Origin: Candidatus Omnitrophota bacterium
Lineage (GTDB): Bacteria; Omnitrophota; Gorgyraeia; Duberdicusellales; 4484-171
Reading direction: 5' to 3'
Assembly: GCA_021735655.1 (NCBI GenBank)
Contig: JAIPGM010000010.1
Span: 1-62,112 of the forward strand
DNA: 62,112 nucleotides
In this document: one piece after another, positions 1 to 62,112 of the stretch
Position numbering within the stretch: position 1 is the first letter of the stretch
Layout: every line of letters starts with the position of its first letter
Notes under the pieces: model-generated
What the model was told of the DNA's origin: nothing
Databases searched by the model: none
What the model saw: only the letters and a program-made list of their open reading frames with translations
Made by a program: the position numbers and the translations under genes

Positions 1-138
1 CCTTTACGGGGTCAATTAAGCCCCAGAAAAACAATACAACCTATAACCTATCTACTCTGTGACTATCTATTTATTCTACTGATAATCCAGAGTTTTCACC
101 AACTATCATTGAACAATTATCGTATCATCTCCTTTAAT
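1..138. repeat. Left copy of a perfect 138 bp terminal inverted repeat (reverse complement of 61974..62111)
   Basis: Compared directly: bases 1..138 equal the reverse complement of 61974..62111, with one extra base at 62112. The first ~20 nt can form a small hairpin (GGGGtcaattaagCCCC). Confidence 0.9.
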
Positions 139-150
139 ATTGCATAAACC

Positions 151-260
151 CTTGATAAATGTTAATTTATCAAGGGTAAATTCGACTAAATCCTTGACAT
201 TCGAAATGTCAAGTACAAGTCTCATTTACAATTGTAAAACATTATTTGACAATTGTCAAG
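151..260. promoter_or_regulatory. Cluster of four palindromic operator-like sites sharing TTGACA/TGTCAA half-sites
   Basis: CTTGATAAAT-gtta-ATTTATCAAG (151..174); TTGACAT-tcgaa-ATGTCAA (194..212); TTTACAATTGTAAA (225..238); TTGACAATTGTCAA (246..259). The last two are near-identical 14-mers with centres 21 bp apart. Confidence 0.5.
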
Positions 261-332
261 TATAAATTTTAATATTTTGTCGAAAAAAAAGGTCCAATTT
301 CATTGACAAAATGCAAATTAGCACTATTTTCC

Positions 333-361
333 TTGCCGATACTCAGTTAAACCGCTATAAT
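333..361 (+). promoter_or_regulatory. Sigma70-like promoter (TTGCCG-17 nt-TATAAT) upstream of the ORF starting at 395
   Basis: -35 TTGCCG at 333..338, 17 nt spacer, -10 TATAAT at 356..361, about 34 nt upstream of the TTG start at 395. Confidence 0.4.
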
Positions 362-394
362 AGGGCTGTTAGAAGTAGTTAAAAAGGGAAATGA

Positions 395-841
395 TTGGAG
401 AATAAGTTGAAGAAGATCGTGGTTACAGGCTGTTTATTGTCGGTTATAACCCTGCTTTTGAGTTTTAGTTTGGCAGAGGCTAAGAGCAAAGGTAAGTTTC
501 TACCTTCGAGTGAGGAGTTTTTAGGTCCCGAAGGTAAGTTTAAGGAAAGTTCTAAGGATTTAAAATTAGAAAAAAAAGAGTTTTTAGGCAGTTCAAGTGA
601 TATTGGTTTTGATTCAGTCGAAGTTAAGCCATCAACAAAGGAGTTAATGAATTATAAGTATCGGGCTGTTGTCATTGATCGAAAATATTATTTGTTTGGA
701 AAAAGACGTTCTGTATCGAGTGGAAAGTTTGCCCTTTCAGAGTCGGTAAGCTCTTCGAGTTTTAATTCTTCAAGTTATGATTTTTTACCGTCTAGTAGTG
801 AATTCAAGGTTAAAAAAAGAAAAGGTAAGGCTGGTCGTTAG
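395..841 (+). CDS. Secreted repetitive hypothetical protein (signal peptide ending LAEA; repeated K-G-K-F-L-P-S-S-E-E-F-L type motifs)
   Basis: ORF with TTG start and a hydrophobic N-terminus (LLSVITLLLSFSLAEA). Internal repeats near the N- and C-termini (KGKFLPSSEEFL / YDFLPSSSEFKVKKRKGK). No family recognised. Confidence 0.4.
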   Translation: MENKLKKIVVTGCLLSVITLLLSFSLAEAKSKGKFLPSSEEFLGPEGKFKESSKDLKLEKKEFLGSSSDIGFDSVEVKPSTKELMNYKYRAVVIDRKYYLFGKRRSVSSGKFALSESVSSSSFNSSSYDFLPSSSEFKVKKRKGKAGR

Positions 842-860
842 GTTAAGTTAGGAGGTGGGT

Positions 861-1226
861 ATGGTTGGATTGGTTAAGTTAGTTGGTATGGCTGTTTTTG
901 CTCTCGGAGTAATTTTTTTCTTAAAACCAGACCAGATAAAGAAATGGTTAAATTTTTGGATGCAGGAGAACCATCTTTACATGGGTGGGTTGTTGAGCAT
1001 TTTAGTTGGCATTGTTTTTCTGATTGCCGCTGCTAGATGTAGCATTCCTTGGATTATTGTTGTTTTCAGCATTATGAGCTTAATTAAGGGTGTGGCCTTG
1101 TTTGCCTTAGGTTCTAAAAAGGTAATTGCTTTCGCCGAAAAGTTTACTAAACGTCCGCCAAAAGCTTTGCGCCGGTTTGCGATACTATCTTTAGCTTTTG
1201 GAGTTTTGCTCATCTACGCTGCTTAG
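861..1226 (+). CDS. Small integral membrane protein, three to four predicted TM helices, function unknown
   Basis: AGGAGG SD at 850..855, 5 nt before the ATG at 861. The listed ORF starts at an in-frame GTG at 855. Hydrophobic throughout. Followed by a rho-independent terminator. Confidence 0.5.
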   Translation: MVGLVKLVGMAVFALGVIFFLKPDQIKKWLNFWMQENHLYMGGLLSILVGIVFLIAAARCSIPWIIVVFSIMSLIKGVALFALGSKKVIAFAEKFTKRPPKALRRFAILSLAFGVLLIYAA

Positions 1227-1247
1227 GAAATAAGTTGCATATGCAAA

Positions 1248-1285
1248 GGGAACGGATCTGTTGATAGACCCGTTCCCTTTTTTTA
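1248..1285 (+). terminator. Rho-independent terminator (GGGAACGG-loop-CCGTTCCC followed by T7)
   Basis: GC-rich 8 bp stem at 1248..1255 / 1269..1277, followed by TTTTTTT at 1278..1284. Confidence 0.75.
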
Positions 1286-1305
1286 TTGGAAGCGTTTACA
1301 GTCAG

Positions 1306-1371
1306 GCACCTCCTAGTTATTGATTCGTTTCATTGCTAGCGATAGAATAATAGTAGGTAGAAAGGAGGTGC
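1306..1371 (+). promoter_or_regulatory. Possible anti-Shine-Dalgarno sequestering hairpin (GCACCTCCT ... AGGAGGTGC) in front of the small ORF at 1375
   Basis: 9 bp perfect inverted repeat at 1306..1314 and 1363..1371. The downstream arm is the SD (AGGAGGTG) of the ORF at 1375. Confidence 0.35.
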
Positions 1372-1374
1372 GAA

Positions 1375-1554
1375 ATGTTAAAAAACAAAGAGGAGAGAAT
1401 AAGAATTTTTCAAGTAGTTAGCTTGGGTGAGGAGTTAGCTTGCGAAGAGATTGCAAAGATTTTAAAAAAAGATATAACTTTGAATCCCGAGAAGCCAGAT
1501 GTTTATTTTACGGTTACTGAGCATCCCGAAGAAAGCATTGTGGTTAAAGGTTAA
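1375..1554 (+). CDS. Small hypothetical protein (59 aa, MLKNKEERIRIFQVVSLGEELACEEIAKILKKDITLNPEKPDVYFTVTEHPEESIVVKG), absent from the ORF track because of its length
   Basis: Strong SD AAGGAGGTG 4 nt upstream of the ATG at 1375. Open frame to the TAA at 1552..1554. Confidence 0.4.
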   Translation: MLKNKEERIRIFQVVSLGEELACEEIAKILKKDITLNPEKPDVYFTVTEHPEESIVVKG

Positions 1555-2039
1555 CCAAGGACTGAATGAACCCAATCACCGATATGGTGAGCGAGGATAA
1601 TTACAACTAGGGCTATTAAAAGGTGTTCTGCGACAACCTTCCAGGGGCGTTTTTCTTGGCCTCGAGCAATATAAAAATTAAAGGCAACTAGAAGCAGAAT
1701 CCCCCAAAATACACTCAGGGTGATTGCGGTTTTAAGCTTTAAGAGTAATAGGGGGGCTATAAAACTGAGAGAAACAATAAATTTTGAGAGAAAGGTGTAG
1801 ATAGTTGTTTCCCATATTTCTTTGTGGCTATGTTTGTTTTCAGCCTCTTCAGAGACATGTATGCCTAAAGCATCACTGAAAGCATCAGCTATCGCAATGA
1901 TTATTATCCCGCCGATAACCGCTAATCTCGAGTTAGTTCCTGAATGTAGTCCGACCATAAGTCCGAGAGTAGTAATAATGCCGGAAGTTAGGCCAAAGCT
2001 TACTCCGGTTTTAATTTGGTGTTTCATGATATTAATCAT
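1551..2039 (-). CDS. Integral membrane protein, possibly VIT1/CCC1-like (iron/manganese transporter family)
   Basis: 162 aa and hydrophobic. Gly-rich TM motif GLTSGIITTLGLMVGL and acidic AIADAFSDALG resemble VIT-family segments. This assignment is tentative. Confidence 0.4.
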   Translation of the reverse strand: MINIMKHQIKTGVSFGLTSGIITTLGLMVGLHSGTNSRLAVIGGIIIIAIADAFSDALGIHVSEEAENKHSHKEIWETTIYTFLSKFIVSLSFIAPLLLLKLKTAITLSVFWGILLLVAFNFYIARGQEKRPWKVVAEHLLIALVVIILAHHIGDWVHSVLG

Positions 2040-2302
2040 AACAGAATTTTCTTTTTTCGTCTAGCCCGAAGTTATTTTTAAAGATAGTTTCTATTTTTCT
2101 AAAAAAATCTTGACATTTTTTATAATTTTGTTATCCTTTATTCTAAGTATTTATGGTGGAGATGACAAAGGCGTCCTTTTTACTTACAGCGAAGTGAAGG
2201 GGCGCTTTCACTATTTTTGAGGGGTTCATTTTTTTTGACTTAGAATGCACAAAAATTGGGCACTTTTTTTACAGCGTTTAATCAACTGGGAGGTAAAAGT
2301 AA

Positions 2303-5300
2303 ATGGCAAGACGCAAAGATATTAAAAAAGTTTTAATTATTGGTTCTGGTCCGATAATCATCGGCCAGGCGTGCGAATTTGACTATTCTGGCACTCAAGC
2401 TTGCAAGGCTTTAAAAGAAGAGAGCTATGAGGTAGTTTTAGTTAACTCTAATCCAGCCACGATCATGACCGATCCTGGTACAGCTGATAAAACCTATATT
2501 GAACCTCTGACTATAGAAAGTCTAGAGGAAATTATTAAAATTGAAAGGCCTGATGGTCTTTTGTCTAATTTGGGTGGTCAGACCGGGCTTAATCTTTCAT
2601 CAGGTCTTTTTAAAACCGGTATTTTAGAGAAGTACGGTGTTGAGATTATTGGGGTTAAGGCTGACGCTATTGAAAGAGGCGAAGATCGTATTGCTTTTAA
2701 AGAGACAATGAATAAGTTGGGCATAGAAATGGCTCGTTCTGCTCCTAGTCATTCAGTTGAAGAAGCTGAAAAAATAGCCTCAGAGTTGGGCTATCCGGTA
2801 GTTTTGCGTCCAGCTTACACCATGGGGGGAACCGGAGGAGGAATTGCCTACAATGTTGAAGAGTTAAGAACGATAGTGGCTAGAGGTTTGGCGGTAAGCA
2901 TAGTTAATCAGGTTTTGGTTGAAGAGTCAGTTATTGGTTGGGAAGAACTAGAGCTGGAAGTGGTCCGTGATGCTAATAATAAAAAGATCACTGTTTGCTT
3001 TATCGAAAATATTGATGCGATGGGGGTACATACTGGAGATAGTTTTTGTACTGCACCAATGTTTACGGTGCCGGAGAAGCTACAAAAGCGGATGCAAGAG
3101 CTTTCTTATAAAATTGTTGATGCGATAGAGGTTGTTGGCGGTACTAATATTCAGTTTGCTCATAATCTAGTTGATGATCGTCTGGTGGTAATTGAGATTA
3201 ACCCTCGAACCTCACGTTCCTCAGCCCTAGCTTCTAAAGCTACTGGTTTTCCGATTGCCCGGATTTCAACCAAATTAGCAGCCGGATTAACCCTGGATGA
3301 AATTCCTTATTGGAGAAAAGGGACTCTTGATAAATACGAGCCTTGGGGCGACTATGTGGTAATTAAATTTGCCCGTTGGGCTTTTGAGAAATTTCCGGCG
3401 GCAAAAGATGTTTTGGGTACACAGATGAAGGCAGTTGGAGAGGTAATGAGCATAGCCAAAACTTTTAAGGAATCGTTTCAAAAAGCGATTCGTTCTTTAG
3501 AAAGTAAAAGGTATGGTTTAGGCGGAGCAAAGAATTTTAAAGAACTTTCTTTAGACAAACTAAAAGAAAAATTAGCTCAGCCTTCCAGTGAGCGGGTGTT
3601 TATTATTTATGAGGCTTTGCGTAAAGGGATGAGCGTTGAAGAGCTTTATCAGCTAACCTTTATCGGTCGTCAGTTTCTTAAGGAGATGCAGGAGTTAGTT
3701 CAATTTGAAGAGGAATTACTTAAAAGTTCATGGAAAGACTTACCTAATGAAAAATTAGCTAAAGCTAAAGAGTGGGGTTTTTCTGACCGTTATCTAGCCG
3801 GATTGTTTAATATTAAGGAAAAAGAAGTTAGAACTAAACGTTTGGCCATTGGAAAAAAAGTTGCCTATGAGCCAGTTCCGGTCAGTGGTGTGGAAAATGC
3901 CGCTTATTACTATTCAACCTATAATGCTAAAGATAAAGTTGAAGTTTCCGATAATAAAAAAATAATGATTTTGGGTGGCGGACCTAATCGTATTGGCCAG
4001 GGTATTGAGTTCGACTATACCTGTGTGCATGCGGCTTTTACTCTTCGTGATGAAGGCTATGAATCGATAATGGTCAATTGCAATCCCGAGACAGTCTCTA
4101 CTGATTATGATACTTCTGACAAGTTATATTTTGAGCCTTTAACCATTGAAGATGTTTTAGCAATCTACGATAAAGAAAAGCCGATTGGAGCAATTGTTCA
4201 ATTTGGAGGTCAAACTCCTTTAAACTTGGCTAAAGAGTTAAAAGAAAATGGGGTAAATATTCTTGGTACAACACCGGAGAGTATAGATTTGGCCGAAGAC
4301 CGAGAGCGTTTTCGAGAAAAGATGATAAAATTGGAAATTCCTCAACCAGAAAGCGGCACAGCAAGATCACTCGAAGAAGCTTTAAAGATTGCTAGAGAAA
4401 TTGGTTTTCCGCTGATGGTTCGACCTTCCTATGTGCTTGGTGGTCGAGGTATGGAGGTTATCTATGATGAAGAAGCTTTACAAAAGTACGCCAAGGAAGC
4501 AATAAAGGTTAGCCCGGAGCATCCGATGCTTATTGATAAGTTTCTAGAGCATGCGGTTGAAGTTGAGGTTGACGCCTTGGCTGATGGTCAAGATGCTTTT
4601 GTTGCTGCGGTTATGGAGCATATTGAGCTAGCTGGAGTTCATTCCGGAGATTCGGCCTGTGCCATACCTACTAGAACTGTTACTCAGGAGCAGCTAAAGA
4701 CAATAGACGAATATACGGTTAAGATTGCCAAAGAACTTAAGGTAATTGGATTAATGAATATACAGTATGCTATTTGTGATGATAAAGTTTATATCTTAGA
4801 GGCAAATTCTAGAGCTTCACGTACAGTTCCGATTGTTTCTAAGATTACTGGAACCTCTATGGCTAGGATCGCTACTCAGCTTATGCTTGGTAAAAAGATT
4901 GCAGATTTCCCTGAACTAAAAACTCGAAAGTTACCTTATGTCGGAGTGAAGGAAGCGGTTTTTCCTTTTAATATGTTTCCTGAAGTAGATCCGTTGCTAG
5001 GTCCTGAGATGAGGGCAACTGGGGAGGTTATGGGCATTGGCGAAACTTTTGGAGCGGCTTTTTATAAGGCTCAGGCTGCAGCCGGTACTGCTTTACCTTT
5101 AGCTGGTAATGTTCTTTTGACCGTGAATGATAAGGATAAGTCGGAGCTGCTACCGATTGCTAAAAAAATTAAAAAGTTAGGGTTCAATATTTACACTACT
5201 GAGGGGACAAGTAGCTTTTTGGAAAAAGGGGGCGTAGAGAGTATTTTGATAAAAAAGTTGCATCAAGGAAGACCGAACATTGCAGATTTGATAAAAAATA

Positions 5301-5506
5301 AAGAGATTCATTTAGTTATCAATACTCCCGCTGGACGTAACAGCAAGCATGATGATAGCTATATTCGAATGCTAGCTATCCAACAGAAAATTCCTTATAT
5401 AACATCAATGGCTGCTGCTCAAGCCAGCGTTGAGGGAATAGAATCTGCTATCGGCGCGAAGTGTCCGCCAAAGTCTTTACAGGATTATTACCGGTTGCTT
5501 GTTTAA
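2303..5506 (+). CDS. carB: Carbamoyl-phosphate synthase large subunit
   Basis: 1067 aa with two ATP-grasp halves, each with a conserved glycine-rich signature ([19 protein letters not shown]; [17 protein letters not shown]), and a C-terminal MGS-like domain. No carA is adjacent. Confidence 0.95.
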
Positions 5507-5519
5507 TTTGGAGAATATA

Positions 5520-7037
5520 ATGGTAAAAAAAATCGGTTTTGATAATGAGAAGTATTTAGAAGAACAGAGCCAGGCAATTCTTGAGCGGGTGGAAAGGTTT
5601 AATAATAAGCTCTATCTAGAGTTTGGTGGAAAAATCGTTTTTGATTATCATGCTTCAAGAGTTTTACCGGGATTTGATCCTAACGTGAAGATGCGGCTTT
5701 TGCAAAAGTTGAAAGATAAGGCCGATATTATTCTTTGTATCTATGCTGGCGATATTGAAAGAAGAAAAGTGCGAGCCGATTTTGGCATTACCTATGATGT
5801 CGACGCGCTTAAGCTGATAGATGATTTAAGAGCTTGGGAGATCAATGTTGCGGCAGTAGTGATTACTCGTTTTGAAGATCAGCCTTCAGCAATAATTTTT
5901 AAAAATAAACTCGAGCGGAGAGGAGTAAAGGTTCATACTCATCGATTTACTAAGGGCTATCCTACTGATGTAGATTTGGTAGTTAGTGATAAAGGCTATG
6001 GTGCAAATGCCTATATTGAAACCGAAAAGCCGTTGGTCGTGGTCACCGGACCTGGCCCAGGGAGTGGAAAGTTAGCTACCTGCCTTTCTCAGTGTTATCA
6101 TGAGTACAAAAGAGGCGTAAAGGCTGGCTACGCTAAGTTTGAAACTTTTCCAATTTGGAACATCCCGCTTAAACATCCGGTAAATATTGCCTATGAGGCA
6201 GCTACTGCTGATTTAAGAGATTTTAACTTAGTAGATCCTTTTCATTTGGAAACTTATGCTGAGACATCAATCAATTACAATCGCGACGTAGACGCTTTTC
6301 CCTTGTTGCGGAGAATTTTAGAAAAGATAACTAAGGACGAATCGTTTTATAAATCTCCGACTGATATGGGGGTGAACCGAGCTGGATTTGGGATTGTTGA
6401 CGATGCAGTCGTTAGGGAAGCAGCCAAACAAGAGATTATTCGCAGATATTTTCGCTATCGTTGTGAATATGTAATGGGTTTTGTTGATAAGGGAACAGTT
6501 GAAAGATGCGAATTGGTAATGAAAGAGCTTAAACTTGATCCTCAAGACAGAGTAGTAGTTGCCCCGGCCCATGAATCTGCTAAGCAAGCACAGGGCAAGG
6601 GTAAAGTTAACGGAGATATCTTTTGCGGTGCAGCTATCGAGTTAAAAGACGGATCAATCGTAACCGGAAAGAACTCTTCTTTAATGAATGCTCCTTCAAG
6701 TTTAATTTTAAATGCGATAAAAGAATTGGCCGAAATTCCTGATAAGATTCATCTATTATCACCGGTAATACTTAAATCGATTGAAGATTTAAAGAAGAGT
6801 TTATCTAGTAGTGCTGATTTGAGCTTAGATTTAGAGGAGACACTTATTGCTTTAAGTATAAGCGCGACTACTAATCCAACTACCCAGTTAGCTATAGAAA
6901 AGTTAAAAGAATTAAAAGGCTGTGAAGTTCATACGACGCATATTCCGGCCCCCGGCGATGAAGCCGGTTTAAGGAGTTTAGGGGTTAATCTTACTAGTGA
7001 CCCTAATTTTTCTTCTAAGAGTCTTTTTGTTGTATAA
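5520..7037 (+). CDS. Conserved ~500 aa protein of unknown function, probably the DUF1846/UPF0371 family
   Basis: Start taken at the ATG at 5520 ([12 protein letters not shown]...), 5 nt after a GGAGA SD. The listed ORF begins at an in-frame ATG at 5499 that overlaps the carB stop. Family call is from memory of the UPF0371 N-terminus and length, not verified. Confidence 0.55.
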
Positions 7038-7080
7038 GTACAACTAAGTTCTGAAAACGATTTGATTAGGAGGTAAAGCT

Positions 7081-8529
7081 ATGAGTGGAATTTTTGGAGC
7101 AGTTTCTAAAAATAATTGTGCAGAGATTATACTTTATGGTACAGATTATCATTCGCATTTAGGAACTGAATACGGTGGCATGGCAGTGTTAGGTGAGACC
7201 TTCCAGCGGCAAATACACAATATTGCCCAAACTCAATTTAAATCTAAATTTTATGATGAATATAAGCAGATGAAGGGCAATAAGGGCATTGGTGTTATAA
7301 GTGCTCTAGAAGAGCAGCCGATGTATTTAAATTCTAAATTTGGCCCTTTTTGTATTGTTACTAATGGATTAATTGAGAATATTTCTGAATTAGCAAAAGA
7401 TCTTCTTAGGGGGGGGGTTTCTTTTACCGAGATAAGCAAATATGAAGTTAACGAGACTGAACTAGTAGCAAAGTTAATTAATCAAGGTAAAGATTTAATT
7501 GATGGTATCGAGCAAGCGTTTGCTAAAATTCAAGGATCTTGTTCTCTTTTATTGCTTAATAAGGATGGTGTATATGCTGCTAGAGACAAGTTCGGCTACA
7601 CTCCGCTTGTAGTCGGCCAGCGTGCTGATGCTATGGCAATTACATCAGAAAGTTGTAGTTTTGTGAATAATGATTTTAAAATAGTTAAATATTTAGAACC
7701 GGGCGAGATAGTTTTAGTTACCGAAAAGGGAATGGAGCAGAAGAAACCCGGTGGCAGCACTAATCAAATTTGTGCTTTTTTCTGGATTTACACTGGATTT
7801 CCGGCTTCAAGTTACGAAGGTATCAATACCGAAATCGTAAGGGAGCGTTGTGGTCGTCAGCTTGCCCGTGGCGATAAAGATATAGAGGTAGATGTTGTTT
7901 CAGGAGTTCCTGATTCTGGGGCAGCTCATGCTATTGGTTATGCTATCGAGAGTGGTAAACCTTACCGCAGACCTTTAGTTAAATATACTCCCGGATATGG
8001 CCGTAGTTATATTCCACCTTCTCAAGTTACCCGCGATTTAATAGCGAAGATGAAACTAATTTCGATTAAGGAAATTATTGATGGCAACCGAATCGTTGTT
8101 TGTGAAGATTCAATTGTTCGGGGAACTCAATTGAAGAATTTTACCGTAAAAAAACTTTGGGATTCAGGAGCTAAGGAAATTCATGTTCGGCCGGCTTGTC
8201 CGCCGCTTATGTTTCATTGTCGATTTAACCTTTCAACTCGCAGCAGTGACGAGCTTGTAGCTCGTCGGGCAATCCGAAGCTTGGAGGGTCGCGATATAAA
8301 AGACTTATCCGAGTACCTTGATCCGAATTCTCAAAAATATAAGGAAATGTTGGATTGGATTGCCAAGGATTTACAAGTTACCACTCTTAGGTATCAAACC
8401 GTAGACGATATGGTTGAGGCAATCGGCTTACCTAAGGAGAAACTTTGTCTTTACTGCTGGACCGGTGAATGTCCAGGATCAAAGAGCTGCGACCAAAATA
8501 GTTGTTCAACAGGTTGCCAAACAAAGTAA
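7081..8529 (+). CDS. Amidophosphoribosyltransferase (PurF)-family protein with Ser replacing the N-terminal nucleophile Cys (MSGIFG) and a C-terminal Cys-rich tail
   Basis: Strong SD (TAGGAGGTAAAGCTATG). Class II GATase fold motifs (KGIGVISAL, FCIVTNGLIENISEL), a PRTase motif (VVCEDSIVRGTQL) and a PP-loop region (DVVSGVPDSGAAHAIGYAIESGKPYRRP) align with E. coli and B. subtilis PurF. The C-terminus is CLYCWTGECPGSKSCDQNSCSTGCQTK. Confidence 0.75.
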   Translation: MSGIFGAVSKNNCAEIILYGTDYHSHLGTEYGGMAVLGETFQRQIHNIAQTQFKSKFYDEYKQMKGNKGIGVISALEEQPMYLNSKFGPFCIVTNGLIENISELAKDLLRGGVSFTEISKYEVNETELVAKLINQGKDLIDGIEQAFAKIQGSCSLLLLNKDGVYAARDKFGYTPLVVGQRADAMAITSESCSFVNNDFKIVKYLEPGEIVLVTEKGMEQKKPGGSTNQICAFFWIYTGFPASSYEGINTEIVRERCGRQLARGDKDIEVDVVSGVPDSGAAHAIGYAIESGKPYRRPLVKYTPGYGRSYIPPSQVTRDLIAKMKLISIKEIIDGNRIVVCEDSIVRGTQLKNFTVKKLWDSGAKEIHVRPACPPLMFHCRFNLSTRSSDELVARRAIRSLEGRDIKDLSEYLDPNSQKYKEMLDWIAKDLQVTTLRYQTVDDMVEAIGLPKEKLCLYCWTGECPGSKSCDQNSCSTGCQTK

Positions 8530-8552
8530 ACTAGGTTAAAAAATCGATTATA

Positions 8553-8597
8553 AATGAATAAGGCGTTTCTCCTAATACGAGAAACGCCTTATTCATT
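8553..8597 (+). terminator. 19 bp perfect hairpin (AATGAATAAGGCGTTTCTC-ctaatac-GAGAAACGCCTTATTCATT) downstream of the purF-like gene; no canonical U-tract
   Basis: Perfect inverted repeat at 8553..8571 / 8579..8597. A second, weaker hairpin followed by a T-run lies at 8620..8643 (ACGGA-gagaggg-TCCGT then ggcTTTT). Confidence 0.45.
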
Positions 8598-8827
8598 AAG
8601 AAGACCCCCCTCCCCGAAAACGGAGAGAGGGTCCGTGGCTTTTGACTCTCTAGGACAGAGAGCCTTCACTAAAGGATAACATCTTTTTCCCTTGTGTTTC
8701 AAGAGGTTATGAAAGTATTCGTGAAAACGCTTACAAGGGTTAAATTTGAATATAGTTGCTGTTTTTTATAAAATAACTCAATAAAACCGGGTATCTCTAT
8801 TTCTATCTTATTCAGCTAACATTTTTC

Positions 8828-8856
8828 TTTACAATTTAATTAGTGCAGTGTATAAT
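8828..8856 (+). promoter_or_regulatory. Near-consensus sigma70 promoter (TTTACA-17 nt-TATAAT) for hisG
   Basis: -35 at 8828..8833, exactly 17 nt spacer, -10 TATAAT at 8851..8856. hisG ATG is at 8898. Confidence 0.5.
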
Positions 8857-8897
8857 CTAACCTCGTTGAGACATAAACTATTAAATAGTATAAGATT

Positions 8898-9773
8898 ATG
8901 GATGTATTAAAGTTAGGCATACCTAAGGGAAGTTTACAGGAAAAAACCGTCGAGCTTTTTCGGATGGCCGGTTTTAATATCTATACTAGCAGTCGGTCGT
9001 ATTTTCCGACTATCGACGATTCTCAGGTAAAGGTGGTTATGGTTAGGGCTCAGGAGATGTCTCGCTATGTTGAAGAAGGAGTACTTGACTGCGGGATCAC
9101 CGGAGAAGATTGGGTTTTAGAGAATTCATCGGACGTTTTACGTTTGGCTGAACTGCGTTATGCAAAACGCACGCTTAATAAGGTACGTTGGGTAGTTGCA
9201 GTAAAGGATGATTCTAAAATAAAGAAGCTAGCCGATTTGAAGGGCAAGCGCATCGCCACCGAACTTTTAGGTTATACTAAAAAGTTTTTTAAAGCTAAAA
9301 AAATACCGGTTGATGTTGAGTTTAGTTGGGGGGCAACTGAAGTTAAGGTAAAAAGCGGTCTAGTTGATGCGATTGTTGAGCTTACTGAGACCGGTGAATC
9401 GCTTAGAGCCAATGGTTTAAAGGAAATCGCTACTATTTGTTTGTCGAGTACTCAATTTATCGCTAATAAATTAGCAGTAAAGAATAGCTGGAAGAAAAAG
9501 AAAATTGACTATATACTTTTACTTTTGAAAGGAGCCTTAGAGGCTCGTGATAAAGTGGGTTTGAAACTTAATATTAGGAAAGAAAATTTGGAAGAAATAT
9601 TAGCGCTTTTGCCAGCCTTAAAGAAGCCAACTATTTCTTCTTTAACTTTAAAAGATTGGGTTGCTTGTGAAGTAATTATTGAAGAAAGCCGGGTGCGCGA
9701 AATTCTGCCGCTTCTTAAAGAAAAAGGAGCCCAAGGAATTATCGAATACCCCTTAAATAAAGTTATTTATTAA
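8898..9773 (+). CDS. hisG: ATP phosphoribosyltransferase, long form with C-terminal regulatory domain
   Basis: 291 aa. N-terminal LKLGIPKGSLQEKTVELFRMAGF and DCGITGEDWVLE motifs are typical of HisG. Its length matches the long (HisG-L) form. No other his genes are nearby. Confidence 0.85.
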   Translation: MDVLKLGIPKGSLQEKTVELFRMAGFNIYTSSRSYFPTIDDSQVKVVMVRAQEMSRYVEEGVLDCGITGEDWVLENSSDVLRLAELRYAKRTLNKVRWVVAVKDDSKIKKLADLKGKRIATELLGYTKKFFKAKKIPVDVEFSWGATEVKVKSGLVDAIVELTETGESLRANGLKEIATICLSSTQFIANKLAVKNSWKKKKIDYILLLLKGALEARDKVGLKLNIRKENLEEILALLPALKKPTISSLTLKDWVACEVIIEESRVREILPLLKEKGAQGIIEYPLNKVIY

Positions 9774-9782
9774 GAGGATAGT

Positions 9783-9872
9783 ATGCCTTGCGGAAAAAAA
9801 AGAAAGCTAAAGAAAGTTAAAAGACATTGGTTTAAAAAAAGAAGAAAACAGCAAAGACACAAGTCTAAATAA
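9783..9872 (+). CDS. Tiny, extremely basic ORF (29 aa: MPCGKKRKLKKVKRHWFKKRRKQQRHKSK), not in the ORF track
   Basis: AAGAGGA SD 6 nt upstream of the ATG at 9783. 19 of 29 residues are K/R/H. TAA at 9870..9872. Confidence 0.3.
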   Translation: MPCGKKRKLKKVKRHWFKKRRKQQRHKSK

Positions 9873-9961
9873 TAGCTTATTTTTATCTTGGGTTCCATGC
9901 TCTTTTTCTATTTTATATTTAAAAAACGCCACCTTACTTGGAGTTAAAGCAAGGAATAAAA

Positions 9962-10954
9962 GTGAAGCCTATAACTGGGTTAAAACTTAACCCAAAACAT
10001 CTTCTGGTCTGCTTATTGGCTGTATTTCTTGTGCCTTCCTTTTTAGTTTCTCCTTGTTTTTCTAAAAGCCGAAAAAATGTTACTAAGCTTTATAGTGATT
10101 ATCTAAATGGTCTTCATTATTTCCAGCGAGGGGAGTATGAGACCGCATTGGATAGTTTTAGGGCTGCTAAAGATAAGGATCCTGATTCGGTTCATCTCTC
10201 TTTGAAGCTAGCCGCAGCGTTAATCCGTTTAGAACGAATGGATGAAGCCGAAGAAGTTTTGCTCAAAGCAAAAAAGGCTGACCCTGATAATCTTGATATC
10301 TCCTTAGTTTTAATTTTTATTTACTCTTTAACTCACGACGATCAACAGCTTGAAGTCGAATACGAAAATTTTTTAAAGAAGGCTCACGAATTAAAACCAA
10401 AAGATCTCGGAATTTCTGAATATTTAGCTCAGTTTTATTTTTACAAAAATAAACCTACCGAGGCAATAAAGGTTTATGAGAAGATTCTTGAAAGCAACCC
10501 GAATCATGTCGGAGCAATTTTTTGGTTGGGCTATCTTTATGATGAGTCTGGCCGACGTAAAGAGGCAATTGATGTTTGGAAAAAGGGGCTGGCAATTGAT
10601 GAGTCACACGCTCCGATTCTAAATTCATTAGGTTATGTTTATACCCTTGAGGGTGAGAATCTCGATCAGGCAAAAACAATGATCGAAAAAGCTTTAGAAC
10701 AAGAACCGGAAAATGGCGCTTATCTTGATAGCTTAGGTTGGGTTTATTTTAAACTGGGTAATTTAGAAAAAGCTAAAGAATATCTAGAGAAAGCAATAGC
10801 CAACATCAAGGATCCGGAAATATTCGAACATTTAGGTGATCTTTATGCTGAGACTGGAGAACCGGCTAAAGGCCTTGAGTACTATAAAGAAGGTTTAGCT
10901 CATTTTCCCAATCACAGCTCTTTAAAGAAAAAGATTGAGCGCTATGAAAAATAA
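9962..10954 (+). CDS. Secreted/lipoprotein-like TPR-repeat protein
   Basis: Signal-like N-terminus (LLVCLLAVFLVPSFLVSPC), then multiple TPR-like repeats. Start taken at the GTG at 9962, preceded by AAGGA. The listed ORF starts at the TTG at 9938. Confidence 0.6.
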   Translation: MKPITGLKLNPKHLLVCLLAVFLVPSFLVSPCFSKSRKNVTKLYSDYLNGLHYFQRGEYETALDSFRAAKDKDPDSVHLSLKLAAALIRLERMDEAEEVLLKAKKADPDNLDISLVLIFIYSLTHDDQQLEVEYENFLKKAHELKPKDLGISEYLAQFYFYKNKPTEAIKVYEKILESNPNHVGAIFWLGYLYDESGRRKEAIDVWKKGLAIDESHAPILNSLGYVYTLEGENLDQAKTMIEKALEQEPENGAYLDSLGWVYFKLGNLEKAKEYLEKAIANIKDPEIFEHLGDLYAETGEPAKGLEYYKEGLAHFPNHSSLKKKIERYEK

Positions 10955-11783
10955 AACTGAGTTTTTAAAGAATAAAGCTAACGATATCAGAAAGCTTATT
11001 ATCCAAATGTTGGCTGAGGCTGGCTCTGGCCATCCCGGAGGATCGCTTTCTTCAGCTGACATAATTGCTTGTCTTTATTTTGAGGTTTTAAACCATGACC
11101 CTAAGAATCCTGCTTTGGTTGATCGTGATCGATTCCATCTTTCTAAGGGGCATTGTTGCCCGGCAGTTTATGCAGCCTTAGCTTTAAGTGGATATTTTCC
11201 TAAGCAAGAGATATTTACTTTGAGAAAATTCGGTTCTATTTTACAGGGGCATCCTGATCGAAGAACTCCTGGCATTGAGGTGGCCAGTGGATCCCTCGGA
11301 CAGGGAATTTCGGTAGCTTTAGGCATGGCTTTGACTGCTAAGCTTGATAAGAAGAGCTGGCGGACATATTGTCTTATTGGTGACGGAGAGAGCCAGGAAG
11401 GAAACATTTGGGAGGCAGCAATGGCTGCGGCTCATTTTAAGTTGGATAATTTATGTGTGATTGTCGATTTTAATCGTTTTCAAATTGATGGTCGGATAGA
11501 AGAGGTGATGGCGCTTGAGCCCTTAGTAAATAAGTGGGAGTCGTTTGGTTGGCATGTTATTGAATGTGACGGTCACAATGTTGAAGAACTGGTCCAGGCT
11601 TTTGGTAAGGCAAGAACAGTTACTTTAAAGCCAACGATAATTGTTGCTCATACGGTCAAGGGTAAAGGGGTTTCTTTCATGGAGCATGTTGCTGATTTTC
11701 ACGGAAGAGCTCCGACTGAGAAAGAAAAAGAAGTTGCCTTTAAGGAACTTCAAGATATTGAACAGGACGAAAAAGAGTTATAA
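10935..11783 (+). CDS. Transketolase, N-terminal (TPP-binding) subunit of a split enzyme
   Basis: 282 aa with a GSGHPGGSLS motif and the TPP-binding region GDGESQEGNIWEAA. Confidence 0.85.
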   Translation: MSAMKNKTEFLKNKANDIRKLIIQMLAEAGSGHPGGSLSSADIIACLYFEVLNHDPKNPALVDRDRFHLSKGHCCPAVYAALALSGYFPKQEIFTLRKFGSILQGHPDRRTPGIEVASGSLGQGISVALGMALTAKLDKKSWRTYCLIGDGESQEGNIWEAAMAAAHFKLDNLCVIVDFNRFQIDGRIEEVMALEPLVNKWESFGWHVIECDGHNVEELVQAFGKARTVTLKPTIIVAHTVKGKGVSFMEHVADFHGRAPTEKEKEVAFKELQDIEQDEKEL

Positions 11784-11784
11784 T

Positions 11785-12714
11785 ATGGAAAAGCTATATG
11801 CACGAGACGTTTACGGCCAAACTTTAGTTGAGCTGGGTAATAAAGACGAAAATTTAATTGTTCTTGATGCTGATCTTTCCGGATCAACTCGAACCGTTTT
11901 TTTTCAGCGAGAATTTCCTGAACGGTTTTTTAATTTTGGCGTTGCTGAGCAAAACATGATGGCTGCCGCAGCTGGTATGGCCAGTTGCGGAAAGATTGTT
12001 TTCGCTTCAACTTTTGCTATGTTTGCTACGGCTAGGGCTTTGGACCAGGTACGAAATTCTATTTGTAGTAATAACTTTAATGTTAAGATTGTCGCCACTC
12101 ATGGCGGGATAAGTGTTGGTGAGGACGGAGCATCTCATCAAGCTTTAGAAGATGTAAATTTTTTCAGGGCTATTCCGAATATGCGGATAGTGGTTCCGGC
12201 TGACGGACCTCAGACAAGGGAAGCGGTCATTGCCGCTTATGAGGCTCAGGGTCCAATCTATATTCGTTTGGGACGCTCAAAAGTTCCTACCTTAGAGAAT
12301 AAAAGTAAGTTCATTCTTGGTAAGGGCCAGATTCTCGCTTCCGGCGAAGGCCTGGCGATTATTGCTTGCGGAGCCATGGTTCAAGAGGCATTGGCTGCCC
12401 GTCAGATTCTTGAAAAAGATCAAATATCGCCAACTATAGTTAATATGCATACGATAAAACCGATTGACGAAGAGTTACTTATAGATATAGCTAAAAGTCA
12501 TAGCAAGATTCTTGTTTGCGAAGAACATCAAGTTCGTGGAGGTCTGTTCTCAGCAGTGGCCGAAGTTTTAATTCGCAAACAACCGATTCAGACCGAATGC
12601 ATTGGGGTCCAAGATTCGTTTGGGCAATCAGGATCGCCTAAGGAGCTCATGGATTTTTATGGTCTCTCCTCTGATTGTATCGCTGAAAAAGCGAAAAAAC
12701 TCATGCGGCAGTAA
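11785..12714 (+). CDS. Transketolase, C-terminal (pyrimidine-binding/C-terminal domain) subunit
   Basis: Start set at the ATG at 11785 (MEKLYARDVYGQTLVELG...), immediately after the stop of the N-terminal subunit. The listed ORF extends upstream to 11641 in-frame. Confidence 0.85.
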   Translation: MEKLYARDVYGQTLVELGNKDENLIVLDADLSGSTRTVFFQREFPERFFNFGVAEQNMMAAAAGMASCGKIVFASTFAMFATARALDQVRNSICSNNFNVKIVATHGGISVGEDGASHQALEDVNFFRAIPNMRIVVPADGPQTREAVIAAYEAQGPIYIRLGRSKVPTLENKSKFILGKGQILASGEGLAIIACGAMVQEALAARQILEKDQISPTIVNMHTIKPIDEELLIDIAKSHSKILVCEEHQVRGGLFSAVAEVLIRKQPIQTECIGVQDSFGQSGSPKELMDFYGLSSDCIAEKAKKLMRQ

Positions 12715-13552
12715 GGCCTGCATTTTAAGTCCTGCCAAAATAAACCTATACCTTAATATATTAGGTAAGTATCCCGGTGGCTATCATTGCATCGAAAGCA
12801 TTGTTGAGCGTATCTCTCTAAACGATAGAATTAAAATTACCGTTAAATCTGATCCGGAAATTAAAATTTTTTCAAATGATAAAAGCCTCCAGACAAAAGA
12901 TAATCTTATTGTTAAGGCGGCCGAATTAATAAAAAAACATTACAAGATTCCTTTTGGCTTATCGATAAAGTTAGAAAAGAATATCCCAGTTGGCTCTGGC
13001 CTAGGTGGAGGGTCTTCTAATGCGGCCAGCACCTTGATAGTCTTAAATACTCTTTTTGACCTTAAATTAGATAAGTCTGAGCTATATAAATTAGGGGCAA
13101 GGCTTGGTAGTGATGTAAATTTTTTTATTTCCGAAAGTAAGTTTGCTTTGCTTAAAGGAAGGGGCGAAAAGTTAATGCCATTGAAAATTGATAAAAAGTT
13201 TTCTCATTTTATTATTTGGCCTAAAAAAAGCATATCAACTAAAGAGGTCTATGACCGCCAGAAAGCGAAATTGACAAAGTTTTTCAATAGTGTTAAGATA
13301 TTGCAGTACGCACTCGCAGAGGGTGACATTTTTTTGATAAAGAAAAACATTTTTAATGTTTTAGAAAAAGAGGCTTGTAATATTTGTCGAGAATTAAAGC
13401 TAGCAAAGCAATATTTGAGCAATAAAGGAATTTTCACTAAAGTTACCGGAAGCGGTAGCGCGCTTTACACGATAGGGGCTTCTTCATCTCTGAGAATTTT
13501 TAAAAAAGGATTGCCGTCTTCTTGGACTGTGTTTAAGGCACAGACCTTTTGA
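12659..13552 (+). CDS. ispE: 4-diphosphocytidyl-2-C-methyl-D-erythritol kinase
   Basis: PAKINLYLNILGKYPGGYH N-terminal motif and GHMP-kinase glycine loop (PVGSGLGGGSSNAAS). Start uncertain: no ATG/GTG/TTG after the upstream stop, so the ATG at 12659 was chosen (56 nt overlap). The listed ORF starts at 12602. Confidence 0.75.
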   Translation: MVSPLIVSLKKRKNSCGSKACILSPAKINLYLNILGKYPGGYHCIESIVERISLNDRIKITVKSDPEIKIFSNDKSLQTKDNLIVKAAELIKKHYKIPFGLSIKLEKNIPVGSGLGGGSSNAASTLIVLNTLFDLKLDKSELYKLGARLGSDVNFFISESKFALLKGRGEKLMPLKIDKKFSHFIIWPKKSISTKEVYDRQKAKLTKFFNSVKILQYALAEGDIFLIKKNIFNVLEKEACNICRELKLAKQYLSNKGIFTKVTGSGSALYTIGASSSLRIFKKGLPSSWTVFKAQTF

Positions 13553-13623
13553 ATAGATGTTTTTGATCTTTAGAATATTTGTGCCAAACAGCTATGAGTA
13601 TCGTGAAAAGGAGGTAGCAAGAG

Positions 13624-14040
13624 ATGGAGATCACAGAAGTTAGAGTTTCTCTTCGAGAAAGCGAGGGAAAGCGGCTCAAGGCTTACGCAACAATTACTTT
13701 TGATAATTCTTTTGTCGTGAGGAACATCAAAGTGATTGAAGGAAACAGCGGCTTATTTGTTGCTATGCCAGCAAGAAAACTTAAGCAGTTCTGTCCTCGT
13801 TGTGGAAAAAAAGTTGACGTAGGGAGTCAGCATTGTAGCCATTGTGGGGTACAGCTGCCGCCTGCTCCTAGGGGCATGGAAGAAAATCGACAAGCGACTC
13901 ATCAGGACTTAGCCCACCCAATTAATCAAGAGTTTCGCGATTATCTTCAGGCCAAGGTTTTAGATGCCTATCAGCAGGAAAAGAAATCACCGACTAAGAG
14001 GGAATATAAAGAAGAACCAAAGGCGGAAGAGACAGCTTAA
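13624..14040 (+). CDS. spoVG: SpoVG-family protein with a C-terminal zinc-ribbon extension (CPRCG...CSHCG)
   Basis: SD AAAGGAGGT. N-terminus MEITEVRVSLRESEGKRLKAYATITFDNSFVVRNIKVIEG matches SpoVG. About 45 extra C-terminal residues contain CxxC-x11-CxxC. Confidence 0.8.
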   Translation: MEITEVRVSLRESEGKRLKAYATITFDNSFVVRNIKVIEGNSGLFVAMPARKLKQFCPRCGKKVDVGSQHCSHCGVQLPPAPRGMEENRQATHQDLAHPINQEFRDYLQAKVLDAYQQEKKSPTKREYKEEPKAEETA

Positions 14041-14099
14041 ATCGCAGATTTTTTAAATAGCTTTTAAACATATCTTTATTTATTTAATAGATTAATTTT

Positions 14100-14171
14100 T
14101 GCCCGGTAGTGTAATTGGCAACACAGCAGCTTTTGGAGCTGCCCTTCCTGGTTCGAGTCCAGGCCGGGCAG
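14100..14171 (+). tRNA. tRNA-Gln (anticodon UUG)
   Basis: Manual fold: acceptor TGCCCGG/CCGGGCA with U1-A72 and G73 discriminator; anticodon stem GCAGC/GCTGC with loop TTTTGGA (anticodon TTG); T-arm CCTGG-TTCGAGT-CCAGG. 3' CCA is not encoded. The listed ORF 14115.. starts inside it. Confidence 0.75.
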
Positions 14172-14195
14172 ATATTATTAAGGAAATTTAAAAAC

Positions 14196-15476
14196 ATGAA
14201 ACAATTTACGGCGATAGTTTTGGCGGCAGGAAAAGGAAAGCGGATGAATTCTGCCCAGCCCAAGGTTTTAGAGAGTTTAATGGGGAAGCCGTTAATTTAT
14301 TACGTGATAGCTGAATTACTGCTTTTGAAGAAACAGGTTAAACAGATAGTAGTAGTTACTGGGTATAAGGGTGAGCTGGTTAAAAAAGAAGTAAGGAATA
14401 ACTTCCCGGAAGTTTTACATTACTTAGAGTTTGTTAATCAGAAAAAATTAGATGGAACAGCTAAAGCAGTTCAGCTGGGGAGTAAAAAAGCAAAGCATGG
14501 TAATATTTTAGTTGTCTGTGGCGATACGCCGCTTATAACTAACCTAACGCTTAAAAAATTTATTGCTTCTTACTTAAGAAAAAAACTTGCTTGTTGCGTG
14601 CTTACTGCGGTTATGGAAAGAGAGAATTCCCTTGGCCTAATAGTTTATGATAAGTTTGGAAAGTTAAAAAGTATTACTGAAAAGATAGAGCTAAAAAATA
14701 GTCGTAGAGGACTTTTGATTTTCGGAGAGGTCAATAGTGGGATTTATTGTTTTGAACGTAAGACCTTGGTTAAAAATTTAGCGAAGATTAAAATGAATAA
14801 ACGGAAAAAAGAGTATTTTCTTACTGATATAGTTGAAATTCTTTATCAGCAGAAAGCCATTTTAGGTTCTTACCTTTTGCCTAGCTTTCAAGAGATAACA
14901 GGCATAAATAGCAAACAAGACCTAGCTTTGGCTAGACGACTTATGCAAAGAAGAATTATTGAAAGCCTTATAAATAGGGGAGTTAACGTTATTGATCCGG
15001 AAACTACCTTCATTGAGGCCGGGGTAAAAGTTGGTAAAAACACTGTAATTTATCCCTTTACCTTTATTGAGAAAGGTGTTATAATCGGCAGCTGTTGTTC
15101 TTTGGGACCTTTTGCCCGTCTGCGAAAAGGTACGTCTATAGGTGATAATTCGCATATCGGTGACTTTATTGAGCTTAATCGTAGCAAGATTGGCCGTAAT
15201 GTAAGAATGAAGCATTTTGGCTATATTGGCGATGCCGTAGTTGAGGATAACGTAAACATCGGCGCCGGAACAGTTACTGCTAATTTTGACGGCAAACTTA
15301 AGCAGAAAACTTACATTAGGAAAGGTTCTTTTATCGGCTCAGATACTATTTTAGTTGCCCCTTTGGAAGTAGGAAAGAATAGCACAACTGGGGCCGGAAG
15401 CGTAGTCACTAGGAATGTTAAGTCAGGAACGGTGGTTGTGGGAGTTCCAGCTAAAAAATTAAAGAAGCGAGGATGA
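14196..15476 (+). CDS. glmU: Bifunctional UDP-N-acetylglucosamine pyrophosphorylase / glucosamine-1-phosphate N-acetyltransferase
   Basis: Start set at the ATG at 14196 (MKQFTAIVLAAGKGKRM, nucleotidyltransferase G-loop), after an AAGGAAA SD. C-terminal left-handed beta-helix hexapeptide repeats. Confidence 0.85.
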   Translation: MKQFTAIVLAAGKGKRMNSAQPKVLESLMGKPLIYYVIAELLLLKKQVKQIVVVTGYKGELVKKEVRNNFPEVLHYLEFVNQKKLDGTAKAVQLGSKKAKHGNILVVCGDTPLITNLTLKKFIASYLRKKLACCVLTAVMERENSLGLIVYDKFGKLKSITEKIELKNSRRGLLIFGEVNSGIYCFERKTLVKNLAKIKMNKRKKEYFLTDIVEILYQQKAILGSYLLPSFQEITGINSKQDLALARRLMQRRIIESLINRGVNVIDPETTFIEAGVKVGKNTVIYPFTFIEKGVIIGSCCSLGPFARLRKGTSIGDNSHIGDFIELNRSKIGRNVRMKHFGYIGDAVVEDNVNIGAGTVTANFDGKLKQKTYIRKGSFIGSDTILVAPLEVGKNSTTGAGSVVTRNVKSGTVVVGVPAKKLKKRG

Positions 15477-15479
15477 TTA

Positions 15480-16430
15480 ATGGATAAAATGGTAATTTTT
15501 AGCGGTAGCGTCAATAAGAAGCTTGCTAATAAGATTTGCGGGAAACTTAATGTAAAGTTAGCTAAAGCTATTACTACGCATTTTAGTGACGGCGAGATTA
15601 GAGTTGAAATTGGTGAAAACGTAAGAGGAAAAGATGTATTTATTATTCAACCGACTTGCCCACCAGTTAATGAAAATTTAATGGAATTATTAATCATGCT
15701 TGATGCTCTTCGTCGGGCTAGCGCTAAAAGAATCACTGCAGTCATTCCTTATTTTGGTTACGCTCGTCAAGACCGGAAAGATCAGCCACGAGTACCGATA
15801 ACTGCAAAGTTGGTGGCGAATATTTTGACCGGCGCCGGAGCAGATCGAGTTTTAACGCTTGATTTACACGCTGGCCAAATTCAAGGGTTTTTTGATATTC
15901 CTTTGGATCATTTATATGGTATTAATGTTTTTGTTGATTATTTTCGAAGAAAAAAAATCAAAGATTTGGTTATAGTCTCTCCTGATGTCGGAGGAATAAA
16001 GATGGCCAGGGCTTATGCTAAGCGGTTTAAGGCCGGGTTGGCTATCGTTGACAAGCGAAGGAACTCACCGGAAGCAACAGAAGTTATGCATATATTAGGT
16101 GAAGTTAAAGATAAAAACGTTATTTTGGTTGATGATATAATTGCTACTGGTTCTTCAATAGTTGAAGCTGCCAGGGCTATAAAAAAAGCCGGGGCCAATA
16201 AAGTATTCGCAGCGATTACTCATGGAATTTTATCTCGGGATGCAGTTTCAAAAATTAACAAGTCGACTATAGATGGTTTGGTTATTACCGACTCTATTCC
16301 TTTAGATGATGCTAAAAAAAGTAAAAAAATAAAAGTTATTTCTGTAGGCAATCTTTTTGCTGAAGCGATAAAGAGAATTCATTTTGAAGAGTCAATTAGT
16401 GGCCTGTTTAATTCATTGGAGAAGCAATAA
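15480..16430 (+). CDS. prs: Ribose-phosphate pyrophosphokinase
   Basis: DLHAGQIQGFFDIPLDHL and the PRPP-binding loop VLVDDIIATGSS. Confidence 0.9.
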   Translation: MDKMVIFSGSVNKKLANKICGKLNVKLAKAITTHFSDGEIRVEIGENVRGKDVFIIQPTCPPVNENLMELLIMLDALRRASAKRITAVIPYFGYARQDRKDQPRVPITAKLVANILTGAGADRVLTLDLHAGQIQGFFDIPLDHLYGINVFVDYFRRKKIKDLVIVSPDVGGIKMARAYAKRFKAGLAIVDKRRNSPEATEVMHILGEVKDKNVILVDDIIATGSSIVEAARAIKKAGANKVFAAITHGILSRDAVSKINKSTIDGLVITDSIPLDDAKKSKKIKVISVGNLFAEAIKRIHFEESISGLFNSLEKQ

Positions 16431-16432
16431 TT

Positions 16433-17134
16433 ATGGAAAGAGTAAAAATTAAAGTAAGCAATAGGGAAGGTAAAGGAAAAGAGATAGTTAAGCGATTAAA
16501 AAAAGAGGGTTTTGTCCCGGCTGTCGTCTATAGTTCAGATATGAACGCTACCTTAACCGTACCGGTTGAAAGTTTGAAGATTTTACGAGCAATACATTTC
16601 TCAGAAAGCACGGTAATTGATATGCAGATAGAAGGAGGTAAGGAATCAGTTTCTTTACCGGTTTTAATAAAAGACGTTCAATTTAATCCAGTGACCGAGA
16701 CACCGATACATATAGATTTTCTTAAAGTATCCTTGACTGAAAAAATTAAAGTTGAGATACCGATTATTTTAAAGGGTGAGTCTAAGCAAGTCAAAGAAGA
16801 GAATGGAGTTATCGAGCAAATCTTGCGTGAGCTGGAAGTCGAAGGTTTGCCTTTAGATATACCAGAACATATCGATTTAGACATTTCTGGCTTAGAAATA
16901 GGTAAATCTATTCATGTCGAGAGCCTAGCTGTTTCCGATAAACTTAAGTTAATTACCGATCCTCAGGCTACGATAGTTACAGCTTTGGCTAAGAAGGAAG
17001 AAGTTGAAGAGGAGCCTTTAGTTGAAGCAGCACCACCTGGTGAGCCAGAGGTTATTAAGGAAAAGAAGGAAGCAGCTGGAGATCAGTCTAAGGAAGGCAA
17101 GAAAGAAGACAAGGAAGATAAAGAAAAGAAATAA
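16433..17134 (+). CDS. rplY: 50S ribosomal protein L25 / general stress protein Ctc form, with K/E-rich C-terminal tail
   Basis: N-terminal L25 domain (EGKGKEIVKRLKKEGFVPAVVY) followed by a Ctc-type C-terminal domain and an acidic/lysine-rich tail. Confidence 0.8.
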   Translation: MERVKIKVSNREGKGKEIVKRLKKEGFVPAVVYSSDMNATLTVPVESLKILRAIHFSESTVIDMQIEGGKESVSLPVLIKDVQFNPVTETPIHIDFLKVSLTEKIKVEIPIILKGESKQVKEENGVIEQILRELEVEGLPLDIPEHIDLDISGLEIGKSIHVESLAVSDKLKLITDPQATIVTALAKKEEVEEEPLVEAAPPGEPEVIKEKKEAAGDQSKEGKKEDKEDKEKK

Positions 17135-17135
17135 A

Positions 17136-17711
17136 GTGAAATTCATTTTTGGCCTTGGTAATCCCGGAATACAGTATAAACAAAATAGACATAATATAGG
17201 GTATCGGATAGTTGAGAAAATAGCTGAAACTGAGAATAGTTCTTTTAAAAGAAAGTTTGGCCTTGGAGGGCTGATAGCGATTACAAAGATAACGACACCG
17301 GGGGAAAGTTATTGTTTCATTAAGCCAACTACCTTTATGAATAATTCAGGCCGATGCCTTAAGGCGGCTAAAAAAAAGTATGGTTTTTCTTTAGACGATA
17401 TCTTGGTAGTTTATGACGATGTCGATTTAGAGCTGGGAGTGGTTAAATTTAAGAAAAGTGGTTCTTCCGGAGGACATCGTGGCATGCAGTCAATAGTAGA
17501 GACATTAGGAACAGATCAGATAAATCGGCTAAGAGTTGGCATCGGAAGAGATTCAAGGATCGATACTGCTGACTATGTTCTTTCTGATTTTTCTGGTTCG
17601 GAATTAAAATTTCTACCGGAAATTATTAATAAGGCTGCTTTTGCTTGTTGCGATTGGGTCAGCAAAGATGCTGAGTTTGTTATGCAGAAGTATAATTCGA
17701 CTAAGTCTTAG
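17136..17711 (+). CDS. pth: Peptidyl-tRNA hydrolase
   Basis: GTG start at 17136 gives (M)KFIFGLGNPGIQYKQNRHNIGY, the canonical Pth N-terminus. The listed ORF extends upstream into rplY. Confidence 0.85.
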   Translation: MKFIFGLGNPGIQYKQNRHNIGYRIVEKIAETENSSFKRKFGLGGLIAITKITTPGESYCFIKPTTFMNNSGRCLKAAKKKYGFSLDDILVVYDDVDLELGVVKFKKSGSSGGHRGMQSIVETLGTDQINRLRVGIGRDSRIDTADYVLSDFSGSELKFLPEIINKAAFACCDWVSKDAEFVMQKYNSTKS

Positions 17712-17755
17712 GCTTTTTAGATGCCAAGGTTAGTCTCATTAAGGAGGAGAAAAAA

Positions 17756-18106
17756 GTGAATCGAAATTACGAAAGTATGATGATTGTTAGATCGGATATA
17801 TCCGAGGATCAGCAGCAAGAAATTTTTAATAAGATTATTAAAAAGATAGAAGACCTTGGAGGCAAGGTTTCTGTATCAAAGATATGGGCTAAGGAGCGTA
17901 ATTTCTATTTTGTCTTAAAGTCAAGAGGGGCCGAGAAGAAGAAATATGATCGAGGTTGTTACTGGCTTATTAATTTCGTTTTAGCTAATGACAAGGTCGA
18001 TGAGCTTAAAGAAGCCATCCGCCTAGAAGAGCGAATACTGCGCAGTGTTATAATTAACAAAGAGCATCAGGTTAAAGCAGCTATTGTAAAGACTGAGAAT
18101 TCTTGA
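17756..18106 (+). CDS. rpsF: 30S ribosomal protein S6
   Basis: GTG start after an AAGGAGGAG SD. YESMMIVRSDISEDQ resembles the S6 N-terminus (YEIVFMVHPD...). Conserved rpsF-ssb-rpsR order. Confidence 0.8.
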   Translation: MNRNYESMMIVRSDISEDQQQEIFNKIIKKIEDLGGKVSVSKIWAKERNFYFVLKSRGAEKKKYDRGCYWLINFVLANDKVDELKEAIRLEERILRSVIINKEHQVKAAIVKTENS

Positions 18107-18119
18107 AAGGGAGGCGAAT

Positions 18120-18554
18120 ATGATAAGTTTTAATAAGGTATTTTTGGTTGGCAATTTAACTAAAGACCCTGAGTTGCGTTATACTCCTCAAGGGACAGCT
18201 GTGGCTACCTTACGTTTAGCCTCAAACCGTACATTTAAAGATAAAACCGGTCAGGCACAGAAAGATACTTGTTTTGTCAATGTTGTGGTTTGGAGTCAGA
18301 TGGCCGAGGTTTGCAATCAGTACTTACAGAAAGGAAGGCAAGTCTTGGTTGAGGGGCGTTTGCAGTCACGTAATTGGCAGAATGCTGAGGGCAAAAATCG
18401 TAGTACTCTGGAAGTGATCGCTACTCGTGTGCAATTCATGTCTGGTGGTCAACGTCAGGAAACTCAAAATTCTCAAGAGATTGATTTAGGGGATTCACCG
18501 GAAGAGGTTGTAAATTTAGAAAGTGAAACTTCAAAGAATACAGGAGCAATTTAA
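18120..18554 (+). CDS. ssb: Single-stranded DNA-binding protein
   Basis: OB-fold motifs ([25 protein letters not shown]; [12 protein letters not shown]) and an acidic C-terminal tail. Confidence 0.85.
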
Positions 18555-18555
18555 C

Positions 18556-18819
18556 ATGTTGAGAAGAAAACCAAGAGATAAAAAAATCCTACCTAAAAGG
18601 GGGGTACGAGTCCAGAAGGATTGTGGTTTTTGTAAGGCCACTCTTGATATTGATTACAAAAATATAGAGTTACTTGCGCATCATATTTCTTCACGGGGCA
18701 AGATCTTGTCAAGACGGATTAGCGGCAACTGTGCGAAGCACCAACGTAAGGTATCTCGAGAAATAAAACGAGCTCGTTTTATGAATCTGCTTCCTTACGT
18801 CGGCAGAGTTTTTTCTTAA
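18556..18819 (+). CDS. rpsR: 30S ribosomal protein S18
   Basis: Start set at the ATG at 18556 after a [31 protein letters not shown] is the S18 signature. Confidence 0.85.
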
Positions 18820-18862
18820 AATTTAAAATCATAATCAGGTTTAAATTAAACAGGAGCATTAG

Positions 18863-19306
18863 GTGAAAGTAATACTTCTTGCAGATTTAGGTAAGTTCGG
18901 TAAAGAGGGCCAGACCAAAGAGGTCAAAGACGGTTATGCGCGCAATTTTCTTATTCCACGTAAATTAGCTTTGCGGGCTAATGCTGGCAGTTTAAAGAGA
19001 TTTGAAGATTTAAAGAAGGCCAAGCAAAAGAGTGTTGATATTCAAAAGAAACAATTTTCCGAGCTTAAAGAGAAAATTGAAAAGATTTCCTTAACGATTC
19101 CGTCGGAAGCAAAGGAAAATGAAGAACTTTACGGTGCAGTTAAAGAATCTCAAATTGCTAAACTTCTTGAAGCTGAAGGTATAAAGATCGAAAAAAATAA
19201 GTTTATGGTTGATGAGCCGATACGTAAACTTGGTGTTTATAAGGTCAGAATATCGCTTCATCCTGAAGTGGAAGCTATTTTGCGTCTTTGGGTTGTTAAA
19301 AAATAA
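18863..19306 (+). CDS. rplI: 50S ribosomal protein L9
   Basis: MKVILLADLGKFGKEGQTKEVKDGYARNFLIPRKLA is the L9 N-domain. Confidence 0.85.
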   Translation: MKVILLADLGKFGKEGQTKEVKDGYARNFLIPRKLALRANAGSLKRFEDLKKAKQKSVDIQKKQFSELKEKIEKISLTIPSEAKENEELYGAVKESQIAKLLEAEGIKIEKNKFMVDEPIRKLGVYKVRISLHPEVEAILRLWVVKK

Positions 19307-19335
19307 ATAGGTTGTCCTGCTAAATTTTAGGTTTA

Positions 19336-20694
19336 GTGATGAGCGTAGATAGTCCTACCCAACATCTCGATAAAATTCCGCCTCAAAATATTGAAGCAGA
19401 AATGGCTACTTTAGGGGCAATGCTGCTTGATGAAAAATCAATACCTGAGATAATTGAGCTAGTTGATGAGCAATCTTTTTATAAAAACGAACATAAAATA
19501 ATTTATAATAGTATTGTTTCTCTTTTTGATGTCCGCAAGAAAGTAGATATCCTCACTATTTCTGAAGAGTTAAATAAAAATAAGTTACTTGAGCGAGCCG
19601 GAGGCTCAGCCTACCTAACTACGCTTGTTGATTTTATCCCTACCTCTGCTGGAGCAACCAGTTACGCTCGGATCGTGAAAGAAAAAGGTATTTTGCGTTC
19701 GCTAATTGATAGCTCAACTAATATTATTGCTTCGGTTTACAAGGGAGGAGCTGAGGTTAGTTCTCTTTTGGATGAAGCCGAAAAACGTATTTTTGAAATT
19801 AGTGATCGAAGAGTTGAAGGTGGATATGTTCACATAAAGGATATTATTAAGGATGGAATAGAGTTAATTGAATCTCTTTACCATAAGAAGTCTCATGTAA
19901 CCGGGGTACCGACCGGATTTAAGGATTTTGATTTAAAAACTGCTGGATTACAAAAAGGCGACTTGATAATTGCCGCTGGAAGGCCATCAATGGGTAAAAG
20001 TGCCTTTGTGACTTCGATTGCTGCCCATGTGGCAGTTGAGGAAAAAATTCCGGTCGCTATTTTTAGTTTGGAAATGTCCAAAGAACAGTTAATGCAAAGA
20101 TTTTTGTGTTCTTTGGCCAAAGTAGAGGTTAATCGAGTAAGAACCGGATTCCTGGCTCCTTCGGAATGGCCGATTCTAACCAGTGCTGCTGGTAAGCTTT
20201 CGGAAGCTCCGATTTATATTGATGATACCCCGGCGATAAATGTCTTTGAATTACGGGCAAGAGCCCGTCGTCTAAAGGCCCATCACGATGTTCAGTTGCT
20301 TTTAGTAGATTATTTGCAATTAGTTAGAGGTATGCGGCGTGGTGATAGCCGCCAACAGGAGATTTCAGACATATCGCAAAGTTTAAAGGCCCTGGCTAAA
20401 GAGCTCGGCGTGCCAATTATTGCCGTAAGCCAGCTGTCTCGGGCTGTTGAATCTCGAGAGGGCCATCGTCCAAAACTTTCTGATTTACGAGAGTCGGGAG
20501 CAATTGAGCAGGATGCTGACGTTGTTGTTTTATTGTTTAGAGAGGAATATTATAATCCCACTGAAGCTAACCGAGGTACAGCCGAAGTAATAATTGCAAA
20601 GCAACGCAATGGTCCAGTAGGAAGTATTCATTTGACATTTTTAAAGGAGTTTACTCGGTTTGCCGATATGGCCAGAGATGAAAAAGATATGTAA
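19336..20694 (+). CDS. dnaB: Replicative DNA helicase
   Basis: PQNIEAEMATLGAML N-terminal motif; Walker A GRPSMGKSAF; Walker B LLLVDYLQL; RecA-like C-domain. Confidence 0.9.
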   Translation: MMSVDSPTQHLDKIPPQNIEAEMATLGAMLLDEKSIPEIIELVDEQSFYKNEHKIIYNSIVSLFDVRKKVDILTISEELNKNKLLERAGGSAYLTTLVDFIPTSAGATSYARIVKEKGILRSLIDSSTNIIASVYKGGAEVSSLLDEAEKRIFEISDRRVEGGYVHIKDIIKDGIELIESLYHKKSHVTGVPTGFKDFDLKTAGLQKGDLIIAAGRPSMGKSAFVTSIAAHVAVEEKIPVAIFSLEMSKEQLMQRFLCSLAKVEVNRVRTGFLAPSEWPILTSAAGKLSEAPIYIDDTPAINVFELRARARRLKAHHDVQLLLVDYLQLVRGMRRGDSRQQEISDISQSLKALAKELGVPIIAVSQLSRAVESREGHRPKLSDLRESGAIEQDADVVVLLFREEYYNPTEANRGTAEVIIAKQRNGPVGSIHLTFLKEFTRFADMARDEKDM

Positions 20695-20772
20695 TTTTAG
20701 CCTTATTCTTGTCTTCAACCGGCATTCAGAGGGTTGACTTTAACTGAGAATAGATTTATAATGATTCAAATA

Positions 20773-23043
20773 ATGAAAAAGATAGCGATTCTAAGTTTAT
20801 TTTTTTTAGGTTTTAATTTGTTTAGCTATTCACAAGATCAAACTGCCCGCATTGATATTCAGGGTAATGAAATTGTGAGTGATGCTACGATTATTTCTAA
20901 GATTAAGATTCGTGCCCGCCAAGTTTACAACGAAAATATTATCAACGAAGATGTTAAAAACCTTTACGCAACCGGTTTTTTTGAGACCGTTGAGGCTAAG
21001 AAAGAGGATTCTTCTGAAGGGGTGGTCATAACTTTTAAGGTTAAAGAAAAGCCGGTCTTGAAGAAAATTTCTATTGAGGGTGCTCGTTTCATCAGGAAAG
21101 ACAAAATTTTGGCTGCTCTTGATATAAATGAAGGTTCGTTTGTTGATGAGTACTCTTTAAAAGAGGCTGAGAGGAAAATAAAAGGTCTTTACGATATTAA
21201 GGGTTTTTCTCAGGCAGAGGTTATGCACGAATCAGAAATTTCTAAAGTTAAAAATGAGATTCAGGTAATTTTTCGTATAAATGAAAAGGGAATCCTTAAG
21301 GTAAGACATGTGGCAGTAATTGGCAATTCTTCTTTTTCAGCCAGGAAGATTACTAGAATTATGAAAACCCGAAAAGCTTGGCTATTCAATAGGGGTATTT
21401 TTAAGGAAGATGTTTTGGAAGATGATTCTAATCGGATATCTGATTTTTATCGCTTACAGGGTTTTACTGATGTCGTAGTCAAAATAAACACAAGCTATAA
21501 GCGTAAAGGGGTTTATCTTAATGTAGTGATTGAGGAAGGCAAGCGTTATCATGTCGGTCAAATCAAAATAGAAGGAAATAATGAGATTACCTCCGAAGAC
21601 ATTTATAAAAAAGTGGTTCTAAAAACTGACAGCATTTTTAGCGAGCAGGCGGTTTATTATGACGCCTCAAGAATTAGGGAACTTTATGTAGATAGAGGCT
21701 ATATTTTTTCTCAGGTTGAGCCTGAAAGTATTTTTAATTCTCAAACTGAAAAGGTTGATATTTCCTATGCTATTTCTGAGAACGAAATTGCCTATATTGA
21801 AGACGTCGAAATCAGAGGTAATGTAAAGACTAAAGACAAAGTTATTCGCCGAGAGATTCGGGCCTATCCTGGTGATAGGTTTGACGGCAAAAAAGTAAGA
21901 AAAAGTAAGGAGCGTTTAGAGAATTTAGGATTTTTTGAAGAGCTAAGATTTGGTACCGAACCTGGTTCCGAAAACGATAAAGTTGATTTAGTAGTTGACG
22001 TTAAAGAGGCTAAGACTGGGTATTTTAGTTTTGGTGGCGGCTATTCGTCAATAGAACAGTTTGTTGGCTTTGTCGAGCTTAAGCAGCGTAACTTTGATTA
22101 TCGGAATTGGTCTACTTTTACCGGTGCCGGTCAAGATTTAACTTTGCAGCTAAGCATGGGGACATTATCTAATAAATATCAGTTAAGTTTTACTAATCCT
22201 TGGATATTTGATAAACCGGTTTCTTTTGGTTTTGATGGGTATAAAAAAGGACACGATCGCGACGATAATGTTGGTTATGCTTATGAAGAAGATGTGCGCG
22301 GTGGAGCTTTGCGTTTGGGACGAAAGTTTAACGATCAATGGAACGGCGGTGTAGCTTATAGACTTGAAAGGGTTGAGATAACTAATGTTATTGATGAGGC
22401 TAGTGAAGACCTTAGAGAAGAGACTGGAATTACCGATTTAAGTAGTATTGAAACACATCTTAACTTTGACAGTCGAGATAATGTATTTTCGCCGACAAAA
22501 GGTTTATTTTGGTCAAATAGTTTGCAGCTTTTTGGCGGCCCGGTTGCCGGAGATCGCGACTTTGTAAAGTATCTCGGAAGAGTTAGTTTTTACATTCCGA
22601 GCATAAAAAAATCAGTATTTGAGGTGCGCATGCAGGCTGGCCTTAGCAATCCTTTCTCAGATACTGATAAGGTCCCTATCTATGAGCGGTTTTTTACCGG
22701 CGGATCTTCTTCAATTAGAGGATATCGTGAACGAAAGGTCGGACCGATAGACGAGAAAAGTGAAGATCCAATTGGTGGAGAGGCTTTATTTGTAGGAAAC
22801 CTAGAGTATACTTACCCTTTAATTAATTTTCTTAAAGTTGCCACTTTTTTTGATACTGGTAATGTTTGGCAGAAAAATAGTCATTTTATGAGCGGAAATT
22901 TAAAATCAAGTGTTGGTTTGGGCTTAAGAGTCAAAACTCCGATTGGTCCGGTAAGTGTTGATTATGGCTGGCCGCTTGACCTTGAGCCGGGAGAAGAGGA
23001 GAAAGAAGGAAGATTTCATTTTAGTGTAAGTCGTGGCTTTTGA
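20773..23043 (+). CDS. bamA: Outer membrane protein assembly factor BamA
   Basis: Signal peptide MKKIAILSLFFLG, five POTRA-like repeats, a C-terminal beta-barrel ending in an aromatic residue (...SVSRGF). Start ambiguous (TTG 20734, ATG 20761 or ATG 20773). Confidence 0.9.
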   Translation: MKKIAILSLFFLGFNLFSYSQDQTARIDIQGNEIVSDATIISKIKIRARQVYNENIINEDVKNLYATGFFETVEAKKEDSSEGVVITFKVKEKPVLKKISIEGARFIRKDKILAALDINEGSFVDEYSLKEAERKIKGLYDIKGFSQAEVMHESEISKVKNEIQVIFRINEKGILKVRHVAVIGNSSFSARKITRIMKTRKAWLFNRGIFKEDVLEDDSNRISDFYRLQGFTDVVVKINTSYKRKGVYLNVVIEEGKRYHVGQIKIEGNNEITSEDIYKKVVLKTDSIFSEQAVYYDASRIRELYVDRGYIFSQVEPESIFNSQTEKVDISYAISENEIAYIEDVEIRGNVKTKDKVIRREIRAYPGDRFDGKKVRKSKERLENLGFFEELRFGTEPGSENDKVDLVVDVKEAKTGYFSFGGGYSSIEQFVGFVELKQRNFDYRNWSTFTGAGQDLTLQLSMGTLSNKYQLSFTNPWIFDKPVSFGFDGYKKGHDRDDNVGYAYEEDVRGGALRLGRKFNDQWNGGVAYRLERVEITNVIDEASEDLREETGITDLSSIETHLNFDSRDNVFSPTKGLFWSNSLQLFGGPVAGDRDFVKYLGRVSFYIPSIKKSVFEVRMQAGLSNPFSDTDKVPIYERFFTGGSSSIRGYRERKVGPIDEKSEDPIGGEALFVGNLEYTYPLINFLKVATFFDTGNVWQKNSHFMSGNLKSSVGLGLRVKTPIGPVSVDYGWPLDLEPGEEEKEGRFHFSVSRGF

Positions 23044-23108
23044 AAGCCTTTAGTTTGATAAAAGGAAGCTAATTTAGTAGCTGTTGACATTTTAAAAAGG
23101 GGGACAAA

Positions 23109-23621
23109 ATGAAGAAGTTTTTAGTTTTTTTGATTGCTCTTGGGGTTATGACTAGCCTTGCTTTTACATCTTTTTCAGAAGATTTAAAAATTGGTTATGT
23201 TGATATTTTTAAGGTTTTTAATGAATACCAGAAGACCAAGGAATATGACAAAACCTTGGAAGCAAGGAAGAAGGATATAGAAAAACAACTTGAAGAAAAG
23301 AAAAACATTTTAGAAAAAATGCAAAAGAAACTTAGCGTGATTAAAGAAGAAGAAAAGGCTAAGGAACAGGAAAAAATAGCTAAAGTTGTTGAAGAGTACC
23401 GTGAATTAGAGCGTACAGGTTTTATTGATATTAAAAAGGCAAGAGATGAGAAGATGAAGGAAATAATTGAAGATATCAATAAAATTATTGATGATTACGC
23501 AAAAAAAGGTAGCTTTAACTTAATTGTTAATGAAAATGCTGTTCTTTATGGTGATAAGGTTATGGATGTAACCTCAGACATCTTAAAAATTGCCAATAAG
23601 CAACATAAGAAAAGTAAATGA
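23109..23621 (+). CDS. skp: Periplasmic chaperone Skp/OmpH
   Basis: Signal peptide followed by a long coiled-coil (K/E-rich). Conserved position between bamA and lpxD. Confidence 0.8.
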   Translation: MKKFLVFLIALGVMTSLAFTSFSEDLKIGYVDIFKVFNEYQKTKEYDKTLEARKKDIEKQLEEKKNILEKMQKKLSVIKEEEKAKEQEKIAKVVEEYRELERTGFIDIKKARDEKMKEIIEDINKIIDDYAKKGSFNLIVNENAVLYGDKVMDVTSDILKIANKQHKKSK

Positions 23622-24652
23622 GATTCACTCTTGGGGAAATTGCCCGTCTAGTCAACGGAGAGCTAGTCGGCTCGCCGGATACTCTCATTACTGGTATTTC
23701 AGGCATTAAGGAAGCTAAGGAAGGGGATATAACCTTTTTAGCTAATTCTAAGTATTCTTCTTTGATGCAGGCGACCTGTGCCTCAGCGGTTATTACTTCA
23801 CGCGAACCTCTGGAAACGAAAAAGCCAGTTATTAAAACTGACAATCCTTCAATAGCTTTTACTGCAGTTGTCGGATTGATTGCCCCTGACGGTGTTGAAC
23901 ATCCTAAAGATATTCATCCAACCGTAATTATATCTAAAGAGGCGCAGATTGCTAAGGGTGTTGCTATTGGGGCTTATACGGTAGTTGAGAAGGGTGTTTC
24001 GATAGCCGAAGGGACAATTATCTATAGTGGTTGTTATTTGGGTAGCAATACGAAAATTGGTAAAAATTGCCTCATTTATCCACACGTATCAATAAGGGAT
24101 AGGGTAGAGATAGGAGATCGAGTAATTATTCATTCGGGAGCAGTTATTGGCAGTGATGGTTTTGGTTTTGCTATGGTCAAGGGGGTTCAGGAGAAAATTC
24201 CTCAAATTGGAACAGTATTAATAGATGATGATGTTGAGATTGGCGCAAATGTTACTATTGATCGAGCAAGGTTTGATAAGACAATCATTGGCAAAGGCAC
24301 TAAGATAGACAACCTTGTTCAAATTGCTCATAATGTAGTTACTGGCGAAAACTGTATTATTGTAGCTCAAGCCGGTGTTTCCGGGAGTACGGTTTTAGGT
24401 AAAGGGGTTATTTTGGCTGGTCAGGCCGGTATCGTTGGTCATATCTGTATTGGCGATAAGGCAATAGTTGCTGCTCAGGCCGGAGTTACAAAGAGTATTC
24501 CGGCTGAAACAAAAGTTTCTGGGTATCCGGCAAAGCCGCATCGAGAAGCTAAGCGAGTAAATGCCTGTCTCCAGCGTCTTCCGGATATGTATAAAAAGAT
24601 AAAAGAACTAGAGGATAAAATAAAAGGGCTAGAGAAAAAATTGGATAAATAA
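23618..24652 (+). CDS. lpxD: UDP-3-O-acylglucosamine N-acyltransferase
   Basis: N-terminal LpxD domain followed by left-handed beta-helix hexapeptide repeats. 4 bp ATGA overlap with skp. Confidence 0.9.
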   Translation: MRFTLGEIARLVNGELVGSPDTLITGISGIKEAKEGDITFLANSKYSSLMQATCASAVITSREPLETKKPVIKTDNPSIAFTAVVGLIAPDGVEHPKDIHPTVIISKEAQIAKGVAIGAYTVVEKGVSIAEGTIIYSGCYLGSNTKIGKNCLIYPHVSIRDRVEIGDRVIIHSGAVIGSDGFGFAMVKGVQEKIPQIGTVLIDDDVEIGANVTIDRARFDKTIIGKGTKIDNLVQIAHNVVTGENCIIVAQAGVSGSTVLGKGVILAGQAGIVGHICIGDKAIVAAQAGVTKSIPAETKVSGYPAKPHREAKRVNACLQRLPDMYKKIKELEDKIKGLEKKLDK

Positions 24653-24655
24653 AAA

Positions 24656-25969
24656 ATGGATAATCAGAGAACAATTAGTAAAAAAATAGTTTTTGAGGGA
24701 GTTGGTCTGCATACCGGTGTAAAAACTAAATTAGAGATGCTGCCGGCGGCAGTAGATTCGGGGATAACTTTCTTAAGGCAGGATATTGATTCTCCGACTT
24801 TGATTAAGGTAAGTCCTTACTCGGTTTTAAATCCGGAAAAGTTTCCTCGTCGGACTTCGATTGGATCAGGCAAGGTATGTGTCCATACGGTTGAACATTT
24901 GATGGCCGCGTTGCATCTTCTTGGTATTGATAATCTTCAAATAAATATTTGGGGTGAAGAAGTTCCTGGTTTAGATGGGAGCGCTAAGGATTTTGTTGAG
25001 CAGATACAGAAAGTGGGCTGCATTGAAGAGTCAGTAGCTCGTGATAGGTTAATTATAAAGGAGCCGCTTTGGGTGGAGGAGGGCTCAGCCAGTGTAGTAA
25101 TTTTACCTTACCATACGTCTCGTATTTCTTATGTGCTCAATTACGATAGCCCGCTTATTGGTTCTGGCTATGTTGATGTTGTGATTAATGGAAGTTTAAA
25201 TAATAATCTTTACGAGGCGCGAACTTTCTGTTTAGAGAATGAAGTTAAGTCTTTACTTGACATGGGTTTAGGAAAAGGTGCTAATTATAAAAATACCTTG
25301 GTAGTTTCTGAAAAGGGTATTGTTGATAATAAGTTAAGAGTTTCTGATGAATTTGCTAAACATAAAATTTTAGATTTAATCGGAGATCTATATTTAGCTG
25401 GACCGATACAAGGTCATATAATTGCAATCCGTGGTGGACATTCATTGAATATAAAATTGTTGGAGAAGCTACGTCGCTATCGCGAAAGAGCAAAAAGTGC
25501 TGGCGTTGCCTCTCAAACAGCCTATATTCCCAAGGAGACCGAGCTAAATGCCGAAGAGATTATGAAAATACTTCCTCATCGTTACCCTTTTCTTTTGATT
25601 GATCGAATAACCTATTTAGATAAAGGGAAGCGAGCCGTTGGGATCAAAAGCGTTACTATGAATGAGTACTTTTTCCAAGGTCATTTTCCCAGCCGGCCAG
25701 TTATGCCCGGTGTTTTGATAGTTGAGGCAATGGCCCAAGTGGGCGGCGTACTCATGCTTGCTTGTGAGGAGCATAGCGGTAAATTAGCTTACTTTATGGC
25801 GGCAAATAATATAAAATTTCGAAAAACAGTGGTTCCTGGAGATCAACTACGCATTGAAGTCGTGGTTGGTAAGGTACGTAGCAAAACCGGAGCAGTAAGC
25901 ACGAAGGCTTTTGTTGACAATAAAGTTGTTGCTGAGGCTGACCTTATGTTTGCGCTTGTTGAGTCATAA
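24656..25969 (+). CDS. lpxC/fabZ: Bifunctional UDP-3-O-acyl-GlcNAc deacetylase / 3-hydroxyacyl-ACP dehydratase (LpxC-FabZ fusion)
   Basis: N-terminus ISKKIVFEGVGLHTGVKTKLEML and HTVEHLMAAL are LpxC motifs. The C-terminal ~150 aa (LPHRYPFLLIDRI...GHFP..PVMPGVLIVEAMAQ) is a FabZ hotdog domain. Confidence 0.9.
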   Translation: MDNQRTISKKIVFEGVGLHTGVKTKLEMLPAAVDSGITFLRQDIDSPTLIKVSPYSVLNPEKFPRRTSIGSGKVCVHTVEHLMAALHLLGIDNLQINIWGEEVPGLDGSAKDFVEQIQKVGCIEESVARDRLIIKEPLWVEEGSASVVILPYHTSRISYVLNYDSPLIGSGYVDVVINGSLNNNLYEARTFCLENEVKSLLDMGLGKGANYKNTLVVSEKGIVDNKLRVSDEFAKHKILDLIGDLYLAGPIQGHIIAIRGGHSLNIKLLEKLRRYRERAKSAGVASQTAYIPKETELNAEEIMKILPHRYPFLLIDRITYLDKGKRAVGIKSVTMNEYFFQGHFPSRPVMPGVLIVEAMAQVGGVLMLACEEHSGKLAYFMAANNIKFRKTVVPGDQLRIEVVVGKVRSKTGAVSTKAFVDNKVVAEADLMFALVES

Positions 25970-26029
25970 TCTTGACTGTTAAAGAGTTTTCTTTGCCCTA
26001 CCTTTAATTTCTGATATAATAATCACCCT

Positions 26030-26806
26030 ATGACTAGTAAAATTGACCCTAGAGCTTTGGTGAGCCCTGGTGCCCAGTTAGCTGATAATGTTACAATCGG
26101 TCCCTTTGCGGTAATCGGTGAAAATGTAAAGCTTGGCGCCAATGCTATTATTGATTCTTTTGCCCAAATTCTCGGATACACTGAGATTGGCGAGGGTTGT
26201 CATATTTTTCCTTATGCGGTAATTGGCAACGTTCCTCAGGATTTAAAGTATAATGGTCAAAAGAGTTTTCTGATAATCGGCAGCAATAACTGTATTAGGG
26301 AATTCGTAACGATTAATCCTGGAACTGAGGAAGGCTCTAAGACCGTTGTTGGGGATAACAATCTTATCATGGCCTATTCTCACATAGCTCATGATTGTTT
26401 AGTTGGCAGTGATAATGTTTTTGCAAATGCTGCCACTTTGGCCGGACATGTGACAATTGGAAATAAGGTTGTCATTGGAGGGCTGGTTGCTGTGCATCAA
26501 TTCTGTCGTCTTGGTGATTTATCGATAGTTGGCGGTTGCTCAAAGGTTGTCCAAGATATTGCACCCTATTCAACTAGTGACGGGCATCCGGCTTCTGTTC
26601 GTGGGGTAAATTTGATAGGGTTACGTCGGGCTAAATTAGATTCAACAGTCATAGCCAATTTAAAAAAAGCATTTAAAATTCTCTTTTTTGAGAATCACAC
26701 TTTTGATAGAGCAAAAGTCTTAATTAGCGAAAGCCTACCGCAACAAAAAGAATTAGAATACCTTATTAACTTTATTTCTTCCTCTAGGAGAGGAATGAGT
26801 AAATGA
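26030..26806 (+). CDS. lpxA: UDP-N-acetylglucosamine O-acyltransferase
   Basis: Hexapeptide-repeat beta-helix with a C-terminal helical domain; the HIAHDC histidine motif. Confidence 0.9.
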   Translation: MTSKIDPRALVSPGAQLADNVTIGPFAVIGENVKLGANAIIDSFAQILGYTEIGEGCHIFPYAVIGNVPQDLKYNGQKSFLIIGSNNCIREFVTINPGTEEGSKTVVGDNNLIMAYSHIAHDCLVGSDNVFANAATLAGHVTIGNKVVIGGLVAVHQFCRLGDLSIVGGCSKVVQDIAPYSTSDGHPASVRGVNLIGLRRAKLDSTVIANLKKAFKILFFENHTFDRAKVLISESLPQQKELEYLINFISSSRRGMSK

Positions 26807-27615
26807 AAATAGGAATTATTGCTGGAAATCGTCTCTTACCTTTACTTCTCGCCCAGAGAATTAAGCAAAATAATAGTCAGCTGCAAGTAATTGCTATTTG
26901 CTTTAAAGGGGAAACTGATTCGACAATCAAGCGTTATGTCGATAAAACTTATTGGCTAGATGTCGGAAAACTTAGTGAGCTTAAAAAAATTCTTCAATTC
27001 GAAGGCCTAAAGCAATGCATTATGGCTGGCCAGATCAACCCCCTACATATTTTTCGCAGTAAGACTTGGGATGCTGAGCTTAAAAGCCTAGTCGGTAAAG
27101 TTGAAGATTTTCGCCCGCACACAATATTTAAAACGATAGTCAATAGCCTCGAGGCTGGGGGAGTTTCTTTTCTTGATTCTACGGCCTATTTGGGAGAGGA
27201 CCTGGCTGAAAATAGAGTAATGAACGATTTAGGGCTTAAAACCAGCATAACCAAAGATATTGATTTTGGCTTAGAGGTTATATCCCGTTTTGTTGAGCTT
27301 GATGTTGGTCAGACAGTTGTTGTTAAGAAGGGCAGCGTTGTCGGTCTTGAGTCATTGGAAGGGACTGACAGAACTATTAAGCGAGCTCACCGTTTGGCCG
27401 GATCCGGCTGTGTAGTATTGAAATTTTCAAAAGCGAATCAAGATTTACGTTTTGATGTTCCAGTGGTGGGAATTTCTACTCTTAAACTTCTAAAACGCAT
27501 TAAAGCCGAAGCTTTAGTTCTAGAGAAGGAAAAGGTTATAATCCTTGAGAAGCCGCGCTTTTTATCATTAGCAAAAAAGTGGAAGATTCCCGTCCTCGGT
27601 CGTGTCCGTAAATAA
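26803..27615 (+). CDS. lpxI: UDP-2,3-diacylglucosamine hydrolase, LpxI (DUF1009) type
   Basis: MKIGIIAGNRLLPLLLAQ matches the LpxI N-terminus (LGLIAGGGxLPxL). Located between lpxA and where lpxB is expected, as in alphaproteobacteria and other LpxI users. Confidence 0.65.
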   Translation: MKIGIIAGNRLLPLLLAQRIKQNNSQLQVIAICFKGETDSTIKRYVDKTYWLDVGKLSELKKILQFEGLKQCIMAGQINPLHIFRSKTWDAELKSLVGKVEDFRPHTIFKTIVNSLEAGGVSFLDSTAYLGEDLAENRVMNDLGLKTSITKDIDFGLEVISRFVELDVGQTVVVKKGSVVGLESLEGTDRTIKRAHRLAGSGCVVLKFSKANQDLRFDVPVVGISTLKLLKRIKAEALVLEKEKVIILEKPRFLSLAKKWKIPVLGRVRK

Positions 27616-27633
27616 TCAGCCCCTAATAATTAG

Positions 27634-29580
27634 ATGAAACCTTTAATTGTATTTTTTTGCTGTCTATTTTTAATTTTTTCGGCAAATACTTTTTATGCTA
27701 TTGCTGAAGATAGTAGTCTAGAATCTGCCGATGAGGCTTTAATTTTTTTGGACACAAAGCTTGACCTGGAGTACTATCTTAATACGGCAATTCTTTTTAA
27801 AGCTTCCGGTGAGAATGAACGTGCACTTGAAGTTTTATCTAAGGCTGAGAGCCAGTTTCGAAATGATCGGCGTTTTGTTGCTTATCTCGCTAGGTTTAAC
27901 TACCTTTTAGGTAATTCTCAGAAAGCTTTAGATATCTTCGCTGAGCTTAAAAATAAAAACTGGGATGATTTTATTTATTTGGGGCTAATCTATGAAGACT
28001 TAGGTCAAATTAATAAGGCAATTAGTAGTTATTTGGCTTCATTAAAGAGCAGAGATAATAGTATTGCTTTATTTCGTTTAGCCAAAATTTATCGAAAGCA
28101 ACAACGCTATCGAGAAGCGATTAGCTATTTTAAACGCTTAATAAAAGCTGATTCCAGCATTAGGCTTAGCTATTATTATCTTGGTGAATGTTTATTGAAG
28201 AAGGCTAAGCATGATGAGGCTTATAAATATTTATCCAAAGCAATAAAGTTTTATCCTGAGTCAGGGTCGGTGGCTAAGCTATTTGATCAGTCAAAGCAGG
28301 CCCTAGGCAAAGATTTTTTTATTGCTAAGAAGAATCTAAAGGATAAACAGAGAAAGAGGGTCGAATCTCCTAGTTATGTTCCGAAAGATGGAACTTTTGA
28401 TATCGCGATCGGTTTAGCTAAGGAGCTAAAACAGTTTTCCTTCTCTTCGAGAGGTAATTTTGTTATTAGTGGCAAGGGGGCTACATTTTCCGGTCAGGCT
28501 AATGTTATCTATACTGTTACTCTTCGGGATAAAAAGTTAATTTTGCAAGGTTATCAGGATAAAAAGGAATATGCAGTATTTAGTGATTCACTAAGTATTT
28601 TTTATTTCGATAGTATTAATAAAGTATATCCTTTTTATTTGTTTGATATCACCTATGGTAAGGGAAATTTCTGGCATAAGACAGTTGATCGGGCCTATCG
28701 GGGGGCTATAGAGGTTTTAGTTAAAAAAGGGACCCTGACCCTAGTTAACCGTTTGAGCATCGAGGAGTATCTTTATGGCGTCTTGTCAGCTGAAATACCG
28801 TATGCTTCTGGTAAGGAAGCTTTAAAAGCTCAGGCAGTTGCTGCAAGAACTCTTGTGTTTAGAAATCGTGGTCGTCACCGACACGATGGTTTTGATTTTT
28901 GCGCTGATGTGCATTGTCAGGTATATCAGGGGATGAGTGCGGAGACCCTACCAACAACTTCAGCAGTTGAGGAAACTAGAGGACAGATTCTTGAATTTAA
29001 TGATAAGCCAATTGAGACTTTTTATCACTCTAACTGCGGTGGCTGCCTGGCTAGTGATGTTTTCGGCAAGGAAGAATACCTAGTTAATAAAATTGATTTT
29101 AATCAAGCTAATCTTCCGAGATTTGCTTATGAACGAGAAAGGTGGTTTATCGAATCACCAGAAACTTTTTGTTCTAAAAATTCTAGCGGCTACCGCTGGC
29201 AAAGAATTTATGATTCGGAAGATTTTCTAATTGCTTTTGGTTTTGAATTAAAAGAGGTAAAAAATTTCTTTTCGCATGAAATCGGAGAATGTTCTCATCA
29301 TAAAAAGGTTGAGCTGATCAGCACAAAGAAAAAAAAGAGTTTAAGCGGGGGCTTGGCGATAAGAGATTATTTGGATAAACTGAGAAGCAGCGCTTTTATG
29401 GTTGAAATTAAGTCATCGGCCAATAAACTTTCTGAAATGTTTATTATTTGGGGGGCTGGCTTTGGTCACGGAACCGGTCTTTGTCAGGAAGGTGCAATTG
29501 GTATGGCTGATCAGGGTTATAACTATCAGGAAATTTTGCATCATTATTATCCCAAGACAAAGATAAATACGGTTTATTAA
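27634..29580 (+). CDS. Secreted TPR-repeat protein with C-terminal SpoIID/LytB (amidase-enhancer) domain
   Basis: Signal peptide, then about 200 aa of TPR-like repeats. C-terminal motifs AIEVLV, LYGVLSAEIP, AQAVAARTL, DVHCQVYQG, HSNCGG and GHGTGLCQEGAIGMA are typical of SpoIID/LytB. Confidence 0.75.
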   Translation: MKPLIVFFCCLFLIFSANTFYAIAEDSSLESADEALIFLDTKLDLEYYLNTAILFKASGENERALEVLSKAESQFRNDRRFVAYLARFNYLLGNSQKALDIFAELKNKNWDDFIYLGLIYEDLGQINKAISSYLASLKSRDNSIALFRLAKIYRKQQRYREAISYFKRLIKADSSIRLSYYYLGECLLKKAKHDEAYKYLSKAIKFYPESGSVAKLFDQSKQALGKDFFIAKKNLKDKQRKRVESPSYVPKDGTFDIAIGLAKELKQFSFSSRGNFVISGKGATFSGQANVIYTVTLRDKKLILQGYQDKKEYAVFSDSLSIFYFDSINKVYPFYLFDITYGKGNFWHKTVDRAYRGAIEVLVKKGTLTLVNRLSIEEYLYGVLSAEIPYASGKEALKAQAVAARTLVFRNRGRHRHDGFDFCADVHCQVYQGMSAETLPTTSAVEETRGQILEFNDKPIETFYHSNCGGCLASDVFGKEEYLVNKIDFNQANLPRFAYERERWFIESPETFCSKNSSGYRWQRIYDSEDFLIAFGFELKEVKNFFSHEIGECSHHKKVELISTKKKKSLSGGLAIRDYLDKLRSSAFMVEIKSSANKLSEMFIIWGAGFGHGTGLCQEGAIGMADQGYNYQEILHHYYPKTKINTVY

Positions 29581-29583
29581 ATC

Positions 29584-30963
29584 TTATAGCCCTAGGAGAT
29601 ATTTTTCTACTTTTTTACTAGAGTCGAACTCGCCTAAAGATTTCCAAATATCCTTACTTTCCATACAGAGATAAAGCGGGGTTTTTTGGTCGTAATTTCT
29701 TATCCAACCAGCCATTTTTTGATAAATTTCAGTTCGTAGAAATTTAGGATAGCGCAATTTTTTATCATCGCCGACAAATAGCTCGCCATAAAAAACATTA
29801 CTTTTAGGAAAACGAAGTTCAGATATTGTTTTCAGTTGACGATTTGAACGTAAGGTCCCTAAACTTATCCAGGCAAAGGGTGGCTTTAACTGGGTATAGA
29901 GAGCCTTAATCAGTGATTGGTAGCTTTTTTCCCAGCTAGGATAGTGGATTATTGGATCAAAGTGAAAAGCAAGTCCGTAACCAGCTTGTTTAACTTTTTC
30001 GACAGCGGCTAAGCGCTGAACTAAACTGGCAGTAGCAATTTCTTCAGAGACGATTAAGTCAGAGGGATTAAGTGACCAGGAGATAATGATGTTTGGTGAA
30101 GATTCTAGTTTAAGAAGATTTTTAATAGATGCGCTTTTAGTTTTTAATTCAAAGAGGACGTTTTTATTTTTGAAATAGGGAATTAGTTTTTTTGAATACT
30201 CGGTAATTTCATCTAGGGCGAGTGAGTCACAAAATTCTCCGGTCCCAATTCTGATTGGATTTTTAAGTTTTTTGTAAAAGCTATCAAATTTTTCAAAAAA
30301 ATCATCTAAATTACCCGGCAAAGTTATTCCCGGAAAGTTAGTATAATGTTGTAAGAAGCAATAAGAGCAGTCAAAGGGGCAGCCAAAGCCAAGATTAAAT
30401 ATCCAATAACCGCAACCGAGGTGGTTTTTTGTGCAGGGACAAGGTTTTAAAAAGTCCCACTTTTCTTTGACGATGAAAACGAAAGGTTTTTTTAGCTCTG
30501 ATACGGTGAATTTGTGATTTTTTAAATAGTCACTGGTTTGTTTGATTTCTTCAATAGCTACCTTGGGAAATTTTTTTCTAAAGTTATCAACCAGAAAGCT
30601 ATTTCTTACTTCTTTTTCGACTAATATTTTTAGGGGTTTAAATTTACTTTTCGGTTTCCAGTTAGCATCAATCGGTTGGCCTAATTTGTTCAGGAATAAG
30701 CTATTAGCTTCAATTTTTTGCTTTTTTGAACTAAGCGGAAACCGCCACTCAGTAAGAACTTTTTTTAAGCCAAAAAACTTATCGCGTCCAGAAATATTAT
30801 TAATTTCAGGGTGAGCTTTAAGTATTCTTATTATTTCGGTTTCCGGGATATTTTCACGTCGGCTAATTTCAAAAATTAACCGACTGATTATCCTTAGTTG
30901 GTTCTGATTTACTTGGAAGTTAAAGGTTTTTTTTATATTTAGCAATAAGTCTTCGATATTCAT
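29584..30963 (-). CDS. Radical-SAM spore photoproduct lyase (SplB) family protein with ~150 aa N-terminal extension
   Basis: GCPFDCSYCFLQ (CxxxCxxC) aligns with B. subtilis SplB GCMGHCHYCYLQ. EFCDSLALDEIT aligns with SplB ASCTSDIVGIDHLT, the segment that in SplB holds the H-donor Cys. QAGYGLAFHFDPII aligns with KAGYPLGFIVAPIY. Confidence 0.7.
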   Translation of the reverse strand: MNIEDLLLNIKKTFNFQVNQNQLRIISRLIFEISRRENIPETEIIRILKAHPEINNISGRDKFFGLKKVLTEWRFPLSSKKQKIEANSLFLNKLGQPIDANWKPKSKFKPLKILVEKEVRNSFLVDNFRKKFPKVAIEEIKQTSDYLKNHKFTVSELKKPFVFIVKEKWDFLKPCPCTKNHLGCGYWIFNLGFGCPFDCSYCFLQHYTNFPGITLPGNLDDFFEKFDSFYKKLKNPIRIGTGEFCDSLALDEITEYSKKLIPYFKNKNVLFELKTKSASIKNLLKLESSPNIIISWSLNPSDLIVSEEIATASLVQRLAAVEKVKQAGYGLAFHFDPIIHYPSWEKSYQSLIKALYTQLKPPFAWISLGTLRSNRQLKTISELRFPKSNVFYGELFVGDDKKLRYPKFLRTEIYQKMAGWIRNYDQKTPLYLCMESKDIWKSLGEFDSSKKVEKYLLGL

Positions 30964-31762
30964 TTGCTTCTTTTAGTTTATTTCTTTTTATAGCCCCCTT
31001 GATGTAAATTGTGCATTTTTGTTTTAATTCTCGATAGGTTGCCAAATAGTCAGTGTTACTCAACTTACCATTTTTAAGTATTTTTTCAAGGGCATAAATT
31101 CTAAAGGTGTCTATTGAAGGGTATTTTTTTGATTGTTGGTCAGAGTGACCGCCTTCTTTTATGGTTAAATGTTTTGGTATGAGAAATACCGGATATTTTG
31201 AAGTAAGCCTCAGAAATAAGTCATAATCTTCACAAACCGGGAGGTTGCTGTCGAAAAGACCTATTTTGCTAAAGACACTTCTTTTGATTACTGTTGTTGA
31301 AGGACTTATGCAGCATAGTTTTAAAGCCTGCGTAAAGACATGACCAGCTGGTTTTTTATGATATTTTTTTTCCGAAAGTAACCGGCCGTTACGATACCAT
31401 ATTTCTTCAGTATGAAATACCTTGTAGTTAGGGTATTGTTTTATATATTGGTGAGTAATCTCTAGCTTTTCGCGACAAAAACGGTCATCTGAGTCAAGAA
31501 AACAAATAAATTTGCCGTTTGCTTTTTTTATGCCTTTGTTTCGGGCGGCAGCCGGACCTTTATTTTTTTGATAGAAATAGTTGAGTTTTTTGTTTTTTAA
31601 AGCTTTTACTATTTCTTTGGTATTGTCAGTTGAGCCGTCATCAACCACAATTGCTTCGTAGTCAGAGAATGTTTGTTTTAGGACGGAACCTAGAGCAATC
31701 TTGAGGAAATCTTTTCGGTCGTAGGTAGGGATAATTATACTAAAAAAAGGTTTTTGTTCCAT
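30920..31762 (-). CDS. Family 2 glycosyltransferase
   Basis: FSIIIPTYDRKDFLKIALGSVLKQTFSDYEAIVVDDGSTDNT is the GT2 signature. Start set at the ATG at 31762; the listed ORF begins at the TTG at 31825. Confidence 0.75.
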   Translation of the reverse strand: MEQKPFFSIIIPTYDRKDFLKIALGSVLKQTFSDYEAIVVDDGSTDNTKEIVKALKNKKLNYFYQKNKGPAAARNKGIKKANGKFICFLDSDDRFCREKLEITHQYIKQYPNYKVFHTEEIWYRNGRLLSEKKYHKKPAGHVFTQALKLCCISPSTTVIKRSVFSKIGLFDSNLPVCEDYDLFLRLTSKYPVFLIPKHLTIKEGGHSDQQSKKYPSIDTFRIYALEKILKNGKLSNTDYLATYRELKQKCTIYIKGAIKRNKLKEANEYRRLIAKYKKNL

Positions 31763-31836
31763 AGTATTTTCTGTTATTATAATTAGCGTAGGGTAAAAAG
31801 CAAGCTTTTTACCCAGCTTAAGCAAAGAGAGTATAT

Positions 31837-32088
31837 ATGAATCAAGGCGAAATCAACAAAGCTGAATGGGAAAATCAAAAAAATTGGCACGGTCCAAGCT
31901 GGATTTCTGTATACTACAGCAAAAAAGACAGCCGAGTTTTAGTACCTAAGCAGATACGATGGATGGGCCTGGGGCTAGAGAAAGCAACCCCAAATATTGG
32001 TAACCCGTTGGGGCTAGTTTTTCTTATTGCGGTTATTGTGGCAATTTTTTTGTTAGGTTTTATGCTATTTAAATTAGAAAAAGGGTAA
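31837..32088 (+). CDS. Small hypothetical protein with C-terminal transmembrane helix
   Basis: 83 aa. C-terminal LVFLIAVIVAIFLLGFMLF is hydrophobic. No family recognised. Confidence 0.35.
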   Translation: MNQGEINKAEWENQKNWHGPSWISVYYSKKDSRVLVPKQIRWMGLGLEKATPNIGNPLGLVFLIAVIVAIFLLGFMLFKLEKG

Positions 32089-32118
32089 TTATTTAAAATA
32101 ATAAAATGGAGGTAGTAA

Positions 32119-32580
32119 ATGATAAATTGTCCTAAATGCCTTGGTAAATTAGAAGAGAAGAACGTAGAGAATGTAAAAGTAGATATTTGTTGGGTTTGCG
32201 AAGGAGTATGGTTTGATCGGGGTGAACTTGAAAAGGTTCTTGTCGCTGATTCAACAGATTTTAACAAAATTGATGTAGATCGTGATATTCTTGACGGCCA
32301 AGAAGCTAAAAAAATGCATGATGAGCTTGATAAAAAGATTAGTAAATGTCCTAGATGCACAAGCGACATTGAGCTAGTAAAGGAAAGATATCCTAAAGGA
32401 GTATCTGTGGATGCTTGCCCTGAATGTAGTGGTATCTGGCTCGATGGAGGTGAGATCCATAAGTTGAGAGACCGCACTCTAGTAAACATATCTGATAAAA
32501 TTTATTCTATAAAGAGCATTTTTTCTAATGGCTTGCAACAGCTTATATATAGCAGGAGAAAACCTAAACCAAACCAATAA
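32119..32580 (+). CDS. Tandem zinc-ribbon (zf-TFIIB-like, CPxC...CxxCxGxWxDxGE) domain protein
   Basis: SD AAATGGAGGT. Two copies of CPKC-x17-CWVCEGVWFDRGELEKV / CPRC-x20-CPECSGIWLDGGEIHKL. Confidence 0.6.
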   Translation: MINCPKCLGKLEEKNVENVKVDICWVCEGVWFDRGELEKVLVADSTDFNKIDVDRDILDGQEAKKMHDELDKKISKCPRCTSDIELVKERYPKGVSVDACPECSGIWLDGGEIHKLRDRTLVNISDKIYSIKSIFSNGLQQLIYSRRKPKPNQ

Positions 32581-32581
32581 A

Positions 32582-33205
32582 ATGAAATTTTACAGAATCC
32601 TTGGTTTATTAATAATTTTTGTTGCAAATAGCACGGCTTTTTGCTCTGAGGGTAAGCTTACCTTTATGGTTCAGGAGCCAAAAGGGAGCAACCTAGACTT
32701 AGTATCGTTTGAAGAGAAGCTGGTCGATTTTCCGTTTATAATTAAATATCCGGCTAAGTGGTATGTTCGAGAAGAGACTTCTGGCTTAATGTCGGGGCTA
32801 TTCATCAGTCGTGAACCGGTGCTTAAGGTAGAGGATCAATATAAAACCGGAGTTGGGATTTATTATTTAGAAAATTATTTTTTTCGGACAGCTTCACCAG
32901 ATTCAGAGTGGGGCAAAGGAGCTAAAAGCGTGCATTATGTTCCAAACTGGGATGAACAGAAAAACATTTATCTTACTAGTTTAAAAGAGCAGGGTTGTGT
33001 AATTTTTTCTGCCGTTGATACTATGGTTTCAACCTATCCGTCCTTAAAAATTGAATTTCAAAGTAAAGACTCTCGGATCATTACTTATTTTATTAAAAAA
33101 GATTTTGATTTAATTAATTTATTGCTTGAAGCCCCAGTAAAGGAATTTGCAGGTTATCAGAAGTTACTAGAATCAATTGTTAATTCATTCCAAATTACCG
33201 AATAA
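32582..33205 (+). CDS. Secreted hypothetical protein
   Basis: Start set at the ATG at 32582 (MKFYRILGLLIIFVANSTAFCSEG, signal peptide). No family recognised. Confidence 0.45.
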   Translation: MKFYRILGLLIIFVANSTAFCSEGKLTFMVQEPKGSNLDLVSFEEKLVDFPFIIKYPAKWYVREETSGLMSGLFISREPVLKVEDQYKTGVGIYYLENYFFRTASPDSEWGKGAKSVHYVPNWDEQKNIYLTSLKEQGCVIFSAVDTMVSTYPSLKIEFQSKDSRIITYFIKKDFDLINLLLEAPVKEFAGYQKLLESIVNSFQITE

Positions 33206-34054
33206 AGGGTTTTCGTAGTTAATCTTTTTGCCGTAGAACTGATTAAAGTCAGGAGCAATATAGTAGAAGCTAAAAGGGTATTGCTTAACTGCTTGTTTTA
33301 TTTCAGACAGTAGCTTATCAGCGTAAGCTTTATAACTCTTTTCATTTTTATATACTTGCTCTATTTTTTTTGCTAATTCACTGCTTATATTTTCTTTAAT
33401 TATTTCTGTTATTTTGCTGAAATTACCTTGTTTATTATGGTACAACTCAACATCGATTTCTTTAATTTCTTTTGGTATTAATTTTAAAATTTCTTTAAGG
33501 TTTGAGATATAAGGTATGAAAGGCCCGAGATGAATTCGTAAATGTACATCGGCCTTTATAATTTGTTTAATTGCTGAAAGTCGCTGATTAAGCGAGGGGG
33601 ATTTTTTTTCAAATAGTTTAGTTATCTCGTCAGTTGAAAAGTTTAAGGTAAAAAATATCTTATTTTTTGAATTTTGAGTAATTAAGGATAAGTAACCAGC
33701 GATTAGATGAGATTTAGTAAGAATGGTGTAGGCGATGCGGTTTTGGTTGAGAATTTTCAGAATTTTCTCGGTTACTTTGTAATTTAATTCCTGATAGGGG
33801 AAACATTCAGTGGTTGATCCAAGAAGTACTCTTTTTGGTTTCTTATAAGCCAGCTCGTTTTCAAGTATCTGGGGGGCATTAATTTTTACGGTTAAAGAGT
33901 TAAAAAATGATTCCTTAGCTATGTTTTTGTTTTCCTGAGCGTAGCAGTAGAGGCATCCAAATTCGCAACCTTTATAGGGGTTAATTGTATAATCAGCGAG
34001 AGCTATCTGGGTTGGTGATAGGACCTTTTGGGTGTTGACGGTTATTATTTTCAT
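33185..34054 (-). CDS. Radical SAM protein, COG1533 (SplB-like / 'DNA repair photolyase'-annotated) family
   Basis: INPYKGCEFGCLYCYA is the characteristic COG1533 N-terminal CxxxCxxC context. Confidence 0.7.
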   Translation of the reverse strand: MKIITVNTQKVLSPTQIALADYTINPYKGCEFGCLYCYAQENKNIAKESFFNSLTVKINAPQILENELAYKKPKRVLLGSTTECFPYQELNYKVTEKILKILNQNRIAYTILTKSHLIAGYLSLITQNSKNKIFFTLNFSTDEITKLFEKKSPSLNQRLSAIKQIIKADVHLRIHLGPFIPYISNLKEILKLIPKEIKEIDVELYHNKQGNFSKITEIIKENISSELAKKIEQVYKNEKSYKAYADKLLSEIKQAVKQYPFSFYYIAPDFNQFYGKKINYENPLFGNLE

Positions 34055-34057
34055 TAG

Positions 34058-35311
34058 TTAGTAGATAAGGTTATTAATGAAGCTTTTGGTATAACGTATT
34101 TTTTCTTTCTTAACGAGGGCTAAGAATTTTTCTACTCTTTGTTTTGCTTGTTTTAGAGATTCTCCCTGAACAGGATAAGCGTTAAGATAATCAGAGAAGG
34201 GGTTGGCTTGAGCAATTTTTGGAATTAGTTTTTTATGTTTTTTAATAAAGCTGAGGGTTTCTTGAAAGTCTTGCTCATTTTCTCCGGGGTAGCCAAAAAT
34301 AAGGCTGATTTCAAAATGTAATCCGGCTTTATTAAGAGTTTCGAAAAAGCTCAGGGCATTCGCTGAATCAAAACCCTTGTTCATTTTTTTCAACATTTTA
34401 TCTGAGCCACTTTCAAGGCCAACAAAAAGATTGTAACAACCGCTAGACTTCATTAATTTAGCCAATTCTAGGGGAATTTTTTTGTCAACCCTAATTTGGG
34501 CTTCCCAGTTTATTTGAAAGTTATCATTTATTAAACTTTGACAGAAATTTTTTAACCAAGTTTTTCGGTAGTTTATTAATGAGTCTAAAAATACAAAGGA
34601 ATTAGTTTGGTATTTAGCTTTAAGTAGCTTGATTTGACGAAGCATATATTTCACTGAATGCTGACGTACTTTTTTGTAAAGTAAACGCTCCGAGCAAAAG
34701 CTACATTGGTGGGGGCAACCGCGCAAGGAAAACAGTGGTAAGGTTTTAGAATAGTTAGAGGCATCAAGACCTGCGAAATCGTAAAATGGCAGATGATCAA
34801 GATCAGCTAATTCTTGATAGCGTAATATTTTATTTTTTCCGTCAGTAATTATATTTTCAAAGGCCATTTCGCCTTCGCCGATAACCCAGTAGTATCGGGG
34901 GTCTAATTTACCTTTTCTTTCTAAAGATAAAACTTCCGGTCCGCCAAAGATTATTTTTTTATTAGGGAAATTACTTTTTATTTTTTCAGCCAACGAGAAT
35001 GAGAAATGGCTATTTCGTTTGGTGAGTGAAAAACCAACAAAGTCAGCACTTTTTATTTTGCTATACACATCTTCTAGTATTTCCGGATAGTGTTTTTCAG
35101 TTAAGGCAAAAAGGTTCTTTTCAAATTCTTTATTCAGAGTTAGCCAATTTGCTACTGTTTGATTGGTTCGTGTAAACAGGTTGATATTTAAATCAATTAT
35201 TCCGGTAGCAATACCTTTTTTTTCTAAATAGTTTCTTAAATAGATCAGTGAAAGTGGAGGGTTTTTTAACCAAAATGGCGGAGCCTGAATGATATAGACT
35301 AATTTTTTCAT
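34058..35311 (-). CDS. B12-binding-domain radical SAM protein (class B)
   Basis: N-terminal Rossmann-like B12-binding region, then LRGCPHQCSFCSE (CxxxCxxC). Start taken at M8 (MKKLVYII) to leave room for the divergent hemW. Confidence 0.65.
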   Translation of the reverse strand: MKKLVYIIQAPPFWLKNPPLSLIYLRNYLEKKGIATGIIDLNINLFTRTNQTVANWLTLNKEFEKNLFALTEKHYPEILEDVYSKIKSADFVGFSLTKRNSHFSFSLAEKIKSNFPNKKIIFGGPEVLSLERKGKLDPRYYWVIGEGEMAFENIITDGKNKILRYQELADLDHLPFYDFAGLDASNYSKTLPLFSLRGCPHQCSFCSERLLYKKVRQHSVKYMLRQIKLLKAKYQTNSFVFLDSLINYRKTWLKNFCQSLINDNFQINWEAQIRVDKKIPLELAKLMKSSGCYNLFVGLESGSDKMLKKMNKGFDSANALSFFETLNKAGLHFEISLIFGYPGENEQDFQETLSFIKKHKKLIPKIAQANPFSDYLNAYPVQGESLKQAKQRVEKFLALVKKEKIRYTKSFINNLIY

Positions 35312-35333
35312 TGCTGTATAATTATAACACAAA

Positions 35334-36458
35334 ATGCCTGAATCACTCTATATCCACATTCCTTTTTGCAAGAATAAATGTTTCTACTGTGATTTTTACA
35401 GTATTACTTATGAGTCTGAACTGGCTCAGAAATATATTGGTGTATTGTGTCAGCAAATTGAAAATGCTAGTGCTGATTTTAAGACTATTTATATTGGCGG
35501 AGGTACTCCGAGCGTTTTAGATCTCCGGTTATGGCAGAAACTTTTAATTAGTTTAAGAAAGGTGTCTAAAAATTGTCAGGAGTTCAGCTTAGAAGCAAAT
35601 CCTGAAAGTTTAGATAGCGCTAAGCTTGATTTATTTCTTGAAATGGGAGTTAATCGAATAAGTATTGGCTTACAATCCCTAGATGATCGAAAGCTTAAGA
35701 AATTAGGTAGAATTCATTCGGCAACTGAGGCAGTTAAAAAAGTCGAACAAGCTAGGGCTAGAGGTTTTCGTAATATAAGTATTGATTTGATTTTTGGAGT
35801 CTGGAACGAGAGCTTAGAGGGTTGGCAGAAGGAGTTGGCAAGGGCAGTAAAACTTTCGGTGGATCACATTTCACTTTATGGCTTAACCTATGAGAAAAAT
35901 ACCGACCTTTTTAGAAAATTAAAAAGTCATCAGATAAAACCGTTAAATGATCATATTATCGCCGAGATGTATAGCGACAGTGTTAACTATCTAGCCGAGC
36001 AAGGATTTTTGCGTTATGAGGTGTCTAATTTTTCAAAAGCCGGTTATGAGTGTCGACATAACCTTAACTATTGGGATAATGGCCCTTATCAAGCTTTTGG
36101 ACCCTCGGCAGTCGCCTATCACAATGGCTGTCGTAAGCAGTATATTTCGGATCTTTGCTCTTACGTTGATGGTTTTGAATCGGCCAAGCAGATAGTGGCT
36201 ACTAGCGAAGAACTTAACCCTGAGTTTCGAGCAAAGGAAACAGCAGCCATAAAGATAAGAACCAGGACGGGTATAGAGTCTGATTGGTTTAAGCAAAAAA
36301 CTGGTTTTGACTTTTTTGCCCTAGAAGCTAAGGTTTTGGCGGAGCTCAATACAGAAGGTTTGGTGGCTTATCGGGGTGGCAGGGGTAAGTCAAAAACAAT
36401 ATTTTTGACTGATAAGGGTTTTTTGTTTGCCGATAGAGTTTCTTCGGCTTTTCTTTAA
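35334..36458 (+). CDS. hemW: Heme chaperone HemW / oxygen-independent coproporphyrinogen-III oxidase-like radical SAM protein
   Basis: LYIHIPFCKNKCFYCDFYS and the GGGTPS motif are typical of HemN/HemW. Its 374 aa length fits HemW. Confidence 0.8.
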   Translation: MPESLYIHIPFCKNKCFYCDFYSITYESELAQKYIGVLCQQIENASADFKTIYIGGGTPSVLDLRLWQKLLISLRKVSKNCQEFSLEANPESLDSAKLDLFLEMGVNRISIGLQSLDDRKLKKLGRIHSATEAVKKVEQARARGFRNISIDLIFGVWNESLEGWQKELARAVKLSVDHISLYGLTYEKNTDLFRKLKSHQIKPLNDHIIAEMYSDSVNYLAEQGFLRYEVSNFSKAGYECRHNLNYWDNGPYQAFGPSAVAYHNGCRKQYISDLCSYVDGFESAKQIVATSEELNPEFRAKETAAIKIRTRTGIESDWFKQKTGFDFFALEAKVLAELNTEGLVAYRGGRGKSKTIFLTDKGFLFADRVSSAFL

Positions 36459-36584
36459 ATTTGAAGAAATAAGCTCAAAACCGTTGCCATTATATATAAT
36501 ATTTAACTGGTCTTTTTGTAGTAGATTTTTTTCAATCCAATGGTATAATTATTTGGCTTGAAATCAGTCAATTAAGCTATTTTT

Positions 36585-37574
36585 ATGAAAGTAGATAAGA
36601 AAAAGCTAAAAAGCATTGTTTCGCGTTTTGCCAAAAAGAATATTTTGGTAGTAGGGGATCTTATCCTCGATCACCATATTTTTGGCAAGGTCGACCGTAT
36701 TTCTCCGGAAGCTCCAGTTCCGGTAGTCTGGGCCCGGCAGGAGAGCTTTACCTGTGGTGGCGCAGCCAATGTCGGCCTTAACTTAAGGGCTTTTGATTCG
36801 GGAGTGAGCCTTTCTGGGGTAATCGGAAAGGATCACTTTGGCAAGACCCTATTTTCGCATATTAAAAGTAGAATGATTGGTACTGATCTTATTGTTAAGG
36901 ATAGTAAGCGGCCCACCACCTTAAAGACGCGAATAATGGCTCATCATCAGCAGGTAGTTAGGGTAGATTGGGAGTCGGTAGAATTTCTTTCTTCTAGAAT
37001 TAATCAGGCAATTTTAAGCAAAATTAAAAGTAATATTGATGATTATGATGGAGTCATTATTGAAGATTATGGTAAGGGTGTTATAAATCCTAATTTGGTT
37101 GAAGAGCTGGTGAAACTTTGCAAGAAGAAAAAAAAGATAATTACCGTTGATCCCAAGGAAGAGCATTTTGATTATTATGAAAATGTGACTGCACTTACCC
37201 CTAACCTTAATGAAGCTCAGGCAGCAGTTAATACTAAGATACGCAAGAAAAAGGATATAGAGTTTTTAGGTGAGATTATTATGAAGAAATTAAACCCTAA
37301 GGCATTACTGTTGACTCTTGGCGAAGATGGGATGATGTTGTTTACTGGGTCAACCCCACACCATATACCAACTCAGGCTCATGAGGTTTTTGATGTCACT
37401 GGGGCCGGTGATACAGTGATTGCCGTTTTCACTCTTGCTTTAAGCTGCGGCGCTACCTATAAGGAGGCAGCCATAATTTCTAATTTCGCTGCCGGAATTG
37501 TAGTTGGAAAGCTTGGTGCAGCTACAACGAGTAAAAAAGAGCTTTTTGAAAAAATAGATGGATATAGCAACTAA
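36585..37574 (+). CDS. hldA: D-glycero-beta-D-manno-heptose-7-phosphate kinase (RfaE domain I / HldA-like sugar kinase)
   Basis: pfkB-family ribokinase fold. N-terminal ILVVGDLILDHHIFGKVDRISPEAPVPVV matches RfaE domain I. Kinase domain only. Confidence 0.7.
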   Translation: MKVDKKKLKSIVSRFAKKNILVVGDLILDHHIFGKVDRISPEAPVPVVWARQESFTCGGAANVGLNLRAFDSGVSLSGVIGKDHFGKTLFSHIKSRMIGTDLIVKDSKRPTTLKTRIMAHHQQVVRVDWESVEFLSSRINQAILSKIKSNIDDYDGVIIEDYGKGVINPNLVEELVKLCKKKKKIITVDPKEEHFDYYENVTALTPNLNEAQAAVNTKIRKKKDIEFLGEIIMKKLNPKALLLTLGEDGMMLFTGSTPHHIPTQAHEVFDVTGAGDTVIAVFTLALSCGATYKEAAIISNFAAGIVVGKLGAATTSKKELFEKIDGYSN

Positions 37575-38301
37575 AGTAATTGGAGTTATACCAGCTCGCT
37601 ATGAGTCAACTAGGTTATCTCATAAGCTGTTGCGTAATTTAAAAGGTAAGCCTCTTATCCAGTGGACCTGGGAGGCAGCCAAAGAAGCACATCAGCTTGA
37701 TGAGCTTATTATTGCTTGCGATCATTCTGAACTTAAAAATTGCGCCGAGAGTTTTGGCGCTCAAGTTGTCTTAACTTCTCCGGCTCAACCTTCAGGTACC
37801 GACCGAATTGCTGAGGCAGTTTCTGATTTGGATGTAAAAATAGTTGTGAATATCCAGGCTGATGAGCCGTTGATTCACCCTTCGATAATTGATAATTTGG
37901 TTCAAGAGATGTTAGCTAATCCGGATATCTCAATGACCACGGCAAAGACAAGAATAGATCAAGATCAGGAAATAAATAACCCAAACGCAGTCAAGGTTGT
38001 TTGCGATAAGGATGGCTGGGCAATATACTTTTCACGTTTTGCAATTCCTTATTATCGTGGTCAGAGCACAGATAGGAATTATTATAAGCATTTAGGTATT
38101 TATGCTTACACGAAAGACTTTCTTTATACTTTTAAGAATCTTGAACCTTCAGCCTTAGAGAAGGCTGAGAAGCTAGAGCAACTTAGAGTTCTAGAGTCTG
38201 GATACAGGATAAAGGTTATTGAGACTAAGTTTAACTCTTGGGGAGTTGATACTGAAGAGGATTTACAACAGGTTGAACGTATCCTAATTGAGGGAAAGTA
38301 G
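37558..38301 (+). CDS. kdsB: 3-deoxy-manno-octulosonate cytidylyltransferase (CMP-KDO synthetase)
   Basis: VIGVIPARYESTRLSHKLLRNLKGKPLIQW is the KdsB N-terminal signature. Confidence 0.9.
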   Translation: MDIATKVIGVIPARYESTRLSHKLLRNLKGKPLIQWTWEAAKEAHQLDELIIACDHSELKNCAESFGAQVVLTSPAQPSGTDRIAEAVSDLDVKIVVNIQADEPLIHPSIIDNLVQEMLANPDISMTTAKTRIDQDQEINNPNAVKVVCDKDGWAIYFSRFAIPYYRGQSTDRNYYKHLGIYAYTKDFLYTFKNLEPSALEKAEKLEQLRVLESGYRIKVIETKFNSWGVDTEEDLQQVERILIEGK

Positions 38302-38315
38302 GGGTAGATGGTTAT

Positions 38316-39122
38316 TTGGGAGAAATCCGAATGAAACTAAACAAGAAATTTGTAGTTATCGCTGGTCCTTGTGTAATCGAAAGTAAAAGTTCAACTTTAG
38401 AGATTGCGAGCTATTTAAAGGAAAGTTTAAAGGACTACCCGGTTGAATTTATTTTTAAGGCTTCCTTTGATAAGGCAAATCGTACTTCCTTGGGTTCTTT
38501 TAGGGGGCCGGGCTTAGCAAAAGGCATAAAAATATTGGAAGAGGTTAAAAAGAAGCTTGGCTTACCAATTCTTAGCGATGTGCACACTCCTGAACAAGTT
38601 GGGCAGGTAAAAGATGTTTTGGATATTATTCAAATACCAGCCTTTTTGTGTCGGCAGACGGATATAGTTATTGAGGCGGCTAAAACTAAAAAAACCGTCA
38701 ATATTAAAAAAGGTCAGTTTATTTCGCCAACCGATGTTAAACATATTTTAAAAAAGATAGAATCTACCGGTAACAAAAATATTATTATTACCGAAAGAGG
38801 AAGTTGTTTCGGCTACAATAATTTAGTAGTTGATTTTAGATCATTTTTAATTATGAAGAAGTTTGGTTATCCGGTAATTTTCGACGCAACACATTCTTTG
38901 CAGCGACCATCGGCCCGTGGTGGAATTTCTGGCGGGGATCGGGAATTTGTTCAACCGATGAGTCTGGCTTCGGTTGCTTGTGGAGTGGATGGTCTGTTTT
39001 TGGAAGTTCACCCGGACCCTGAAGAAGCCTTGTCGGATAAATACACTTCTTATTCTTTAAAGAATCTGAGTGGGTTAATAAAAAAGGCTATGGGCTTGAG
39101 AGCGGTAGTGAAGGAAAGGTAG
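38316..39122 (+). CDS. kdsA: 2-dehydro-3-deoxyphosphooctonate aldolase (KDO-8-phosphate synthase)
   Basis: FVVIAGPCVIES and the DAHEM/KDO8PS TIM-barrel motifs (DATHSLQ). Confidence 0.9.
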   Translation: MGEIRMKLNKKFVVIAGPCVIESKSSTLEIASYLKESLKDYPVEFIFKASFDKANRTSLGSFRGPGLAKGIKILEEVKKKLGLPILSDVHTPEQVGQVKDVLDIIQIPAFLCRQTDIVIEAAKTKKTVNIKKGQFISPTDVKHILKKIESTGNKNIIITERGSCFGYNNLVVDFRSFLIMKKFGYPVIFDATHSLQRPSARGGISGGDREFVQPMSLASVACGVDGLFLEVHPDPEEALSDKYTSYSLKNLSGLIKKAMGLRAVVKER

Positions 39123-39126
39123 CAAG

Positions 39127-40107
39127 ATGAAACGTTTTAAAAGTAAGGAAATATTAGATTGGGCCGATGAAGTGCTATCGACCGAGATAGCCGGCATTGA
39201 CAAACTTAAGAAGAGCTTAAATCAGAAATTTCTCGATGCGGTAGCCATTCTTTATGGTTGTCGCGGCAGGATCGTAGTTACTGGAATGGGCAAAGCCGGT
39301 ATAATCGGCCAAAAATTTTCAGCTACTCTTTCTTCAACTGGGTCATCATCGTTTTGGCTTCATGCTGCTGAGGCAGTTCACGGAGATTTAGGCCGAATAA
39401 AAGATAACGATGTAGTGGTAGTGTTATCTTATAGTGGAGAGACCGACGAGATAAAACATCTAGTTCCTTTCATAAAGAAAATTGGCGCAAAAACAATTGC
39501 AATTACCGGAAGAGTTTCATCTAGCTTAGCTCGTTATTCGGATAGTGTTATCAGCGTTAAAGTGGACAAGGAGGCCTGCCCTTTAGGTTTAGCCCCGACG
39601 ACTTCTACTACGGCAATGCTTGCGGTTTGCGATGCTCTCTCGGTAGTTTTACAAAAGATGAAGGGATTCAAACAGAAAGATTTTGCTCTTTTCCACCCAC
39701 GGGGATCTTTGGGCAGGAAATTACTTTTGAGTGTCAAAGATGCAATGCGTACTCGAAAATATAACCCGGTAGTTTCTGAAGATGCTTTAGTTAAAGACGT
39801 ACTTTTAAAAATAACCACTCTCCATGCTGGAGCAGCTTCGATAGTAGACAAGACTGGTCGTTTGGTTGGCATTTTTACCGATGGGGACTTAAGGCGTAAT
39901 TTAGAGCGTTATCCACAACTGCTAAGGAAACGGGTAGCTTTAGTCATGACTAAGGATCCGACAGTGGTGAAAGATACGGATTTAGCCTCCCAGGCTTTGC
40001 GAATACTAGAGAAAAAGAAGATTGATGAAGTTCCGGTTGTTGATGCTAAATATCGGCCGGTAGGCATGCTTGATATCCAGGATTTAATCGCCGCCGGAAT
40101 TATTTAA
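39127..40107 (+). CDS. kdsD: Arabinose-5-phosphate isomerase (SIS domain + tandem CBS)
   Basis: SIS domain (GRIVVTGMGKAGIIGQKFSATL) followed by two CBS domains. Confidence 0.9.
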   Translation: MKRFKSKEILDWADEVLSTEIAGIDKLKKSLNQKFLDAVAILYGCRGRIVVTGMGKAGIIGQKFSATLSSTGSSSFWLHAAEAVHGDLGRIKDNDVVVVLSYSGETDEIKHLVPFIKKIGAKTIAITGRVSSSLARYSDSVISVKVDKEACPLGLAPTTSTTAMLAVCDALSVVLQKMKGFKQKDFALFHPRGSLGRKLLLSVKDAMRTRKYNPVVSEDALVKDVLLKITTLHAGAASIVDKTGRLVGIFTDGDLRRNLERYPQLLRKRVALVMTKDPTVVKDTDLASQALRILEKKKIDEVPVVDAKYRPVGMLDIQDLIAAGII

Positions 40108-40121
40108 GGATTAAATTATAT

Positions 40122-40661
40122 ATGGCGAAAAAGGAAATAGTCAACAAGTTATTTAAAAATATTAAACTGTTAATTCTTGACGTAGACGGAGTTTTGACTA
40201 AAGGTGAGATTATCTATGATAATGAGGACAGAGAACTTAAGATTTTTAACGTTAAAGATGGCTTAGGCGTTTTTCTTTTACGAAAATTAGGGATTAAGAC
40301 AATTTTTCTTTCAGCTCGAAATTCAAAAATGCTTAAAAGGCGTGCTAAAGATATGAGGGTGGCTGAAGTAATAGGCGGAATCATGCCTAAAGAGAAAACA
40401 CTTGGTGGAATTAAAAGAAAATATAAGGTAAGCGAAAAAGAAATTTGTTTTATTGGCGATGATTTAATCGATTTAGGAATGATTAACAGGGTAGGCTTAG
40501 GTATTGCCGTTAACGATGCGCCGCCAATAGTAAGAAAAGCCGCCAGCTACGTCACTGCAAAAAATGGTGGTGAGGGTGCGGTTAGAGAAGTAGTTGATCT
40601 AATTATTAAATATCAAAAATTAGAGAAAAAAATCTATAGAATTTTAGAAAATCCGAGGTAA
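40122..40661 (+). CDS. kdsC: 3-deoxy-D-manno-octulosonate 8-phosphate phosphatase
   Basis: HAD motif LILDVDGVLTKGEIIYDNEDRELKIFNVKDG typical of KdsC. Confidence 0.85.
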   Translation: MAKKEIVNKLFKNIKLLILDVDGVLTKGEIIYDNEDRELKIFNVKDGLGVFLLRKLGIKTIFLSARNSKMLKRRAKDMRVAEVIGGIMPKEKTLGGIKRKYKVSEKEICFIGDDLIDLGMINRVGLGIAVNDAPPIVRKAASYVTAKNGGEGAVREVVDLIIKYQKLEKKIYRILENPR

Positions 40662-40714
40662 GTTTTAGTTTTTGCGGTTGACTTTATGAGGTAATTTGAT
40701 ATAGTAGGCTGTTT

Positions 40715-41518
40715 ATGAAAAGCATTTTTATTGCAATTATTTTTATTTCTATAGCTGTGAATACACAAGCCTATTCGCAGCAAAAAATTAATGATTTCTA
40801 TCTTTCTAACTTTAAAGAGGATGGTACTCATGATTGGGAAGTACGTGGGGTTGAGGCGATGGTTTATGATGAGTATGTTGATATTGAGAAAATGAATGCT
40901 CATTATTACCTTGAGGACGATACGATTCAAATAACTTCAGATAGCGCCCGCTTGAATAAGGAAAATATGGACGTTCATCTAGAAAACAACGTAAACATTA
41001 CCAATAAAGAAGGAGCAAGGATAATTACTGATTCTTTAGATTGGCAAAATAGTAAAAACCTTATTCATACTCAAGATTGGGTAAAAGCGACCAGAGATGA
41101 AATGCAGATAACTGCACAGGGGATGAGCGCTGATACCGAGATGCAAAGCGCTGATTTTAAAAAAGACGTTGAAGTTAGTTTTCCTGATCAGGAGACTAAA
41201 ATCCCGATCACTGCTAATTGTACTGGACCATTAGAGATTGAATATAGTGAGGGAAAAGCAATTTTTCATGATGACGTGGTGGTTACTCATGTTCAAGGTA
41301 AGGTTTATTCGGATAAGTGTACTTTATTTTTTAATACTGAGACAAAGGCAATAATTAAAATAGTTTCTGAAGGTAATGTAAAGATTTTTCGTGACGGTAG
41401 CGAAACTTATGCTGAGCAAGCAACTTATTTTGGTCCGGAAGATAAACTTGTTTTAGAGGGAAGACCGAGATTAATTTATTACATTGAAGAAGGAAACAGT
41501 AGCTTAGGCGGACTATGA
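40715..41518 (+). CDS. OstA-like periplasmic LPS transport protein (LptA and/or LptC-LptA fusion-like)
   Basis: Signal peptide and beta-jellyroll-like repeat pattern. Conserved position between kdsC and lptB. At 267 aa it is longer than single LptA or LptC. Confidence 0.55.
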   Translation: MKSIFIAIIFISIAVNTQAYSQQKINDFYLSNFKEDGTHDWEVRGVEAMVYDEYVDIEKMNAHYYLEDDTIQITSDSARLNKENMDVHLENNVNITNKEGARIITDSLDWQNSKNLIHTQDWVKATRDEMQITAQGMSADTEMQSADFKKDVEVSFPDQETKIPITANCTGPLEIEYSEGKAIFHDDVVVTHVQGKVYSDKCTLFFNTETKAIIKIVSEGNVKIFRDGSETYAEQATYFGPEDKLVLEGRPRLIYYIEEGNSSLGGL

Positions 41519-42237
41519 GGTTACTTGAGGTTAGCGGTTTAACAAAGTCTTACGGACCTAAGACCGTAGTGCGCGAAGTTTCGCTTTCAGTTAAGAGAGG
41601 CGAGATCGTTGGCTTGCTCGGACCAAACGGAGCTGGAAAGACTACGACTTTTTATATGGTTGTTGGGATAATCGCTCCGGATAAAGGGCATATTCTATTT
41701 GATAATCGTGAGATAACTTCATTTGCTATCCATACTCGGGCAAAATTCGGGATCGGTTATCTTTCACAAGATCCTTCGGTATTTCGTAAGCTCAGCGTAG
41801 AAGATAATATTATGGCGGTTTTAGAAACCTTACCACTTTTAAGGGCAGAGCGTCGCAGGCGGCTAGAAGATTTATTGAAAGAATTAAACATAGCCCATTT
41901 ACGTAAAAGTAAGGCTTATACTTTGAGTGGTGGCGAGATGCGGCGGCTTGAGATTACTAGGGCTTTAGTAACTAATCCTTCATTTCTTCTTTTGGATGAA
42001 CCTTTTTCGGGCATTGATCCGATTGTTGTTGGCGAAGCCAAAGAGATAATTTCTGAGCTTAAAAATAAAGGTATTGGTATTCTTATTACTGATCATAATG
42101 TGAGAGAGACTCTTTCTATTACTGATCGGGCATACTTAATTTCCGAAGGGAAGATTCTAATTTCCGGTAGTTCCGATGATCTAATCAATCACGATGAGAC
42201 TCGCAAAGTTTATTTAGGTAAAGATTTTCGCATGTAA
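41515..42237 (+). CDS. lptB: LPS export ABC transporter ATP-binding protein
   Basis: Walker A GPNGAGKTT, signature LSGGEMRRLEI, Walker B LLLDEP. 240 aa, following the lptC/A-like gene. Confidence 0.9.
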   Translation: MRLLEVSGLTKSYGPKTVVREVSLSVKRGEIVGLLGPNGAGKTTTFYMVVGIIAPDKGHILFDNREITSFAIHTRAKFGIGYLSQDPSVFRKLSVEDNIMAVLETLPLLRAERRRRLEDLLKELNIAHLRKSKAYTLSGGEMRRLEITRALVTNPSFLLLDEPFSGIDPIVVGEAKEIISELKNKGIGILITDHNVRETLSITDRAYLISEGKILISGSSDDLINHDETRKVYLGKDFRM

Positions 42238-42253
42238 AATAACGGGGTGAATA

Positions 42254-43141
42254 ATGAAAGTAGAAGTAAAAAAAATTGATAAGCTGAAACGAAAGCTTGA
42301 AATTAAAGTTAGCGGCGAGGAATTTTTAAAGGAAAAAAAAGAGGCTTATCAGCCACACCTAAAAAGTCTCAAGGTTCCGGGATTTAGGCCGGGAGCTGCG
42401 CCAATAGATATTATTGAAAAGCATCATGGAGCACTTCTTAGGGACGAGTTATTAAAGAGAGTCTTGCCGATTTTTTATGGTCAAGCTTTAAAGCAGGAAA
42501 GTATATCTCCAGCTGGCTATCCTGAGATTTCTGATGTCGAGCTAACCAAAGATGCTTTGTCGTTTTCGGCAGAACTCGAGGCAAGACCGGAAATCGAGGT
42601 TACTGAGGCTAATTATAAAGGAATAAAGATTAAGGATAAAAAAATTGAGATTAAGGCTCAGGACATAGAGAAGGTTATCACTAACTTGCAAGACGGGGTT
42701 AAAAAGGTTATTCAAAAGAGTCTTGATGATGAGGAGTTGTCACGTTGGGCTTCTTATCCGGATAGTTCATTTTTGCGTGAAGCTATAAAGGGCCAGCTAT
42801 TTGTTGAAAAATTACGCGAGCGTAAGCAAAAAGTCGAGCAGCAAATAAGGACCCATCTTTTAAAGGCGGTAAAAATAGATATACCTAAAAGTGAAGTCGA
42901 ATATTACCATAAGCAGTTGCTTGACCGTGAAATTTATAATTTACAGCGTCAGGGGATTCCTGAAAAAGATATAGATAAATATAAAGATGATTTGAAAGAG
43001 AAATTATTACCTATGGCTGAAGAGGAGATAAAATTAACTTATGTTTTAGAGGCGGTAGCTAAAAAAGAGAATATCAAAACTGAGGCTAATTTAATTGAGG
43101 TCGTATTTGGGTTTATCTTAAGTCAAGCTAAGTACGAATAA
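42254..43141 (+). CDS. tig: Trigger factor-like protein lacking the PPIase domain
   Basis: N-terminal ribosome-binding domain with a GFRPG signature. Total length 295 aa versus about 430 aa for canonical TF. Sits upstream of clpP as in the tig-clpP-clpX order. Confidence 0.65.
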   Translation: MKVEVKKIDKLKRKLEIKVSGEEFLKEKKEAYQPHLKSLKVPGFRPGAAPIDIIEKHHGALLRDELLKRVLPIFYGQALKQESISPAGYPEISDVELTKDALSFSAELEARPEIEVTEANYKGIKIKDKKIEIKAQDIEKVITNLQDGVKKVIQKSLDDEELSRWASYPDSSFLREAIKGQLFVEKLRERKQKVEQQIRTHLLKAVKIDIPKSEVEYYHKQLLDREIYNLQRQGIPEKDIDKYKDDLKEKLLPMAEEEIKLTYVLEAVAKKENIKTEANLIEVVFGFILSQAKYE

Positions 43142-43163
43142 GACAAGAAGGGGGTAAGCAAGG

Positions 43164-43772
43164 ATGAAAAACCAAATGTATGTTCCAATGGTGATTGAAC
43201 AGACAGGAAGAGTCGAGCGTGCGTATGACATATATTCTCGCCTCCTCAAAGACAGGATTATTTTTATCGGTACGCCAATCGATGACAACATAGCCAATGT
43301 CGTGATTGCTCAAATGTTATTTTTACAGATGGAAGATGTCAATAAGGATATCGGAATATATATTAATACTCCGGGAGGGGTTATTACTGCTGGCATGGCC
43401 ATTTACGATACAATGCAGTTTGTTAAATGCGATGTTGCGACTTATTGTGTAGGCCAAGCAGCTTCGATGGGGGCTTTGCTCCTTTGTGCTGGAGCAAAGG
43501 GTAAACGTTACACTTTGCCTAATTCACGGATTATGATTCATCAGCCTTGGGGTGGAGTTCAGGGAACGGCTGAGGATATTTCAAGACAAACCGATGAGAT
43601 TTTACGTCTTCGGTCAAAAGTTAATGAAATATTATCGTTTCATACTGGAAAATCATTAGACAAGATTAAGCAAGATACTGATCGGGATTATTTCATGAGC
43701 GCAGATGAATCAAAAAAATATGGCATCGTAGATGAAGTAATAAATCCGACAAAACAATCTAAGAAAAAATAA
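43164..43772 (+). CDS. clpP: ATP-dependent Clp protease proteolytic subunit
   Basis: [24 protein letters not shown] and [11 protein letters not shown] (Ser active site), and a His motif. Confidence 0.9.
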
Positions 43773-43879
43773 TAGTTTAGCAATTGATTGGGTTAGATGA
43801 AGAGTGTTAAAAAGATAATACCCTTAAGGGGTACTTTGTGCTTAGGATTAGCCAAAGTTTAAAATTTGCTAGGAGTTAG

Positions 43880-45139
<1,260 letters not shown>

Positions 45140-45151
45140 AGGAGTGAGTTT

Positions 45152-47263
45152 ATGAATTCGATTTTAGTAGTTTTCTTTGGGGCATTTTTGGCAATTAGTT
45201 TTTGTGGCTATCTTATTCGTTGGATATTTAGTCAGCCCGAAGGTAATGAGACTATGAAAACCATCTCGGGTTATATTTTTAAAGGTGCCAAGGGCTATCT
45301 GAGACAACAGTATAAGGTAGTTTCTATTTTCTTTGCTGTGGTCTTCGTCGTTCTTCTAGCAATGGCACTTAAAGGTTTTTTAGTTATATTTGTTCCTTTT
45401 GCTTTTTTAACTGGTGGTTTATTTAGTGGTTTTTGTGGTTGGTTGGGGATGTATGTAGCAACTAAGTCTAATGCCCGTACTGCTTATGCCGCTCAGCAAA
45501 GTTTAAATAAAGGCCTGCGAGTTGCCTTTAGTGCTGGTACGGTTATGGGCTTTATGGTCGTAGGTCTTGGTTTGCTTGAGATGGCCAGTTGGTTTGTTAT
45601 TTTGAAATGGTACTATGCCAGTCATGCCTTACCTCAAGGAAGCGATCTTTTAACCGCTATCACTTCAACCATGCTTTGTTTTGGGATGGGTGCATCTAGC
45701 TATGCTCTTTTTGCTCGTTTGGGCGGAGGTATCTACACTAAGGCGGCTGATGTTGGTGCTGATTTGGTGGGAAAAGTAGAAGCCGGGATTCCCGAAGATG
45801 ATCCCCGAAACCCAGCCGTAATTGCCGATTTGGTAGGTGACAATGTTGGTGATGTTGCTGGAATGGGAGCTGATCTTTACGAATCATACGTTGATTCAAT
45901 TGTGGCCACTATGGCTTTAGCCGCAGCTGCCGGTTTGGGTATAAATGGTGTAATTACTCCGTTACTTATGGCCGCTTGTGGAGTTGTCGCTTCTCTGATT
46001 GGATTCTTCTTTGTGAAGACTAAGGAAAATGCTACTCAGAAAACATTATTGCGGGCTCTCCGCAAGGGAGTTTGGACGGCATCCGCTTTGGTAATTGTAT
46101 TTTCTTTTTTAGTAGTTATTTTTGTTTTAGGCAAAAGCTACATTGGAATCTTTGGCTCAGTTATAATTGGTCTTATGGCTGGAGTTTTTATCGGTCAATT
46201 TACTGAGTACTTTACTTCAGCTGTACATGGCCCGACTAAGGCCTTGGCTGAATCTTCAAAAACCGGTCCAGCTACTATGATTATTGAAGGAATGGCCTTA
46301 GGTATGCTTTCACCGGTAGGGGCAGTTTTTACTGTCAGTTGTGCTATTTTGGGAAGTTTTGCTGTTAGTGGCGGTTTTAGCAATTTTGGAATGGGTCTTT
46401 ACGGTGTAGGTATCTCAGCGGTTGGGATGCTTTCTACTTTAGGTATAACTTTGGCTACCGATGCTTATGGCCCAGTTGCCGACAATGCTGGAGGGATTGC
46501 TGAGATGGCCGGATTACCTAAAGAGGTGCGTGATCGAACCGATCAGCTTGATTCTTTAGGCAATACAACTGCTGCAACCGGAAAAGGGTTTGCTATTGGT
46601 TCAGCAGCCTTAACTGCTCTAGCGTTAATAGTTGCTTATCGTGACCACGTTATCCACGAAGCAGTGCGTTTGGGGGTAAATGTGTCAATGGATATAAGCC
46701 TTTTTGACCCTAATGTGATTATTGGAATTTTTATCGGTGCGATGATGCCTTTTGTATTTTGCGCTTTTTCTCTGCAAGCAGCAGGAAGAGCTGCTGGGAC
46801 AATTATTGAAGAGGCCAGAAGGCAATTTCGTGAGATAAAAGGTTTACTTGAGGGTAAAGCAGAGGCTGATTATTCACGCTGTGTTGTTTTAACTACTAAA
46901 GCTGCCCAGCGTCAGATGATACTTCCATCGCTTTTAGCGATTATTGCTCCTATCGTGGTTGGGTTATGTTTGGGGGTAAGAGGCGAGGTTGGCCTTTTAG
47001 TTGGAGCTTTATCTTCGGGATTTGTTTTAGCTATTTTTATGGCTAATTCCGGTGGTGCTTGGGATAATGCAAAAAAATATATCGAAGCCGGAAACCTCGG
47101 CGGTAAAGGTTCTGATTCCCATAAGGCTGCAGTTTGTGGCGATACAGTGGGGGATCCTTTTAAGGATACGGCTGGACCATCATTAAATATTCTTATTAAG
47201 TTGATGTCGATGGTCTCTATAGTATTTAGTGGATTAATCATTAGTTACAGTTTTTTTAAATAA
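45152..47263 (+). CDS. hppA: Membrane-bound proton/sodium-translocating pyrophosphatase
   Basis: 703 aa polytopic protein with [20 protein letters not shown] and DNVGDNVGD motifs, diagnostic of H+-PPases. Confidence 0.9.
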
Positions 47264-47357
47264 GTTGGGCGATTTTTTTCTAAATAAACGCCAGGCAAAG
47301 TTGGGGCAGACTCTTATTTCCGGGTTTTTTGGCCTAATTTCTTAATTTTACCTTCCT

Positions 47358-47385
47358 TTGAAATCCTCTAAATTTTTGATATAAT
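47358..47385 (+). promoter_or_regulatory. Sigma70-like promoter with extended -10 (TTGAAA-16 nt-TGaTATAAT) giving a near-leaderless transcript for the ORF at 47395
   Basis: -35 at 47358..47363, -10 TATAAT at 47380..47385 preceded by TG. The ATG at 47395 is only about 10 nt downstream, and no SD is present. Confidence 0.4.
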
Positions 47386-47394
47386 AAGCCCCTT

Positions 47395-47715
47395 ATGGAT
47401 AAGAGTTATATTCACTATCAAGATAGTTTGAAGCTTAAAGAGCGAGAGTGGGATGAGCTCTGTATACGCTGTGGTGGCTGTTGTGGGGCATACGATGATC
47501 CTTGCAAACATCTAAGGGAAGATGAAACTGGTTCGTTTTACTGTGAAGTTTACGACCAACGTTTCGGCACCCAGAAAACCGTAAGCGGAGAGGCATTTGA
47601 CTGTGTTTTGGTTAAGCAAATATTACATACTTACTGGAAGAAGGATCATCTTTGTGCGTACAAGCAGTACCTGAAGATGCCTTGGAAGACGTCTGATTCA
47701 AAAAAAAACATTTAA
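47395..47715 (+). CDS. Cys-rich protein with CxxCxxCC motif (YkgJ/UPF0153-like putative Fe-S/zinc-binding)
   Basis: CIRCGGCCGAYDDPC matches the CxxCxxCC family motif, with four further Cys downstream. Confidence 0.45.
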   Translation: MDKSYIHYQDSLKLKEREWDELCIRCGGCCGAYDDPCKHLREDETGSFYCEVYDQRFGTQKTVSGEAFDCVLVKQILHTYWKKDHLCAYKQYLKMPWKTSDSKKNI

Positions 47716-47716
47716 A

Positions 47717-48883
47717 ATGTCAAAAACTAAAGCAATAAAAGGTGTTAATCTAGGTAGCTGGCTTCTTATGGAAGGTTACATCCTCGGTGGTCGAAATATT
47801 GCTGAACATATTTTTAAGAGAAAGTTTCAAAACATATATGGTCAAAAAGAACTTAGGAAATTCGAAGTTTGCTTTAGAGATAATTTTATAACTCAAGGAG
47901 ATTTTAAGAATATCTCTGATATTGGGGCTAGGGTTGTTCGGCTACCCTTTAACTATCGCTTGATAGAGTCAAAACCATATTGCTATTGTGAGCGTGGCTT
48001 TGCTTATTTAGAAAGAGCATTTTCTTGGGCCAAAAAATACGGTTTAGGGATAATCCTAGATCTTCACGCTGCCCCTGGTGCTCAGAATTGCGATTGGCAT
48101 GGTGATAGTGCCGGTCAGGCTTTGCTTTGGGATAAGAAGCAATATCGCCAGAGAACTTTTTGCCTTTGGGAAGCCATAGCAGATAGATTTAAGGATGATA
48201 AGTCTCTGATTGGGTACGATGTTTTGAATGAACCGGTGTTAGGAAAAAGGAGCAACCAGGTTCTTAAAGAGTTTTATCGGGGAGTTATAAAACATATCCG
48301 AAGAGTTGACAAAAAGCACACGATATATTTAGAGGGTAATAATTGGGCACAGGAAGTTAATTTTTTGGTTGATTTAATAGATGCTAACACGGCAATTAGT
48401 ATTCACACCTATCATCCATTAAGTTACACGTTTAATTTTGAGCCTTTTAATAAGTTTCCGGGAAAGATAGACGGGCAGCTGTGGAATAAAGATAGAATGT
48501 ATAGATATTTAGAGCCTTACTATAAGTTTTCGTTAAAAAATAAGGTTAAAATTTTTGTAGGAGAGTTTGGGATTAACTGGCGGGGAGGTTTTTTTGGGGA
48601 ACGAGAGTGGCTCAAGGTCATTTTGGGTGTTTTTGAAAGTTTTGGTTTCGAGTATACTTACTGGACTTATAAGGCAGTTTCTCAAGCAGCATTTCCTGAT
48701 GGGATTTATCAATATGTTAATAATTCTCCATATCTTCAGAGGGAGGGCCCTGAGTATGGCTGGGAAACCTATCTAAGGCATTGGGGAAAAAATAAAAAAG
48801 ATGTTATTAATTTCTGGAAAACAAAAAATTATCGGCCCAACGAAAATATTATAAAAATACTAAAAACCTATTTTAAAAAATGA
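47717..48883 (+). CDS. Glycoside hydrolase family 5 (cellulase-like) protein, apparently cytoplasmic
   Basis: GVNLGSWLLMEGY, RLPFNY, DLHAAPG and NEP (catalytic acid) motifs typical of GH5. No signal peptide seen. Confidence 0.65.
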   Translation: MSKTKAIKGVNLGSWLLMEGYILGGRNIAEHIFKRKFQNIYGQKELRKFEVCFRDNFITQGDFKNISDIGARVVRLPFNYRLIESKPYCYCERGFAYLERAFSWAKKYGLGIILDLHAAPGAQNCDWHGDSAGQALLWDKKQYRQRTFCLWEAIADRFKDDKSLIGYDVLNEPVLGKRSNQVLKEFYRGVIKHIRRVDKKHTIYLEGNNWAQEVNFLVDLIDANTAISIHTYHPLSYTFNFEPFNKFPGKIDGQLWNKDRMYRYLEPYYKFSLKNKVKIFVGEFGINWRGGFFGEREWLKVILGVFESFGFEYTYWTYKAVSQAAFPDGIYQYVNNSPYLQREGPEYGWETYLRHWGKNKKDVINFWKTKNYRPNENIIKILKTYFKK

Positions 48884-49509
48884 TAGTACCAGCATTACTT
48901 ACTGATCAGAAAGATAAGCTTATTGAGATGACTGAGATTTGTTCTGAGTTTACTGATTATGTTCAAGTTGATATCATGGATGGAGTATTTGTTCCTTCCA
49001 GGAGTATAACTATTAAAGATTTAAAAGGAGTAAAATTCCCAGTTAGGTCCGAGGCCCATCTTATGGTTTCTGATCCTTTAGCTTGGTTGGACGTTTTTCG
49101 GAAAATCGGTGCCGAAAAAATTATTTACCATTTTGAAATTGGTGGAGATCAGCAAGCTTTAATTTCCAAAATTAAAGAAGAGGGTTTTAAAGTAGGGGTT
49201 GCGCTTAATCCACCAACAAATATAGATGAACTTAAACCGATATTATCTGATATTGATTCAGTTCTTTTTATGTCGGTCAATCCCGGATTTTATGGAGCTA
49301 ATTTTATTCCTGAAGTTTTGGAAAAAGTAAAAAGTTTCAAGTCTGCTAATCAGAATATTAAAATCGGAATTGACGGAGGCATCAAATTATCCAATGTTAA
49401 GGCGGCCAAAGAGGCTGGTGTTGACGATATCTGTGTGGGAAGTGCAATTTTAAAGAGTGATTTTCCTAAAAAAGCATATGAGGAGTTTGTTAACGTAGCT
49501 TATGGCTAA
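48880..49509 (+). CDS. rpe: Ribulose-phosphate 3-epimerase family protein
   Basis: IVPALLTDQ...VQVDIMDGVFVP and the HLMV motif resemble Rpe. This is a divergent member. Confidence 0.6.
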   Translation: MIVPALLTDQKDKLIEMTEICSEFTDYVQVDIMDGVFVPSRSITIKDLKGVKFPVRSEAHLMVSDPLAWLDVFRKIGAEKIIYHFEIGGDQQALISKIKEEGFKVGVALNPPTNIDELKPILSDIDSVLFMSVNPGFYGANFIPEVLEKVKSFKSANQNIKIGIDGGIKLSNVKAAKEAGVDDICVGSAILKSDFPKKAYEEFVNVAYG

Positions 49510-50299
49510 AATTTTACGAATTTTTATTTTTATTGTTTTAATTATTATCCCAATAGTCTTTTATAGTTCTTTAAATAAAAGTGGGGATCACTCCAAGTCT
49601 TTACTTGATTTAGGCAAAGATCAACCGTCACTCAAACCGTCAATAGCATTAATTTTTGACGATTTAGGCGGTAGCTTAACTGAGTTACGGGAAATATATT
49701 CTTTAGATATTCCACTTACGGTTTCGATTATACCCAATTTGAAGTTTTCAAAAAATATCGCCCATATCGCATCGCGTTGCGGGTTTAGTGTTTTTATCCA
49801 TTTGCCAATGGAGCCAAAAAAAAGTGAGAATTATAGAACCGACCAATATCGGTTTATTAGCGGTAGCTTGAGCCAACGTGAAAATAAATCTTTGTTGCGT
49901 AATTATCTGAACTCGATAAGAATTGCGATTGGAGTTAACAATCACATGGGCTCAATGGCTACTGAGGATAGGGAGTTAATGAGTATTTTTGTGCAGGCAG
50001 TAAAGAACAAGGGGTTGATTTTTGTTGATAGTCGTACTTCGCTAGATTCAGTTGCCTACGAAATAGCTCATCGTGTCGGTTTGCCTTGTGGTTATAACGA
50101 AGGTTTCCTAGACGCTGTTAACGATTTGGATCATATGCAGAAGCAAATAGATCAATTGTTAAAAAAAGCTAAAGAAAAGGGAAAAATAATCATCATTGCT
50201 CATCCGCGAGCAGGCACAATAGAATTTCTTAAGCAAAGGGTAGCGGCGCTAAAGGAAGAAGTAGATTTTATTACCATAAAAGAATATTTTAAGCCTTAG
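49502..50299 (+). CDS. Divergent polysaccharide deacetylase (YibQ-like)
   Basis: TM anchor, then IALIFDDLGGS...TVSIIPN...NHMGS motifs of the YibQ/PF04748 family. Confidence 0.65.
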   Translation: MAKILRIFIFIVLIIIPIVFYSSLNKSGDHSKSLLDLGKDQPSLKPSIALIFDDLGGSLTELREIYSLDIPLTVSIIPNLKFSKNIAHIASRCGFSVFIHLPMEPKKSENYRTDQYRFISGSLSQRENKSLLRNYLNSIRIAIGVNNHMGSMATEDRELMSIFVQAVKNKGLIFVDSRTSLDSVAYEIAHRVGLPCGYNEGFLDAVNDLDHMQKQIDQLLKKAKEKGKIIIIAHPRAGTIEFLKQRVAALKEEVDFITIKEYFKP

Positions 50300-50308
50300 A
50301 CTTAATAA

Positions 50309-50857
50309 ATGAAGAAGGTCTTATTGCACATTTGTTGTGGCGTTTGCGCTCTTTATTGCTTCGAGAGGTTGCGCAAAGATGGTTTTTCGGTAGAAGGTTT
50401 CTTTTTTAATCCTAATATCCACCCTTATTTTGAATATCTAAAGCGTCGACGGGCTGCTGAAATTGCAGCTGAAAACTCCGGTATTTTAATGCAGGAAGGA
50501 AATTATCGCATTTTTGATTGGTTCAAAATTCATAAACCTTACCATGAAGACGTTGAGGGCGGTCTCAGGTGTGAGTCTTGCTATCGAATGCGCCTAGAGA
50601 AAACAATGGCTTTATGCTGTGATAAAAATTACGATTACTTTACGACAACTTTAACAATTAGTCCGCATAAAAAGAGTAGTGTTGTTTTTAAGGTTGGTAG
50701 TGATATCGGTAAGGATAAATTTTTAGCTATTGATTTTAAGAAAAAAGATGGTTTTAAGAGAACTATTGGTCAGGCTAAAAAATTAGGTATTTATCGACAA
50801 GGCTACTGCGGGTGTGTATACAGTAAGAATGAAAGAGAGATTCCACTCATTCAATAG
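50309..50857 (+). CDS. queH: Epoxyqueuosine reductase QueH (DUF208)
   Basis: LLHICCGVCALYCFERLRKDGFSVEGFFFNPNIHPYFEY matches the QueH N-terminal Cys cluster (CCxxC). Confidence 0.75.
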   Translation: MKKVLLHICCGVCALYCFERLRKDGFSVEGFFFNPNIHPYFEYLKRRRAAEIAAENSGILMQEGNYRIFDWFKIHKPYHEDVEGGLRCESCYRMRLEKTMALCCDKNYDYFTTTLTISPHKKSSVVFKVGSDIGKDKFLAIDFKKKDGFKRTIGQAKKLGIYRQGYCGCVYSKNEREIPLIQ

Positions 50858-51749
50858 CTATCTGCAAAATATTTTTGGTGAACGAGTTCAGCGGATAAGC
50901 CTCGACGCTGGTTTTGGATGCCCTAATATTGATGGGACCCTAAGTACCCAGGGCTGTATTTATTGCAACAATAAGGGGTTTTCTAAATTTGCTCGCAGTA
51001 ATTTACCTTTAGAAGACCAAATAGCAAATTCTGTTGAGTTTTATAAAAAGCGTTTAGGAGCAAATAAATTTATTGCTTATTTTCAATCTTTCACCAATAC
51101 TTATGCTGATCAAGAAACGTTAAGTAAGCGATATGATCTTATAAGGAAATTTCCTCAGATAGTCGGTTTGTTTATTTCTACTCGTCCTGATTGTGTTAAT
51201 GAAGAGAAAATGAAGCTCATCGCTAGCTACAAGAAGGATTATTTGGTCTGGGTCGAATATGGGCTGCAGACTACGCAAGAGCCTATTCTACGGTTAATAA
51301 ATCGCAATCACAGCTATGAAGATTTTCTCGGCGCTTATAAGTTAGCCAGAGATTATGAAATTAATGTCGGTGTACATCTAATAATGGGTTTACCGACATC
51401 TAGTTATGAAAATGTGATTGAAGACGCAAACCGTCTTGCTAAGTTGGATATTCAAGGAATAAAATTTCACATTTTTCATCTTTTACGGGGAACTCAACTA
51501 GAGCTACTACACAAAAAAAATAACTTTAATTTTTTAACTCAAGATGAATATGTAAAAAATATTTGTGACTTTTTAGAATTAATGCCGACCTCTTTAGTAG
51601 TTTTAAGGCTTATTTCTAATGCTCATCCTGATTATTTGATTGCTCCTTCTTGGATTAATAATAAACATGCTGTGATAGAGCAGATAAGAAAAGAATTAGA
51701 AAATAGGGGGACTAGGCAAGGCTATCGTTATGAAAGTGTTTGTAGCTAG
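50832..51749 (+). CDS. TIGR01212-family radical SAM protein (YhcC-like)
   Basis: ISLDAGFGCPNIDGTLSTQGCIYCN matches the TIGR01212 Cys motif. Start set at M7 (MKERFHSFNSYLQNIFGE). Overlaps the queH end. Confidence 0.7.
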   Translation, partial: KERFHSFNSYLQNIFGERVQRISLDAGFGCPNIDGTLSTQGCIYCNNKGFSKFARSNLPLEDQIANSVEFYKKRLGANKFIAYFQSFTNTYADQETLSKRYDLIRKFPQIVGLFISTRPDCVNEEKMKLIASYKKDYLVWVEYGLQTTQEPILRLINRNHSYEDFLGAYKLARDYEINVGVHLIMGLPTSSYENVIEDANRLAKLDIQGIKFHIFHLLRGTQLELLHKKNNFNFLTQDEYVKNICDFLELMPTSLVVLRLISNAHPDYLIAPSWINNKHAVIEQIRKELENRGTRQGYRYESVCS

Positions 51750-52173
51750 AGTTACTGAAGGTAAAATCGTTGTTGCCGATGAGCCGATTGGTTCAATTTT
51801 AAAAGGTATTTCTGTTTTTGTAGGCTTTGAGAATGGTGACACTGAAGAAAACTTATCGGCAATGGCTGAAAAAGTTGTTAATTTGCGCATTTTTGAGGAT
51901 AATCAGGGTAAGTTAGCCTATTCAGCTAAAGATAAGGGCTATGCAATATTAGCGATACCTAACTTTACCCTTTGTGCCAGCGCTGACAAGGGTCGTCGGC
52001 CTTCTTTTGATAATTCGATGCCTTATCAATTAGCTGAAAAGTTTTTCGATGATTTTGTTTTAGTTCTCAAAACTTATGGTTTAGAGGTTGAAGAAGGAGT
52101 TTTCGGCGCTCATATGAATATAAATTTAGGGCTGGACGGACCAGTGAATATAGTGCTTGATAGTAAAAAATAA
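51730..52173 (+). CDS. dtd: D-aminoacyl-tRNA deacylase
   Basis: MKVFVARVTEGKIVV...NFTL...GRRPSF...NDGPV mirrors E. coli Dtd (SQFTL, GMRPSF, NDGPVT). Confidence 0.85.
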   Translation: MKVFVARVTEGKIVVADEPIGSILKGISVFVGFENGDTEENLSAMAEKVVNLRIFEDNQGKLAYSAKDKGYAILAIPNFTLCASADKGRRPSFDNSMPYQLAEKFFDDFVLVLKTYGLEVEEGVFGAHMNINLGLDGPVNIVLDSKK

Positions 52174-52178
52174 AATAT

Positions 52179-52922
52179 ATGTTTCCAATCCTTTTTAAAA
52201 TTGGCCCACTAACGATATATACTTACGGTTTTTTTGTTTTTCTCGGTGTGCTTTGTGGATATTTTGCTTGCAGCTCCCAGGCCAAAAAAGAGGGCATTGC
52301 TAAGGACGAGTTTAGTGATATTTTCTTTTGGGTAATTGTTTTTAGTTTTTTAGGAGCAAAATTGCTTTATCTCTTAATTGAATGGCGATATTTTTTAAAA
52401 AATCCTTTAGCACTCATTCGAAGTGGATTTATTTTTTACGGTGGGATCATTGCTGGTTTAGCGACAGTTTATTTTTTAGCGAAAAGATATAAAATAAAGT
52501 TTTTAAAATTAATTGATTCTATAGTAATTGGCATTCCTTTAGCTCATGCCCTGGGGCGGTTAGGATGCTTTTTTTACGGTTGTTGCTATGGAAAGCCGAC
52601 TAAGCTTTGGTGCGGAATATCGTTTCCTAAAGAGTCTCCGGCTGGTTTAAGTGGTTTAAAAGTTATCCCTATACAATTAGTTTCAGTTGTTTCGCTAGTT
52701 ATTATTTTTTTAATTCTTTTGCGAATTGCAAAAAAGAAAAGATTTTCCGGAGAGATATTTTTATCCTATGGTTTTATTTATGGGATTTTTCGTTTTGTTG
52801 TCGAGTTTTTTCGTGGAGATCCGCGCGGTGAGATTATTTTTCTCTCAACTTCGCAGTTGATTTCTCTTTTAGTGATATCGCTGAGTGGTTTCTTGTTTTA
52901 TCGTTGGCGGCGGAATTATTGA
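52179..52922 (+). CDS. lgt: Prolipoprotein diacylglyceryl transferase
   Basis: IGPLTIYTYGFFVFLGVL N-terminus and the Lgt signature GRLGCFFYGCCYGKPT. Confidence 0.85.
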   Translation: MFPILFKIGPLTIYTYGFFVFLGVLCGYFACSSQAKKEGIAKDEFSDIFFWVIVFSFLGAKLLYLLIEWRYFLKNPLALIRSGFIFYGGIIAGLATVYFLAKRYKIKFLKLIDSIVIGIPLAHALGRLGCFFYGCCYGKPTKLWCGISFPKESPAGLSGLKVIPIQLVSVVSLVIIFLILLRIAKKKRFSGEIFLSYGFIYGIFRFVVEFFRGDPRGEIIFLSTSQLISLLVISLSGFLFYRWRRNY

Positions 52923-52952
52923 TTAGTAAATAAAAGAAGGTATAATAAGCCT

Positions 52953-54557
52953 ATGCTTAAAGTAGTTTTAGCCCAAATTAACCCTACGGTGGGGGCCTTA
53001 GCCGAAAATTGCGCAAAAATAATCAGCTATATAAAACGGGCAAGAGCCAAAGGTGCTGATATCGTTGTTTTTCCGGAATTATCCCTGATTGGCTACCCCC
53101 CGGAAGATTTATTACGAAAAAACCATTTTATTTCAAAAAGCAAACAGTTTTTGAGTTCAATCGTAAGGAACTCGCGAGGGTTGATAGCAGTTATTGGGTT
53201 TGTCGATCAAGAGGGGTTAAATCTTTATAATGCCTCAGCCTTAATCCAGGATGGCAAGATTTGTGACGTCTACCGTAAGGTTATCCTTCCTAATTATGGT
53301 GTATTTGATGAAAAAAGGCATTTTAGTCCCGGAACTGCCTTGTCTGTATATAATTTCGGCAACTATAAGTTTAGTGTAACTATATGTGAAGATATTTGGC
53401 AGAAGGAGACTGTTAGTTTATTAGAAAACTGTGATTTAGATTTTGTTATTAATATTTCTGCTTCACCGTTTAATTTAGGCAAGATGTCTCAGCGAGAAAA
53501 GGTTTTAGCACAGGCTGCCCGGCGCTTAAAGAGTTTTATATTTTATGCTAATTTAATCGGAGGCCAAGATGAGATTGTATTTGATGGCACAAGTAAGGTT
53601 ATATCCCCGCAGGGCAAACTAATAGCTTGTGCAAAAAGATTTCAAGAGGACTTGTTGGTCTTTAATCTTAACCGTAAGAAAAACTATCCAACCAAAAAAA
53701 TCAAGGAAGAAGCTGCGGTGGAGGCGTTCTCGGCCTTAAAGCTTGGTCTTTATGATTATGTTAATAAGAATGGTTTTAAGAAAGTTGTTGTTGGGGTAAG
53801 TGGCGGAATTGACTCAGCAGTGGTGGTTAGTTTAGCGGTGATAGCCTTGGGTAAAGATAATGTTTCAGCATTGCTTATGCCTTCGGTTTTTACCTCAGAT
53901 GCTACTTATCGTGATGCTAAAAAAATATGCGAAAGTTTAGGAATTAAATACTATATTGTCAAAATTAATGACATTCTAAATGCTTACTTTAAGGATCTTT
54001 CAGCTCACTTTAAAGGGAAAAAGCCGGACATTACCGAGGAGAACCTTCAGGCCAGGATTCGTGGTAATATTTTAATGGCCTTTTCGAATAAGTTTGATTA
54101 TCTTGTTCTCAATACTGGGAATAAGAGTGAAGTTTCTTGTGGTTATTGCACTCTTTATGGAGATATGGTTGGAGGATTTGGTGTTTTGAAGGATGTGCCA
54201 AAACTTTTAGTTTATAAATTGGCGCAACAAATTAATAAAATTAGTTCAAAAAAAGTTATTCCAGATTCGGTAATCAAGAGACCACCCTCGGCTGAGCTTA
54301 AAAGCAATCAAAAAGATACTGACAGCCTTCCCGATTATAAATTACTTGATGCGATATTAAAGTTTTATGTTGAGGATGATTTATCTTTGGAAGAAATAGT
54401 TGCTAAAGGCTACAACAAGGCTGTGGTCCGGCGAGTTATTACTATGGTTGATTCGAATGAATATAAGCGGCGTCAGGCTCCGGTAGGCATAAAGATTACC
54501 CCGCGGGCTCTTGGTAAAGATCGACGTATGCCAATTACTAATAAGTTTTCTCAATAA
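52953..54557 (+). CDS. nadE: Glutamine-dependent NAD+ synthetase (N-terminal nitrilase-like glutaminase + C-terminal synthetase)
   Basis: CN-hydrolase domain (FPELSLIGYPPEDL; TICEDIW catalytic Cys) followed by the PP-loop SGGIDSAVV. Confidence 0.9.
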   Translation: MLKVVLAQINPTVGALAENCAKIISYIKRARAKGADIVVFPELSLIGYPPEDLLRKNHFISKSKQFLSSIVRNSRGLIAVIGFVDQEGLNLYNASALIQDGKICDVYRKVILPNYGVFDEKRHFSPGTALSVYNFGNYKFSVTICEDIWQKETVSLLENCDLDFVINISASPFNLGKMSQREKVLAQAARRLKSFIFYANLIGGQDEIVFDGTSKVISPQGKLIACAKRFQEDLLVFNLNRKKNYPTKKIKEEAAVEAFSALKLGLYDYVNKNGFKKVVVGVSGGIDSAVVVSLAVIALGKDNVSALLMPSVFTSDATYRDAKKICESLGIKYYIVKINDILNAYFKDLSAHFKGKKPDITEENLQARIRGNILMAFSNKFDYLVLNTGNKSEVSCGYCTLYGDMVGGFGVLKDVPKLLVYKLAQQINKISSKKVIPDSVIKRPPSAELKSNQKDTDSLPDYKLLDAILKFYVEDDLSLEEIVAKGYNKAVVRRVITMVDSNEYKRRQAPVGIKITPRALGKDRRMPITNKFSQ

Positions 54558-54558
54558 A

Positions 54559-54993
54559 ATGGTAGTTGCTTTTATTGGAATTGGTTCAAATTTAGGCAAT
54601 CGGGCCAAGAATATAAATAGCGCTTTGGATAATTTGGGCTCAGTTTCAGGAGTTAGGGTTGTAGCGATGTCGTCAGTTAGCGAAACTCAGCCCCAGAAAG
54701 CTTGTGGGCCTAATTATTTCAATGCAGTAGCAAAGATAGAAACTGACTTAGAGCCTCAGGTGCTTCTAGGCGTTTTATTGAAAATCGAGCAGCTTTTAGG
54801 ACGTCAACGGCCGTTTAAGAATGCTCCTCGGACGATTGATTTAGATATTCTTTTGTATGGTAACAGAATAGTGGACAGTCCAGAACTTATCATTCCTCAT
54901 CCAAGAATGTTGGAGCGGGATTTTGTTTTAAATCCACTTTTGGAAATCGAACCAAAGTTTAGAGAAAAATTTAAAGATGTTTGTAAGCGGTGA
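54559..54993 (+). CDS. folK: 2-amino-4-hydroxy-6-hydroxymethyldihydropteridine pyrophosphokinase
   Basis: Start set at the ATG at 54559 (MVVAFIGIGSNLGN). RTIDLDILLYG motif of HPPK. Confidence 0.8.
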   Translation: MVVAFIGIGSNLGNRAKNINSALDNLGSVSGVRVVAMSSVSETQPQKACGPNYFNAVAKIETDLEPQVLLGVLLKIEQLLGRQRPFKNAPRTIDLDILLYGNRIVDSPELIIPHPRMLERDFVLNPLLEIEPKFREKFKDVCKR

Positions 54994-55828
54994 TATAAAA
55001 AAAGTACGTAAAGCGCTAAATTTAGCCAAAACAAAAAAAAGAACTGTAGGGTTTGTGCCTACTATGGGTGCATTACATGCTGGACATATGTCTTTAGTCA
55101 AGGCTGCCCGAAATCAGTGTGAATTCTTAGTAGTGAGTCTTTTTGTTAATCCAATTCAGTTTTCTCCTAGTGGAGATGATTTTAGGGAGTATCCTCGTAA
55201 TTTCAGGGGCGATAAAAAGTTACTTCAGGCCCAAGGGGTAGATTTAGTTTTTAATCCTTCAATCAAAACTATTTATCCGGATGGTTTTTCTACGGTCGTC
55301 GAAGAGCACGACTTAAGTAATAATCTTTGTGGGCTTTCGCGTCCAGGTCATTTTAAGGGAGTTTGTACGGTGATTTCTAAGTTGCTTAATGTTGTCCAAC
55401 CAGATATAATGTATTTAGGCCGAAAAGATTATCAGCAAGCTCAGATTATTCGGCGGCTGATTCGAGATTTAAATTTCTCAACCAAAGTTAAAGTATTATC
55501 GATTATCAGAGATAAGGACGGACTAGCCTTAAGCTCAAGAAATCGACTCCTAACCTTTAAAGAACGAAAGGATGCGGTAGTGCTTTATCGAGCTCTCAAG
55601 CTTGCTAAGAAGAAGATTGTTGAAGGCCAAAGAAATTCAGCTCAAGTGACTCAGAGTATAAGAAAATTAATTGCTTCAGTAAGATCAGCCAAGATAGATT
55701 ATGTCGAGATAGTTGAGACTAAAAGTTTAAAGCGAGTCAATAAGATTAGAGGCAGAATTCTAATTGCTTTAGCAGTGTATATTGGAAGGACTCGTTTGAT
55801 CGATAATATTATTTTAGATGTTAAATAA
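54977..55828 (+). CDS. panC: Pantoate--beta-alanine ligase
   Basis: VGFVPTMGALHAGHMSLV (HIGH-like motif) and the rest of the PanC fold. Confidence 0.9.
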   Translation: MFVSGDIKKVRKALNLAKTKKRTVGFVPTMGALHAGHMSLVKAARNQCEFLVVSLFVNPIQFSPSGDDFREYPRNFRGDKKLLQAQGVDLVFNPSIKTIYPDGFSTVVEEHDLSNNLCGLSRPGHFKGVCTVISKLLNVVQPDIMYLGRKDYQQAQIIRRLIRDLNFSTKVKVLSIIRDKDGLALSSRNRLLTFKERKDAVVLYRALKLAKKKIVEGQRNSAQVTQSIRKLIASVRSAKIDYVEIVETKSLKRVNKIRGRILIALAVYIGRTRLIDNIILDVK

Positions 55829-56636
55829 AAAAAAGGTAAAAATCGGTATTGTTGGTTGCGGGGCTATTGGCGAAGGCGTCGCTTTATTTATCAACAAAAC
55901 TTTAAAGCACCAAGCTAAACTTTCAGCCTTAGCTGATATGGACGAGCTTAAAGCAAAAAAACTAAGTAAAAAGTTACGACCTAACCCACAAGTTTGTGAT
56001 ATTGACAATTTGATTAAAAAAGTTGATTTGATTATTGAAGCGGCCTCAGTGGATGGTGCTCGGTTGGTACTATCTAAGGCTTTGAAATATAAAAAAGATG
56101 TAGTAATTTTAAGCGTCGGTGCTTTGATTAAAGATTTTTCTCTACTGCAGAAGATTAAGCGGGCAAAAATTAATATTTATCTTTCATCTGGTGCTATTTC
56201 TGGCGTCGATGGCTTGGGGGCATTGAGCCTAGCAAAAATAAAAAAGGTAACACTTACAACATCTAAGCCTCCGAAGGGTCTTATTGGAGCGGATTACTTA
56301 AAGGATAGAAATATTAATCTAAAGAAGCTAAAGAAGGAAAAAGTGATCTTTAGAGGTAATGTTCGTCAAGCAATTAAACATTTTCCGAAGAACATAAATG
56401 TTGCCGCTACGATACTTATTTCAACTGCTTTTAAAAATGTTGAGGTCTGCATAAAGGCCGATCCAAAATTGAAGCGTAACATTCACTGCATAAGAGTGGA
56501 GGCTGAGGAAGGAAACCTAGATATGAGCATTCAAAATGCCCCTTCAAAAATAAATCCAAAAACTAGCGCTTTAGCGATTCTTTCCACACAGTACCTTCTT
56601 AAGAAACTTTTTTCTCCTTTCAAAATAGGAAGCTAA
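55818..56636 (+). CDS. nadX: L-aspartate dehydrogenase
   Basis: KIGIVGCGAIG Rossmann motif and a length of about 270 aa are consistent with the NadX (DUF108) family. Adjacent to NAD and pantothenate genes. Confidence 0.65.
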   Translation: MLNKKKVKIGIVGCGAIGEGVALFINKTLKHQAKLSALADMDELKAKKLSKKLRPNPQVCDIDNLIKKVDLIIEAASVDGARLVLSKALKYKKDVVILSVGALIKDFSLLQKIKRAKINIYLSSGAISGVDGLGALSLAKIKKVTLTTSKPPKGLIGADYLKDRNINLKKLKKEKVIFRGNVRQAIKHFPKNINVAATILISTAFKNVEVCIKADPKLKRNIHCIRVEAEEGNLDMSIQNAPSKINPKTSALAILSTQYLLKKLFSPFKIGS

Positions 56637-56687
56637 AAAATAATAAGATTCACTAGTAGTGATCTAAATTAAGGTCAGGTAGATATT

Positions 56688-59483
56688 ATGAATGAATATA
56701 TAGTTATAAAGGGTGCCCGAGAGCATAACCTTAAAAATATTAACTTACGGATACCTAAAAATAAGTTAGTCGTTGTGACTGGACTTTCTGGTTCTGGCAA
56801 GTCTTCATTAGCTTTTGATACTATTCATGCTGAAGGTCAGCGGCGTTATGTGGAAAGTTTATCGAGTTATGCTCGTCAGTTTCTTGAGCAACTTCAGAAG
56901 CCCGATGTTGAACATGTCGAAGGCTTATCTCCGTCAATTGCTATTGAACAAAGGACGGCCGGAGGATCACCGCGTTCAATCGTAGCTACCCAGACTGAAA
57001 TTTATGATTATTTAAGATTACTTTTTGCCCGAATCGGTAAGCCACATTGTTATAAATGTTCCCGAGTGATTACCCAACAAACTTCTCAGGAAATAATCGA
57101 AAAAATCATTTCTTTACCGAAGAATCATAAAGTTTTTATTCTTTCGCCGGTGGTCAGGGGTAAGAAGGGCAGTCATCATAATCTTTTTAGCCGTTTGTTA
57201 AAGGAGGGTTTTGCCAGGATACGCCTTGATCGAAATATCTATGAGCTAAGCGATAAGATAGTAGTTAATAAACATAAGTTGCACAACGTTGAGATCGTTG
57301 TGGATAGAGTTTTAATATCGGAAAAGTATAAAAAGCGAATTGCCGATTCAGTGGAAGTGGCTCTTAAATATTCCGGCGGCTATTTATTAGTTTACAATGA
57401 GACGACTAAACAGGAGATTTTTTTTAATAGTAAGTTAAGTTGTGTTCATTGCGGAATTTCTTTGCCAGAAATGGAACCACGAATGTTTTCATTTAACTCA
57501 CCTTACGGAGCTTGCCCAACCTGTAATGGTTTGGGTATAAAATTAGAGTTTGATCCTGATTTTATAATTCCCGATAAAACAAAAACTTTAAGGAACGGAG
57601 CGATTGAGGCTTGGCGTCGGGGAGGTAAGGGCTACATCATGTATTATCGGGCCCTTTTGGGGGCTTTATCCCGGGAAGCCGGATTTTCACTCGACAAACC
57701 ATATGAAAATTTACCCCAGGCGACACAAAATTTAATTCTTTATGGCAATCAAAACGTTTATGTTTGGGATAAGCCCTTTGAGGGGGTTATCCCTCATTTA
57801 GTAAGGATTTTTAAAACTACTGATAGTGAATACCGCAAGGCCGAGATTACTCAGTATATGTCTAAGCTACCTTGTCCCAGTTGTTTAGGCAAGCGTTTGC
57901 GCAAGGAGTCACTTTCGGTTTATTTAGGGGGTAAGACAATTTGGGATATAGTTGAGATGACCATTGCTGAGTGTGAGATTTTTTTTAAAAAAATTAAGTT
58001 AACTGCCCAAGAAGTGGCGATAGCTAACTACATAGTTAAGGAAATAAACAAACGCTTGCTTTTTTGTTGCAATGTCGGTCTAGTCTACCTTTCTCTGGAC
58101 CGATTGAGTTCTACTCTTTCTGGTGGTGAGGCTCAGAGGATACGTTTGGCCACTCAGGTCGGCTCAGCGCTTTCAGGAGTTATTTACATACTTGATGAAC
58201 CGACAATTGGGCTGCATTCTCGAGATGATAAACTTTTGATCGGGACGCTTAAAAGTTTAAAGCAATTGGGCAATACGGTTATCGTTGTCGAGCATGATGA
58301 ACAGATGATTGCAGCAAGTGATTGGGTTATTGATCTTGGTCCGGGTGCTGGAGTCAAAGGCGGAAAAGTAGTCTATTCTGGGCCAAAAAGTGAACTTACC
58401 TTGAGTAATACCTTAACTGCTCGTTATCTCACAGGTAAAGAGGTGATTAGTCTCCCATTGAGTAGGCGACAATATAAAAATAGGCCAACCTTAAACATAA
58501 AAGGTGCCGAGGAACATAATTTAAAAAATATAAATGTAACCGTTCCCTTAGAAACATTTATTTGTGTTACCGGAGTCTCTGGTTCTGGAAAATCGACTTT
58601 GGTTGAGGATATTATTTACAAAGCTTTAACCCGACATCTTTATGATTCGCGGGCTAAGCCGGGAAAATTCAAGAAAATTATTGGCTTAGAGAATGTCGAT
58701 AAGGTTATCATCGTTGATCAGTCGCCAATTGGCAGGACTCCGCGTTCAAACCCGGCTACCTATGCCGGGGTCTATACTTATATTCGTGAGTTTTTCAGCA
58801 AGCTTCCCGAGGCAAAGATGAGGGGGTATAAGCTTTCTCGATTTAGCTTTAATGTTTCTGGTGGTCGCTGTGAGGCTTGCCGGGGAGAAGGAATAAAAAG
58901 AATCGAGATGCACTTTTTACCAAATGTTTATGTACCTTGCGAGGTTTGTGAAGGAAAACGTTTTAATACTCAGACTTTAGATGTGGCCTATAAAGGTAAA
59001 AATATATCGAATGTCTTGGAGATGAGTGTCGATGAGGCCTATGAACTTTTTTTTAATCTTCCACGGATCCGTAATATTTTACAAACTTTAAAAGATGTAG
59101 GTTTAGGCTATATTACCTTGGGTCAATCTGCCACCACACTTTCGGGAGGAGAGGCTCAAAGGATTAAGCTCGCCGCGCAACTAAGAAAAAAAGCAACCGG
59201 GAAAACCATATATATCCTTGATGAACCGACGACGGGCTTACATTTCGATGATGTCAAAAAGCTGCTTTCAGTATTGCAGCGTTTGGCTGATAAGAAAAAT
59301 ACAATTTTAATTATCGAACATAACTTGGATGTGGTAAAATGTGCTGATTATATTATTGATTTAGGGCCCCAGGGTGGAGAGTCCGGTGGGAATATAGTTG
59401 CTGTCGGTACACCGGAAGAAATAGCAGCTTGTAAAGCTTCCTATACCGGAAAGTTTTTAAAAGCTAAGTTATCTCTTAAATAG
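56688..59483 (+). CDS. uvrA: Excinuclease ABC subunit A
   Basis: Two ABC ATPase halves with zinc-finger insertions (CVHCG, CPTCNG, CEAC..C); 931 aa. Confidence 0.95.
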
Positions 59484-59512
59484 ATAGTCTGATCGATTCG
59501 ATTAAGAGTCAA

Positions 59513-61978
59513 ATGCTAAACAGTGTTTACAAATTAAAACGTTTTTTATTGGGGATTTTTATTATCGGTCTAACTTTGTCTTCATTATTGATGGAGGTGA
59601 GTTTAGCCAAAGAGATTGAGGGTGAGCAATTTCGTACGGCGGCTAAGGCTTTTTCTGATCAATTCTACGATGCTTCACTTTCTTTATTTGAGAGATTCAT
59701 TGGAGACTTTCCTGAAAGCCCCCTAACTATTAAAGCAAAACTATATCTAGCTAAGTGTCACTATTATAAGCAAGATTATCGAAAAGCTCTGAAGATTCTT
59801 TCTGATATCGAAACTGAGGTGAAGTCTGATGGTATTTCTGACGAGTTATTTTATTGGCTGGGTGTTATTAACTTCAAGGGAAGGGACTTTGATAAGGCGG
59901 TTAACTACACCAAAAGAGTTGTTGATAACTATCCGGACTCAGAGTTTAGGTGGCCGAGTTATTATTTATTAGGTCAGAGTTTTCAAGAAGGCGAAAACCC
60001 TAAGGCTGCAAAAAAGGTTTTTTCGGATATTGTTGAAAAGGCTACAGATAGCGAAATTGTTCAGGATGCTTACTTGCAGCTGTTTCCGATTTATCTAAAA
60101 GAGAAAAATCACTCTCAACTTATAGCCTTAGGAAGAGAATATTTTGAGAAATTTAGCCGGAGCCAAGAAATTGCAAAGGTTTATTTTTATCTTGCAGAAA
60201 ACTACTATACTCAAGCTGAGTGGGATAAAGCTGAGGACTACTATCAGAGAGGATTGCGTGGTCATCCCGACCCAGAGCTTTTAGATTTAATTTATCAACG
60301 ACTAGGGTTTACTTATATCGAGAAGGATAATAGTTTTGAAGCTAAGATTTCTATTGATCGAATAAAAGATAAAGAGTTGCGACTTTTTTCTCAAGGGGCT
60401 TATTACTTTAGGTCAAAAGATTTCATCCAAGCCTTAGAAACTTTTAACATGTTTATTCGTGACTATCCCCAGGGCGCACATATCCAAGAAGTTTATCTAA
60501 ATAAGGCAGATGTTCTCTATGAGCTGGGAAGGTTAAATGATGCAGTCTATACATACAGATATATTTTGAATAATTCATCGAGATCAGATAACCTTGAGGT
60601 TATTAACAAGGCTCATTATGGTTTGGCTTGGAGCTATCTAAAGAGTGGTAAATTTAAAAAAGCAATTGAGGAGTTTAAGGATACTTTAGAATATGCTTCT
60701 AATCCAGTAGTTAAGGCAAGTTCACAAATTCATATTGCTGATGCTTACCAAGAAATGGGTAAATATGTAGAAGCTTTAAACATTTATAATGATATTTTAA
60801 CAAATTACCCGAATACAATATACGCTGATTACATACAGTTCCAAATCGGCCTCACTTTTTTAAAAAAGAAAGACTTAGAAAAGGCCTTCATGGCTTTGAA
60901 TAATCTTAAAAATAATTTTTCTTCGTCAAAACTTGTTCCGCAAGCCCAATACTATTTAGCTGTAGGATATTTTTCTCAAGAAGATTATTTTGAAGCTAAA
61001 AGTCTCCTCGAAGACTTTATTGACAAGTTTCCCAATGACGATCTTATCGCCAAGGCGTACTATCTTCAGGGTAAATGCTTTTTTAATGAAAAGGATTATC
61101 AAAGGGCTTTAAGGATATTTAAAGAAGTAGTAGCTAAATTCCACGATCGTGACATAGAGGAACTTAGCTATGTTGACTTGGGTATAACCTATTTACATCT
61201 ATCTTTGAATGAAGCGGCCAAGAAAACATGGGTTCAGTTTTTAAAAAAATACCCCCAGTCAGAGCATCGAGCTTCAGTAATTCTATATTTAGGGGGTCTT
61301 TATGAAAAAGAAAGTAATTTTATTGAGGCCGAAAAGAAATATCGTCAGGTGTTGCGTGATTATCAGGACTCTTCTTGGGGGCAGGAAGCCAGGCTTGCCC
61401 TAGGCCATCTTTATTGGAACCGAGACGATTTGGAAACGGCTGAGGAGCATTTCAAAGCTTTAGCTAAGGAAAATGTTCCAGCAGCTTTAAAATCTAAGTT
61501 GTACCTAGCTAAAGTTTATAGCCAAGGCCAAAAGCATGAGGAGGCTTTAGCTATCTACGAGGAGCTGATTGATTCTAAGTCTCCGATAACAAAAATTGCT
61601 TTCTTTGAGAAAGCTTTTCTTCTTAAGGAGATGAAGCTTTACTCTGAGGCAATAGTGATGTTTAACCAAGCAATTGTTTTGGATGTTGACAGCCCAGAGC
61701 TGCGTTTTTCTTTAGGAATTTGTTTAGAGAAGACCGGAAAATTAAAAGATGCAGTTGAACAATATCTCAAGGTAATTTATAATTTTCCTGAAGATAATGA
61801 TGCGGCTGCTGACCCACAGGATAAAGGCTATAGGGTTAAATCGTTTTTTAGGGTTGCCAGAATTTACGAAAGAGATAACAATCTTGAAGAGGCTAAGAAG
61901 GTTTACCAAAAAATAATTGACCTAGGCATTGAAGAGTCAAAAATTGCTCAGGTCCGGTTAGAAGCACTAAAAAATTAA
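59513..61978 (+). CDS. Large secreted TPR-repeat protein
   Basis: Signal peptide, then about 20 TPR-like repeats across 821 aa. Its stop codon lies inside the right terminal inverted repeat. Confidence 0.7.
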   Translation: MLNSVYKLKRFLLGIFIIGLTLSSLLMEVSLAKEIEGEQFRTAAKAFSDQFYDASLSLFERFIGDFPESPLTIKAKLYLAKCHYYKQDYRKALKILSDIETEVKSDGISDELFYWLGVINFKGRDFDKAVNYTKRVVDNYPDSEFRWPSYYLLGQSFQEGENPKAAKKVFSDIVEKATDSEIVQDAYLQLFPIYLKEKNHSQLIALGREYFEKFSRSQEIAKVYFYLAENYYTQAEWDKAEDYYQRGLRGHPDPELLDLIYQRLGFTYIEKDNSFEAKISIDRIKDKELRLFSQGAYYFRSKDFIQALETFNMFIRDYPQGAHIQEVYLNKADVLYELGRLNDAVYTYRYILNNSSRSDNLEVINKAHYGLAWSYLKSGKFKKAIEEFKDTLEYASNPVVKASSQIHIADAYQEMGKYVEALNIYNDILTNYPNTIYADYIQFQIGLTFLKKKDLEKAFMALNNLKNNFSSSKLVPQAQYYLAVGYFSQEDYFEAKSLLEDFIDKFPNDDLIAKAYYLQGKCFFNEKDYQRALRIFKEVVAKFHDRDIEELSYVDLGITYLHLSLNEAAKKTWVQFLKKYPQSEHRASVILYLGGLYEKESNFIEAEKKYRQVLRDYQDSSWGQEARLALGHLYWNRDDLETAEEHFKALAKENVPAALKSKLYLAKVYSQGQKHEEALAIYEELIDSKSPITKIAFFEKAFLLKEMKLYSEAIVMFNQAIVLDVDSPELRFSLGICLEKTGKLKDAVEQYLKVIYNFPEDNDAAADPQDKGYRVKSFFRVARIYERDNNLEEAKKVYQKIIDLGIEESKIAQVRLEALKN

Positions 61979-62111
61979 AGGAGATGATACGATAATTGTT
62001 CAATGATAGTTGGTGAAAACTCTGGATTATCAGTAGAATAAATAGATAGTCACAGAGTAGATAGGTTATAGGTTGTATTGTTTTTCTGGGGCTTAATTGA
62101 CCCCGTAAAGG
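61974..62111. repeat. Right copy of the 138 bp terminal inverted repeat (reverse complement of 1..138)
   Basis: Direct comparison shows a perfect match over 138 bp. The inner end overlaps the last 5 nt of the TPR gene. Confidence 0.9.
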
Positions 62112-62112
62112 A

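What the first reader, a model, noticed from the sequence alone, without database searches (positions are those of the whole stretch)
1..62111. Perfect 138 bp inverted repeats at both termini of the window
Bases 1..138 are exactly the reverse complement of 61974..62111. The enclosed 62 kb is core chromosome (ribosomal proteins, dnaB, bamA, lpx/kds), not a plasmid or phage. A linear replicon with terminal inverted repeats therefore seems unlikely. More plausible readings are a multicopy repeat (MITE or IS end) at which an assembler broke the contig on both sides, a large invertible segment bounded by inverted repeats, or a fold-back assembly artefact. The outermost ~20 nt form a hairpin (GGGGtcaattaagCCCC). 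The inner boundary of the right copy overlaps the stop codon of the last gene. The left copy is followed immediately by a dense operator-like palindrome cluster.
Basis: seen in the sequence. Interest (0 to 1): 0.6.

Follow-up and report, generated by a model that had tools for sequence, protein, structure and literature searches.

The report
Contig broken in two IS110 copies
The identical inverted 138 bases at both ends of this 62 kb piece of an Omnitrophota chromosome are the first part of two oppositely oriented copies of a multicopy IS110-family insertion sequence (the kind guided by a "bridge RNA"), at which the assembler stopped; this is an ordinary assembly effect.

Summary
Bases 1-138 are the exact reverse complement of 61974-62111, and there are no other copies in the window.

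It is not a replicon terminus, CRISPR leader, MITE or fold-back artefact. The outer 133/134 nt of each end are the start of the non-coding left end (LE) of an IS110-family insertion sequence. The inner 5 nt (ATTAA) are host target DNA that happens to match at both sites.

In 23 metagenome contigs and other assemblies the same sequence (72-97% identical) continues as follows:
- about 250 nt of structured non-coding LE;
- a 341-348 aa DEDD/Ser recombinase (PF01548+PF02371; NF033542 "IS110 family RNA-guided transposase");
- a right end ...TTAACATAGGAG.

Elements are about 1.32-1.37 kb. They have no terminal inverted repeats and carry AGGAG at both ends. They sit between a Shine-Dalgarno AGGAG and the ATG of a co-oriented host gene.

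A loop segment of the LE RNA (NN-AGGAG) matches the two target bases before AGGAG in 29 independent insertion sites (p<5e-5). It predicts both window sites (AA|AGGAG).

Both copies point outward and are cut by the contig ends. A k=31 assembly of SRR12088349 breaks at the same two junctions.

This is a new member of a known kind, of low interest as a finding. Whether the 62 kb segment inverts could not be tested.

The parts
1..133 (-). Copy A: first 133 nt of the left (5' non-coding, bridge-RNA-coding) end of an IS110-family insertion sequence. It points leftward out of the window, and the rest of the element is cut off by the window end.
   Evidence: 94% identical to positions 1-131 of the complete 1366-bp element in L042. 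92-97% identical to the LE of L002, L009, L019, L020 and L028, and 72-85% to 18 further loci. In those loci it is followed by an IS110 recombinase gene.
61979..62112 (+). Copy B: first 134 nt of the same left end. It points rightward out of the window and is cut off by the window end.
   Evidence: Exact reverse complement of copy A. blastn to the L042 element positions 1-132 gives 94%.
134..138 (-). Host target DNA next to copy A (reads ATTAA on the - strand, immediately 5' of AGGAG). It is identical by target preference (AA) plus chance (ATT) to the flank of copy B.
   Evidence: In relatives sharing the same element, the bases before AGGAG differ between insertion sites. Guide positions -1 and -2 (AA) match the element's RNA, while -3 and -4 behave as chance.
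61974..61978 (+). Host target DNA next to copy B (ATTAA). It contains the TAA stop codon (61976-61978) of the 821-aa TPR gene.
   Evidence: The Logan contig L052 has AATAA here, a variant at 61975.
129..133 (-). AGGAG at the element/target junction of copy A. This is a Shine-Dalgarno-like pentamer present at both ends of every full-length relative, and the recombination core lies somewhere in it.
61979..61983 (+). AGGAG at the element/target junction of copy B.
119..124 (-). TACGAT, a -10-like hexamer of the inferred junction promoter. The -35 (TTGACT/TTGACA/TGGACA) sits in the right end, 17 nt away once the element is circular. The equivalent in copy B is 61988-61993.
   Evidence: The hexamer is invariant or nearly so in the alignments. 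Spacing was counted from the sequences. The principle is described for IS621 in PMC11208160. Function is inferred, not shown.
8..24 (-). The equivalent in copy B is 62088-62104.
   Evidence: It pairs in 19/19 sequences, with one compensatory change GGGA/TCCC in L008 (helix 5).
1..5 (-). Start of the putative left-target guide of the bridge RNA (reads AA|AGG..., cut by the window end). The equivalent in copy B is 62107-62112 (AA|AGGA).
   Evidence: Covariation of the two bases before AGGAG with the target flank in 29 insertion sites. Both window flanks read AA|AGGAG, as this guide predicts.
38..103 (-). 5' strands of conserved RNA helices: the H0 strand GTTGGTGAA at 95-103, closing-stem strands at 61-66 and 51-58, and the module-1 stem strand GGTTATAGGTT at 38-48. 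Their 3' partners lie beyond the window end.
   Evidence: Structure count on 19 sequences: 98.1% of cells paired and 7 pairs with compensatory changes, against about 40% paired in slid controls. Coordinates checked.
231..259 (-). Context, not part of the element. Promoter-like site TTGACA-17-TACAAT (11/12) pointing left. It would transcribe the off-window gene whose Shine-Dalgarno sequence copy A has hit.
   Evidence: Consensus match only.
59513..61978 (+). Context. TPR-repeat gene whose stop codon abuts the Shine-Dalgarno sequence hit by copy B. In a related Omnitrophota contig the ortholog (67% identity) is followed by exbB/exbD with no IS.

Best explanation
Each end of the window runs into a copy of the same IS110-family insertion sequence, about 1.35 kb in full-length relatives. 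The two copies are in opposite orientation and both point outward. Only the first 133/134 nt of each left end are present. The assembler could not pass a sequence that occurs at least twice with different flanks, so the contig stops inside it on both sides. That produces a 'terminal inverted repeat'.

How the element works (shown for IS621 in the literature, inferred here):
1. The element excises as a circle.
2. Joining the right end to the left end creates a sigma-70-type promoter. Here that is TTGACT/TGGACA in the right end, 17 nt, then TACGAT in the left end.
3. This promoter transcribes a structured non-coding 'bridge RNA' from the left end.
4. One loop of the RNA pairs with the target DNA and a second loop pairs with the element's own junction.
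5. The DEDD/Ser recombinase exchanges strands at a short core.

In this clade both RNA modules carry a hairpin with loop CTTAATTGA followed by G-NNN-AGGAG. Module 1 (xAA|AGGAG in the window's element) specifies the target, and module 2 (GAT|AGGAG) matches the right end (..CAT|AGGAG). The programmed target is therefore NN-AGGAG, a Shine-Dalgarno sequence. The element lands between the Shine-Dalgarno sequence and the start codon of a gene, in the gene's orientation, and leaves an AGGAG in front of the ATG.

In the window:
- Copy B sits directly after the TAA of the TPR gene, on the Shine-Dalgarno sequence of the next gene. By synteny that gene is probably exbB.
- Copy A sits on the Shine-Dalgarno sequence of an off-window gene that is transcribed leftward from the divergent promoter region at 139-394.
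For: 1. Exact 138-nt inverted identity, with no other copy in the window.

2. A 22-mer from the repeat finds 23 metagenome contigs. In all of them the conserved sequence ends sharply at ...ATCATCTCCT(T)|variable flank. On the other side it continues into about 250 nt of conserved non-coding DNA and an ORF starting MKRWIGVDLHK.

3. The ORF hits PF01548 (1e-16), PF02371 (8e-19) and NCBIfam NF033542 'IS110 family RNA-guided transposase' (234 bits, cutoff 140). It also hits IS621 transposase 8wt6 at E=2e-11. D8/E53/D91/D94 and the Ser of PRVxVSNET align to IS621 D11/E60/D102/D105/S241.

4. The right end ...TTAACATAGGAG| was defined in 15+ loci, with element lengths of 1319-1374 bp. Stand-alone Logan contigs of 1370-1379 nt start at (AA)AGGAGATGATACG and end at ...ATAGGA(G), which is the collapsed repeat unit.

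5. The window ends are 94% identical to element positions 1-132 of L042 and 97% identical to L002, from an Omnitrophota MAG.

6. The LE RNA structure has 49 pairs, 98.1% of cells paired and 7 pairs with compensatory changes. None of 500 shuffles reached these values, and slid controls gave about 40% paired.

7. Guide test on 29 distinct insertion sites. RNA and target match at -1 in 27/29 (p=0.002) and at -2 in 20/29 (shuffle mean 8.2, p<5e-5). At -3 and -4 the match is at chance level. Both window sites fit.

8. An ATG starts 5-9 nt after the right-end AGGAG in 14/15 scripted flanks, or 21/22 when the flanks listed are included. Called host genes start 48-74 nt after the transposase stop on the same strand.

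9. Logan k=31 contigs from SRR12088349 are 100% and 99.96% identical to the window. They start 29 nt and end 28 nt inside the repeat.

10. A related genome has the TPR gene followed by exbB/exbD with no IS.
Against: - No recombinase gene, right end or 3' half of the RNA is in the window. That the two copies are full length is therefore inferred from relatives and from the contig ending there.
- The full element from this genome or sample was not recovered.
- Copy number in this genome is unknown. Two copies suffice to break a de Bruijn graph.
- The retained length (138/139 nt) is near but not equal to k-1 for MEGAHIT's k=141, and the assembler used is unknown.
- The right-side guides (RTG/RDG) and the exact core were not identified.
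- The left guides lie 3' of the hairpin in my fold, whereas in IS621 they lie 5' of it. Either the fold or the guide assignment could be partly wrong.
- The Logan assembly probably uses the same reads, so it is independent only with respect to the assembler.
Confidence: 0.9

Rival explanations
1. The two ends are not full insertion sequences. They are short non-autonomous remnants, either solo left ends or a MITE-like derivative carrying only the RNA-coding part, that happen to lie in inverted orientation.
For: Only 133/134 nt of the element are visible and no recombinase fragment is in the window. Degenerate relatives exist: an internally deleted L003, frameshifted L019/L020, and the rearranged L016 and L018.
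Against: Every relative that extends past this point continues into the rest of the LE and a recombinase gene or its remnant. A remnant shorter than the assembler's k would have been read through, yet both contig ends stop at the same depth (138/139 nt). Both copies are 100% identical, which suggests recent insertions of an active element.
Confidence: 0.06
2. The 62 kb segment is an invertible segment. Recombination between the two inverted IS copies (RecA-dependent or recombinase-mediated) flips it, both orientations coexist in the population, and this is what stopped the assembler.
For: Two identical inverted repeats of more than 1 kb are a classical substrate for inversion. Bridge recombinases can catalyse inversion (abstract of PMC11208160). 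L005 and L025 share a left flank but have different right flanks, which shows rearrangement or chimeric joining across copies of a related element.
Against: There is no direct evidence. Two identical repeats longer than k break a de Bruijn assembly whether or not inversion occurs. GC skew and gene orientation are uniform within the segment, but they would flip together and so say nothing. This reading is compatible with the main explanation rather than an alternative to the identity of the repeat.
Confidence: 0.12
3. It is an assembly artefact (fold-back or chimeric join) or the terminal inverted repeat of a linear replicon.
For: An exact inverted identity placed exactly at both contig ends looks like either.
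Against: The repeat is a homolog of the internal left end of a widespread mobile element, not a terminus. The two junctions have different unique flanks that both obey the element's target rule AA|AGGAG. A second assembler reproduces both junctions. The content is core chromosome of an Omnitrophota bacterium: carB, hisG, transketolase, uvrA and others.
Confidence: 0.01
4. The outer 32 nt are a CRISPR repeat and 33-138 a conserved CRISPR leader, so that two outward-facing arrays flank the segment. This was my own first hypothesis.
For: The reverse complement reads GTTTTTCTGGGGCTTAATTGACCCCGTAAAGGA, which resembles a CRISPR repeat. L002 starts with CATTGAAAC.
Against: The candidate repeat has no match in the metagenome collection. 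In 23 loci the sequence is single-copy per contig, with no arrays, and continues into an IS110 recombinase gene.
Confidence: 0.01

Closest known systems
IS621 (E. coli) and the IS110 group of the IS110 family: bridge-RNA-guided DEDD/Ser recombinases (Durrant et al. 2024, PMC11208160; Hiraizumi et al. 2024, PMC11208158)
   Same: - Same two Pfam domains and the same NCBIfam equivalog model, with the catalytic D-E-D-D and Ser aligned.
- A long non-coding left end upstream of the recombinase encodes a structured RNA with two pseudo-symmetric modules.
- One module matches the target and the other matches the element's own end.
- No terminal inverted repeats, and a short identical motif at both ends.
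- A -35 in the right end and a -10 in the left end that would form a promoter in the circle.
   Different: - Only about 20-25% protein identity to IS621 over the Tnp domain, and E=2e-11 overall.
- The target is NN-AGGAG (Shine-Dalgarno) rather than a REP sequence with a CT core.
- In the predicted fold the segments matching the left target and left donor lie 3' of each module's hairpin, whereas IS621's LTG/LDG lie 5' of the stem-loop.
- A long closing stem and a crossing helix (H0) are predicted.
- Right-side guides were not identified.
- No Rfam family matches the RNA.
IS900 / IS901 / IS902 / IS116 / IS1110 subgroup of IS110 (actinobacterial)
   Same: These elements are reported to insert into translation initiation signals, between the ribosome-binding site and the start codon. 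See Doran et al. [quoted passage not shown] The consensus AAGGNG-N-ATG and the orientation specificity are from my own knowledge of the older literature. They belong to the IS110 group with the RNA in the left end (supplement of PMC11208160).
   Different: - Different phylum and very different sequences. Relatedness within the family was not tested here.
- For IS900 the ORF on the strand opposite to the transposase (hed) is proposed to exploit the host signals.
- Here the recombinase gene is co-oriented with the target gene, and the right end restores AGGAG in front of the host ATG.
IS1111 group of the IS110 family
   Same: Same recombinase family and the same RNA-guided principle.
   Different: IS1111 elements carry the bridge RNA in a long right end and have 7-17 bp subterminal inverted repeats. 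Here the long non-coding end is the left one (about 250 nt against 35-75 nt), and no such repeats were seen.
Generic repeat-induced contig breaks in short-read de Bruijn assemblies
   Same: A contig ends a near-k-sized distance inside a repeat that has at least 2 contexts. The Logan k=31 contigs stop 28-29 nt inside the repeat, and collapsed IS-length contigs occur in other samples.
   Different: Nothing differs in kind. The only particular feature is that the two flanking copies are inverted, which gives the contig the look of terminal inverted repeats.

Membership tests
IS110 family insertion sequence (IS110 group) | [quoted passage not shown] | tested here: met
   Met in the full-length relatives whose left end is 72-94% identical to the window ends: PF01548 at 1e-16, PF02371 at 8e-19, and NF033542 at 234 bits against a cutoff of 140. 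The gene itself lies outside the window, and there is no tblastn hit inside it.
IS110 family insertion sequence (IS110 group) | The two copies in THIS genome carry that recombinase gene. | not testable with these tools
   Both copies are cut after 133/134 nt by the window ends. The element from sample SRR12088349 could not be retrieved.
IS110 family insertion sequence (IS110 group) | Catalytic D-E-D-D in the RuvC domain and the conserved Ser in the Tnp domain. | tested here: met
   The HMMER alignment to IS621 (8wt6) puts D8, E53, D91, D94 and the Ser of VSNET opposite IS621 D11, E60, D102, D105 and S241 (residue roles from PMC11208158). I counted the residues from the printed alignment.
IS110 family insertion sequence (IS110 group) | The long non-coding left end upstream of the recombinase encodes a structured RNA. 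| tested here: met
   The LE measures 263-280 nt from AGGAG to the GVDLHK codons in most of the 16 full loci; L016 has 332. The structure has 49 pairs, 98.1% of cells paired and 7 pairs with compensatory changes, and 0 of 500 shuffles reach these values. Slid controls give 36-45% paired. Caveat: the structure was derived from these same 19 related sequences.
IS110 family insertion sequence (IS110 group) | An RNA loop covaries with and base-pairs to the target DNA. | tested here: met
   Over 29 distinct insertion sites, the two bases before AGGAG in the module-1 loop match the target at -1 in 27/29 (p=0.002) and at -2 in 20/29 against 8.2 expected (p<5e-5). This was shown only for the left side of the target. 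The right-side guide was not found.
IS110 family insertion sequence (IS110 group) | A second RNA loop base-pairs to the donor, that is the element's own RE-LE junction. | tested here: inconclusive
   Module 2 carries AT|AGGAG, identical to the last 7 nt of the right end (..CAT|AGGAG), in every sequence that holds module 2. Both are invariant, so there is no covariation to test. A 7-mer match in about 250 nt has roughly 1.5% chance probability (my estimate).
IS110 family insertion sequence (IS110 group) | No terminal inverted repeats, sequence-specific insertion, and a short core repeated at both junctions. | tested here: met
   The LE starts AGGAGATGATACG and the RE ends TTAACATAGGAG, which are not inverted repeats. 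AGGAG is present at both junctions in all loci. The target is always xxAGGAG followed 5-9 nt later by ATG.
IS110 family insertion sequence (IS110 group) | The circular intermediate reconstitutes a promoter across the RE-LE junction. | tested here: inconclusive
   At sequence level, a -35-like hexamer (TTGACT, TTGACA or TGGACA) ends 13 nt before the RE end, and TACGAT starts 4 nt after AGGAG in the LE. This gives a 17-nt spacer in the circle. Circles and transcripts cannot be tested here.
CRISPR array with conserved leader | Direct repeats of 25-40 nt alternating with spacers next to the leader. | tested here: not met
   The candidate repeat is absent from the metagenome collection. There is one copy per contig in 23 loci, and the sequence continues into an IS110 gene.
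MITE / TIR-bounded DDE transposon end | Terminal inverted repeats at the two ends of one element, flanked by a target-site duplication. | tested here: not met
   The left and right ends of the complete element are unrelated in inverted orientation. The inverted identity in the window is between two separate copies of the same (left) end.
Linear replicon with terminal inverted repeats | The repeat is the physical end of the molecule, with replicon-type content. | tested here: not met
   In relatives the homologous sequence is internal to contigs and continues for more than 1.2 kb. The content is core chromosome of Omnitrophota.
IS900-like subgroup (translation-signal-targeting IS110 elements) | Insertion between the ribosome-binding site and the start codon in one orientation. 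| tested here: met
   The behaviour is the same: 21/22 right flanks have an ATG 5-9 nt after AGGAG, always co-oriented. Phylogenetic membership in that actinobacterial subgroup was not tested, and the orientation relative to the recombinase gene appears to differ (plus my own knowledge).

The most novel reading that the evidence does not exclude
The element belongs to a large IS110 clade of uncultivated bacteria that appears to be undescribed. More than 3,300 recombinases score E<=1e-60, many of them from Omnitrophota.

Its bridge RNA would have a different layout from IS621:
- Both 'left' guides sit 3' of a conserved CTTAATTGA-loop hairpin.
- The two modules are enclosed by a long closing stem with a crossing helix.
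- Only 2 variable + 5 fixed nucleotides (NN-AGGAG) are read.

The RNA is thus hard-wired to Shine-Dalgarno sequences. The element would home between the Shine-Dalgarno sequence and the start codon, co-directionally, and rebuild the Shine-Dalgarno sequence for the host gene. That would be a low-cost 'translation-signal homing' strategy and a natural example of a very short programmable guide.
Probability: 0.3. Interest if true: 0.45.

Novelty: new member of a known kind. Interest (0 to 1): 0.22.

Why it matters
For the scan, it explains away a striking feature. Contigs of uncultivated bacteria that end in perfect inverted repeats can simply be bounded by two inverted copies of a multicopy insertion sequence, and they should not be read as linear replicons, giant transposons or invertons without read-level evidence.

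For biology, the side result is modest but usable. It gives a defined set of about 1.35 kb IS110 elements from Omnitrophota and other uncultivated bacteria, with exact ends and a supported RNA fold. It also gives a statistically supported two-base programmable guide next to a fixed AGGAG. This adds a natural Shine-Dalgarno-targeting example to the bridge-recombinase family, which is of current interest for genome engineering. It also suggests how such elements can spread at low cost to the host.

Tried and rejected
1. CRISPR leader plus first repeat. This was my first idea after seeing L002 begin with CATTGAAAC. I rejected it because the repeat pattern has no metagenome hit and the 23 leader-pattern loci show a single copy that continues into an IS110 gene.

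2. Rfam. No family covers the repeat or the full left end. The only hits were tRNAs and sub-threshold noise.

3. A 17-mer of the hairpin in viral contigs gave two unrelated chance hits, L026 and L027.

4. I tried to recover the complete element from the window's own sample (SRR12088349) through the protein index. Five recombinase clusters were looked up and ten were screened for accessions. None came from that sample.

5. The exact-protein look-up of the last gene failed. The Logan version differs by one residue, caused by the T/A variant at 61975.

6. I searched for right-side guides (RTG/RDG) by eye and in tabulated right flanks. I found no convincing complementarity. Right flanks are only loosely conserved: (A/G)(T/A), then AT-rich sequence up to the ATG.

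7. Literature search for RBS-targeting IS110 elements. Two searches found nothing useful. A third gave the Doran 1997 reference through PMC8141618.

8. Relating 138/139 nt to an assembler k. The value is close to k-1=140 for MEGAHIT k141, the assembler named in the title of the related MAG contig L002. It is not equal, and the window's assembler is unknown, so I draw no conclusion.

Full report
OBSERVATION. Window 1..138 is the exact reverse complement of 61974..62111, and the right end has one more base, 62112. A 41-nt piece occurs only at these two places, against 0 expected by chance. blastn with a full-length relative finds nothing else in the window. The outer edge of the repeat coincides with the ends of the window, so only the inner edge is a real boundary.

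The window has about 38% G+C and a uniformly positive GC skew of +0.12 to +0.28. Nearly all long ORFs are on the + strand, and there is one tRNA-Gln. Homologs of its proteins are named as Candidatus Omnitrophota/Omnitrophica.

FIRST LEADS. An exact-protein look-up of carB returned a Logan (k=31) contig from SRR12088349. It is 100% identical to window 110-15077, so it starts 29 nt inside the repeat. A second Logan contig from the same run ends at window 62001, 28 nt inside the right copy. It has one mismatch, A for T at 61975. A second assembler therefore breaks at the same two junctions. The reads are probably the same, so this is independent only with respect to the assembly method.

A 28-mer from the repeat found one contig among the GTDB species representatives. 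This is L002 from an Omnitrophota MAG. It starts 9 nt outside a 107-nt stretch that is 97% identical to the window repeat and then has a completely different flank. Because L002 begins with CATTGAAAC, I first suspected a CRISPR leader. That idea failed. The putative repeat has no match in the metagenome collection.

WHAT THE REPEAT IS. A 22-mer shared by the window and L002 hit 23 metagenome contigs, once per contig. Oriented like the left end of the window, all of them share a sharp boundary...TATCGTATCATCTCCT(T)|variable flank. On the other side they continue for about 250 nt of conserved non-coding sequence. An ORF follows on the opposite strand, starting MKRWIGVDLHK....

The ORF (341-348 aa) matches the following:
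- PF01548 DEDD_Tnp_IS110 and PF02371 Transposase_20.
- NCBIfam NF033542 'IS110 family RNA-guided transposase', at 234 bits against a cutoff of 140.
- The solved IS621 transposase, at E=2e-11. In that alignment D8, E53, D91, D94 and the serine of PRVxVSNET stand opposite the IS621 catalytic residues D11, E60, D102, D105 and S241.

Downstream of the ORF, conservation ends at ...GTCTTYAGAGTAGA-N-TTGACTnTTAACATAGGAG|flank. From AGGAG to AGGAG the elements measure 1319-1374 bp. Logan assemblies of other samples contain stand-alone contigs of 1370-1379 nt that begin (AA)AGGAGATGATACG and end ...ATAGGA(G). This is the collapsed repeat unit with exactly these ends.

The family is large. 3,306 proteins score E<=1e-60, mostly on contigs of 1.1-1.5 kb. 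That size distribution is typical of multicopy insertion sequences that fragment assemblies.

The window ends are 94% identical to positions 1-132 of the complete element in L042. They are 92-97% identical to L002, L009, L019, L020 and L028. The window therefore contains element positions 1-133 (left copy, - strand) and 1-134 (right copy, + strand). The recombinase gene and the right end lie outside.

WHERE THE ELEMENT ENDS IN THE WINDOW. Copies of one and the same element at different sites differ in the base just before AGGAG. The element therefore begins at, or within, AGGAG. In the window that is 129-133 on the - strand and 61979-61983 on the + strand. The remaining 5 identical bases, ATTAA, are host DNA. 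The Logan variant at 61975 lies in these 5 bases, which confirms that they are flank and not element.

TARGET. The right flank of the element carries an ATG 5-9 nt after the right-end AGGAG in 14 of 15 flanks extracted by script. The count is 21 of 22 when the flanks listed are added. Gene calls place a co-oriented host gene 48-74 nt after the recombinase stop codon. The element therefore inserts between a Shine-Dalgarno AGGAG and the start codon, in the orientation of the gene, and AGGAG is present at both junctions.

In the window, copy B follows the TAA of the 821-aa TPR gene directly (TAA-AGGAG). In a related Omnitrophota contig the ortholog (67% identity) is followed by exbB/exbD without an IS. 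The gene hit by copy B is therefore probably exbB.

Copy A points left. Between it and ORF 395 lies a divergent promoter region with a strong leftward promoter-like site, TTGACA-17-TACAAT at 259->231. This fits an off-window gene on the - strand whose Shine-Dalgarno sequence was hit.

HOW IT WORKS. For IS621 it has been shown that the circular form rebuilds a promoter across the RE-LE junction. It has also been shown that an RNA of about 177 nt from the left end binds the recombinase. Two internal loops of that RNA base-pair with the target and with the donor junction (PMC11208160; PMC11208158). I tested three corresponding features here.

(a) Promoter. A -35-like hexamer (TTGACT, TTGACA or TGGACA) ends 13 nt before the right end, and the nearly invariant TACGAT starts 4 nt after AGGAG in the left end. 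In the circle this gives a 17-nt spacer. This is a sequence-level inference only.

(b) RNA structure. I aligned 18 distinct left ends plus the window fragment. The proposed structure has a closing stem, two modules each with a hairpin, and a crossing helix. It is paired in 98.1% of cells and has 7 pairs with compensatory changes. None of 500 shuffles reached these values, and sliding the partners gave 36-45% pairing. It pairs in 19/19 sequences and has one compensatory change.

(c) Guides. Both modules have the form hairpin(loop CTTAATTGA)-G-NNN-AGGAG.
- In module 2 the segment is GAT|AGGAG or AAT|AGGAG. Its last seven bases equal the right end..CAT|AGGAG.
- In module 1 the three bases vary between subfamilies. 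Over 29 distinct insertion sites the RNA base equals the target base at -1 in 27 cases (p=0.002). At -2 it matches in 20 cases, against 8.2 expected (p<5e-5). At -3 and -4 the match is at chance level.
- Several of the mismatches are RNA G opposite a target A, which would still allow a G-T wobble with the bottom strand. This is my reading of the table.
- The window's RNA reads GTAA|AGG(A), cut by the contig end, and both window targets read AA|AGGAG.

The programmed target is therefore NN-AGGAG. This explains two of the five extra identical bases at the inner edge. The other three, ATT, are chance or an unrecognised preference.

I could not locate the right-side guides or the exact core. In my fold the left guides lie 3' of the hairpins, whereas IS621's LTG/LDG lie 5' of the stem-loop. 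Either this clade has a different layout, or my fold or guide assignment is incomplete.

WHY THE CONTIG ENDS THERE. Two or more identical copies with different flanks create a branch in a de Bruijn graph. The unique contig keeps roughly k-1 bases of the repeat. The Logan k=31 contigs keep 28-29 nt and the window keeps 138/139 nt. The related MAG contig L002 is a MEGAHIT k141 contig, for which k-1=140. That is close but not equal, and the assembler of the window is unknown. I therefore use this only as a plausibility argument. Because both visible ends are left ends, they must belong to two different copies in opposite orientation. A single copy on a circular molecule would give a left end at one side and a right end at the other.

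RIVALS.
- A solo or non-autonomous remnant cannot be excluded from the window alone. It is unlikely, because all relatives continue into the full element and both contig ends stop at the same depth.
- An inversion polymorphism between the two copies is possible but untested.
- The fold-back artefact, the linear-replicon terminus and the CRISPR leader are contradicted (see the rival and membership sections).

COMPARISON AND NOVELTY. The element meets the testable defining features of the IS110 group of the IS110 family. These features are the recombinase domains and catalytic residues, the long RNA-coding left end, the absence of terminal inverted repeats, site-specific insertion with a short motif at both junctions, and RNA-target covariation. 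These were tested in full-length relatives, because the window holds only the first 133 nt.

Targeting of translation initiation signals has a precedent in the family. The reference is IS900: Doran et al. 1997, cited in PMC8141618. Details of the consensus are from my own knowledge.

The finding is thus a new member of a known kind. The terminal inverted repeat itself is an ordinary consequence of assembling across a multicopy insertion sequence. The Shine-Dalgarno-directed guide and the apparent difference in RNA layout are the only points that might interest a specialist.

Noticed in passing
window 139-394: A divergent promoter/operator region between the left IS copy and ORF 395. It holds perfect or near-perfect palindromes at 148-177 (ACCCTTGATAAAT/ATTTATCAAGGGT), 193-213 (CTTGACATT/AATGTCAAG), 243-262 (TATTTGACAA/TTGTCAAGTA), 225-259 and 274-312. 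All are built on the half-site TTGAYA / TRTCAA. There are 7 promoter-like sites against 2.1 expected, including TTGACA-17-TACAAT on the - strand (259->231). The palindromes may be back-to-back -35 boxes, operators of one regulator, or both. This is host DNA, not part of the IS.
   Followed up: partly
window 61975: The window has T and the Logan contig L052 from SRR12088349 has A. It is the only difference in 2,666 nt. The variant changes the last codon of the TPR gene (AAT Asn -> AAA Lys) and lies in the 5-nt host flank next to the IS. It would shorten the perfect inverted identity from 138 to 136 nt. It could be a population variant or a consensus effect of the assembler at the repeat edge.
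   Followed up: partly
window 1-62112: Very strong and uniform GC skew (G 14,008 against C 9,516; +0.12 to +0.28 in every 2-kb window), together with about 55 of 62 long ORFs on the + strand. The whole segment appears to lie on one replichore, with genes co-oriented with replication. No skew switch is visible.
   Followed up: no
L005 / L025 (and L042-L051): Contigs that share the same left flank of the IS have different right flanks. Examples are L005 against L025, and L045/L046/L047 with one left flank and three right flanks. Either assemblers joined flanks of different copies through the repeat, or recombination between copies has rearranged the genomes.
   Followed up: no
L003, L016, L018, L019, L020: Degenerate relatives. 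L003 has an internal deletion (257-aa ORF, 1077-bp element). In L019 and L020 the recombinase frame is broken, and L019 also has ATGGGAG instead of ATAGGAG at the right end. In L016 the right flank is a fragment of another recombinase gene (nested or rearranged copies). L018 has no intact recombinase ORF after the left end.
   Followed up: no
Right ends of L003-L059 (about 20-35 nt before the end) and left ends at element positions about 68-83 (window 51-66 on the - strand): The motif GTCT-N2-3-(A/G)GAGTAGA occurs in direct orientation near both ends of the element. In the left end it forms the 5' strand of the closing stem of the RNA, with compensatory changes. Its copy in the right end, just upstream of the -35-like hexamer, has no explanation. 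It could be a protein-binding site or part of a transcript from the right end.
   Followed up: no
A2 columns 31-40 with 223-231, against 77-92 with 239-256: Two well-supported helices of the left-end RNA cross each other, so they form either a pseudoknot or alternative conformations. A third pairing (CTCTGG with CTGGAG, chosen by RNAalifold) competes for the same GGAG and also shows compensatory changes, for example CTTCAG/CTGAAG in L032. This hints at a structural switch.
   Followed up: partly
L053 6464-6604: In the related Omnitrophota contig, the 141-nt spacer between the TPR gene and exbB contains a long palindrome (ATATCCGCC...GGCGGATAT enclosing CTGTAAATTT...AAATTTACAG). In the window's genome the spacer is absent and the TAA is directly followed by AGGAG.
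   Followed up: no
L026 4867-4883 and L027 8457-8473 (IMG/VR contigs): Exact matches to the 17-mer GGGGTCAATTAAGCCCC in two large viral contigs. They are unrelated to the IS: one is a terminator-like hairpin and the other lies in a C-rich repeat region. These are chance hits.
   Followed up: yes

Follow-up and report, generated by a model that had tools for sequence, protein, structure and literature searches.

A carB-DUF1846-PurF-like gene block in an Omnitrophota genome as a candidate operon of ammonia-using nucleotide enzymes

Organization of the three-gene block

Three open reading frames follow one another on the + strand of the window (the whole 62-kb stretch of DNA that was analyzed), which comes from a contig of a Candidatus Omnitrophica MAG. 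They are carB (2303-5506), a gene for a DUF1846 protein (5520-7037), and a gene for a PurF homolog (7081-8529), and their preliminary description as co-directional and closely linked is confirmed. The same order followed by hisG was found again in loci L002 and L007, carB-DUF1846-PurF-like also occurs in L040, and the arrangement in L039 is DUF1846-carB-PurF-like. With the genes together again in these loci, the linkage is not a product of chance. The three genes look like a single transcription unit. The conserved downstream neighbor in the window, hisG (8898..9773, + strand), encodes a long-form ATP phosphoribosyltransferase (PF01634, PF08029, and TIGR00070) and has a promoter-like site, TTTACA-17-TATAAT, at 8828-8856 (11/12 matches in a consensus scan).

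Spacing within the block is tight. The reported overlap of carB with the next start is probably incorrect; the ATG at 5520, backed by homologs and an independent gene call, gives a DUF1846 protein of 505 aa, is preceded by GGAG at 5510-5513, and leaves a gap of 13 nt after carB. The only start that gives an overlap is an alternative TTG at 5499. The strong Shine-Dalgarno sequence described for the third gene is present, read from the sequence as AGGAGG at 7068..7073 (+ strand), 7 nt ahead of the ATG.

Candidate regulatory features lie at both ends. Upstream of carB, a consensus scan located a promoter-like site on the + strand (2110..2137; TTGACA-16-TATCCT with a TG; 10/12 matches), which is a candidate only, since the region has no more sites of this kind than expected from shuffling. 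The carB leader contains a hairpin followed by a U-run (2193..2220, + strand) that is terminator-like (AGTGAAGGGGCGCTTTCACT + ATTTTTGAGG) and is a possible attenuator. An Rfam search with the leader matched nothing at E ≤ 1, and the fold of the whole leader is not significant (z -1.2). Past the PurF-like gene, 24 nt after its stop codon, is a perfect 19-bp hairpin (8553..8597, + strand). The predicted RNA fold of 8530-8640 has an energy of -43.8 kcal/mol (z -6.75), and 0/200 shuffles were equally stable. The hairpin has no U-run on the + strand and likely marks the end of the transcription unit or stabilizes the mRNA.

CarB and the DUF1846 protein

The carB product is a full-length carbamoyl-phosphate synthase large subunit of 1067 aa, and its scores exceed the cut-offs of both NF003671 (1518 bits; cut-off 599) and TIGR01369 (1384 bits; cut-off 1027). 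Its duplicated ATP-grasp architecture is complete, with every Pfam CPSase_L domain, the oligomerization domain, and the MGS-like domain, and many CarB proteins from Omnitrophota share 79-84% identity with it. A tblastn search of the 62-kb window yielded no carA, no canonical purF, and no purM, purL, purQ, purB, purD, or purE. Likewise, no carA adjoins carB in six related loci (L002, L007, L021, L039, L091, and L092). The earlier observation of carB without carA thus holds locally, for this window and those six loci. A more distant locus, L012, has the order carA-carB-PurF-like, with a CarB just 53% identical to that of the window.

The DUF1846 assignment of the second gene stands, with matches of its product to both Pfam domains (N-terminal PF08903, 565 bits; C-terminal PF20921, 187 bits) and to NF010184 (772 bits; cut-off 631). 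The UPF0371 protein of Streptococcus pneumoniae in PDB entry 7f00 aligns with it over residues 2-500 (E 8e-155; 243/489 identical). Judged by species and family, that protein (SPRM200_0309) is probably the ortholog of Spd_0310. According to a 2024 preprint, purified Spd_0310 (PyrJ, DUF1846) converts UTP to CTP with ammonia and not with glutamine, and it is synthetic-lethal with pyrG in S. pneumoniae (bioRxiv 10.1101/2024.09.24.614635). The window protein resembles PyrJ (Spd_0310; structures 7f00 and 3bh1) in being full-length, in having both Pfam domains, and in ∼50% identity, and is predicted to be a PyrJ-type ammonia-dependent CTP synthase that would aminate UTP using NH3. It is not the uncharacterized partner of the PurF homolog that had been raised as one alternative; it is probably a stand-alone pyrimidine enzyme. 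What differs from S. pneumoniae is the setting, which here is an operon with carB and the PurF paralog in a Gram-negative-type uncultured phylum.

A PurF paralog with a degenerate glutaminase domain

The product of 7081..8529 (482 aa) begins with MSGIFG and combines a degenerate Ntn glutaminase-like domain with an intact type-I phosphoribosyltransferase (PRTase) domain. Its score against the purF model TIGR01134, 206.6 bits, is under the cut-off of 350. In a phmmer alignment with mature Bacillus subtilis PurF (1gph/1ao0), Gly3 of the query pairs with residue 2 of the chain, so that Ser2 lines up with Cys1 of the mature enzyme. An in-frame TGA lies upstream of the ATG at 7063-7065 (not at 7066-7068 as originally given) and no in-frame start is found upstream; therefore, a Cys-containing N-terminus is excluded.

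The remainder of the glutamine site is also altered. Relative to 1gph/1ao0, HRGQE is replaced by SHLGTE and GHVRYAT by GVISAL, so Arg73 and Tyr74 are gone along with their loop, and Arg26 and Asp127 are replaced by Leu and Glu. The window protein keeps Asn-Gly at the position of Asn101-Gly102. Family alignments show the loss of LQHRGQ, a deletion of the RYSTTG loop, and no conservation of Asn101. Across 60 representatives of the paralog family (clusters at 50% identity), the nucleophile position is occupied by Gly in 32, Ser in 21, Thr in five, Ala in one, and Lys in one. The earlier claim that a functional glutaminase nucleophile is missing thus stands, but Ser is not a family-wide replacement for it. 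Judged from the alignments, the glutaminase site of the paralogs is wholly dead and not re-tooled, with Ser as no conserved substitute for Cys, and on these sequence grounds the protein cannot be a normal glutamine amidotransferase.

Conversely, the synthase half is retained. Alignment confirmed the four expected Cys ligands of the [4Fe-4S] cluster at the B. subtilis ligand positions, with C231, C380, and C459 invariant and C456 found in 90% or more of the sequences. Other invariant or near-invariant residues are K301, R308, Q315, R318, D343, S344, R347, G348, and T349, and the family alignment contains the GVPDSG and EDSIVRGTQ motifs. The PRPP loop (EDSIVRGTQ versus DDSIVRGTT in B. subtilis PurF) and the flexible loop (K..GRS..P.Q..R) of the type-I PRTase domain are both conserved. 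An AF2 model (pLDDT 92.4) has the two-domain PurF fold (Foldseek TM 0.82/0.87 to 1ao0_A), with 29% identity to the B. subtilis enzyme. The paralog differs from that enzyme in having TDYHSHLGT for LQHRGQ and in lacking both a propeptide and an N-terminal Cys.

The paralog belongs to a very large family: a search for PurF-like proteins returned more than 8000 hits, and at E ≤ 1e-30 there were 949 representative clusters, canonical PurFs included. The Cys-less paralogs form a clade that is old, widely distributed, and sharply set off. This clade is uncharacterized, and a literature search found no biochemical or genetic data for any of its members. Overall identity is 74-87% across Omnitrophota and Planctomycetota, and the N-terminal domain, with its family-specific motif GTDYHSHLG, is very strongly conserved. 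Such conservation exceeds what is expected of a relic and may point to a ligand or function of its own.

Genomic context was summarized from 70 informative loci, which are not phylogenetically independent. Most of them (about two thirds) have no nucleotide-related neighbors, and in 13 of the 70, purine genes lie within three genes of the paralog on the same strand. Occurrence in purine operons is a feature that the paralog family shares with PurF. In L031, L045, L050, and L051, the paralog lies between purL/purQ and purM in an operon without a canonical purF, and in three Muribaculaceae genomes, purL is directly upstream of it. In other genomes (L005, L011, L016, L017, L043, and L044), a canonical Cys-PurF is encoded directly beside the paralog, with the order purF-purM-paralog in the first four. 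The preliminary description held that a canonical carA, or rather carA together with a second Cys-type purF, immediately outside the window would make the gene an ordinary paralog; other genomes, these six among them, do carry it as a paralog of a canonical purF, although the paralog family itself is uncharacterized. Both proteins are often encoded in one genome. Because canonical Cys-PurF coexists with the paralog, sometimes adjacently, the paralog cannot be taken as just the organism's PurF and could have another role.

The paralog is also linked to carB, which adjoins it in ten loci with gaps of 14-67 nt. The CarB proteins of these loci are of two types, 74-79% and 51-53% identical to that of the window. 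Adjacency is kept when order varies, with the paralog ahead of carB in L021 and behind it in L012, L018, and L030. In L091, a complete Omnitrophota genome, the equivalent cluster is carB-guaA-purL-hisA/F-canonical purF. The window paralog therefore occupies the position that purF has in a relative.

Nitrogen source and alternative readings

The block is best explained as an operon for nucleotide biosynthesis in an uncultured anaerobic Omnitrophota bacterium. We consider it an even call whether this is an operon of ammonia-using enzymes in which the PurF paralog is an ammonia-dependent phosphoribosylamine synthase. If so, all three enzymes could draw nitrogen from free ammonia and not from glutamine. 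CarB would supply carbamoyl phosphate for pyrimidines and arginine, partnered by a CarA from elsewhere in the genome or possibly acting on NH3 by itself. From the retained synthase half and lost glutaminase motifs, we infer NH3 as the substrate of the paralog and 5-phosphoribosylamine (PRA) as its product; the formation of PRA from PRPP and free NH3 would also fit the pur-operon context. The direct use of ammonia proposed at the outset is in part supported and is the best available reading, strengthened because the DUF1846 protein belongs to the family of ammonia-only PyrJ, whose logic, amination by free NH3 in place of glutamine, would be common to the block.

There are precedents for such a change. 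Vertebrate CPS I is ammonia-dependent and has a glutaminase-like domain in which Cys is changed to Ser. Similarly, the dead glutaminase domain of the paralog may be kept for structure or regulation, as in mitochondrial CPS I. In Escherichia coli PurF, changing Cys1 to Ala or Ser abolishes glutamine-dependent activity while NH3-dependent activity is kept (Mei and Zalkin 1989, as quoted in PMC3261824). Both cases pair a dead domain or residue with the use of free NH3, as proposed for the paralog. However, CPS I is of a different enzyme family, and the PurF variants are laboratory constructs. In the natural paralog family, remodeling extends over the whole site and is not confined to one residue.

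More broadly and more tentatively, we suggest that anaerobes of ammonium-rich habitats may have a glutamine-independent branch of nucleotide synthesis made up of dedicated ammonia-using enzymes, namely the Cys-less PurF at the first step of purine synthesis, PyrJ for CTP, and possibly CarB without CarA. In this picture, the remodeled former glutaminase domain of the paralog, with its DYHSH motif, would serve as a site of ammonium capture or of nitrogen-status sensing. Taxa named for this branch are Omnitrophota, Planctomycetota/Phycisphaerae, Bacteroidales, and others. If the branch exists, the operon in the window would be its most compact genomic expression.

An alternative that we regard as unlikely, yet worth weighing, is that the block reflects synteny inherited in one Omnitrophota lineage as part of a larger nitrogen and nucleotide neighborhood, with no shared ammonia logic and with CarB using a normal CarA encoded elsewhere. 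The genes carA and carB are unlinked in many bacteria. By score, CarB is a standard large subunit, L012 has carA next to carB, the same type of carB is followed in L091 by genes for a full GuaA and a canonical PurF, and the window itself encodes a glutamine-dependent NAD synthetase. Against this, varied gene order with kept adjacency (L039, L021, L012, L018, and L030) argues for selection on the linkage, the block has a promoter-like site on one side and a strong hairpin on the other, and PyrJ is ammonia-only.

Three other readings concern the paralog itself, and we find all of them improbable. The protein might be a noncatalytic or regulatory pseudoenzyme that binds PRPP or purine nucleotides, or mixes into oligomers of canonical PurF, and so tunes purine or pyrimidine flux instead of making PRA. 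The dead glutaminase site, the score under the purF equivalog cut-off, the frequent adjacency of canonical PurF, and the extreme conservation, which includes the N-terminal domain, are consistent with that role. Nevertheless, the near-invariance or invariance of the PRPP-loop and flexible-loop residues and of the four Fe-S cysteines is typical of an active phosphoribosyltransferase, and in the four operons without a canonical purF, the paralog is the sole purF-type gene.

A different PRPP-dependent reaction, which we rate as doubtful to a similar degree, would rely on some other nitrogen donor or nucleophile, bound at the remodeled N-terminal domain (conserved motif D22-Y23-x-x-H26), perhaps with a substrate linked to the carbamoyl phosphate or carbamate of CarB. 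It would account for the highly conserved motif that stands in for LQHRGQ, for the close carB adjacency in ten loci with two CarB types, and for coexistence with canonical PurF. But association with purL/purQ/purM is at least as frequent as that with carB, no neighbor points to a candidate substrate, and an N-terminal Gly or Ala rules out Ntn-type amide hydrolysis in most members.

Least credible by far is an ordinary glutamine-dependent PurF with Ser as its nucleophile, like Ser- or Thr-type Ntn hydrolases: removal of Met would leave Ser2 N-terminal and Asn-Gly is retained at the oxyanion position, but Gly is at position 2 in more than half of family clusters, Arg26, Arg73, and Tyr74 are missing, the purF score is under the cut-off, and E. 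coli PurF C1S is without glutamine-dependent activity (quoted in PMC3261824).

A published parallel to the nucleophile change is Mlab_0150 of Methanocorpusculum labreanum, a Ser-for-Cys PurF duplicate of unexplained function in an organism that also has a Cys-PurF (Brown et al. 2011, PMC3261824). It shares Ser at the nucleophile position with the window paralog and, like the family, coexists with a Cys-PurF. The published description treats Mlab_0150 as a recent duplicate whose nearest match is the purF of the same organism (PMC3261824), whereas the paralogs described here form an old and distinct clade.

The carB–DUF1846–purF-like gene block

In this 62,112-bp contig of a Candidatus Omnitrophica MAG (G+C 35–40%), positions 2303–8529 hold three co-directional ORFs. 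A Logan assembly of run SRR12088349 contains the region as well. The first, carB (2303–5506, + strand), encodes a complete carbamoyl-phosphate synthase large subunit of 1067 aa, with the CPSase_L and MGS domains all found and scores of 1518 bits against NF003671 and 1384 bits against TIGR01369. These profile scores give no sign of an unusual sequence, and CarB is to all appearances ordinary. The second gene (+ strand) matches the DUF1846/UPF0371 profiles PF08903 and PF20921 and scores 772 bits against NF010184, which bears out the assignment made in the preliminary description. Homologues and an independent gene call place its start at ATG 5520, behind a GGAG at 5510–5513 and 13 nt past the carB stop, so the overlap with carB described earlier probably does not exist. 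The third gene (7081–8529, + strand) encodes a PurF paralogue of 482 aa with the N-terminus MSGIFG. A strong Shine–Dalgarno sequence precedes it (AGGAGG, 7068–7073), as had been stated, and no upstream in-frame start is present, but the in-frame stop that makes a longer N-terminus impossible is a TGA at 7063–7065 and not at 7066–7068. The block and its PurF homologue with Ser at the nucleophile position are confirmed as observations.

A candidate promoter-like site (2110–2137) lies upstream of carB, a perfect 19-bp hairpin (8553–8597; z −6.75) follows the stop codon of the purF-like gene, and hisG, starting at 8898 downstream of the block, has its own promoter-like site (11/12 matches). Because of these signals, the three genes look like one transcription unit. 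The carB leader (2138–2302, the 165 nt between the promoter-like site and carB) contains a terminator-like hairpin with a U-run (ATTTTT) at 2193–2220 that could be an attenuator. The overall fold of the leader is not significant, being no better than that of shuffles. A riboswitch or PyrR-type element is unsupported because the leader has no Rfam match at E ≤ 1 and a search of the whole window returned a single tRNA at the gathering threshold and nothing else. The spacer between the purF-like gene and hisG is unusually long (368 nt) and holds two hairpins in a row (8553–8634), the first being the perfect 19-bp stem and the second having a C-rich/G-rich stem that on the minus strand reads as a terminator with a T-run.

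A tblastn search of the window detected no carA, canonical purF, or other pur genes; purA, prs, and a glutamine-type NAD synthetase were recognized from translations. The last (52953–54557) is the glutamine-dependent two-domain form and has TICEDIW in its nitrilase-like half, in agreement, as read from the unaligned translation, with the earlier remark that it keeps the nitrilase Cys and that glutaminase loss is not genome-wide. Across 1–62,112, GC skew is positive, uniform, and strong (0.12–0.27 per 2 kb) and nearly every gene reads on the + strand; the entire contig seems to belong to a single leading-strand replichore.

The DUF1846 protein had been described as being of unknown function, which is not so. 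A 2024 preprint on dual Tn-seq in Streptococcus pneumoniae covers the family member Spd_0310: its loss is synthetic-lethal with that of pyrG, cytidine rescues the double mutant, and the purified protein, renamed PyrJ, converts UTP to CTP with ammonia and not with glutamine (10.1101/2024.09.24.614635). The window protein aligns end-to-end with the pneumococcal UPF0371 structure 7f00 (E 8e-155, 243/489 identical) and also aligns with the Corynebacterium diphtheriae structure 3bh1. By homology, the gene adds a member to the recently described PyrJ family, and its product, like PyrJ, is predicted to bypass glutamine. Its location directly after carB makes pathway sense because both act in pyrimidine synthesis.

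A Cys-less family of PurF paralogues

The closest solved structures to the paralogue are those of B. subtilis PurF (1gph and 1ao0; E about 1e-53). In alignments with these, Ser2 lies opposite the mature Cys1, Arg26 is lost because HRGQE is replaced by SHLGTE, Arg73 and Tyr74 are lost because GHVRYAT is replaced by GVISAL, and the canonical SDTE reads NETE. The synthase half remains intact, with VSGVPDSG, KYTPGYGRSYIPPSQ, and VVCEDSIVRGTQ, and cysteines occupy the four [4Fe-4S] ligand positions. A confident AlphaFold model (pLDDT 92.4, pTM 0.90), computed from an alignment of 26 family sequences, superposes on both domains of B. subtilis PurF (TM 0.82/0.87, 29% identity). Against the curated purF equivalog model TIGR01134, the paralogue scores 206.6 bits, below the cut-off of 350. 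Thus, whereas its synthase side appears PurF-like, it fails three defining features, namely Cys1, the glutamine site, and the equivalog score, and should not be filed under PurF (EC 2.4.2.14) without an assay.

A word-indexed search with the paralogue gave at least 8000 matches. Besides the query itself, the best 120 of these are 74–87% identical; named organisms among them are Omnitrophota, Planctomycetota/Phycisphaerae, and NPL-UPA2, and the N-terminus is MSG in 119 and MNG in one. Together with the TGA at 7063–7065, this conservation rules out a mis-called start that hides a Cys. An exhaustive search of 50%-identity representatives returned 949 clusters at E ≤ 1e-30, a count that includes canonical PurFs, which enter from about 300 bits down. 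In the top-scoring representatives, GTDYHSHLG replaces LQHRGQ. Position 2 of 60 representatives chosen for this motif and an intact N-terminus is Gly in 32, Ser in 21, Thr in five, and Ala and Lys in one each; the Gly type occurs in cultured Bacteroidales, Muribaculum intestinale among them. The idea that Ser serves as another Ntn nucleophile was rejected, as Gly predominates. Throughout the family, the eight residues of the RYSTTG loop are deleted and the oxyanion Asn101 is unconserved, while the Fe-S cysteines, the flexible-loop Lys/Arg/Gln/Arg, and the PRPP loop show little or no variation. The Ser noted earlier at the nucleophile position is real, but because position 2 is variable, the loop deleted, Asn101 unconserved, and the phosphoribosyltransferase domain kept, the paralogue is not a Ser-for-Cys substitution. 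Judged from these residues, the family consists of PurF paralogues in which the glutaminase domain is dead and the phosphoribosyltransferase domain live.

This huge family is mis-annotated, many thousands of database entries being named "amidophosphoribosyltransferase" despite an inability to use glutamine. Literature searches for a characterized Cys-less PurF found none relevant; the nearest item is a 2011 note on Mlab_0150, a Ser-type purF duplicate of a methanogen left unexplained (PMC3261824). A third kind of PurF-like protein (representatives P0169, P0180, P0198, P0207, P0219, P0222, P0254, and P0269) keeps the N-terminal Cys and LQHRGQ and has GIGHVSL where the RYSTTG loop is absent. More Cys-less groups have FYQQHLGE-type motifs (e.g. 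P0213, P0227, P0247, and P0252). The PurF superfamily is more diverse than a single NCBIfam model implies.

Purine loci and a proposed function

We gathered 95 related loci (L numbers) and clustered neighboring ORFs, with clustering and counts taking in 90 loci and the first 20 kb of the window. A family member is present in 81 loci, the window counted, and 70 of these have usable flanks. In 13 of the 70, purine genes, their identities confirmed by Pfam, are within three genes on the same strand. The order is purB-purL-LOG-[paralogue]-purM-...-purD in L031 and L051 (followed by purE in L031), purL/Q-[paralogue]-purM in L045 and L050, purQ-[paralogue]-[canonical purF]-purM in L043 and L044, and [canonical purF with propeptide]-purM-[paralogue] in L005, L011, L016, and L017. 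Three Muribaculaceae genomes have the paralogue immediately after purL, with downstream genes that vary. Other recurrent neighbors, inspected by eye from N-terminal sequences, are housekeeping-type with no functional signal, resembling rubrerythrin, methyltransferase, RimI, CoaD, IspG, ProS, and GreA. The LOG/"lysine decarboxylase"-family gene (PF03641) follows purL in the pur operon, located between purL and purQ in L044 (8534–9220) and directly upstream of the paralogue in L031 (4965–5621) and L051 (9286–9969).

We give about even odds to the paralogue being an NH3-dependent phosphoribosylamine (PRA) synthase, the most economical reading of these data. The paralogue would bind PRPP, which free NH3 would attack to yield PRA. 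The reading draws on the intact phosphoribosyltransferase and flexible-loop residues and on the paralogue filling operon slots normally those of purF. In canonical PurF, the Arg73/Tyr74 loop is both a glutamine-binding element and the gate of the NH3 channel; its deletion would plausibly open the channel to solvent, which also favors PRA synthesis from NH3. So does the behavior of E. coli PurF C1S/C1A, which, in the statement quoted in PMC3261824, loses the glutamine-dependent reaction only. The neighboring PyrJ follows for CTP the same logic as proposed here for PRA. Because the paralogue often co-exists with canonical PurF, it could instead be regulatory or act on another substrate. What weighs against a simple relic domain is that the N-terminal half is very strongly conserved and has acquired the DYHSH motif. 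Direct ammonia use, as proposed in the preliminary description, is partly supported: it is the favored reading for the paralogue (phosphoribosyltransferase intact, glutamine site gone) and has a precedent in PyrJ.

If the paralogues do make PRA from ammonia, nucleotide synthesis would have glutamine-independent isozymes at two committed steps of nitrogen entry, to PRA and CTP, and perhaps at a third, to carbamoyl phosphate; such isozymes would be widespread in anaerobes, gut Bacteroidales included. For uncultured phyla, metabolic reconstructions and predictions of purine auxotrophy would change, as would views of the coupling between nucleotide synthesis and nitrogen status. Physical linkage with the very recently discovered PyrJ makes the hypothesis concrete and cheap to test directly.

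Linkage with carB

In ten loci, carB is the immediate or next neighbor of the paralogue gene (F), with gaps of 14–67 nt and a varying order: carB-F in L012, L018, L030, and L008; carB-DUF1846-F in the window, L002, L007, and L040; DUF1846-carB-F in L039; and F-carB in L021. In L091, from the complete Omnitrophota genome CP070837, a CarB 82% identical to that of the window is followed by guaA, purL, a hisA/F-type gene with a His_biosynth domain, and canonical purF (N-terminus MCAIFG). The window paralogue thus sits where this relative has a true purF.

The lack of carA next to carB holds for the 62,112 bp of the window, and none adjoins a CarB of the window type in L002, L007, L021, L039, L091, and L092; in several of these loci, gdh, a GltB-domain gene, and glnA closely precede carB. 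It does not hold in L012, where a genuine carA (CPSase_sm_chain and GATase) is directly upstream of carB-paralogue. Among the loci with carB beside the paralogue, identities to the window CarB fall into two classes, 74–79% and 51–53%; relative to the window, L012 has a CarB 53% and a paralogue 77% identical. In many bacteria carA and carB are not linked, and CPS large subunits on their own are able to use NH3. CarB without CarA remains a local observation.

The L091 super-cluster (CP070837.1, locus positions 6018–19180) comprises gdh, a GAF/ANTAR regulator, a GltB-domain protein, carB, full-length guaA, and purL through purF; here, Omnitrophota carB is embedded among nitrogen-assimilation genes with no adjoining carA. 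Upstream of carB-DUF1846 in L092 (GCA_043815545.1; 8194–9174), a 326-aa protein has only the ATP-pyrophosphatase and C-terminal parts of GMP synthase, with the SGGVDSS motif present and the glutaminase domain absent, and its gene shares the gdh/gltB-like/glnA/carB/DUF1846 neighborhood. It may be another glutaminase-less amidotransferase or part of a two-subunit GuaA. In L008 (753–4057), the paralogue has carB on one side and, on the other, a 625-aa protein whose length, MCGIVG start, and similarity suggest glmS; if this reading is correct, the locus would group three nitrogen-transfer enzymes.

Follow-up and report, generated by a model that had tools for sequence, protein, structure and literature searches.

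The textbook example of an Ntn glutamine amidotransferase is PurF, which catalyses the step that commits to purine synthesis and is subject to feedback control. Among homologues of class II amidotransferases, e.g., beta-lactam synthetase, an Ntn-type domain without nucleophile is kept next to an active synthetase or transferase domain. PurF homologues without the N-terminal Cys are described for Archaea, i.e., the crenarchaeal PurF' paralogues and Mlab_0150, which carries Ser; the archaeal PurF' genes are neighbours of purF and further pur genes, and an ammonia-dependent activity has been proposed for their products (Brown et al. 2011, Biol Direct 6:63, PMC3261824). For the E. coli PurF mutants C1S and C1A, loss of the glutamine-dependent activity and retention of NH3-dependent phosphoribosylamine (PRA) synthesis are reported, as far as the account in the archaeal study goes (Mei & Zalkin 1989, cited in PMC3261824). 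PyrJ (DUF1846, Spd_0310 of S. pneumoniae) was found by experiment to be a CTP synthase using ammonia and not glutamine (bioRxiv 10.1101/2024.09.24.614635). In the literature searched, no characterisation or biochemistry of the bacterial family treated here was found, the sole relevant sources being the study of Brown et al. (2011) and the preprint on PyrJ.

The window, i.e., the whole stretch of 62,112 nt that was analysed, contains a purF-like gene (7081..8529, stop codon included; this and all features given below lie on the + strand), which was recognised by ORF calling and PurF homology and encodes a Cys-less protein of 482 amino acids. Judged from its sequence, this protein belongs to a large branch of PurF that is monophyletic and Cys-less and is here named PurF'; the signature of PurF' consists of M-[S/G/T/A]-G-x-F-G … Y-G-T-D-Y-H-S-H-L-G-T, RGTQ in the PRPP loop, and four Fe-S cysteines. 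The family comprises hundreds of clusters at 50% identity, and one cluster at 90% identity holds more than 3000 sequences; look-ups of the taxonomy of cluster members gave Muribaculaceae and one Patescibacteria name. A scan of the genome contigs with the window protein yielded 3 loci. Other Cys-less groups (MAGL.GLS…FYQQH type) branch apart from the DYHSHLGT clade in the tree, such that Cys1 has probably been lost more than once. The interpretation that we favour, with moderate confidence, is that PurF' would be a glutamine-independent, ammonia-using PRA synthase.

Concerning the start of the protein, the ORF begins with MSG, and Ser2 (codon AGT, 7084..7086) stands at the position of the Cys1 nucleophile in the alignment to PurF (1gph), in agreement with a preliminary description of the locus, which had given Ser as the first residue after Met. 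A ribosome binding site (GGAGG, 7069..7073), read from the sequence, is situated 7 nt 5' of the ATG, and AGGAGG-like sites precede the MSG or MGG start in nearly all related loci. The in-frame sequence 5' of the start is ...TI*LGGKA-MSG, and its stop five codons upstream rules out an earlier start or a hidden Cys; together with the N-termini of the homologues and codon usage, it led to the rejection of a mis-called start. Ser is found at the Cys1 position in 119 of the 120 closest homologues, is strictly kept in all members at least 56% identical to the query, and occurs in 58 of the 80 metagenome loci retrieved (AGC in 34, AGT in 24), with Gly in 19 more distant loci. Since Ser AGT and Cys TGT differ by a single base, an artefact, either TGT misread as AGT in sequencing or a pseudogene in decay, comes into consideration; it is extremely improbable, however, as the homologues with Ser stem from independent assemblies, two synonymous codons are used among the 58 loci, the ORF is intact and preceded by its binding site, and identity within the family amounts to 74-87% across phyla. 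A one-base error had been expected to reveal itself by Cys in close relatives; these were checked and carry Ser, and Ser2 is, by this comparison, genuine and selected.

Across the whole PurF' family the residue is not invariant, unlike in Ntn hydrolases with a Ser or Thr nucleophile: among 56 representative clusters, the Cys1 position is occupied by Gly in 31, Ser in 20, Thr in 4, and Ala in 1, and never by Cys. The Gly, Thr, and Ala members are more distant from the query; the surrounding motif (M[S/G]G[ILF]FG…YGTDYHSHLGT) is otherwise identical, and they belong to the same monophyletic family. In a phylogeny of PurF homologues, as proposed in the preliminary description, Ser and Gly members are interleaved.

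The N-terminal Ntn-fold domain, i.e., the former glutaminase domain (aa 2-225, 7084..7755, from alignment to the PurF N domain; the Pfam GATase_7 match spans aa 75-193), bears the family signature DYHSHLGT (aa 22-29, 7144..7167) where PurF has ..LQHRGQ.., with Leu27 for Arg26. This signature is invariant in the family alignment, D22 and Y23 being family-specific and H26 being common to PurF. Within KGIGVISAL (aa 68-76, 7282..7308), Ser74-Ala75 are situated opposite the Arg-Tyr of the PurF glutamine-site motif HVRY (HMMER alignment to 1gph), and within NGLIENISEL (aa 95-104, 7363..7392), Asn95-Gly96 are situated opposite the oxyanion pair Asn101-Gly102; Asn95 varies in the family (D, A, S, or V in relatives), and Gly96 and Asn100 are conserved. 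Compared to B. subtilis PurF, Cys1 is replaced by Ser, Arg26 by Leu27, Arg73-Tyr74 by Ser74-Ala75, and Asp127 by Glu125; only Asn95-Gly96 of the glutamine-site set is retained in the window protein, and the equivalents of Asn101 and Asp127 are unconserved even among Ser-type members. The earlier statement that the motifs of both domains are well conserved thus holds for the presence of KGIGVISAL, NGLIENISEL, and VVCEDSIVRGTQL and for the invariant residues of the phosphoribosyltransferase (PRTase) domain, whereas the GATase part retains only its fold and the NG pair.

Ser acts as nucleophile in other Ntn hydrolases, and Ser2 had been proposed as a replacement Ntn nucleophile in a mechanistic variant, i.e., in an enzyme that would still be an amidotransferase for glutamine (or another amide). 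While the invariance of Ser among the closer members and the oxyanion-pair equivalents of the window protein are consistent with this proposal, Gly, Ala, and Thr repeatedly substitute for Ser within the same clade and the same flanking motif, the equivalents of Arg26, Arg73, and Asp127 are lost, the positions of Asn95 and Glu125 vary even in Ser-type members, and E. coli PurF C1S is without glutamine activity. Because of the alternation of Ser, Gly, Thr, and Ala in one clade and the disappearance of the glutamine-binding residues, such a role of Ser2 is very unlikely. As S, G, T, and A after Met all permit Met removal, the small residue at this position (Ser here) probably only needs to allow processing and to fit the buried start of the first Ntn beta-strand.

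Although the glutaminase residues are missing, the N domain is strongly constrained: the ratio of conservation between the N and C domains is 0.92 in PurF' vs. 0.87 in Cys1 PurFs, and D22, Y23, H24, H46, and N124 are new invariant polar residues in PurF'. This seems to exceed the needs of a passive lid. That the N domain is conserved like that of real PurFs, with new invariant polar residues, is an observation counting against PRA synthase activity.

The following part of the protein (aa 226-462, 7756..8466, from alignment to PurF) is a type I PRTase domain together with C-terminal helices and contains the PRPP loop, the flexible loop, and the PPi-binding PDS motif of this enzyme type (VVCEDSIVRGTQ, KYTPGYGRSY…, and GVPDSG, respectively). 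The flexible catalytic loop KYTPGYGRSYIPPSQVTRDLIAKMK (aa 301-325, 7981..8055) aligns with KNRYVGRTFIQPSQALREQGVRMK of B. subtilis PurF and has K301, R308, S309, R318, and K325 as invariant residues; the PRPP-binding loop VVCEDSIVRGTQL (aa 339-351, 8095..8133) exhibits the RGTQ of the family instead of the classical RGTT. In the family alignments, R254, D278-S279, K301, R308, R318, K325, D343-S344, and R347 are invariant; across members 38-66% identical to the query, these residues from D278 onwards, with R347-G348-T349 included, and the four cluster cysteines are invariant or nearly so. The [4Fe-4S] ligands Cys231 (7771..7773, opposite the Cys of ICSMEY, which in B. subtilis PurF is the first of the cluster), Cys380 (8218..8220, from alignment to B. 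subtilis PurF), and Cys456-x-x-Cys459 (8446..8457, CLYC opposite CLAC) are invariant both in the PurF' family and in Cys1 PurFs.

Concerning the fold, B. subtilis PurF (1gph/1ao0) is matched with an E-value of 1e-53 at about 29% identity, and an AF2 model of the window protein (pLDDT 85.3) is matched by Foldseek over its full length to 1ao0_A with TM 0.81/0.85. The superposition on B. subtilis PurF called for earlier thus reproduces the fold; the four cluster ligands, and Ser in place of Cys1, stem from the sequence alignment. The score against the purF equivalog TIGR01134 (206.6 bits) is below the cutoff of 350, which likewise counts against PRA synthase activity. The sub-threshold score, RGTQ in place of RGTT, and the family-specific invariant polar residues of the N domain would also suit a different PRPP reaction in a non-purine pathway, with a non-ammonia nucleophile or another amide donor acting via the N domain (DYHSH); RGTQ, however, is also found in relatives bearing Cys1 and Arg26.

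The last 27 residues (CLYCWTGECPGSKSCDQNSCSTGCQTK) contain six Cys, one fewer than the seven initially counted, against a background of 2% Cys in the protein (P about 1e-5). Two of them (C456 and C459) are the normal C-terminal [4Fe-4S] ligands, and the four extra ones are situated in the variable tail ECPGSKSCDQNSCSTGCQTK (aa 463-482, 8467..8526), whose residues 467-482 have a pLDDT below 50 and are predicted to be disordered. In close homologues the tail is 5-42 aa long and rich in K, A, and P; Cys464 is common only in close relatives, and in 103 of 120 close homologues the other three Cys are variable or missing. At least three tail Cys are found in only 17 of these 120, and a C-S-x-x-C ending recurs in one Omnitrophota subgroup. 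The idea that the surplus over the cluster's need represents further ligands is not borne out, since only the canonical four are conserved. That the tail might form a second site for Fe-S or Zn was considered and found unsupported in view of low conservation and predicted disorder; in the Omnitrophota subgroup with the C-S-x-x-C ending, such a site may exist. We infer that the Cys-rich tail is a lineage-specific appendage unneeded for the core mechanism.

In the window, purF' follows carB (carbamoyl-phosphate synthase large chain, 2303..5506, assigned by Pfam families), the first gene of the array, and a DUF1846/PyrJ homologue of the ammonia-dependent CTP synthase family (5520..7037; Pfam DUF1846 565 bits, PRK13663 772 bits), which is predicted to share its operon; a tblastn search of the window for carA was negative. 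Directly 3' of the purF' stop, two stable hairpins (8553..8631; the first with a perfect stem of 19 bp, the second with a GC-rich one; -47.7 kcal/mol on RNA folding, z = -7.7) form the probable end of the carB-pyrJ-purF' transcription unit, and a promoter-like site is found at 8828-8856, 5' of hisG. An Rfam search of 1..12000 revealed no purine, ZTP, or PRPP riboswitch. Other pur genes do not occur within the 62 kb window, whose purF' is situated outside any pur operon; this location also counts against PRA synthase activity.

In four clostridial loci, the order is purE-purC-purF'(MGGFFG)-purM-purN-IMPCH-purH-purD, with purL following in two, and PurF' is the sole PurF homologue seen there. 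Ser-type loci (L031, L051, L050, L045) exhibit purB-purSL-LOG-(purQ)-purF'-purM, and in relatives of the window, purF', carB, and the PyrJ homologue recur together in varying gene order. In at least two phylum-level lineages, PurF' thus takes the purF slot of pur operons. With the invariant PRTase and Fe-S residues, this upholds the earlier suggestion that the enzyme is not a dead one. As to a different PRPP reaction, the window neighbours carB, pyrJ, and hisG, with pur genes missing, could be cited in its favour; it is nevertheless unlikely, as exactly the purF slot is filled repeatedly, and genes of an alternative pathway were not found consistently linked to purF' in the loci of relatives.

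Canonical PurF is a dimer or tetramer, and HisZ is a regulatory partner of HisG. PurF' might correspondingly be a paralogue with an auxiliary function or without catalysis of its own, which would join canonical PurF in mixed oligomers and adjust the activity or feedback control of the latter. In six loci (L009, L011, L016, L017, L043, L044), purF' is found within two genes of a canonical purF with propeptide and Cys1, and in L044 its stop overlaps the purF start; at such loci, the data agree equally well with a heteromeric or regulatory role. The constraint on the N domain fits as well, and archaeal purF and purF' are also neighbours (PMC3261824). Most loci, however, are without an adjacent canonical purF, PurF' stands alone in the four clostridial pur operons, and the PRPP-binding and catalytic-loop residues, which a silent subunit would not need, are all invariant, such that we consider this role rather improbable for the family.

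PRA synthase activity with ammonia as donor would therefore be the most likely function of PurF', catalysis being supported by the operon position of relatives. The first purine step, PRPP + NH3 -> 5-phosphoribosylamine + PPi, would proceed at the intact PRTase site and draw its nitrogen from free ammonia, as the glutaminase chemistry has been lost. The former glutaminase domain would serve the PRTase site as a lid or channel and for that be kept under constraint; it may also have been remodelled into an entry for ammonium or a regulatory site. This interpretation draws on the alternation at Cys1, the loss of Arg26, Arg73, and Asp127, the invariant PRTase and cluster residues, the match to the PurF fold, the pur-operon context, the linkage to carB and pyrJ, and the precedents of E. 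coli C1S/C1A and archaeal PurF'. More tentatively, and with a good deal of doubt, PurF' might be the main or sole PRA synthase in major lineages of anaerobes (gut Clostridia and Bacteroidales, Omnitrophota, anaerobic Planctomycetota), fed by ammonium via an N domain that is remodelled and yet functional, with D22-Y23-H24-H26-H46 replacing the glutamine pocket for ammonium capture or gating, and might form a glutamine-independent nucleotide-synthesis module with PyrJ and CarB.

A very large natural family has dropped the glutaminase chemistry and retained, besides the PRTase site and the Fe-S cluster, the place of purF in the operon. If PurF' is active, the annotation "glutamine amidophosphoribosyltransferase" names a nitrogen donor that is incorrect for many anaerobes of gut and sediment, and metabolic models should couple purine synthesis to ammonium and not to glutamine. 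The operon link to a homologue of the ammonia-only PyrJ points to nucleotide synthesis without glutamine as an organised strategy.

The organisation of the window protein is most similar to that of B. subtilis-type PurF (EC 2.4.2.14; 1ao0, 1gph), with which it shares the two-domain fold, the PRPP loop, the flexible loop, the PDS motif, and the four [4Fe-4S] Cys, and, for PurF' of relatives, the location in pur operons. Despite this general similarity, PurF' is without propeptide and Cys1 and differs by DYHSHLGT, by RGTQ, and by its sub-threshold TIGR01134 score, and the window protein additionally possesses the Cys-rich tail. With the crenarchaeal PurF', likened here by published description, it shares the missing Cys1 and, in relatives (the six loci with adjacent canonical purF as well as L031 and L051) but not in the window, the purF or pur neighbours; the archaeal proteins mostly carry Ala or Val. 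PyrJ, a homologue of which is encoded directly upstream, follows the same logic in that it carries out, independently of glutamine, a nucleotide-synthesis step otherwise left to a glutamine amidotransferase; its fold and reaction are unrelated, and PyrJ activity is experimental, that of PurF' predicted. A distant Foldseek match of the window protein, 1m1z (beta-lactam synthetase), differs by an Asn-synthetase-type C-terminal domain and by its pathway. The E. coli mutants C1S and C1A would be the engineered equivalent of the natural state of PurF'; in the mutants, however, the rest of the glutamine site is kept, whereas in PurF' the site is remodelled and under selection.

The Cys-less PurF-like gene of the window (purF', product PurF'; 7081..8529, + strand) comprises 482 codons, has GGAGG 7 nt 5' of its ATG and carries AGT (Ser) as second codon, such that the residue after Met is serine, as the preliminary description had read it. 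Due to an in-frame TGA five codons 5' of the start (…TI*LGGKA-MSGIFG), the start is unambiguous and no upstream cysteine could be recruited. The best 120 matches in a collection of 5.8 billion proteins (74-87% identical; Omnitrophota, Planctomycetota/Phycisphaerae, NPL-UPA2, and unnamed MAGs) begin with MSG in 119 cases and with MNG in one. Among 80 metagenome loci retrieved with a family alignment (51-77% identity), 58 encode Ser at the position of PurF Cys1, by AGC (34) or AGT (24) and in no case by a TCN codon. Judged from these relatives, the serine is genuine; the chance that an error produced it is negligible, given the near-uniform MSG and the use of two Ser codons.

PurF' is a full-length PurF homologue, whose top solved relatives are the B. 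subtilis PurF structures 1gph and 1ao0 (E about 1e-53); plant, other bacterial, and E. coli PurF structures come next. Its AlphaFold2 model (mean pLDDT 85.3, pTM 0.85) can be superposed on 1ao0_A with TM scores of 0.81/0.85 over about 480 columns. The three motifs quoted in the preliminary description are found at aa 68-76, 95-104, and 339-351. Concerning the glutaminase site, the HMMER alignment with B. subtilis PurF sets Ser2 against Cys1, Leu27 against Arg26, Ser74-Ala75 against the Arg-Tyr of HVRY, and Glu125 against Asp127; of the glutaminase residues only the Asn-Gly oxyanion pair is kept (Asn95-Gly96). The PRTase half is intact, with GVPDSG, the PRPP loop VVCEDSIVRGTQ, and the flexible loop (K301…G-R308-S-Y…R318…K325), and the [4Fe-4S] ligand cysteines of B. 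subtilis PurF are present (Cys231, Cys380, Cys456, Cys459). PurF' nonetheless deviates from a standard PurF: GATase_7 is the sole Pfam match, and the score against TIGR01134 (NCBIfam equivalog) is 206.6 bits, below the cutoff of 350.

In a search of 1.84 billion representative proteins, the nearest clusters were 34-66% identical and shared the N-terminal signature M-x-G-[ILF]-F-G … C13 … Y-G-T-D-Y-H-S-H-L-G-T. Among the 56 PurF' clusters with an intact N-terminus, Met is followed by Gly (31), Ser (20), Thr (4), or Ala (1), and by Cys in none. Across the metagenome loci, Ser (AGY) gives way to Gly (GGN) where identity to window PurF' falls to about 55%, as a single transition that leaves the rest of the motif unchanged. 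In a neighbour-joining tree, all DYHSHLGT proteins form one clade apart from the Cys1/Arg26 PurFs, within which Ser, Gly, Thr, and Ala types are intermixed; nor does this clade conserve the positions equivalent to Asn101 and Asp127. All four residues are small and allow N-terminal Met excision. The simplest reading is that position 1 needs only a small, processed residue so that the strand starts inside the Ntn sandwich. This agrees with mutagenesis of E. coli PurF, for which C1S and C1A are summarised as losing glutamine-dependent and keeping ammonia-dependent activity (Mei & Zalkin 1989, as summarised in PMC3261824). Replacement of Ser by Gly, Thr, and Ala within one clade, loss of the glutamine-site residues, and this C1S precedent, as far as the summary gives it, all speak against the earlier suggestion that Ser serves as a replacement Ntn nucleophile; an enzyme of that kind is highly unlikely, and the Ser is almost certainly not a nucleophile. 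A second Cys-less PurF-like group (MAGL.GLS…FYQQH; Ala, Val, or Ser at position 1; tree representatives P0213, P0214, P0227, P0229, P0247, and P0252, one of them named from Patescibacteria) branches apart from the DYHSHLGT clade, which points to more than one loss of Cys1.

In family alignments spanning 38-85% identity to window PurF', R254, D278-S279-G280, K301, R308-S309, R318, K325, D343-S344, and R347-G348-T349-Q350 are invariant or nearly so, as are the four cluster cysteines, which suggests that PurF' is not a dead enzyme. The earlier interpretation thus holds in that neither an error nor a dead enzyme is indicated, but not in its Ser-nucleophile part. The former glutaminase domain is not decaying: set against the PRTase domain, it has a relative mean pairwise identity of 0.92 in the family versus 0.87 in Cys1 PurFs, and it has gained its own set of invariant polar residues (D22, Y23, H24, H46, N124). 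Cys13 (7117..7119), which lies some 12 residues into the N domain, shows about 90% conservation within the Cys-less family and is also found in some Cys1-bearing relatives with RGTQ.

For reaction, nitrogen donor, and N-domain role, we infer, with somewhat better than even confidence, that PurF' is an ammonia-dependent phosphoribosylamine-forming enzyme without glutaminase. PRPP would bind at the conserved PRTase site, where ammonia, drawn from solution and not from glutamine hydrolysis, would displace pyrophosphate to yield phosphoribosylamine. The Ntn-fold domain would be kept as lid and channel over this site, its remodelled pocket (D22, Y23, H24, H26, H46) may admit ammonium or act in regulation, and the [4Fe-4S] cluster would be kept as in B. 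subtilis PurF.

Neighbours were clustered (±4 genes) in 80 loci, comprising 74 of the metagenome loci and 6 others. On the same strand as purF', CarB was found in 9 loci, PurM in 8, a class II Cys1 amidotransferase in 7 (canonical PurF in six, GlmS in one), PurS-PurL and a LOG-family protein in 5 each, and PurQ, PurB, and DUF1846 in 4 each. Four Phycisphaerae-like loci (L009, L011, L016, L017) exhibit the order purF(Cys1)-purM-purF', their upstream PurF possessing a propeptide, Cys1, Arg26, HVRY, NG, Asp127, and RGTT; a conserved protein of ~340 aa without Pfam match is always situated 3' of purF' on the same strand in these loci (9527-10564 in L009). Locus L044 is arranged purB-purSL-LOG-purQ-purF'-purF(Cys1), with the purF' stop overlapping the purF(Cys1) start; the purSL-to-purF stretch recurs in the shorter L043. 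Such adjacency and the overlapping genes would suit the main alternative, in which PurF' is a partner or regulator in mixed oligomers with canonical PurF; we consider it unlikely in view of the invariant catalytic residues and of the clostridial operons. Four Gly-type clostridial loci read purE-purC-purF'-purM-purN-IMP cyclohydrolase-purH-purD, two of them running on into purL before the locus end, and none contains another PurF homologue within its retrieved extent; an operon with PurF' as its only PurF-like gene would be pointless unless PurF' makes phosphoribosylamine. The Gly-type branch (Clostridia, Evtepia) is 43% identical to window PurF' and starts with MGGFFG in 114 of 120 cases. An archaeal-type IMP cyclohydrolase gene (PF07826; L091 11326-12039, L092 11074-11799, L093 11033-11725, L094 5925-6662) lies beside the AICARFT-type PurH gene in these operons. 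A Muribaculaceae (Bacteroidales) PurF' member also exists. In L031 and L051 (purB-purSL-LOG-(purQ)-purF'-purM), as well as in the shorter L050 and L045, which contain the purF' end of this arrangement, purF' takes the classical purF slot. The LOG-family gene (PF03641, 'lysine decarboxylase-like' nucleotide phosphoribohydrolase) within pur operons (L044 6534-7223; also L043, L050, L051, L031) has purSL on one side and purQ or purF' on the other.

purF' is the only pur gene of the 62-kb window, where it closes a tight array behind carB (2303..5506, +) and a DUF1846 gene (5520..7037, +; PRK13663 match, 772 bits). DUF1846 was formerly of unknown function, but its S. pneumoniae homologue PyrJ (Spd_0310) is a CTP synthase using ammonia and not glutamine according to genetics and purified protein (bioRxiv 10.1101/2024.09.24.614635), such that purF' adjoins an ammonia-only CTP synthase homologue. 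carB has no adjacent carA, nor is a carA homologue found anywhere in the window; just upstream in relatives are genes for glutamine synthetase and glutamate dehydrogenase. The order carB-pyrJ-purF' is shared by the window, L006, L008, L040, and L095, while pyrJ-carA-carB-purF' is found in L097, carA-carB-purF' in L012, and carB-purF' in L004 and L018; an association that recurs in such varied arrangements points to selection for clustering and not to inherited synteny alone. A different PRPP-dependent reaction is quite unlikely, though conceivable for these carB-linked members. Directly 3' of the purF' stop, two very stable hairpins follow (8553..8631; a 19-bp perfect stem, then a GC-rich stem; -47.7 kcal/mol, z = -7.7), both without a clear U-tract, and a near-consensus promoter-like site (8828-8856) precedes hisG. 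Farther downstream are tkt, ispE, spoVG, glmU, and prs. The transketolase is split into N- and C-terminal genes (10935..12714, +), and in this Omnitrophota MAG the subsequent order ispE, spoVG, glmU, prs, L25/Ctc, pth recalls the Firmicutes-like spoVG-glmU-prs-ctc-pth arrangement.

Concerning the Cys-dense tail, the enrichment reported earlier is real (background 2% Cys, P about 1e-5), but the count over the last 27 residues is six cysteines and not seven. Of these, C456 and C459 belong to the ordinary cluster ligands. Cys464, standing where canonical …TGKYP has Tyr, is present in 112 of 120 close homologues and absent from more distant members. C470, C475, and C479 lie in a 20-residue tail, whose residues 467-482 have pLDDT below 50. 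Tails of close homologues (5-42 residues) are Lys/Ala/Pro-rich and usually Cys-poor, with at least 3 Cys in only 17 of 120; a C-S-x-x-C ending is common to a subgroup of Omnitrophota PurF' proteins, in which a lineage-specific metal-binding role is conceivable. The Cys-rich tail is outside the family's core mechanism.

PurF' family members are named amidophosphoribosyltransferase in databases, and no description or test of the bacterial family was found in the literature searched. Sequence comparison places the window gene in a widespread, unstudied, glutaminase-less PurF variant, which is probably ammonia-dependent, a hypothesis that is readily testable. The closest characterised enzyme is the B. 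subtilis-type PurF, the likeness residing in the PRTase half; from a glutamine amidotransferase PurF, window PurF' differs in three defining features: it lacks Cys1 and the glutamine-site residues, and it falls short of the equivalog cutoff. Among described concepts, the Cys-less PurF' of Crenarchaeota comes nearest, along with Mlab_0150 (Ser); these were noted in 2011 and proposed, as a hypothesis, to be ammonia-dependent (PMC3261824), and their likeness to the bacterial DYHSHLGT clade consists in the absence of Cys1.
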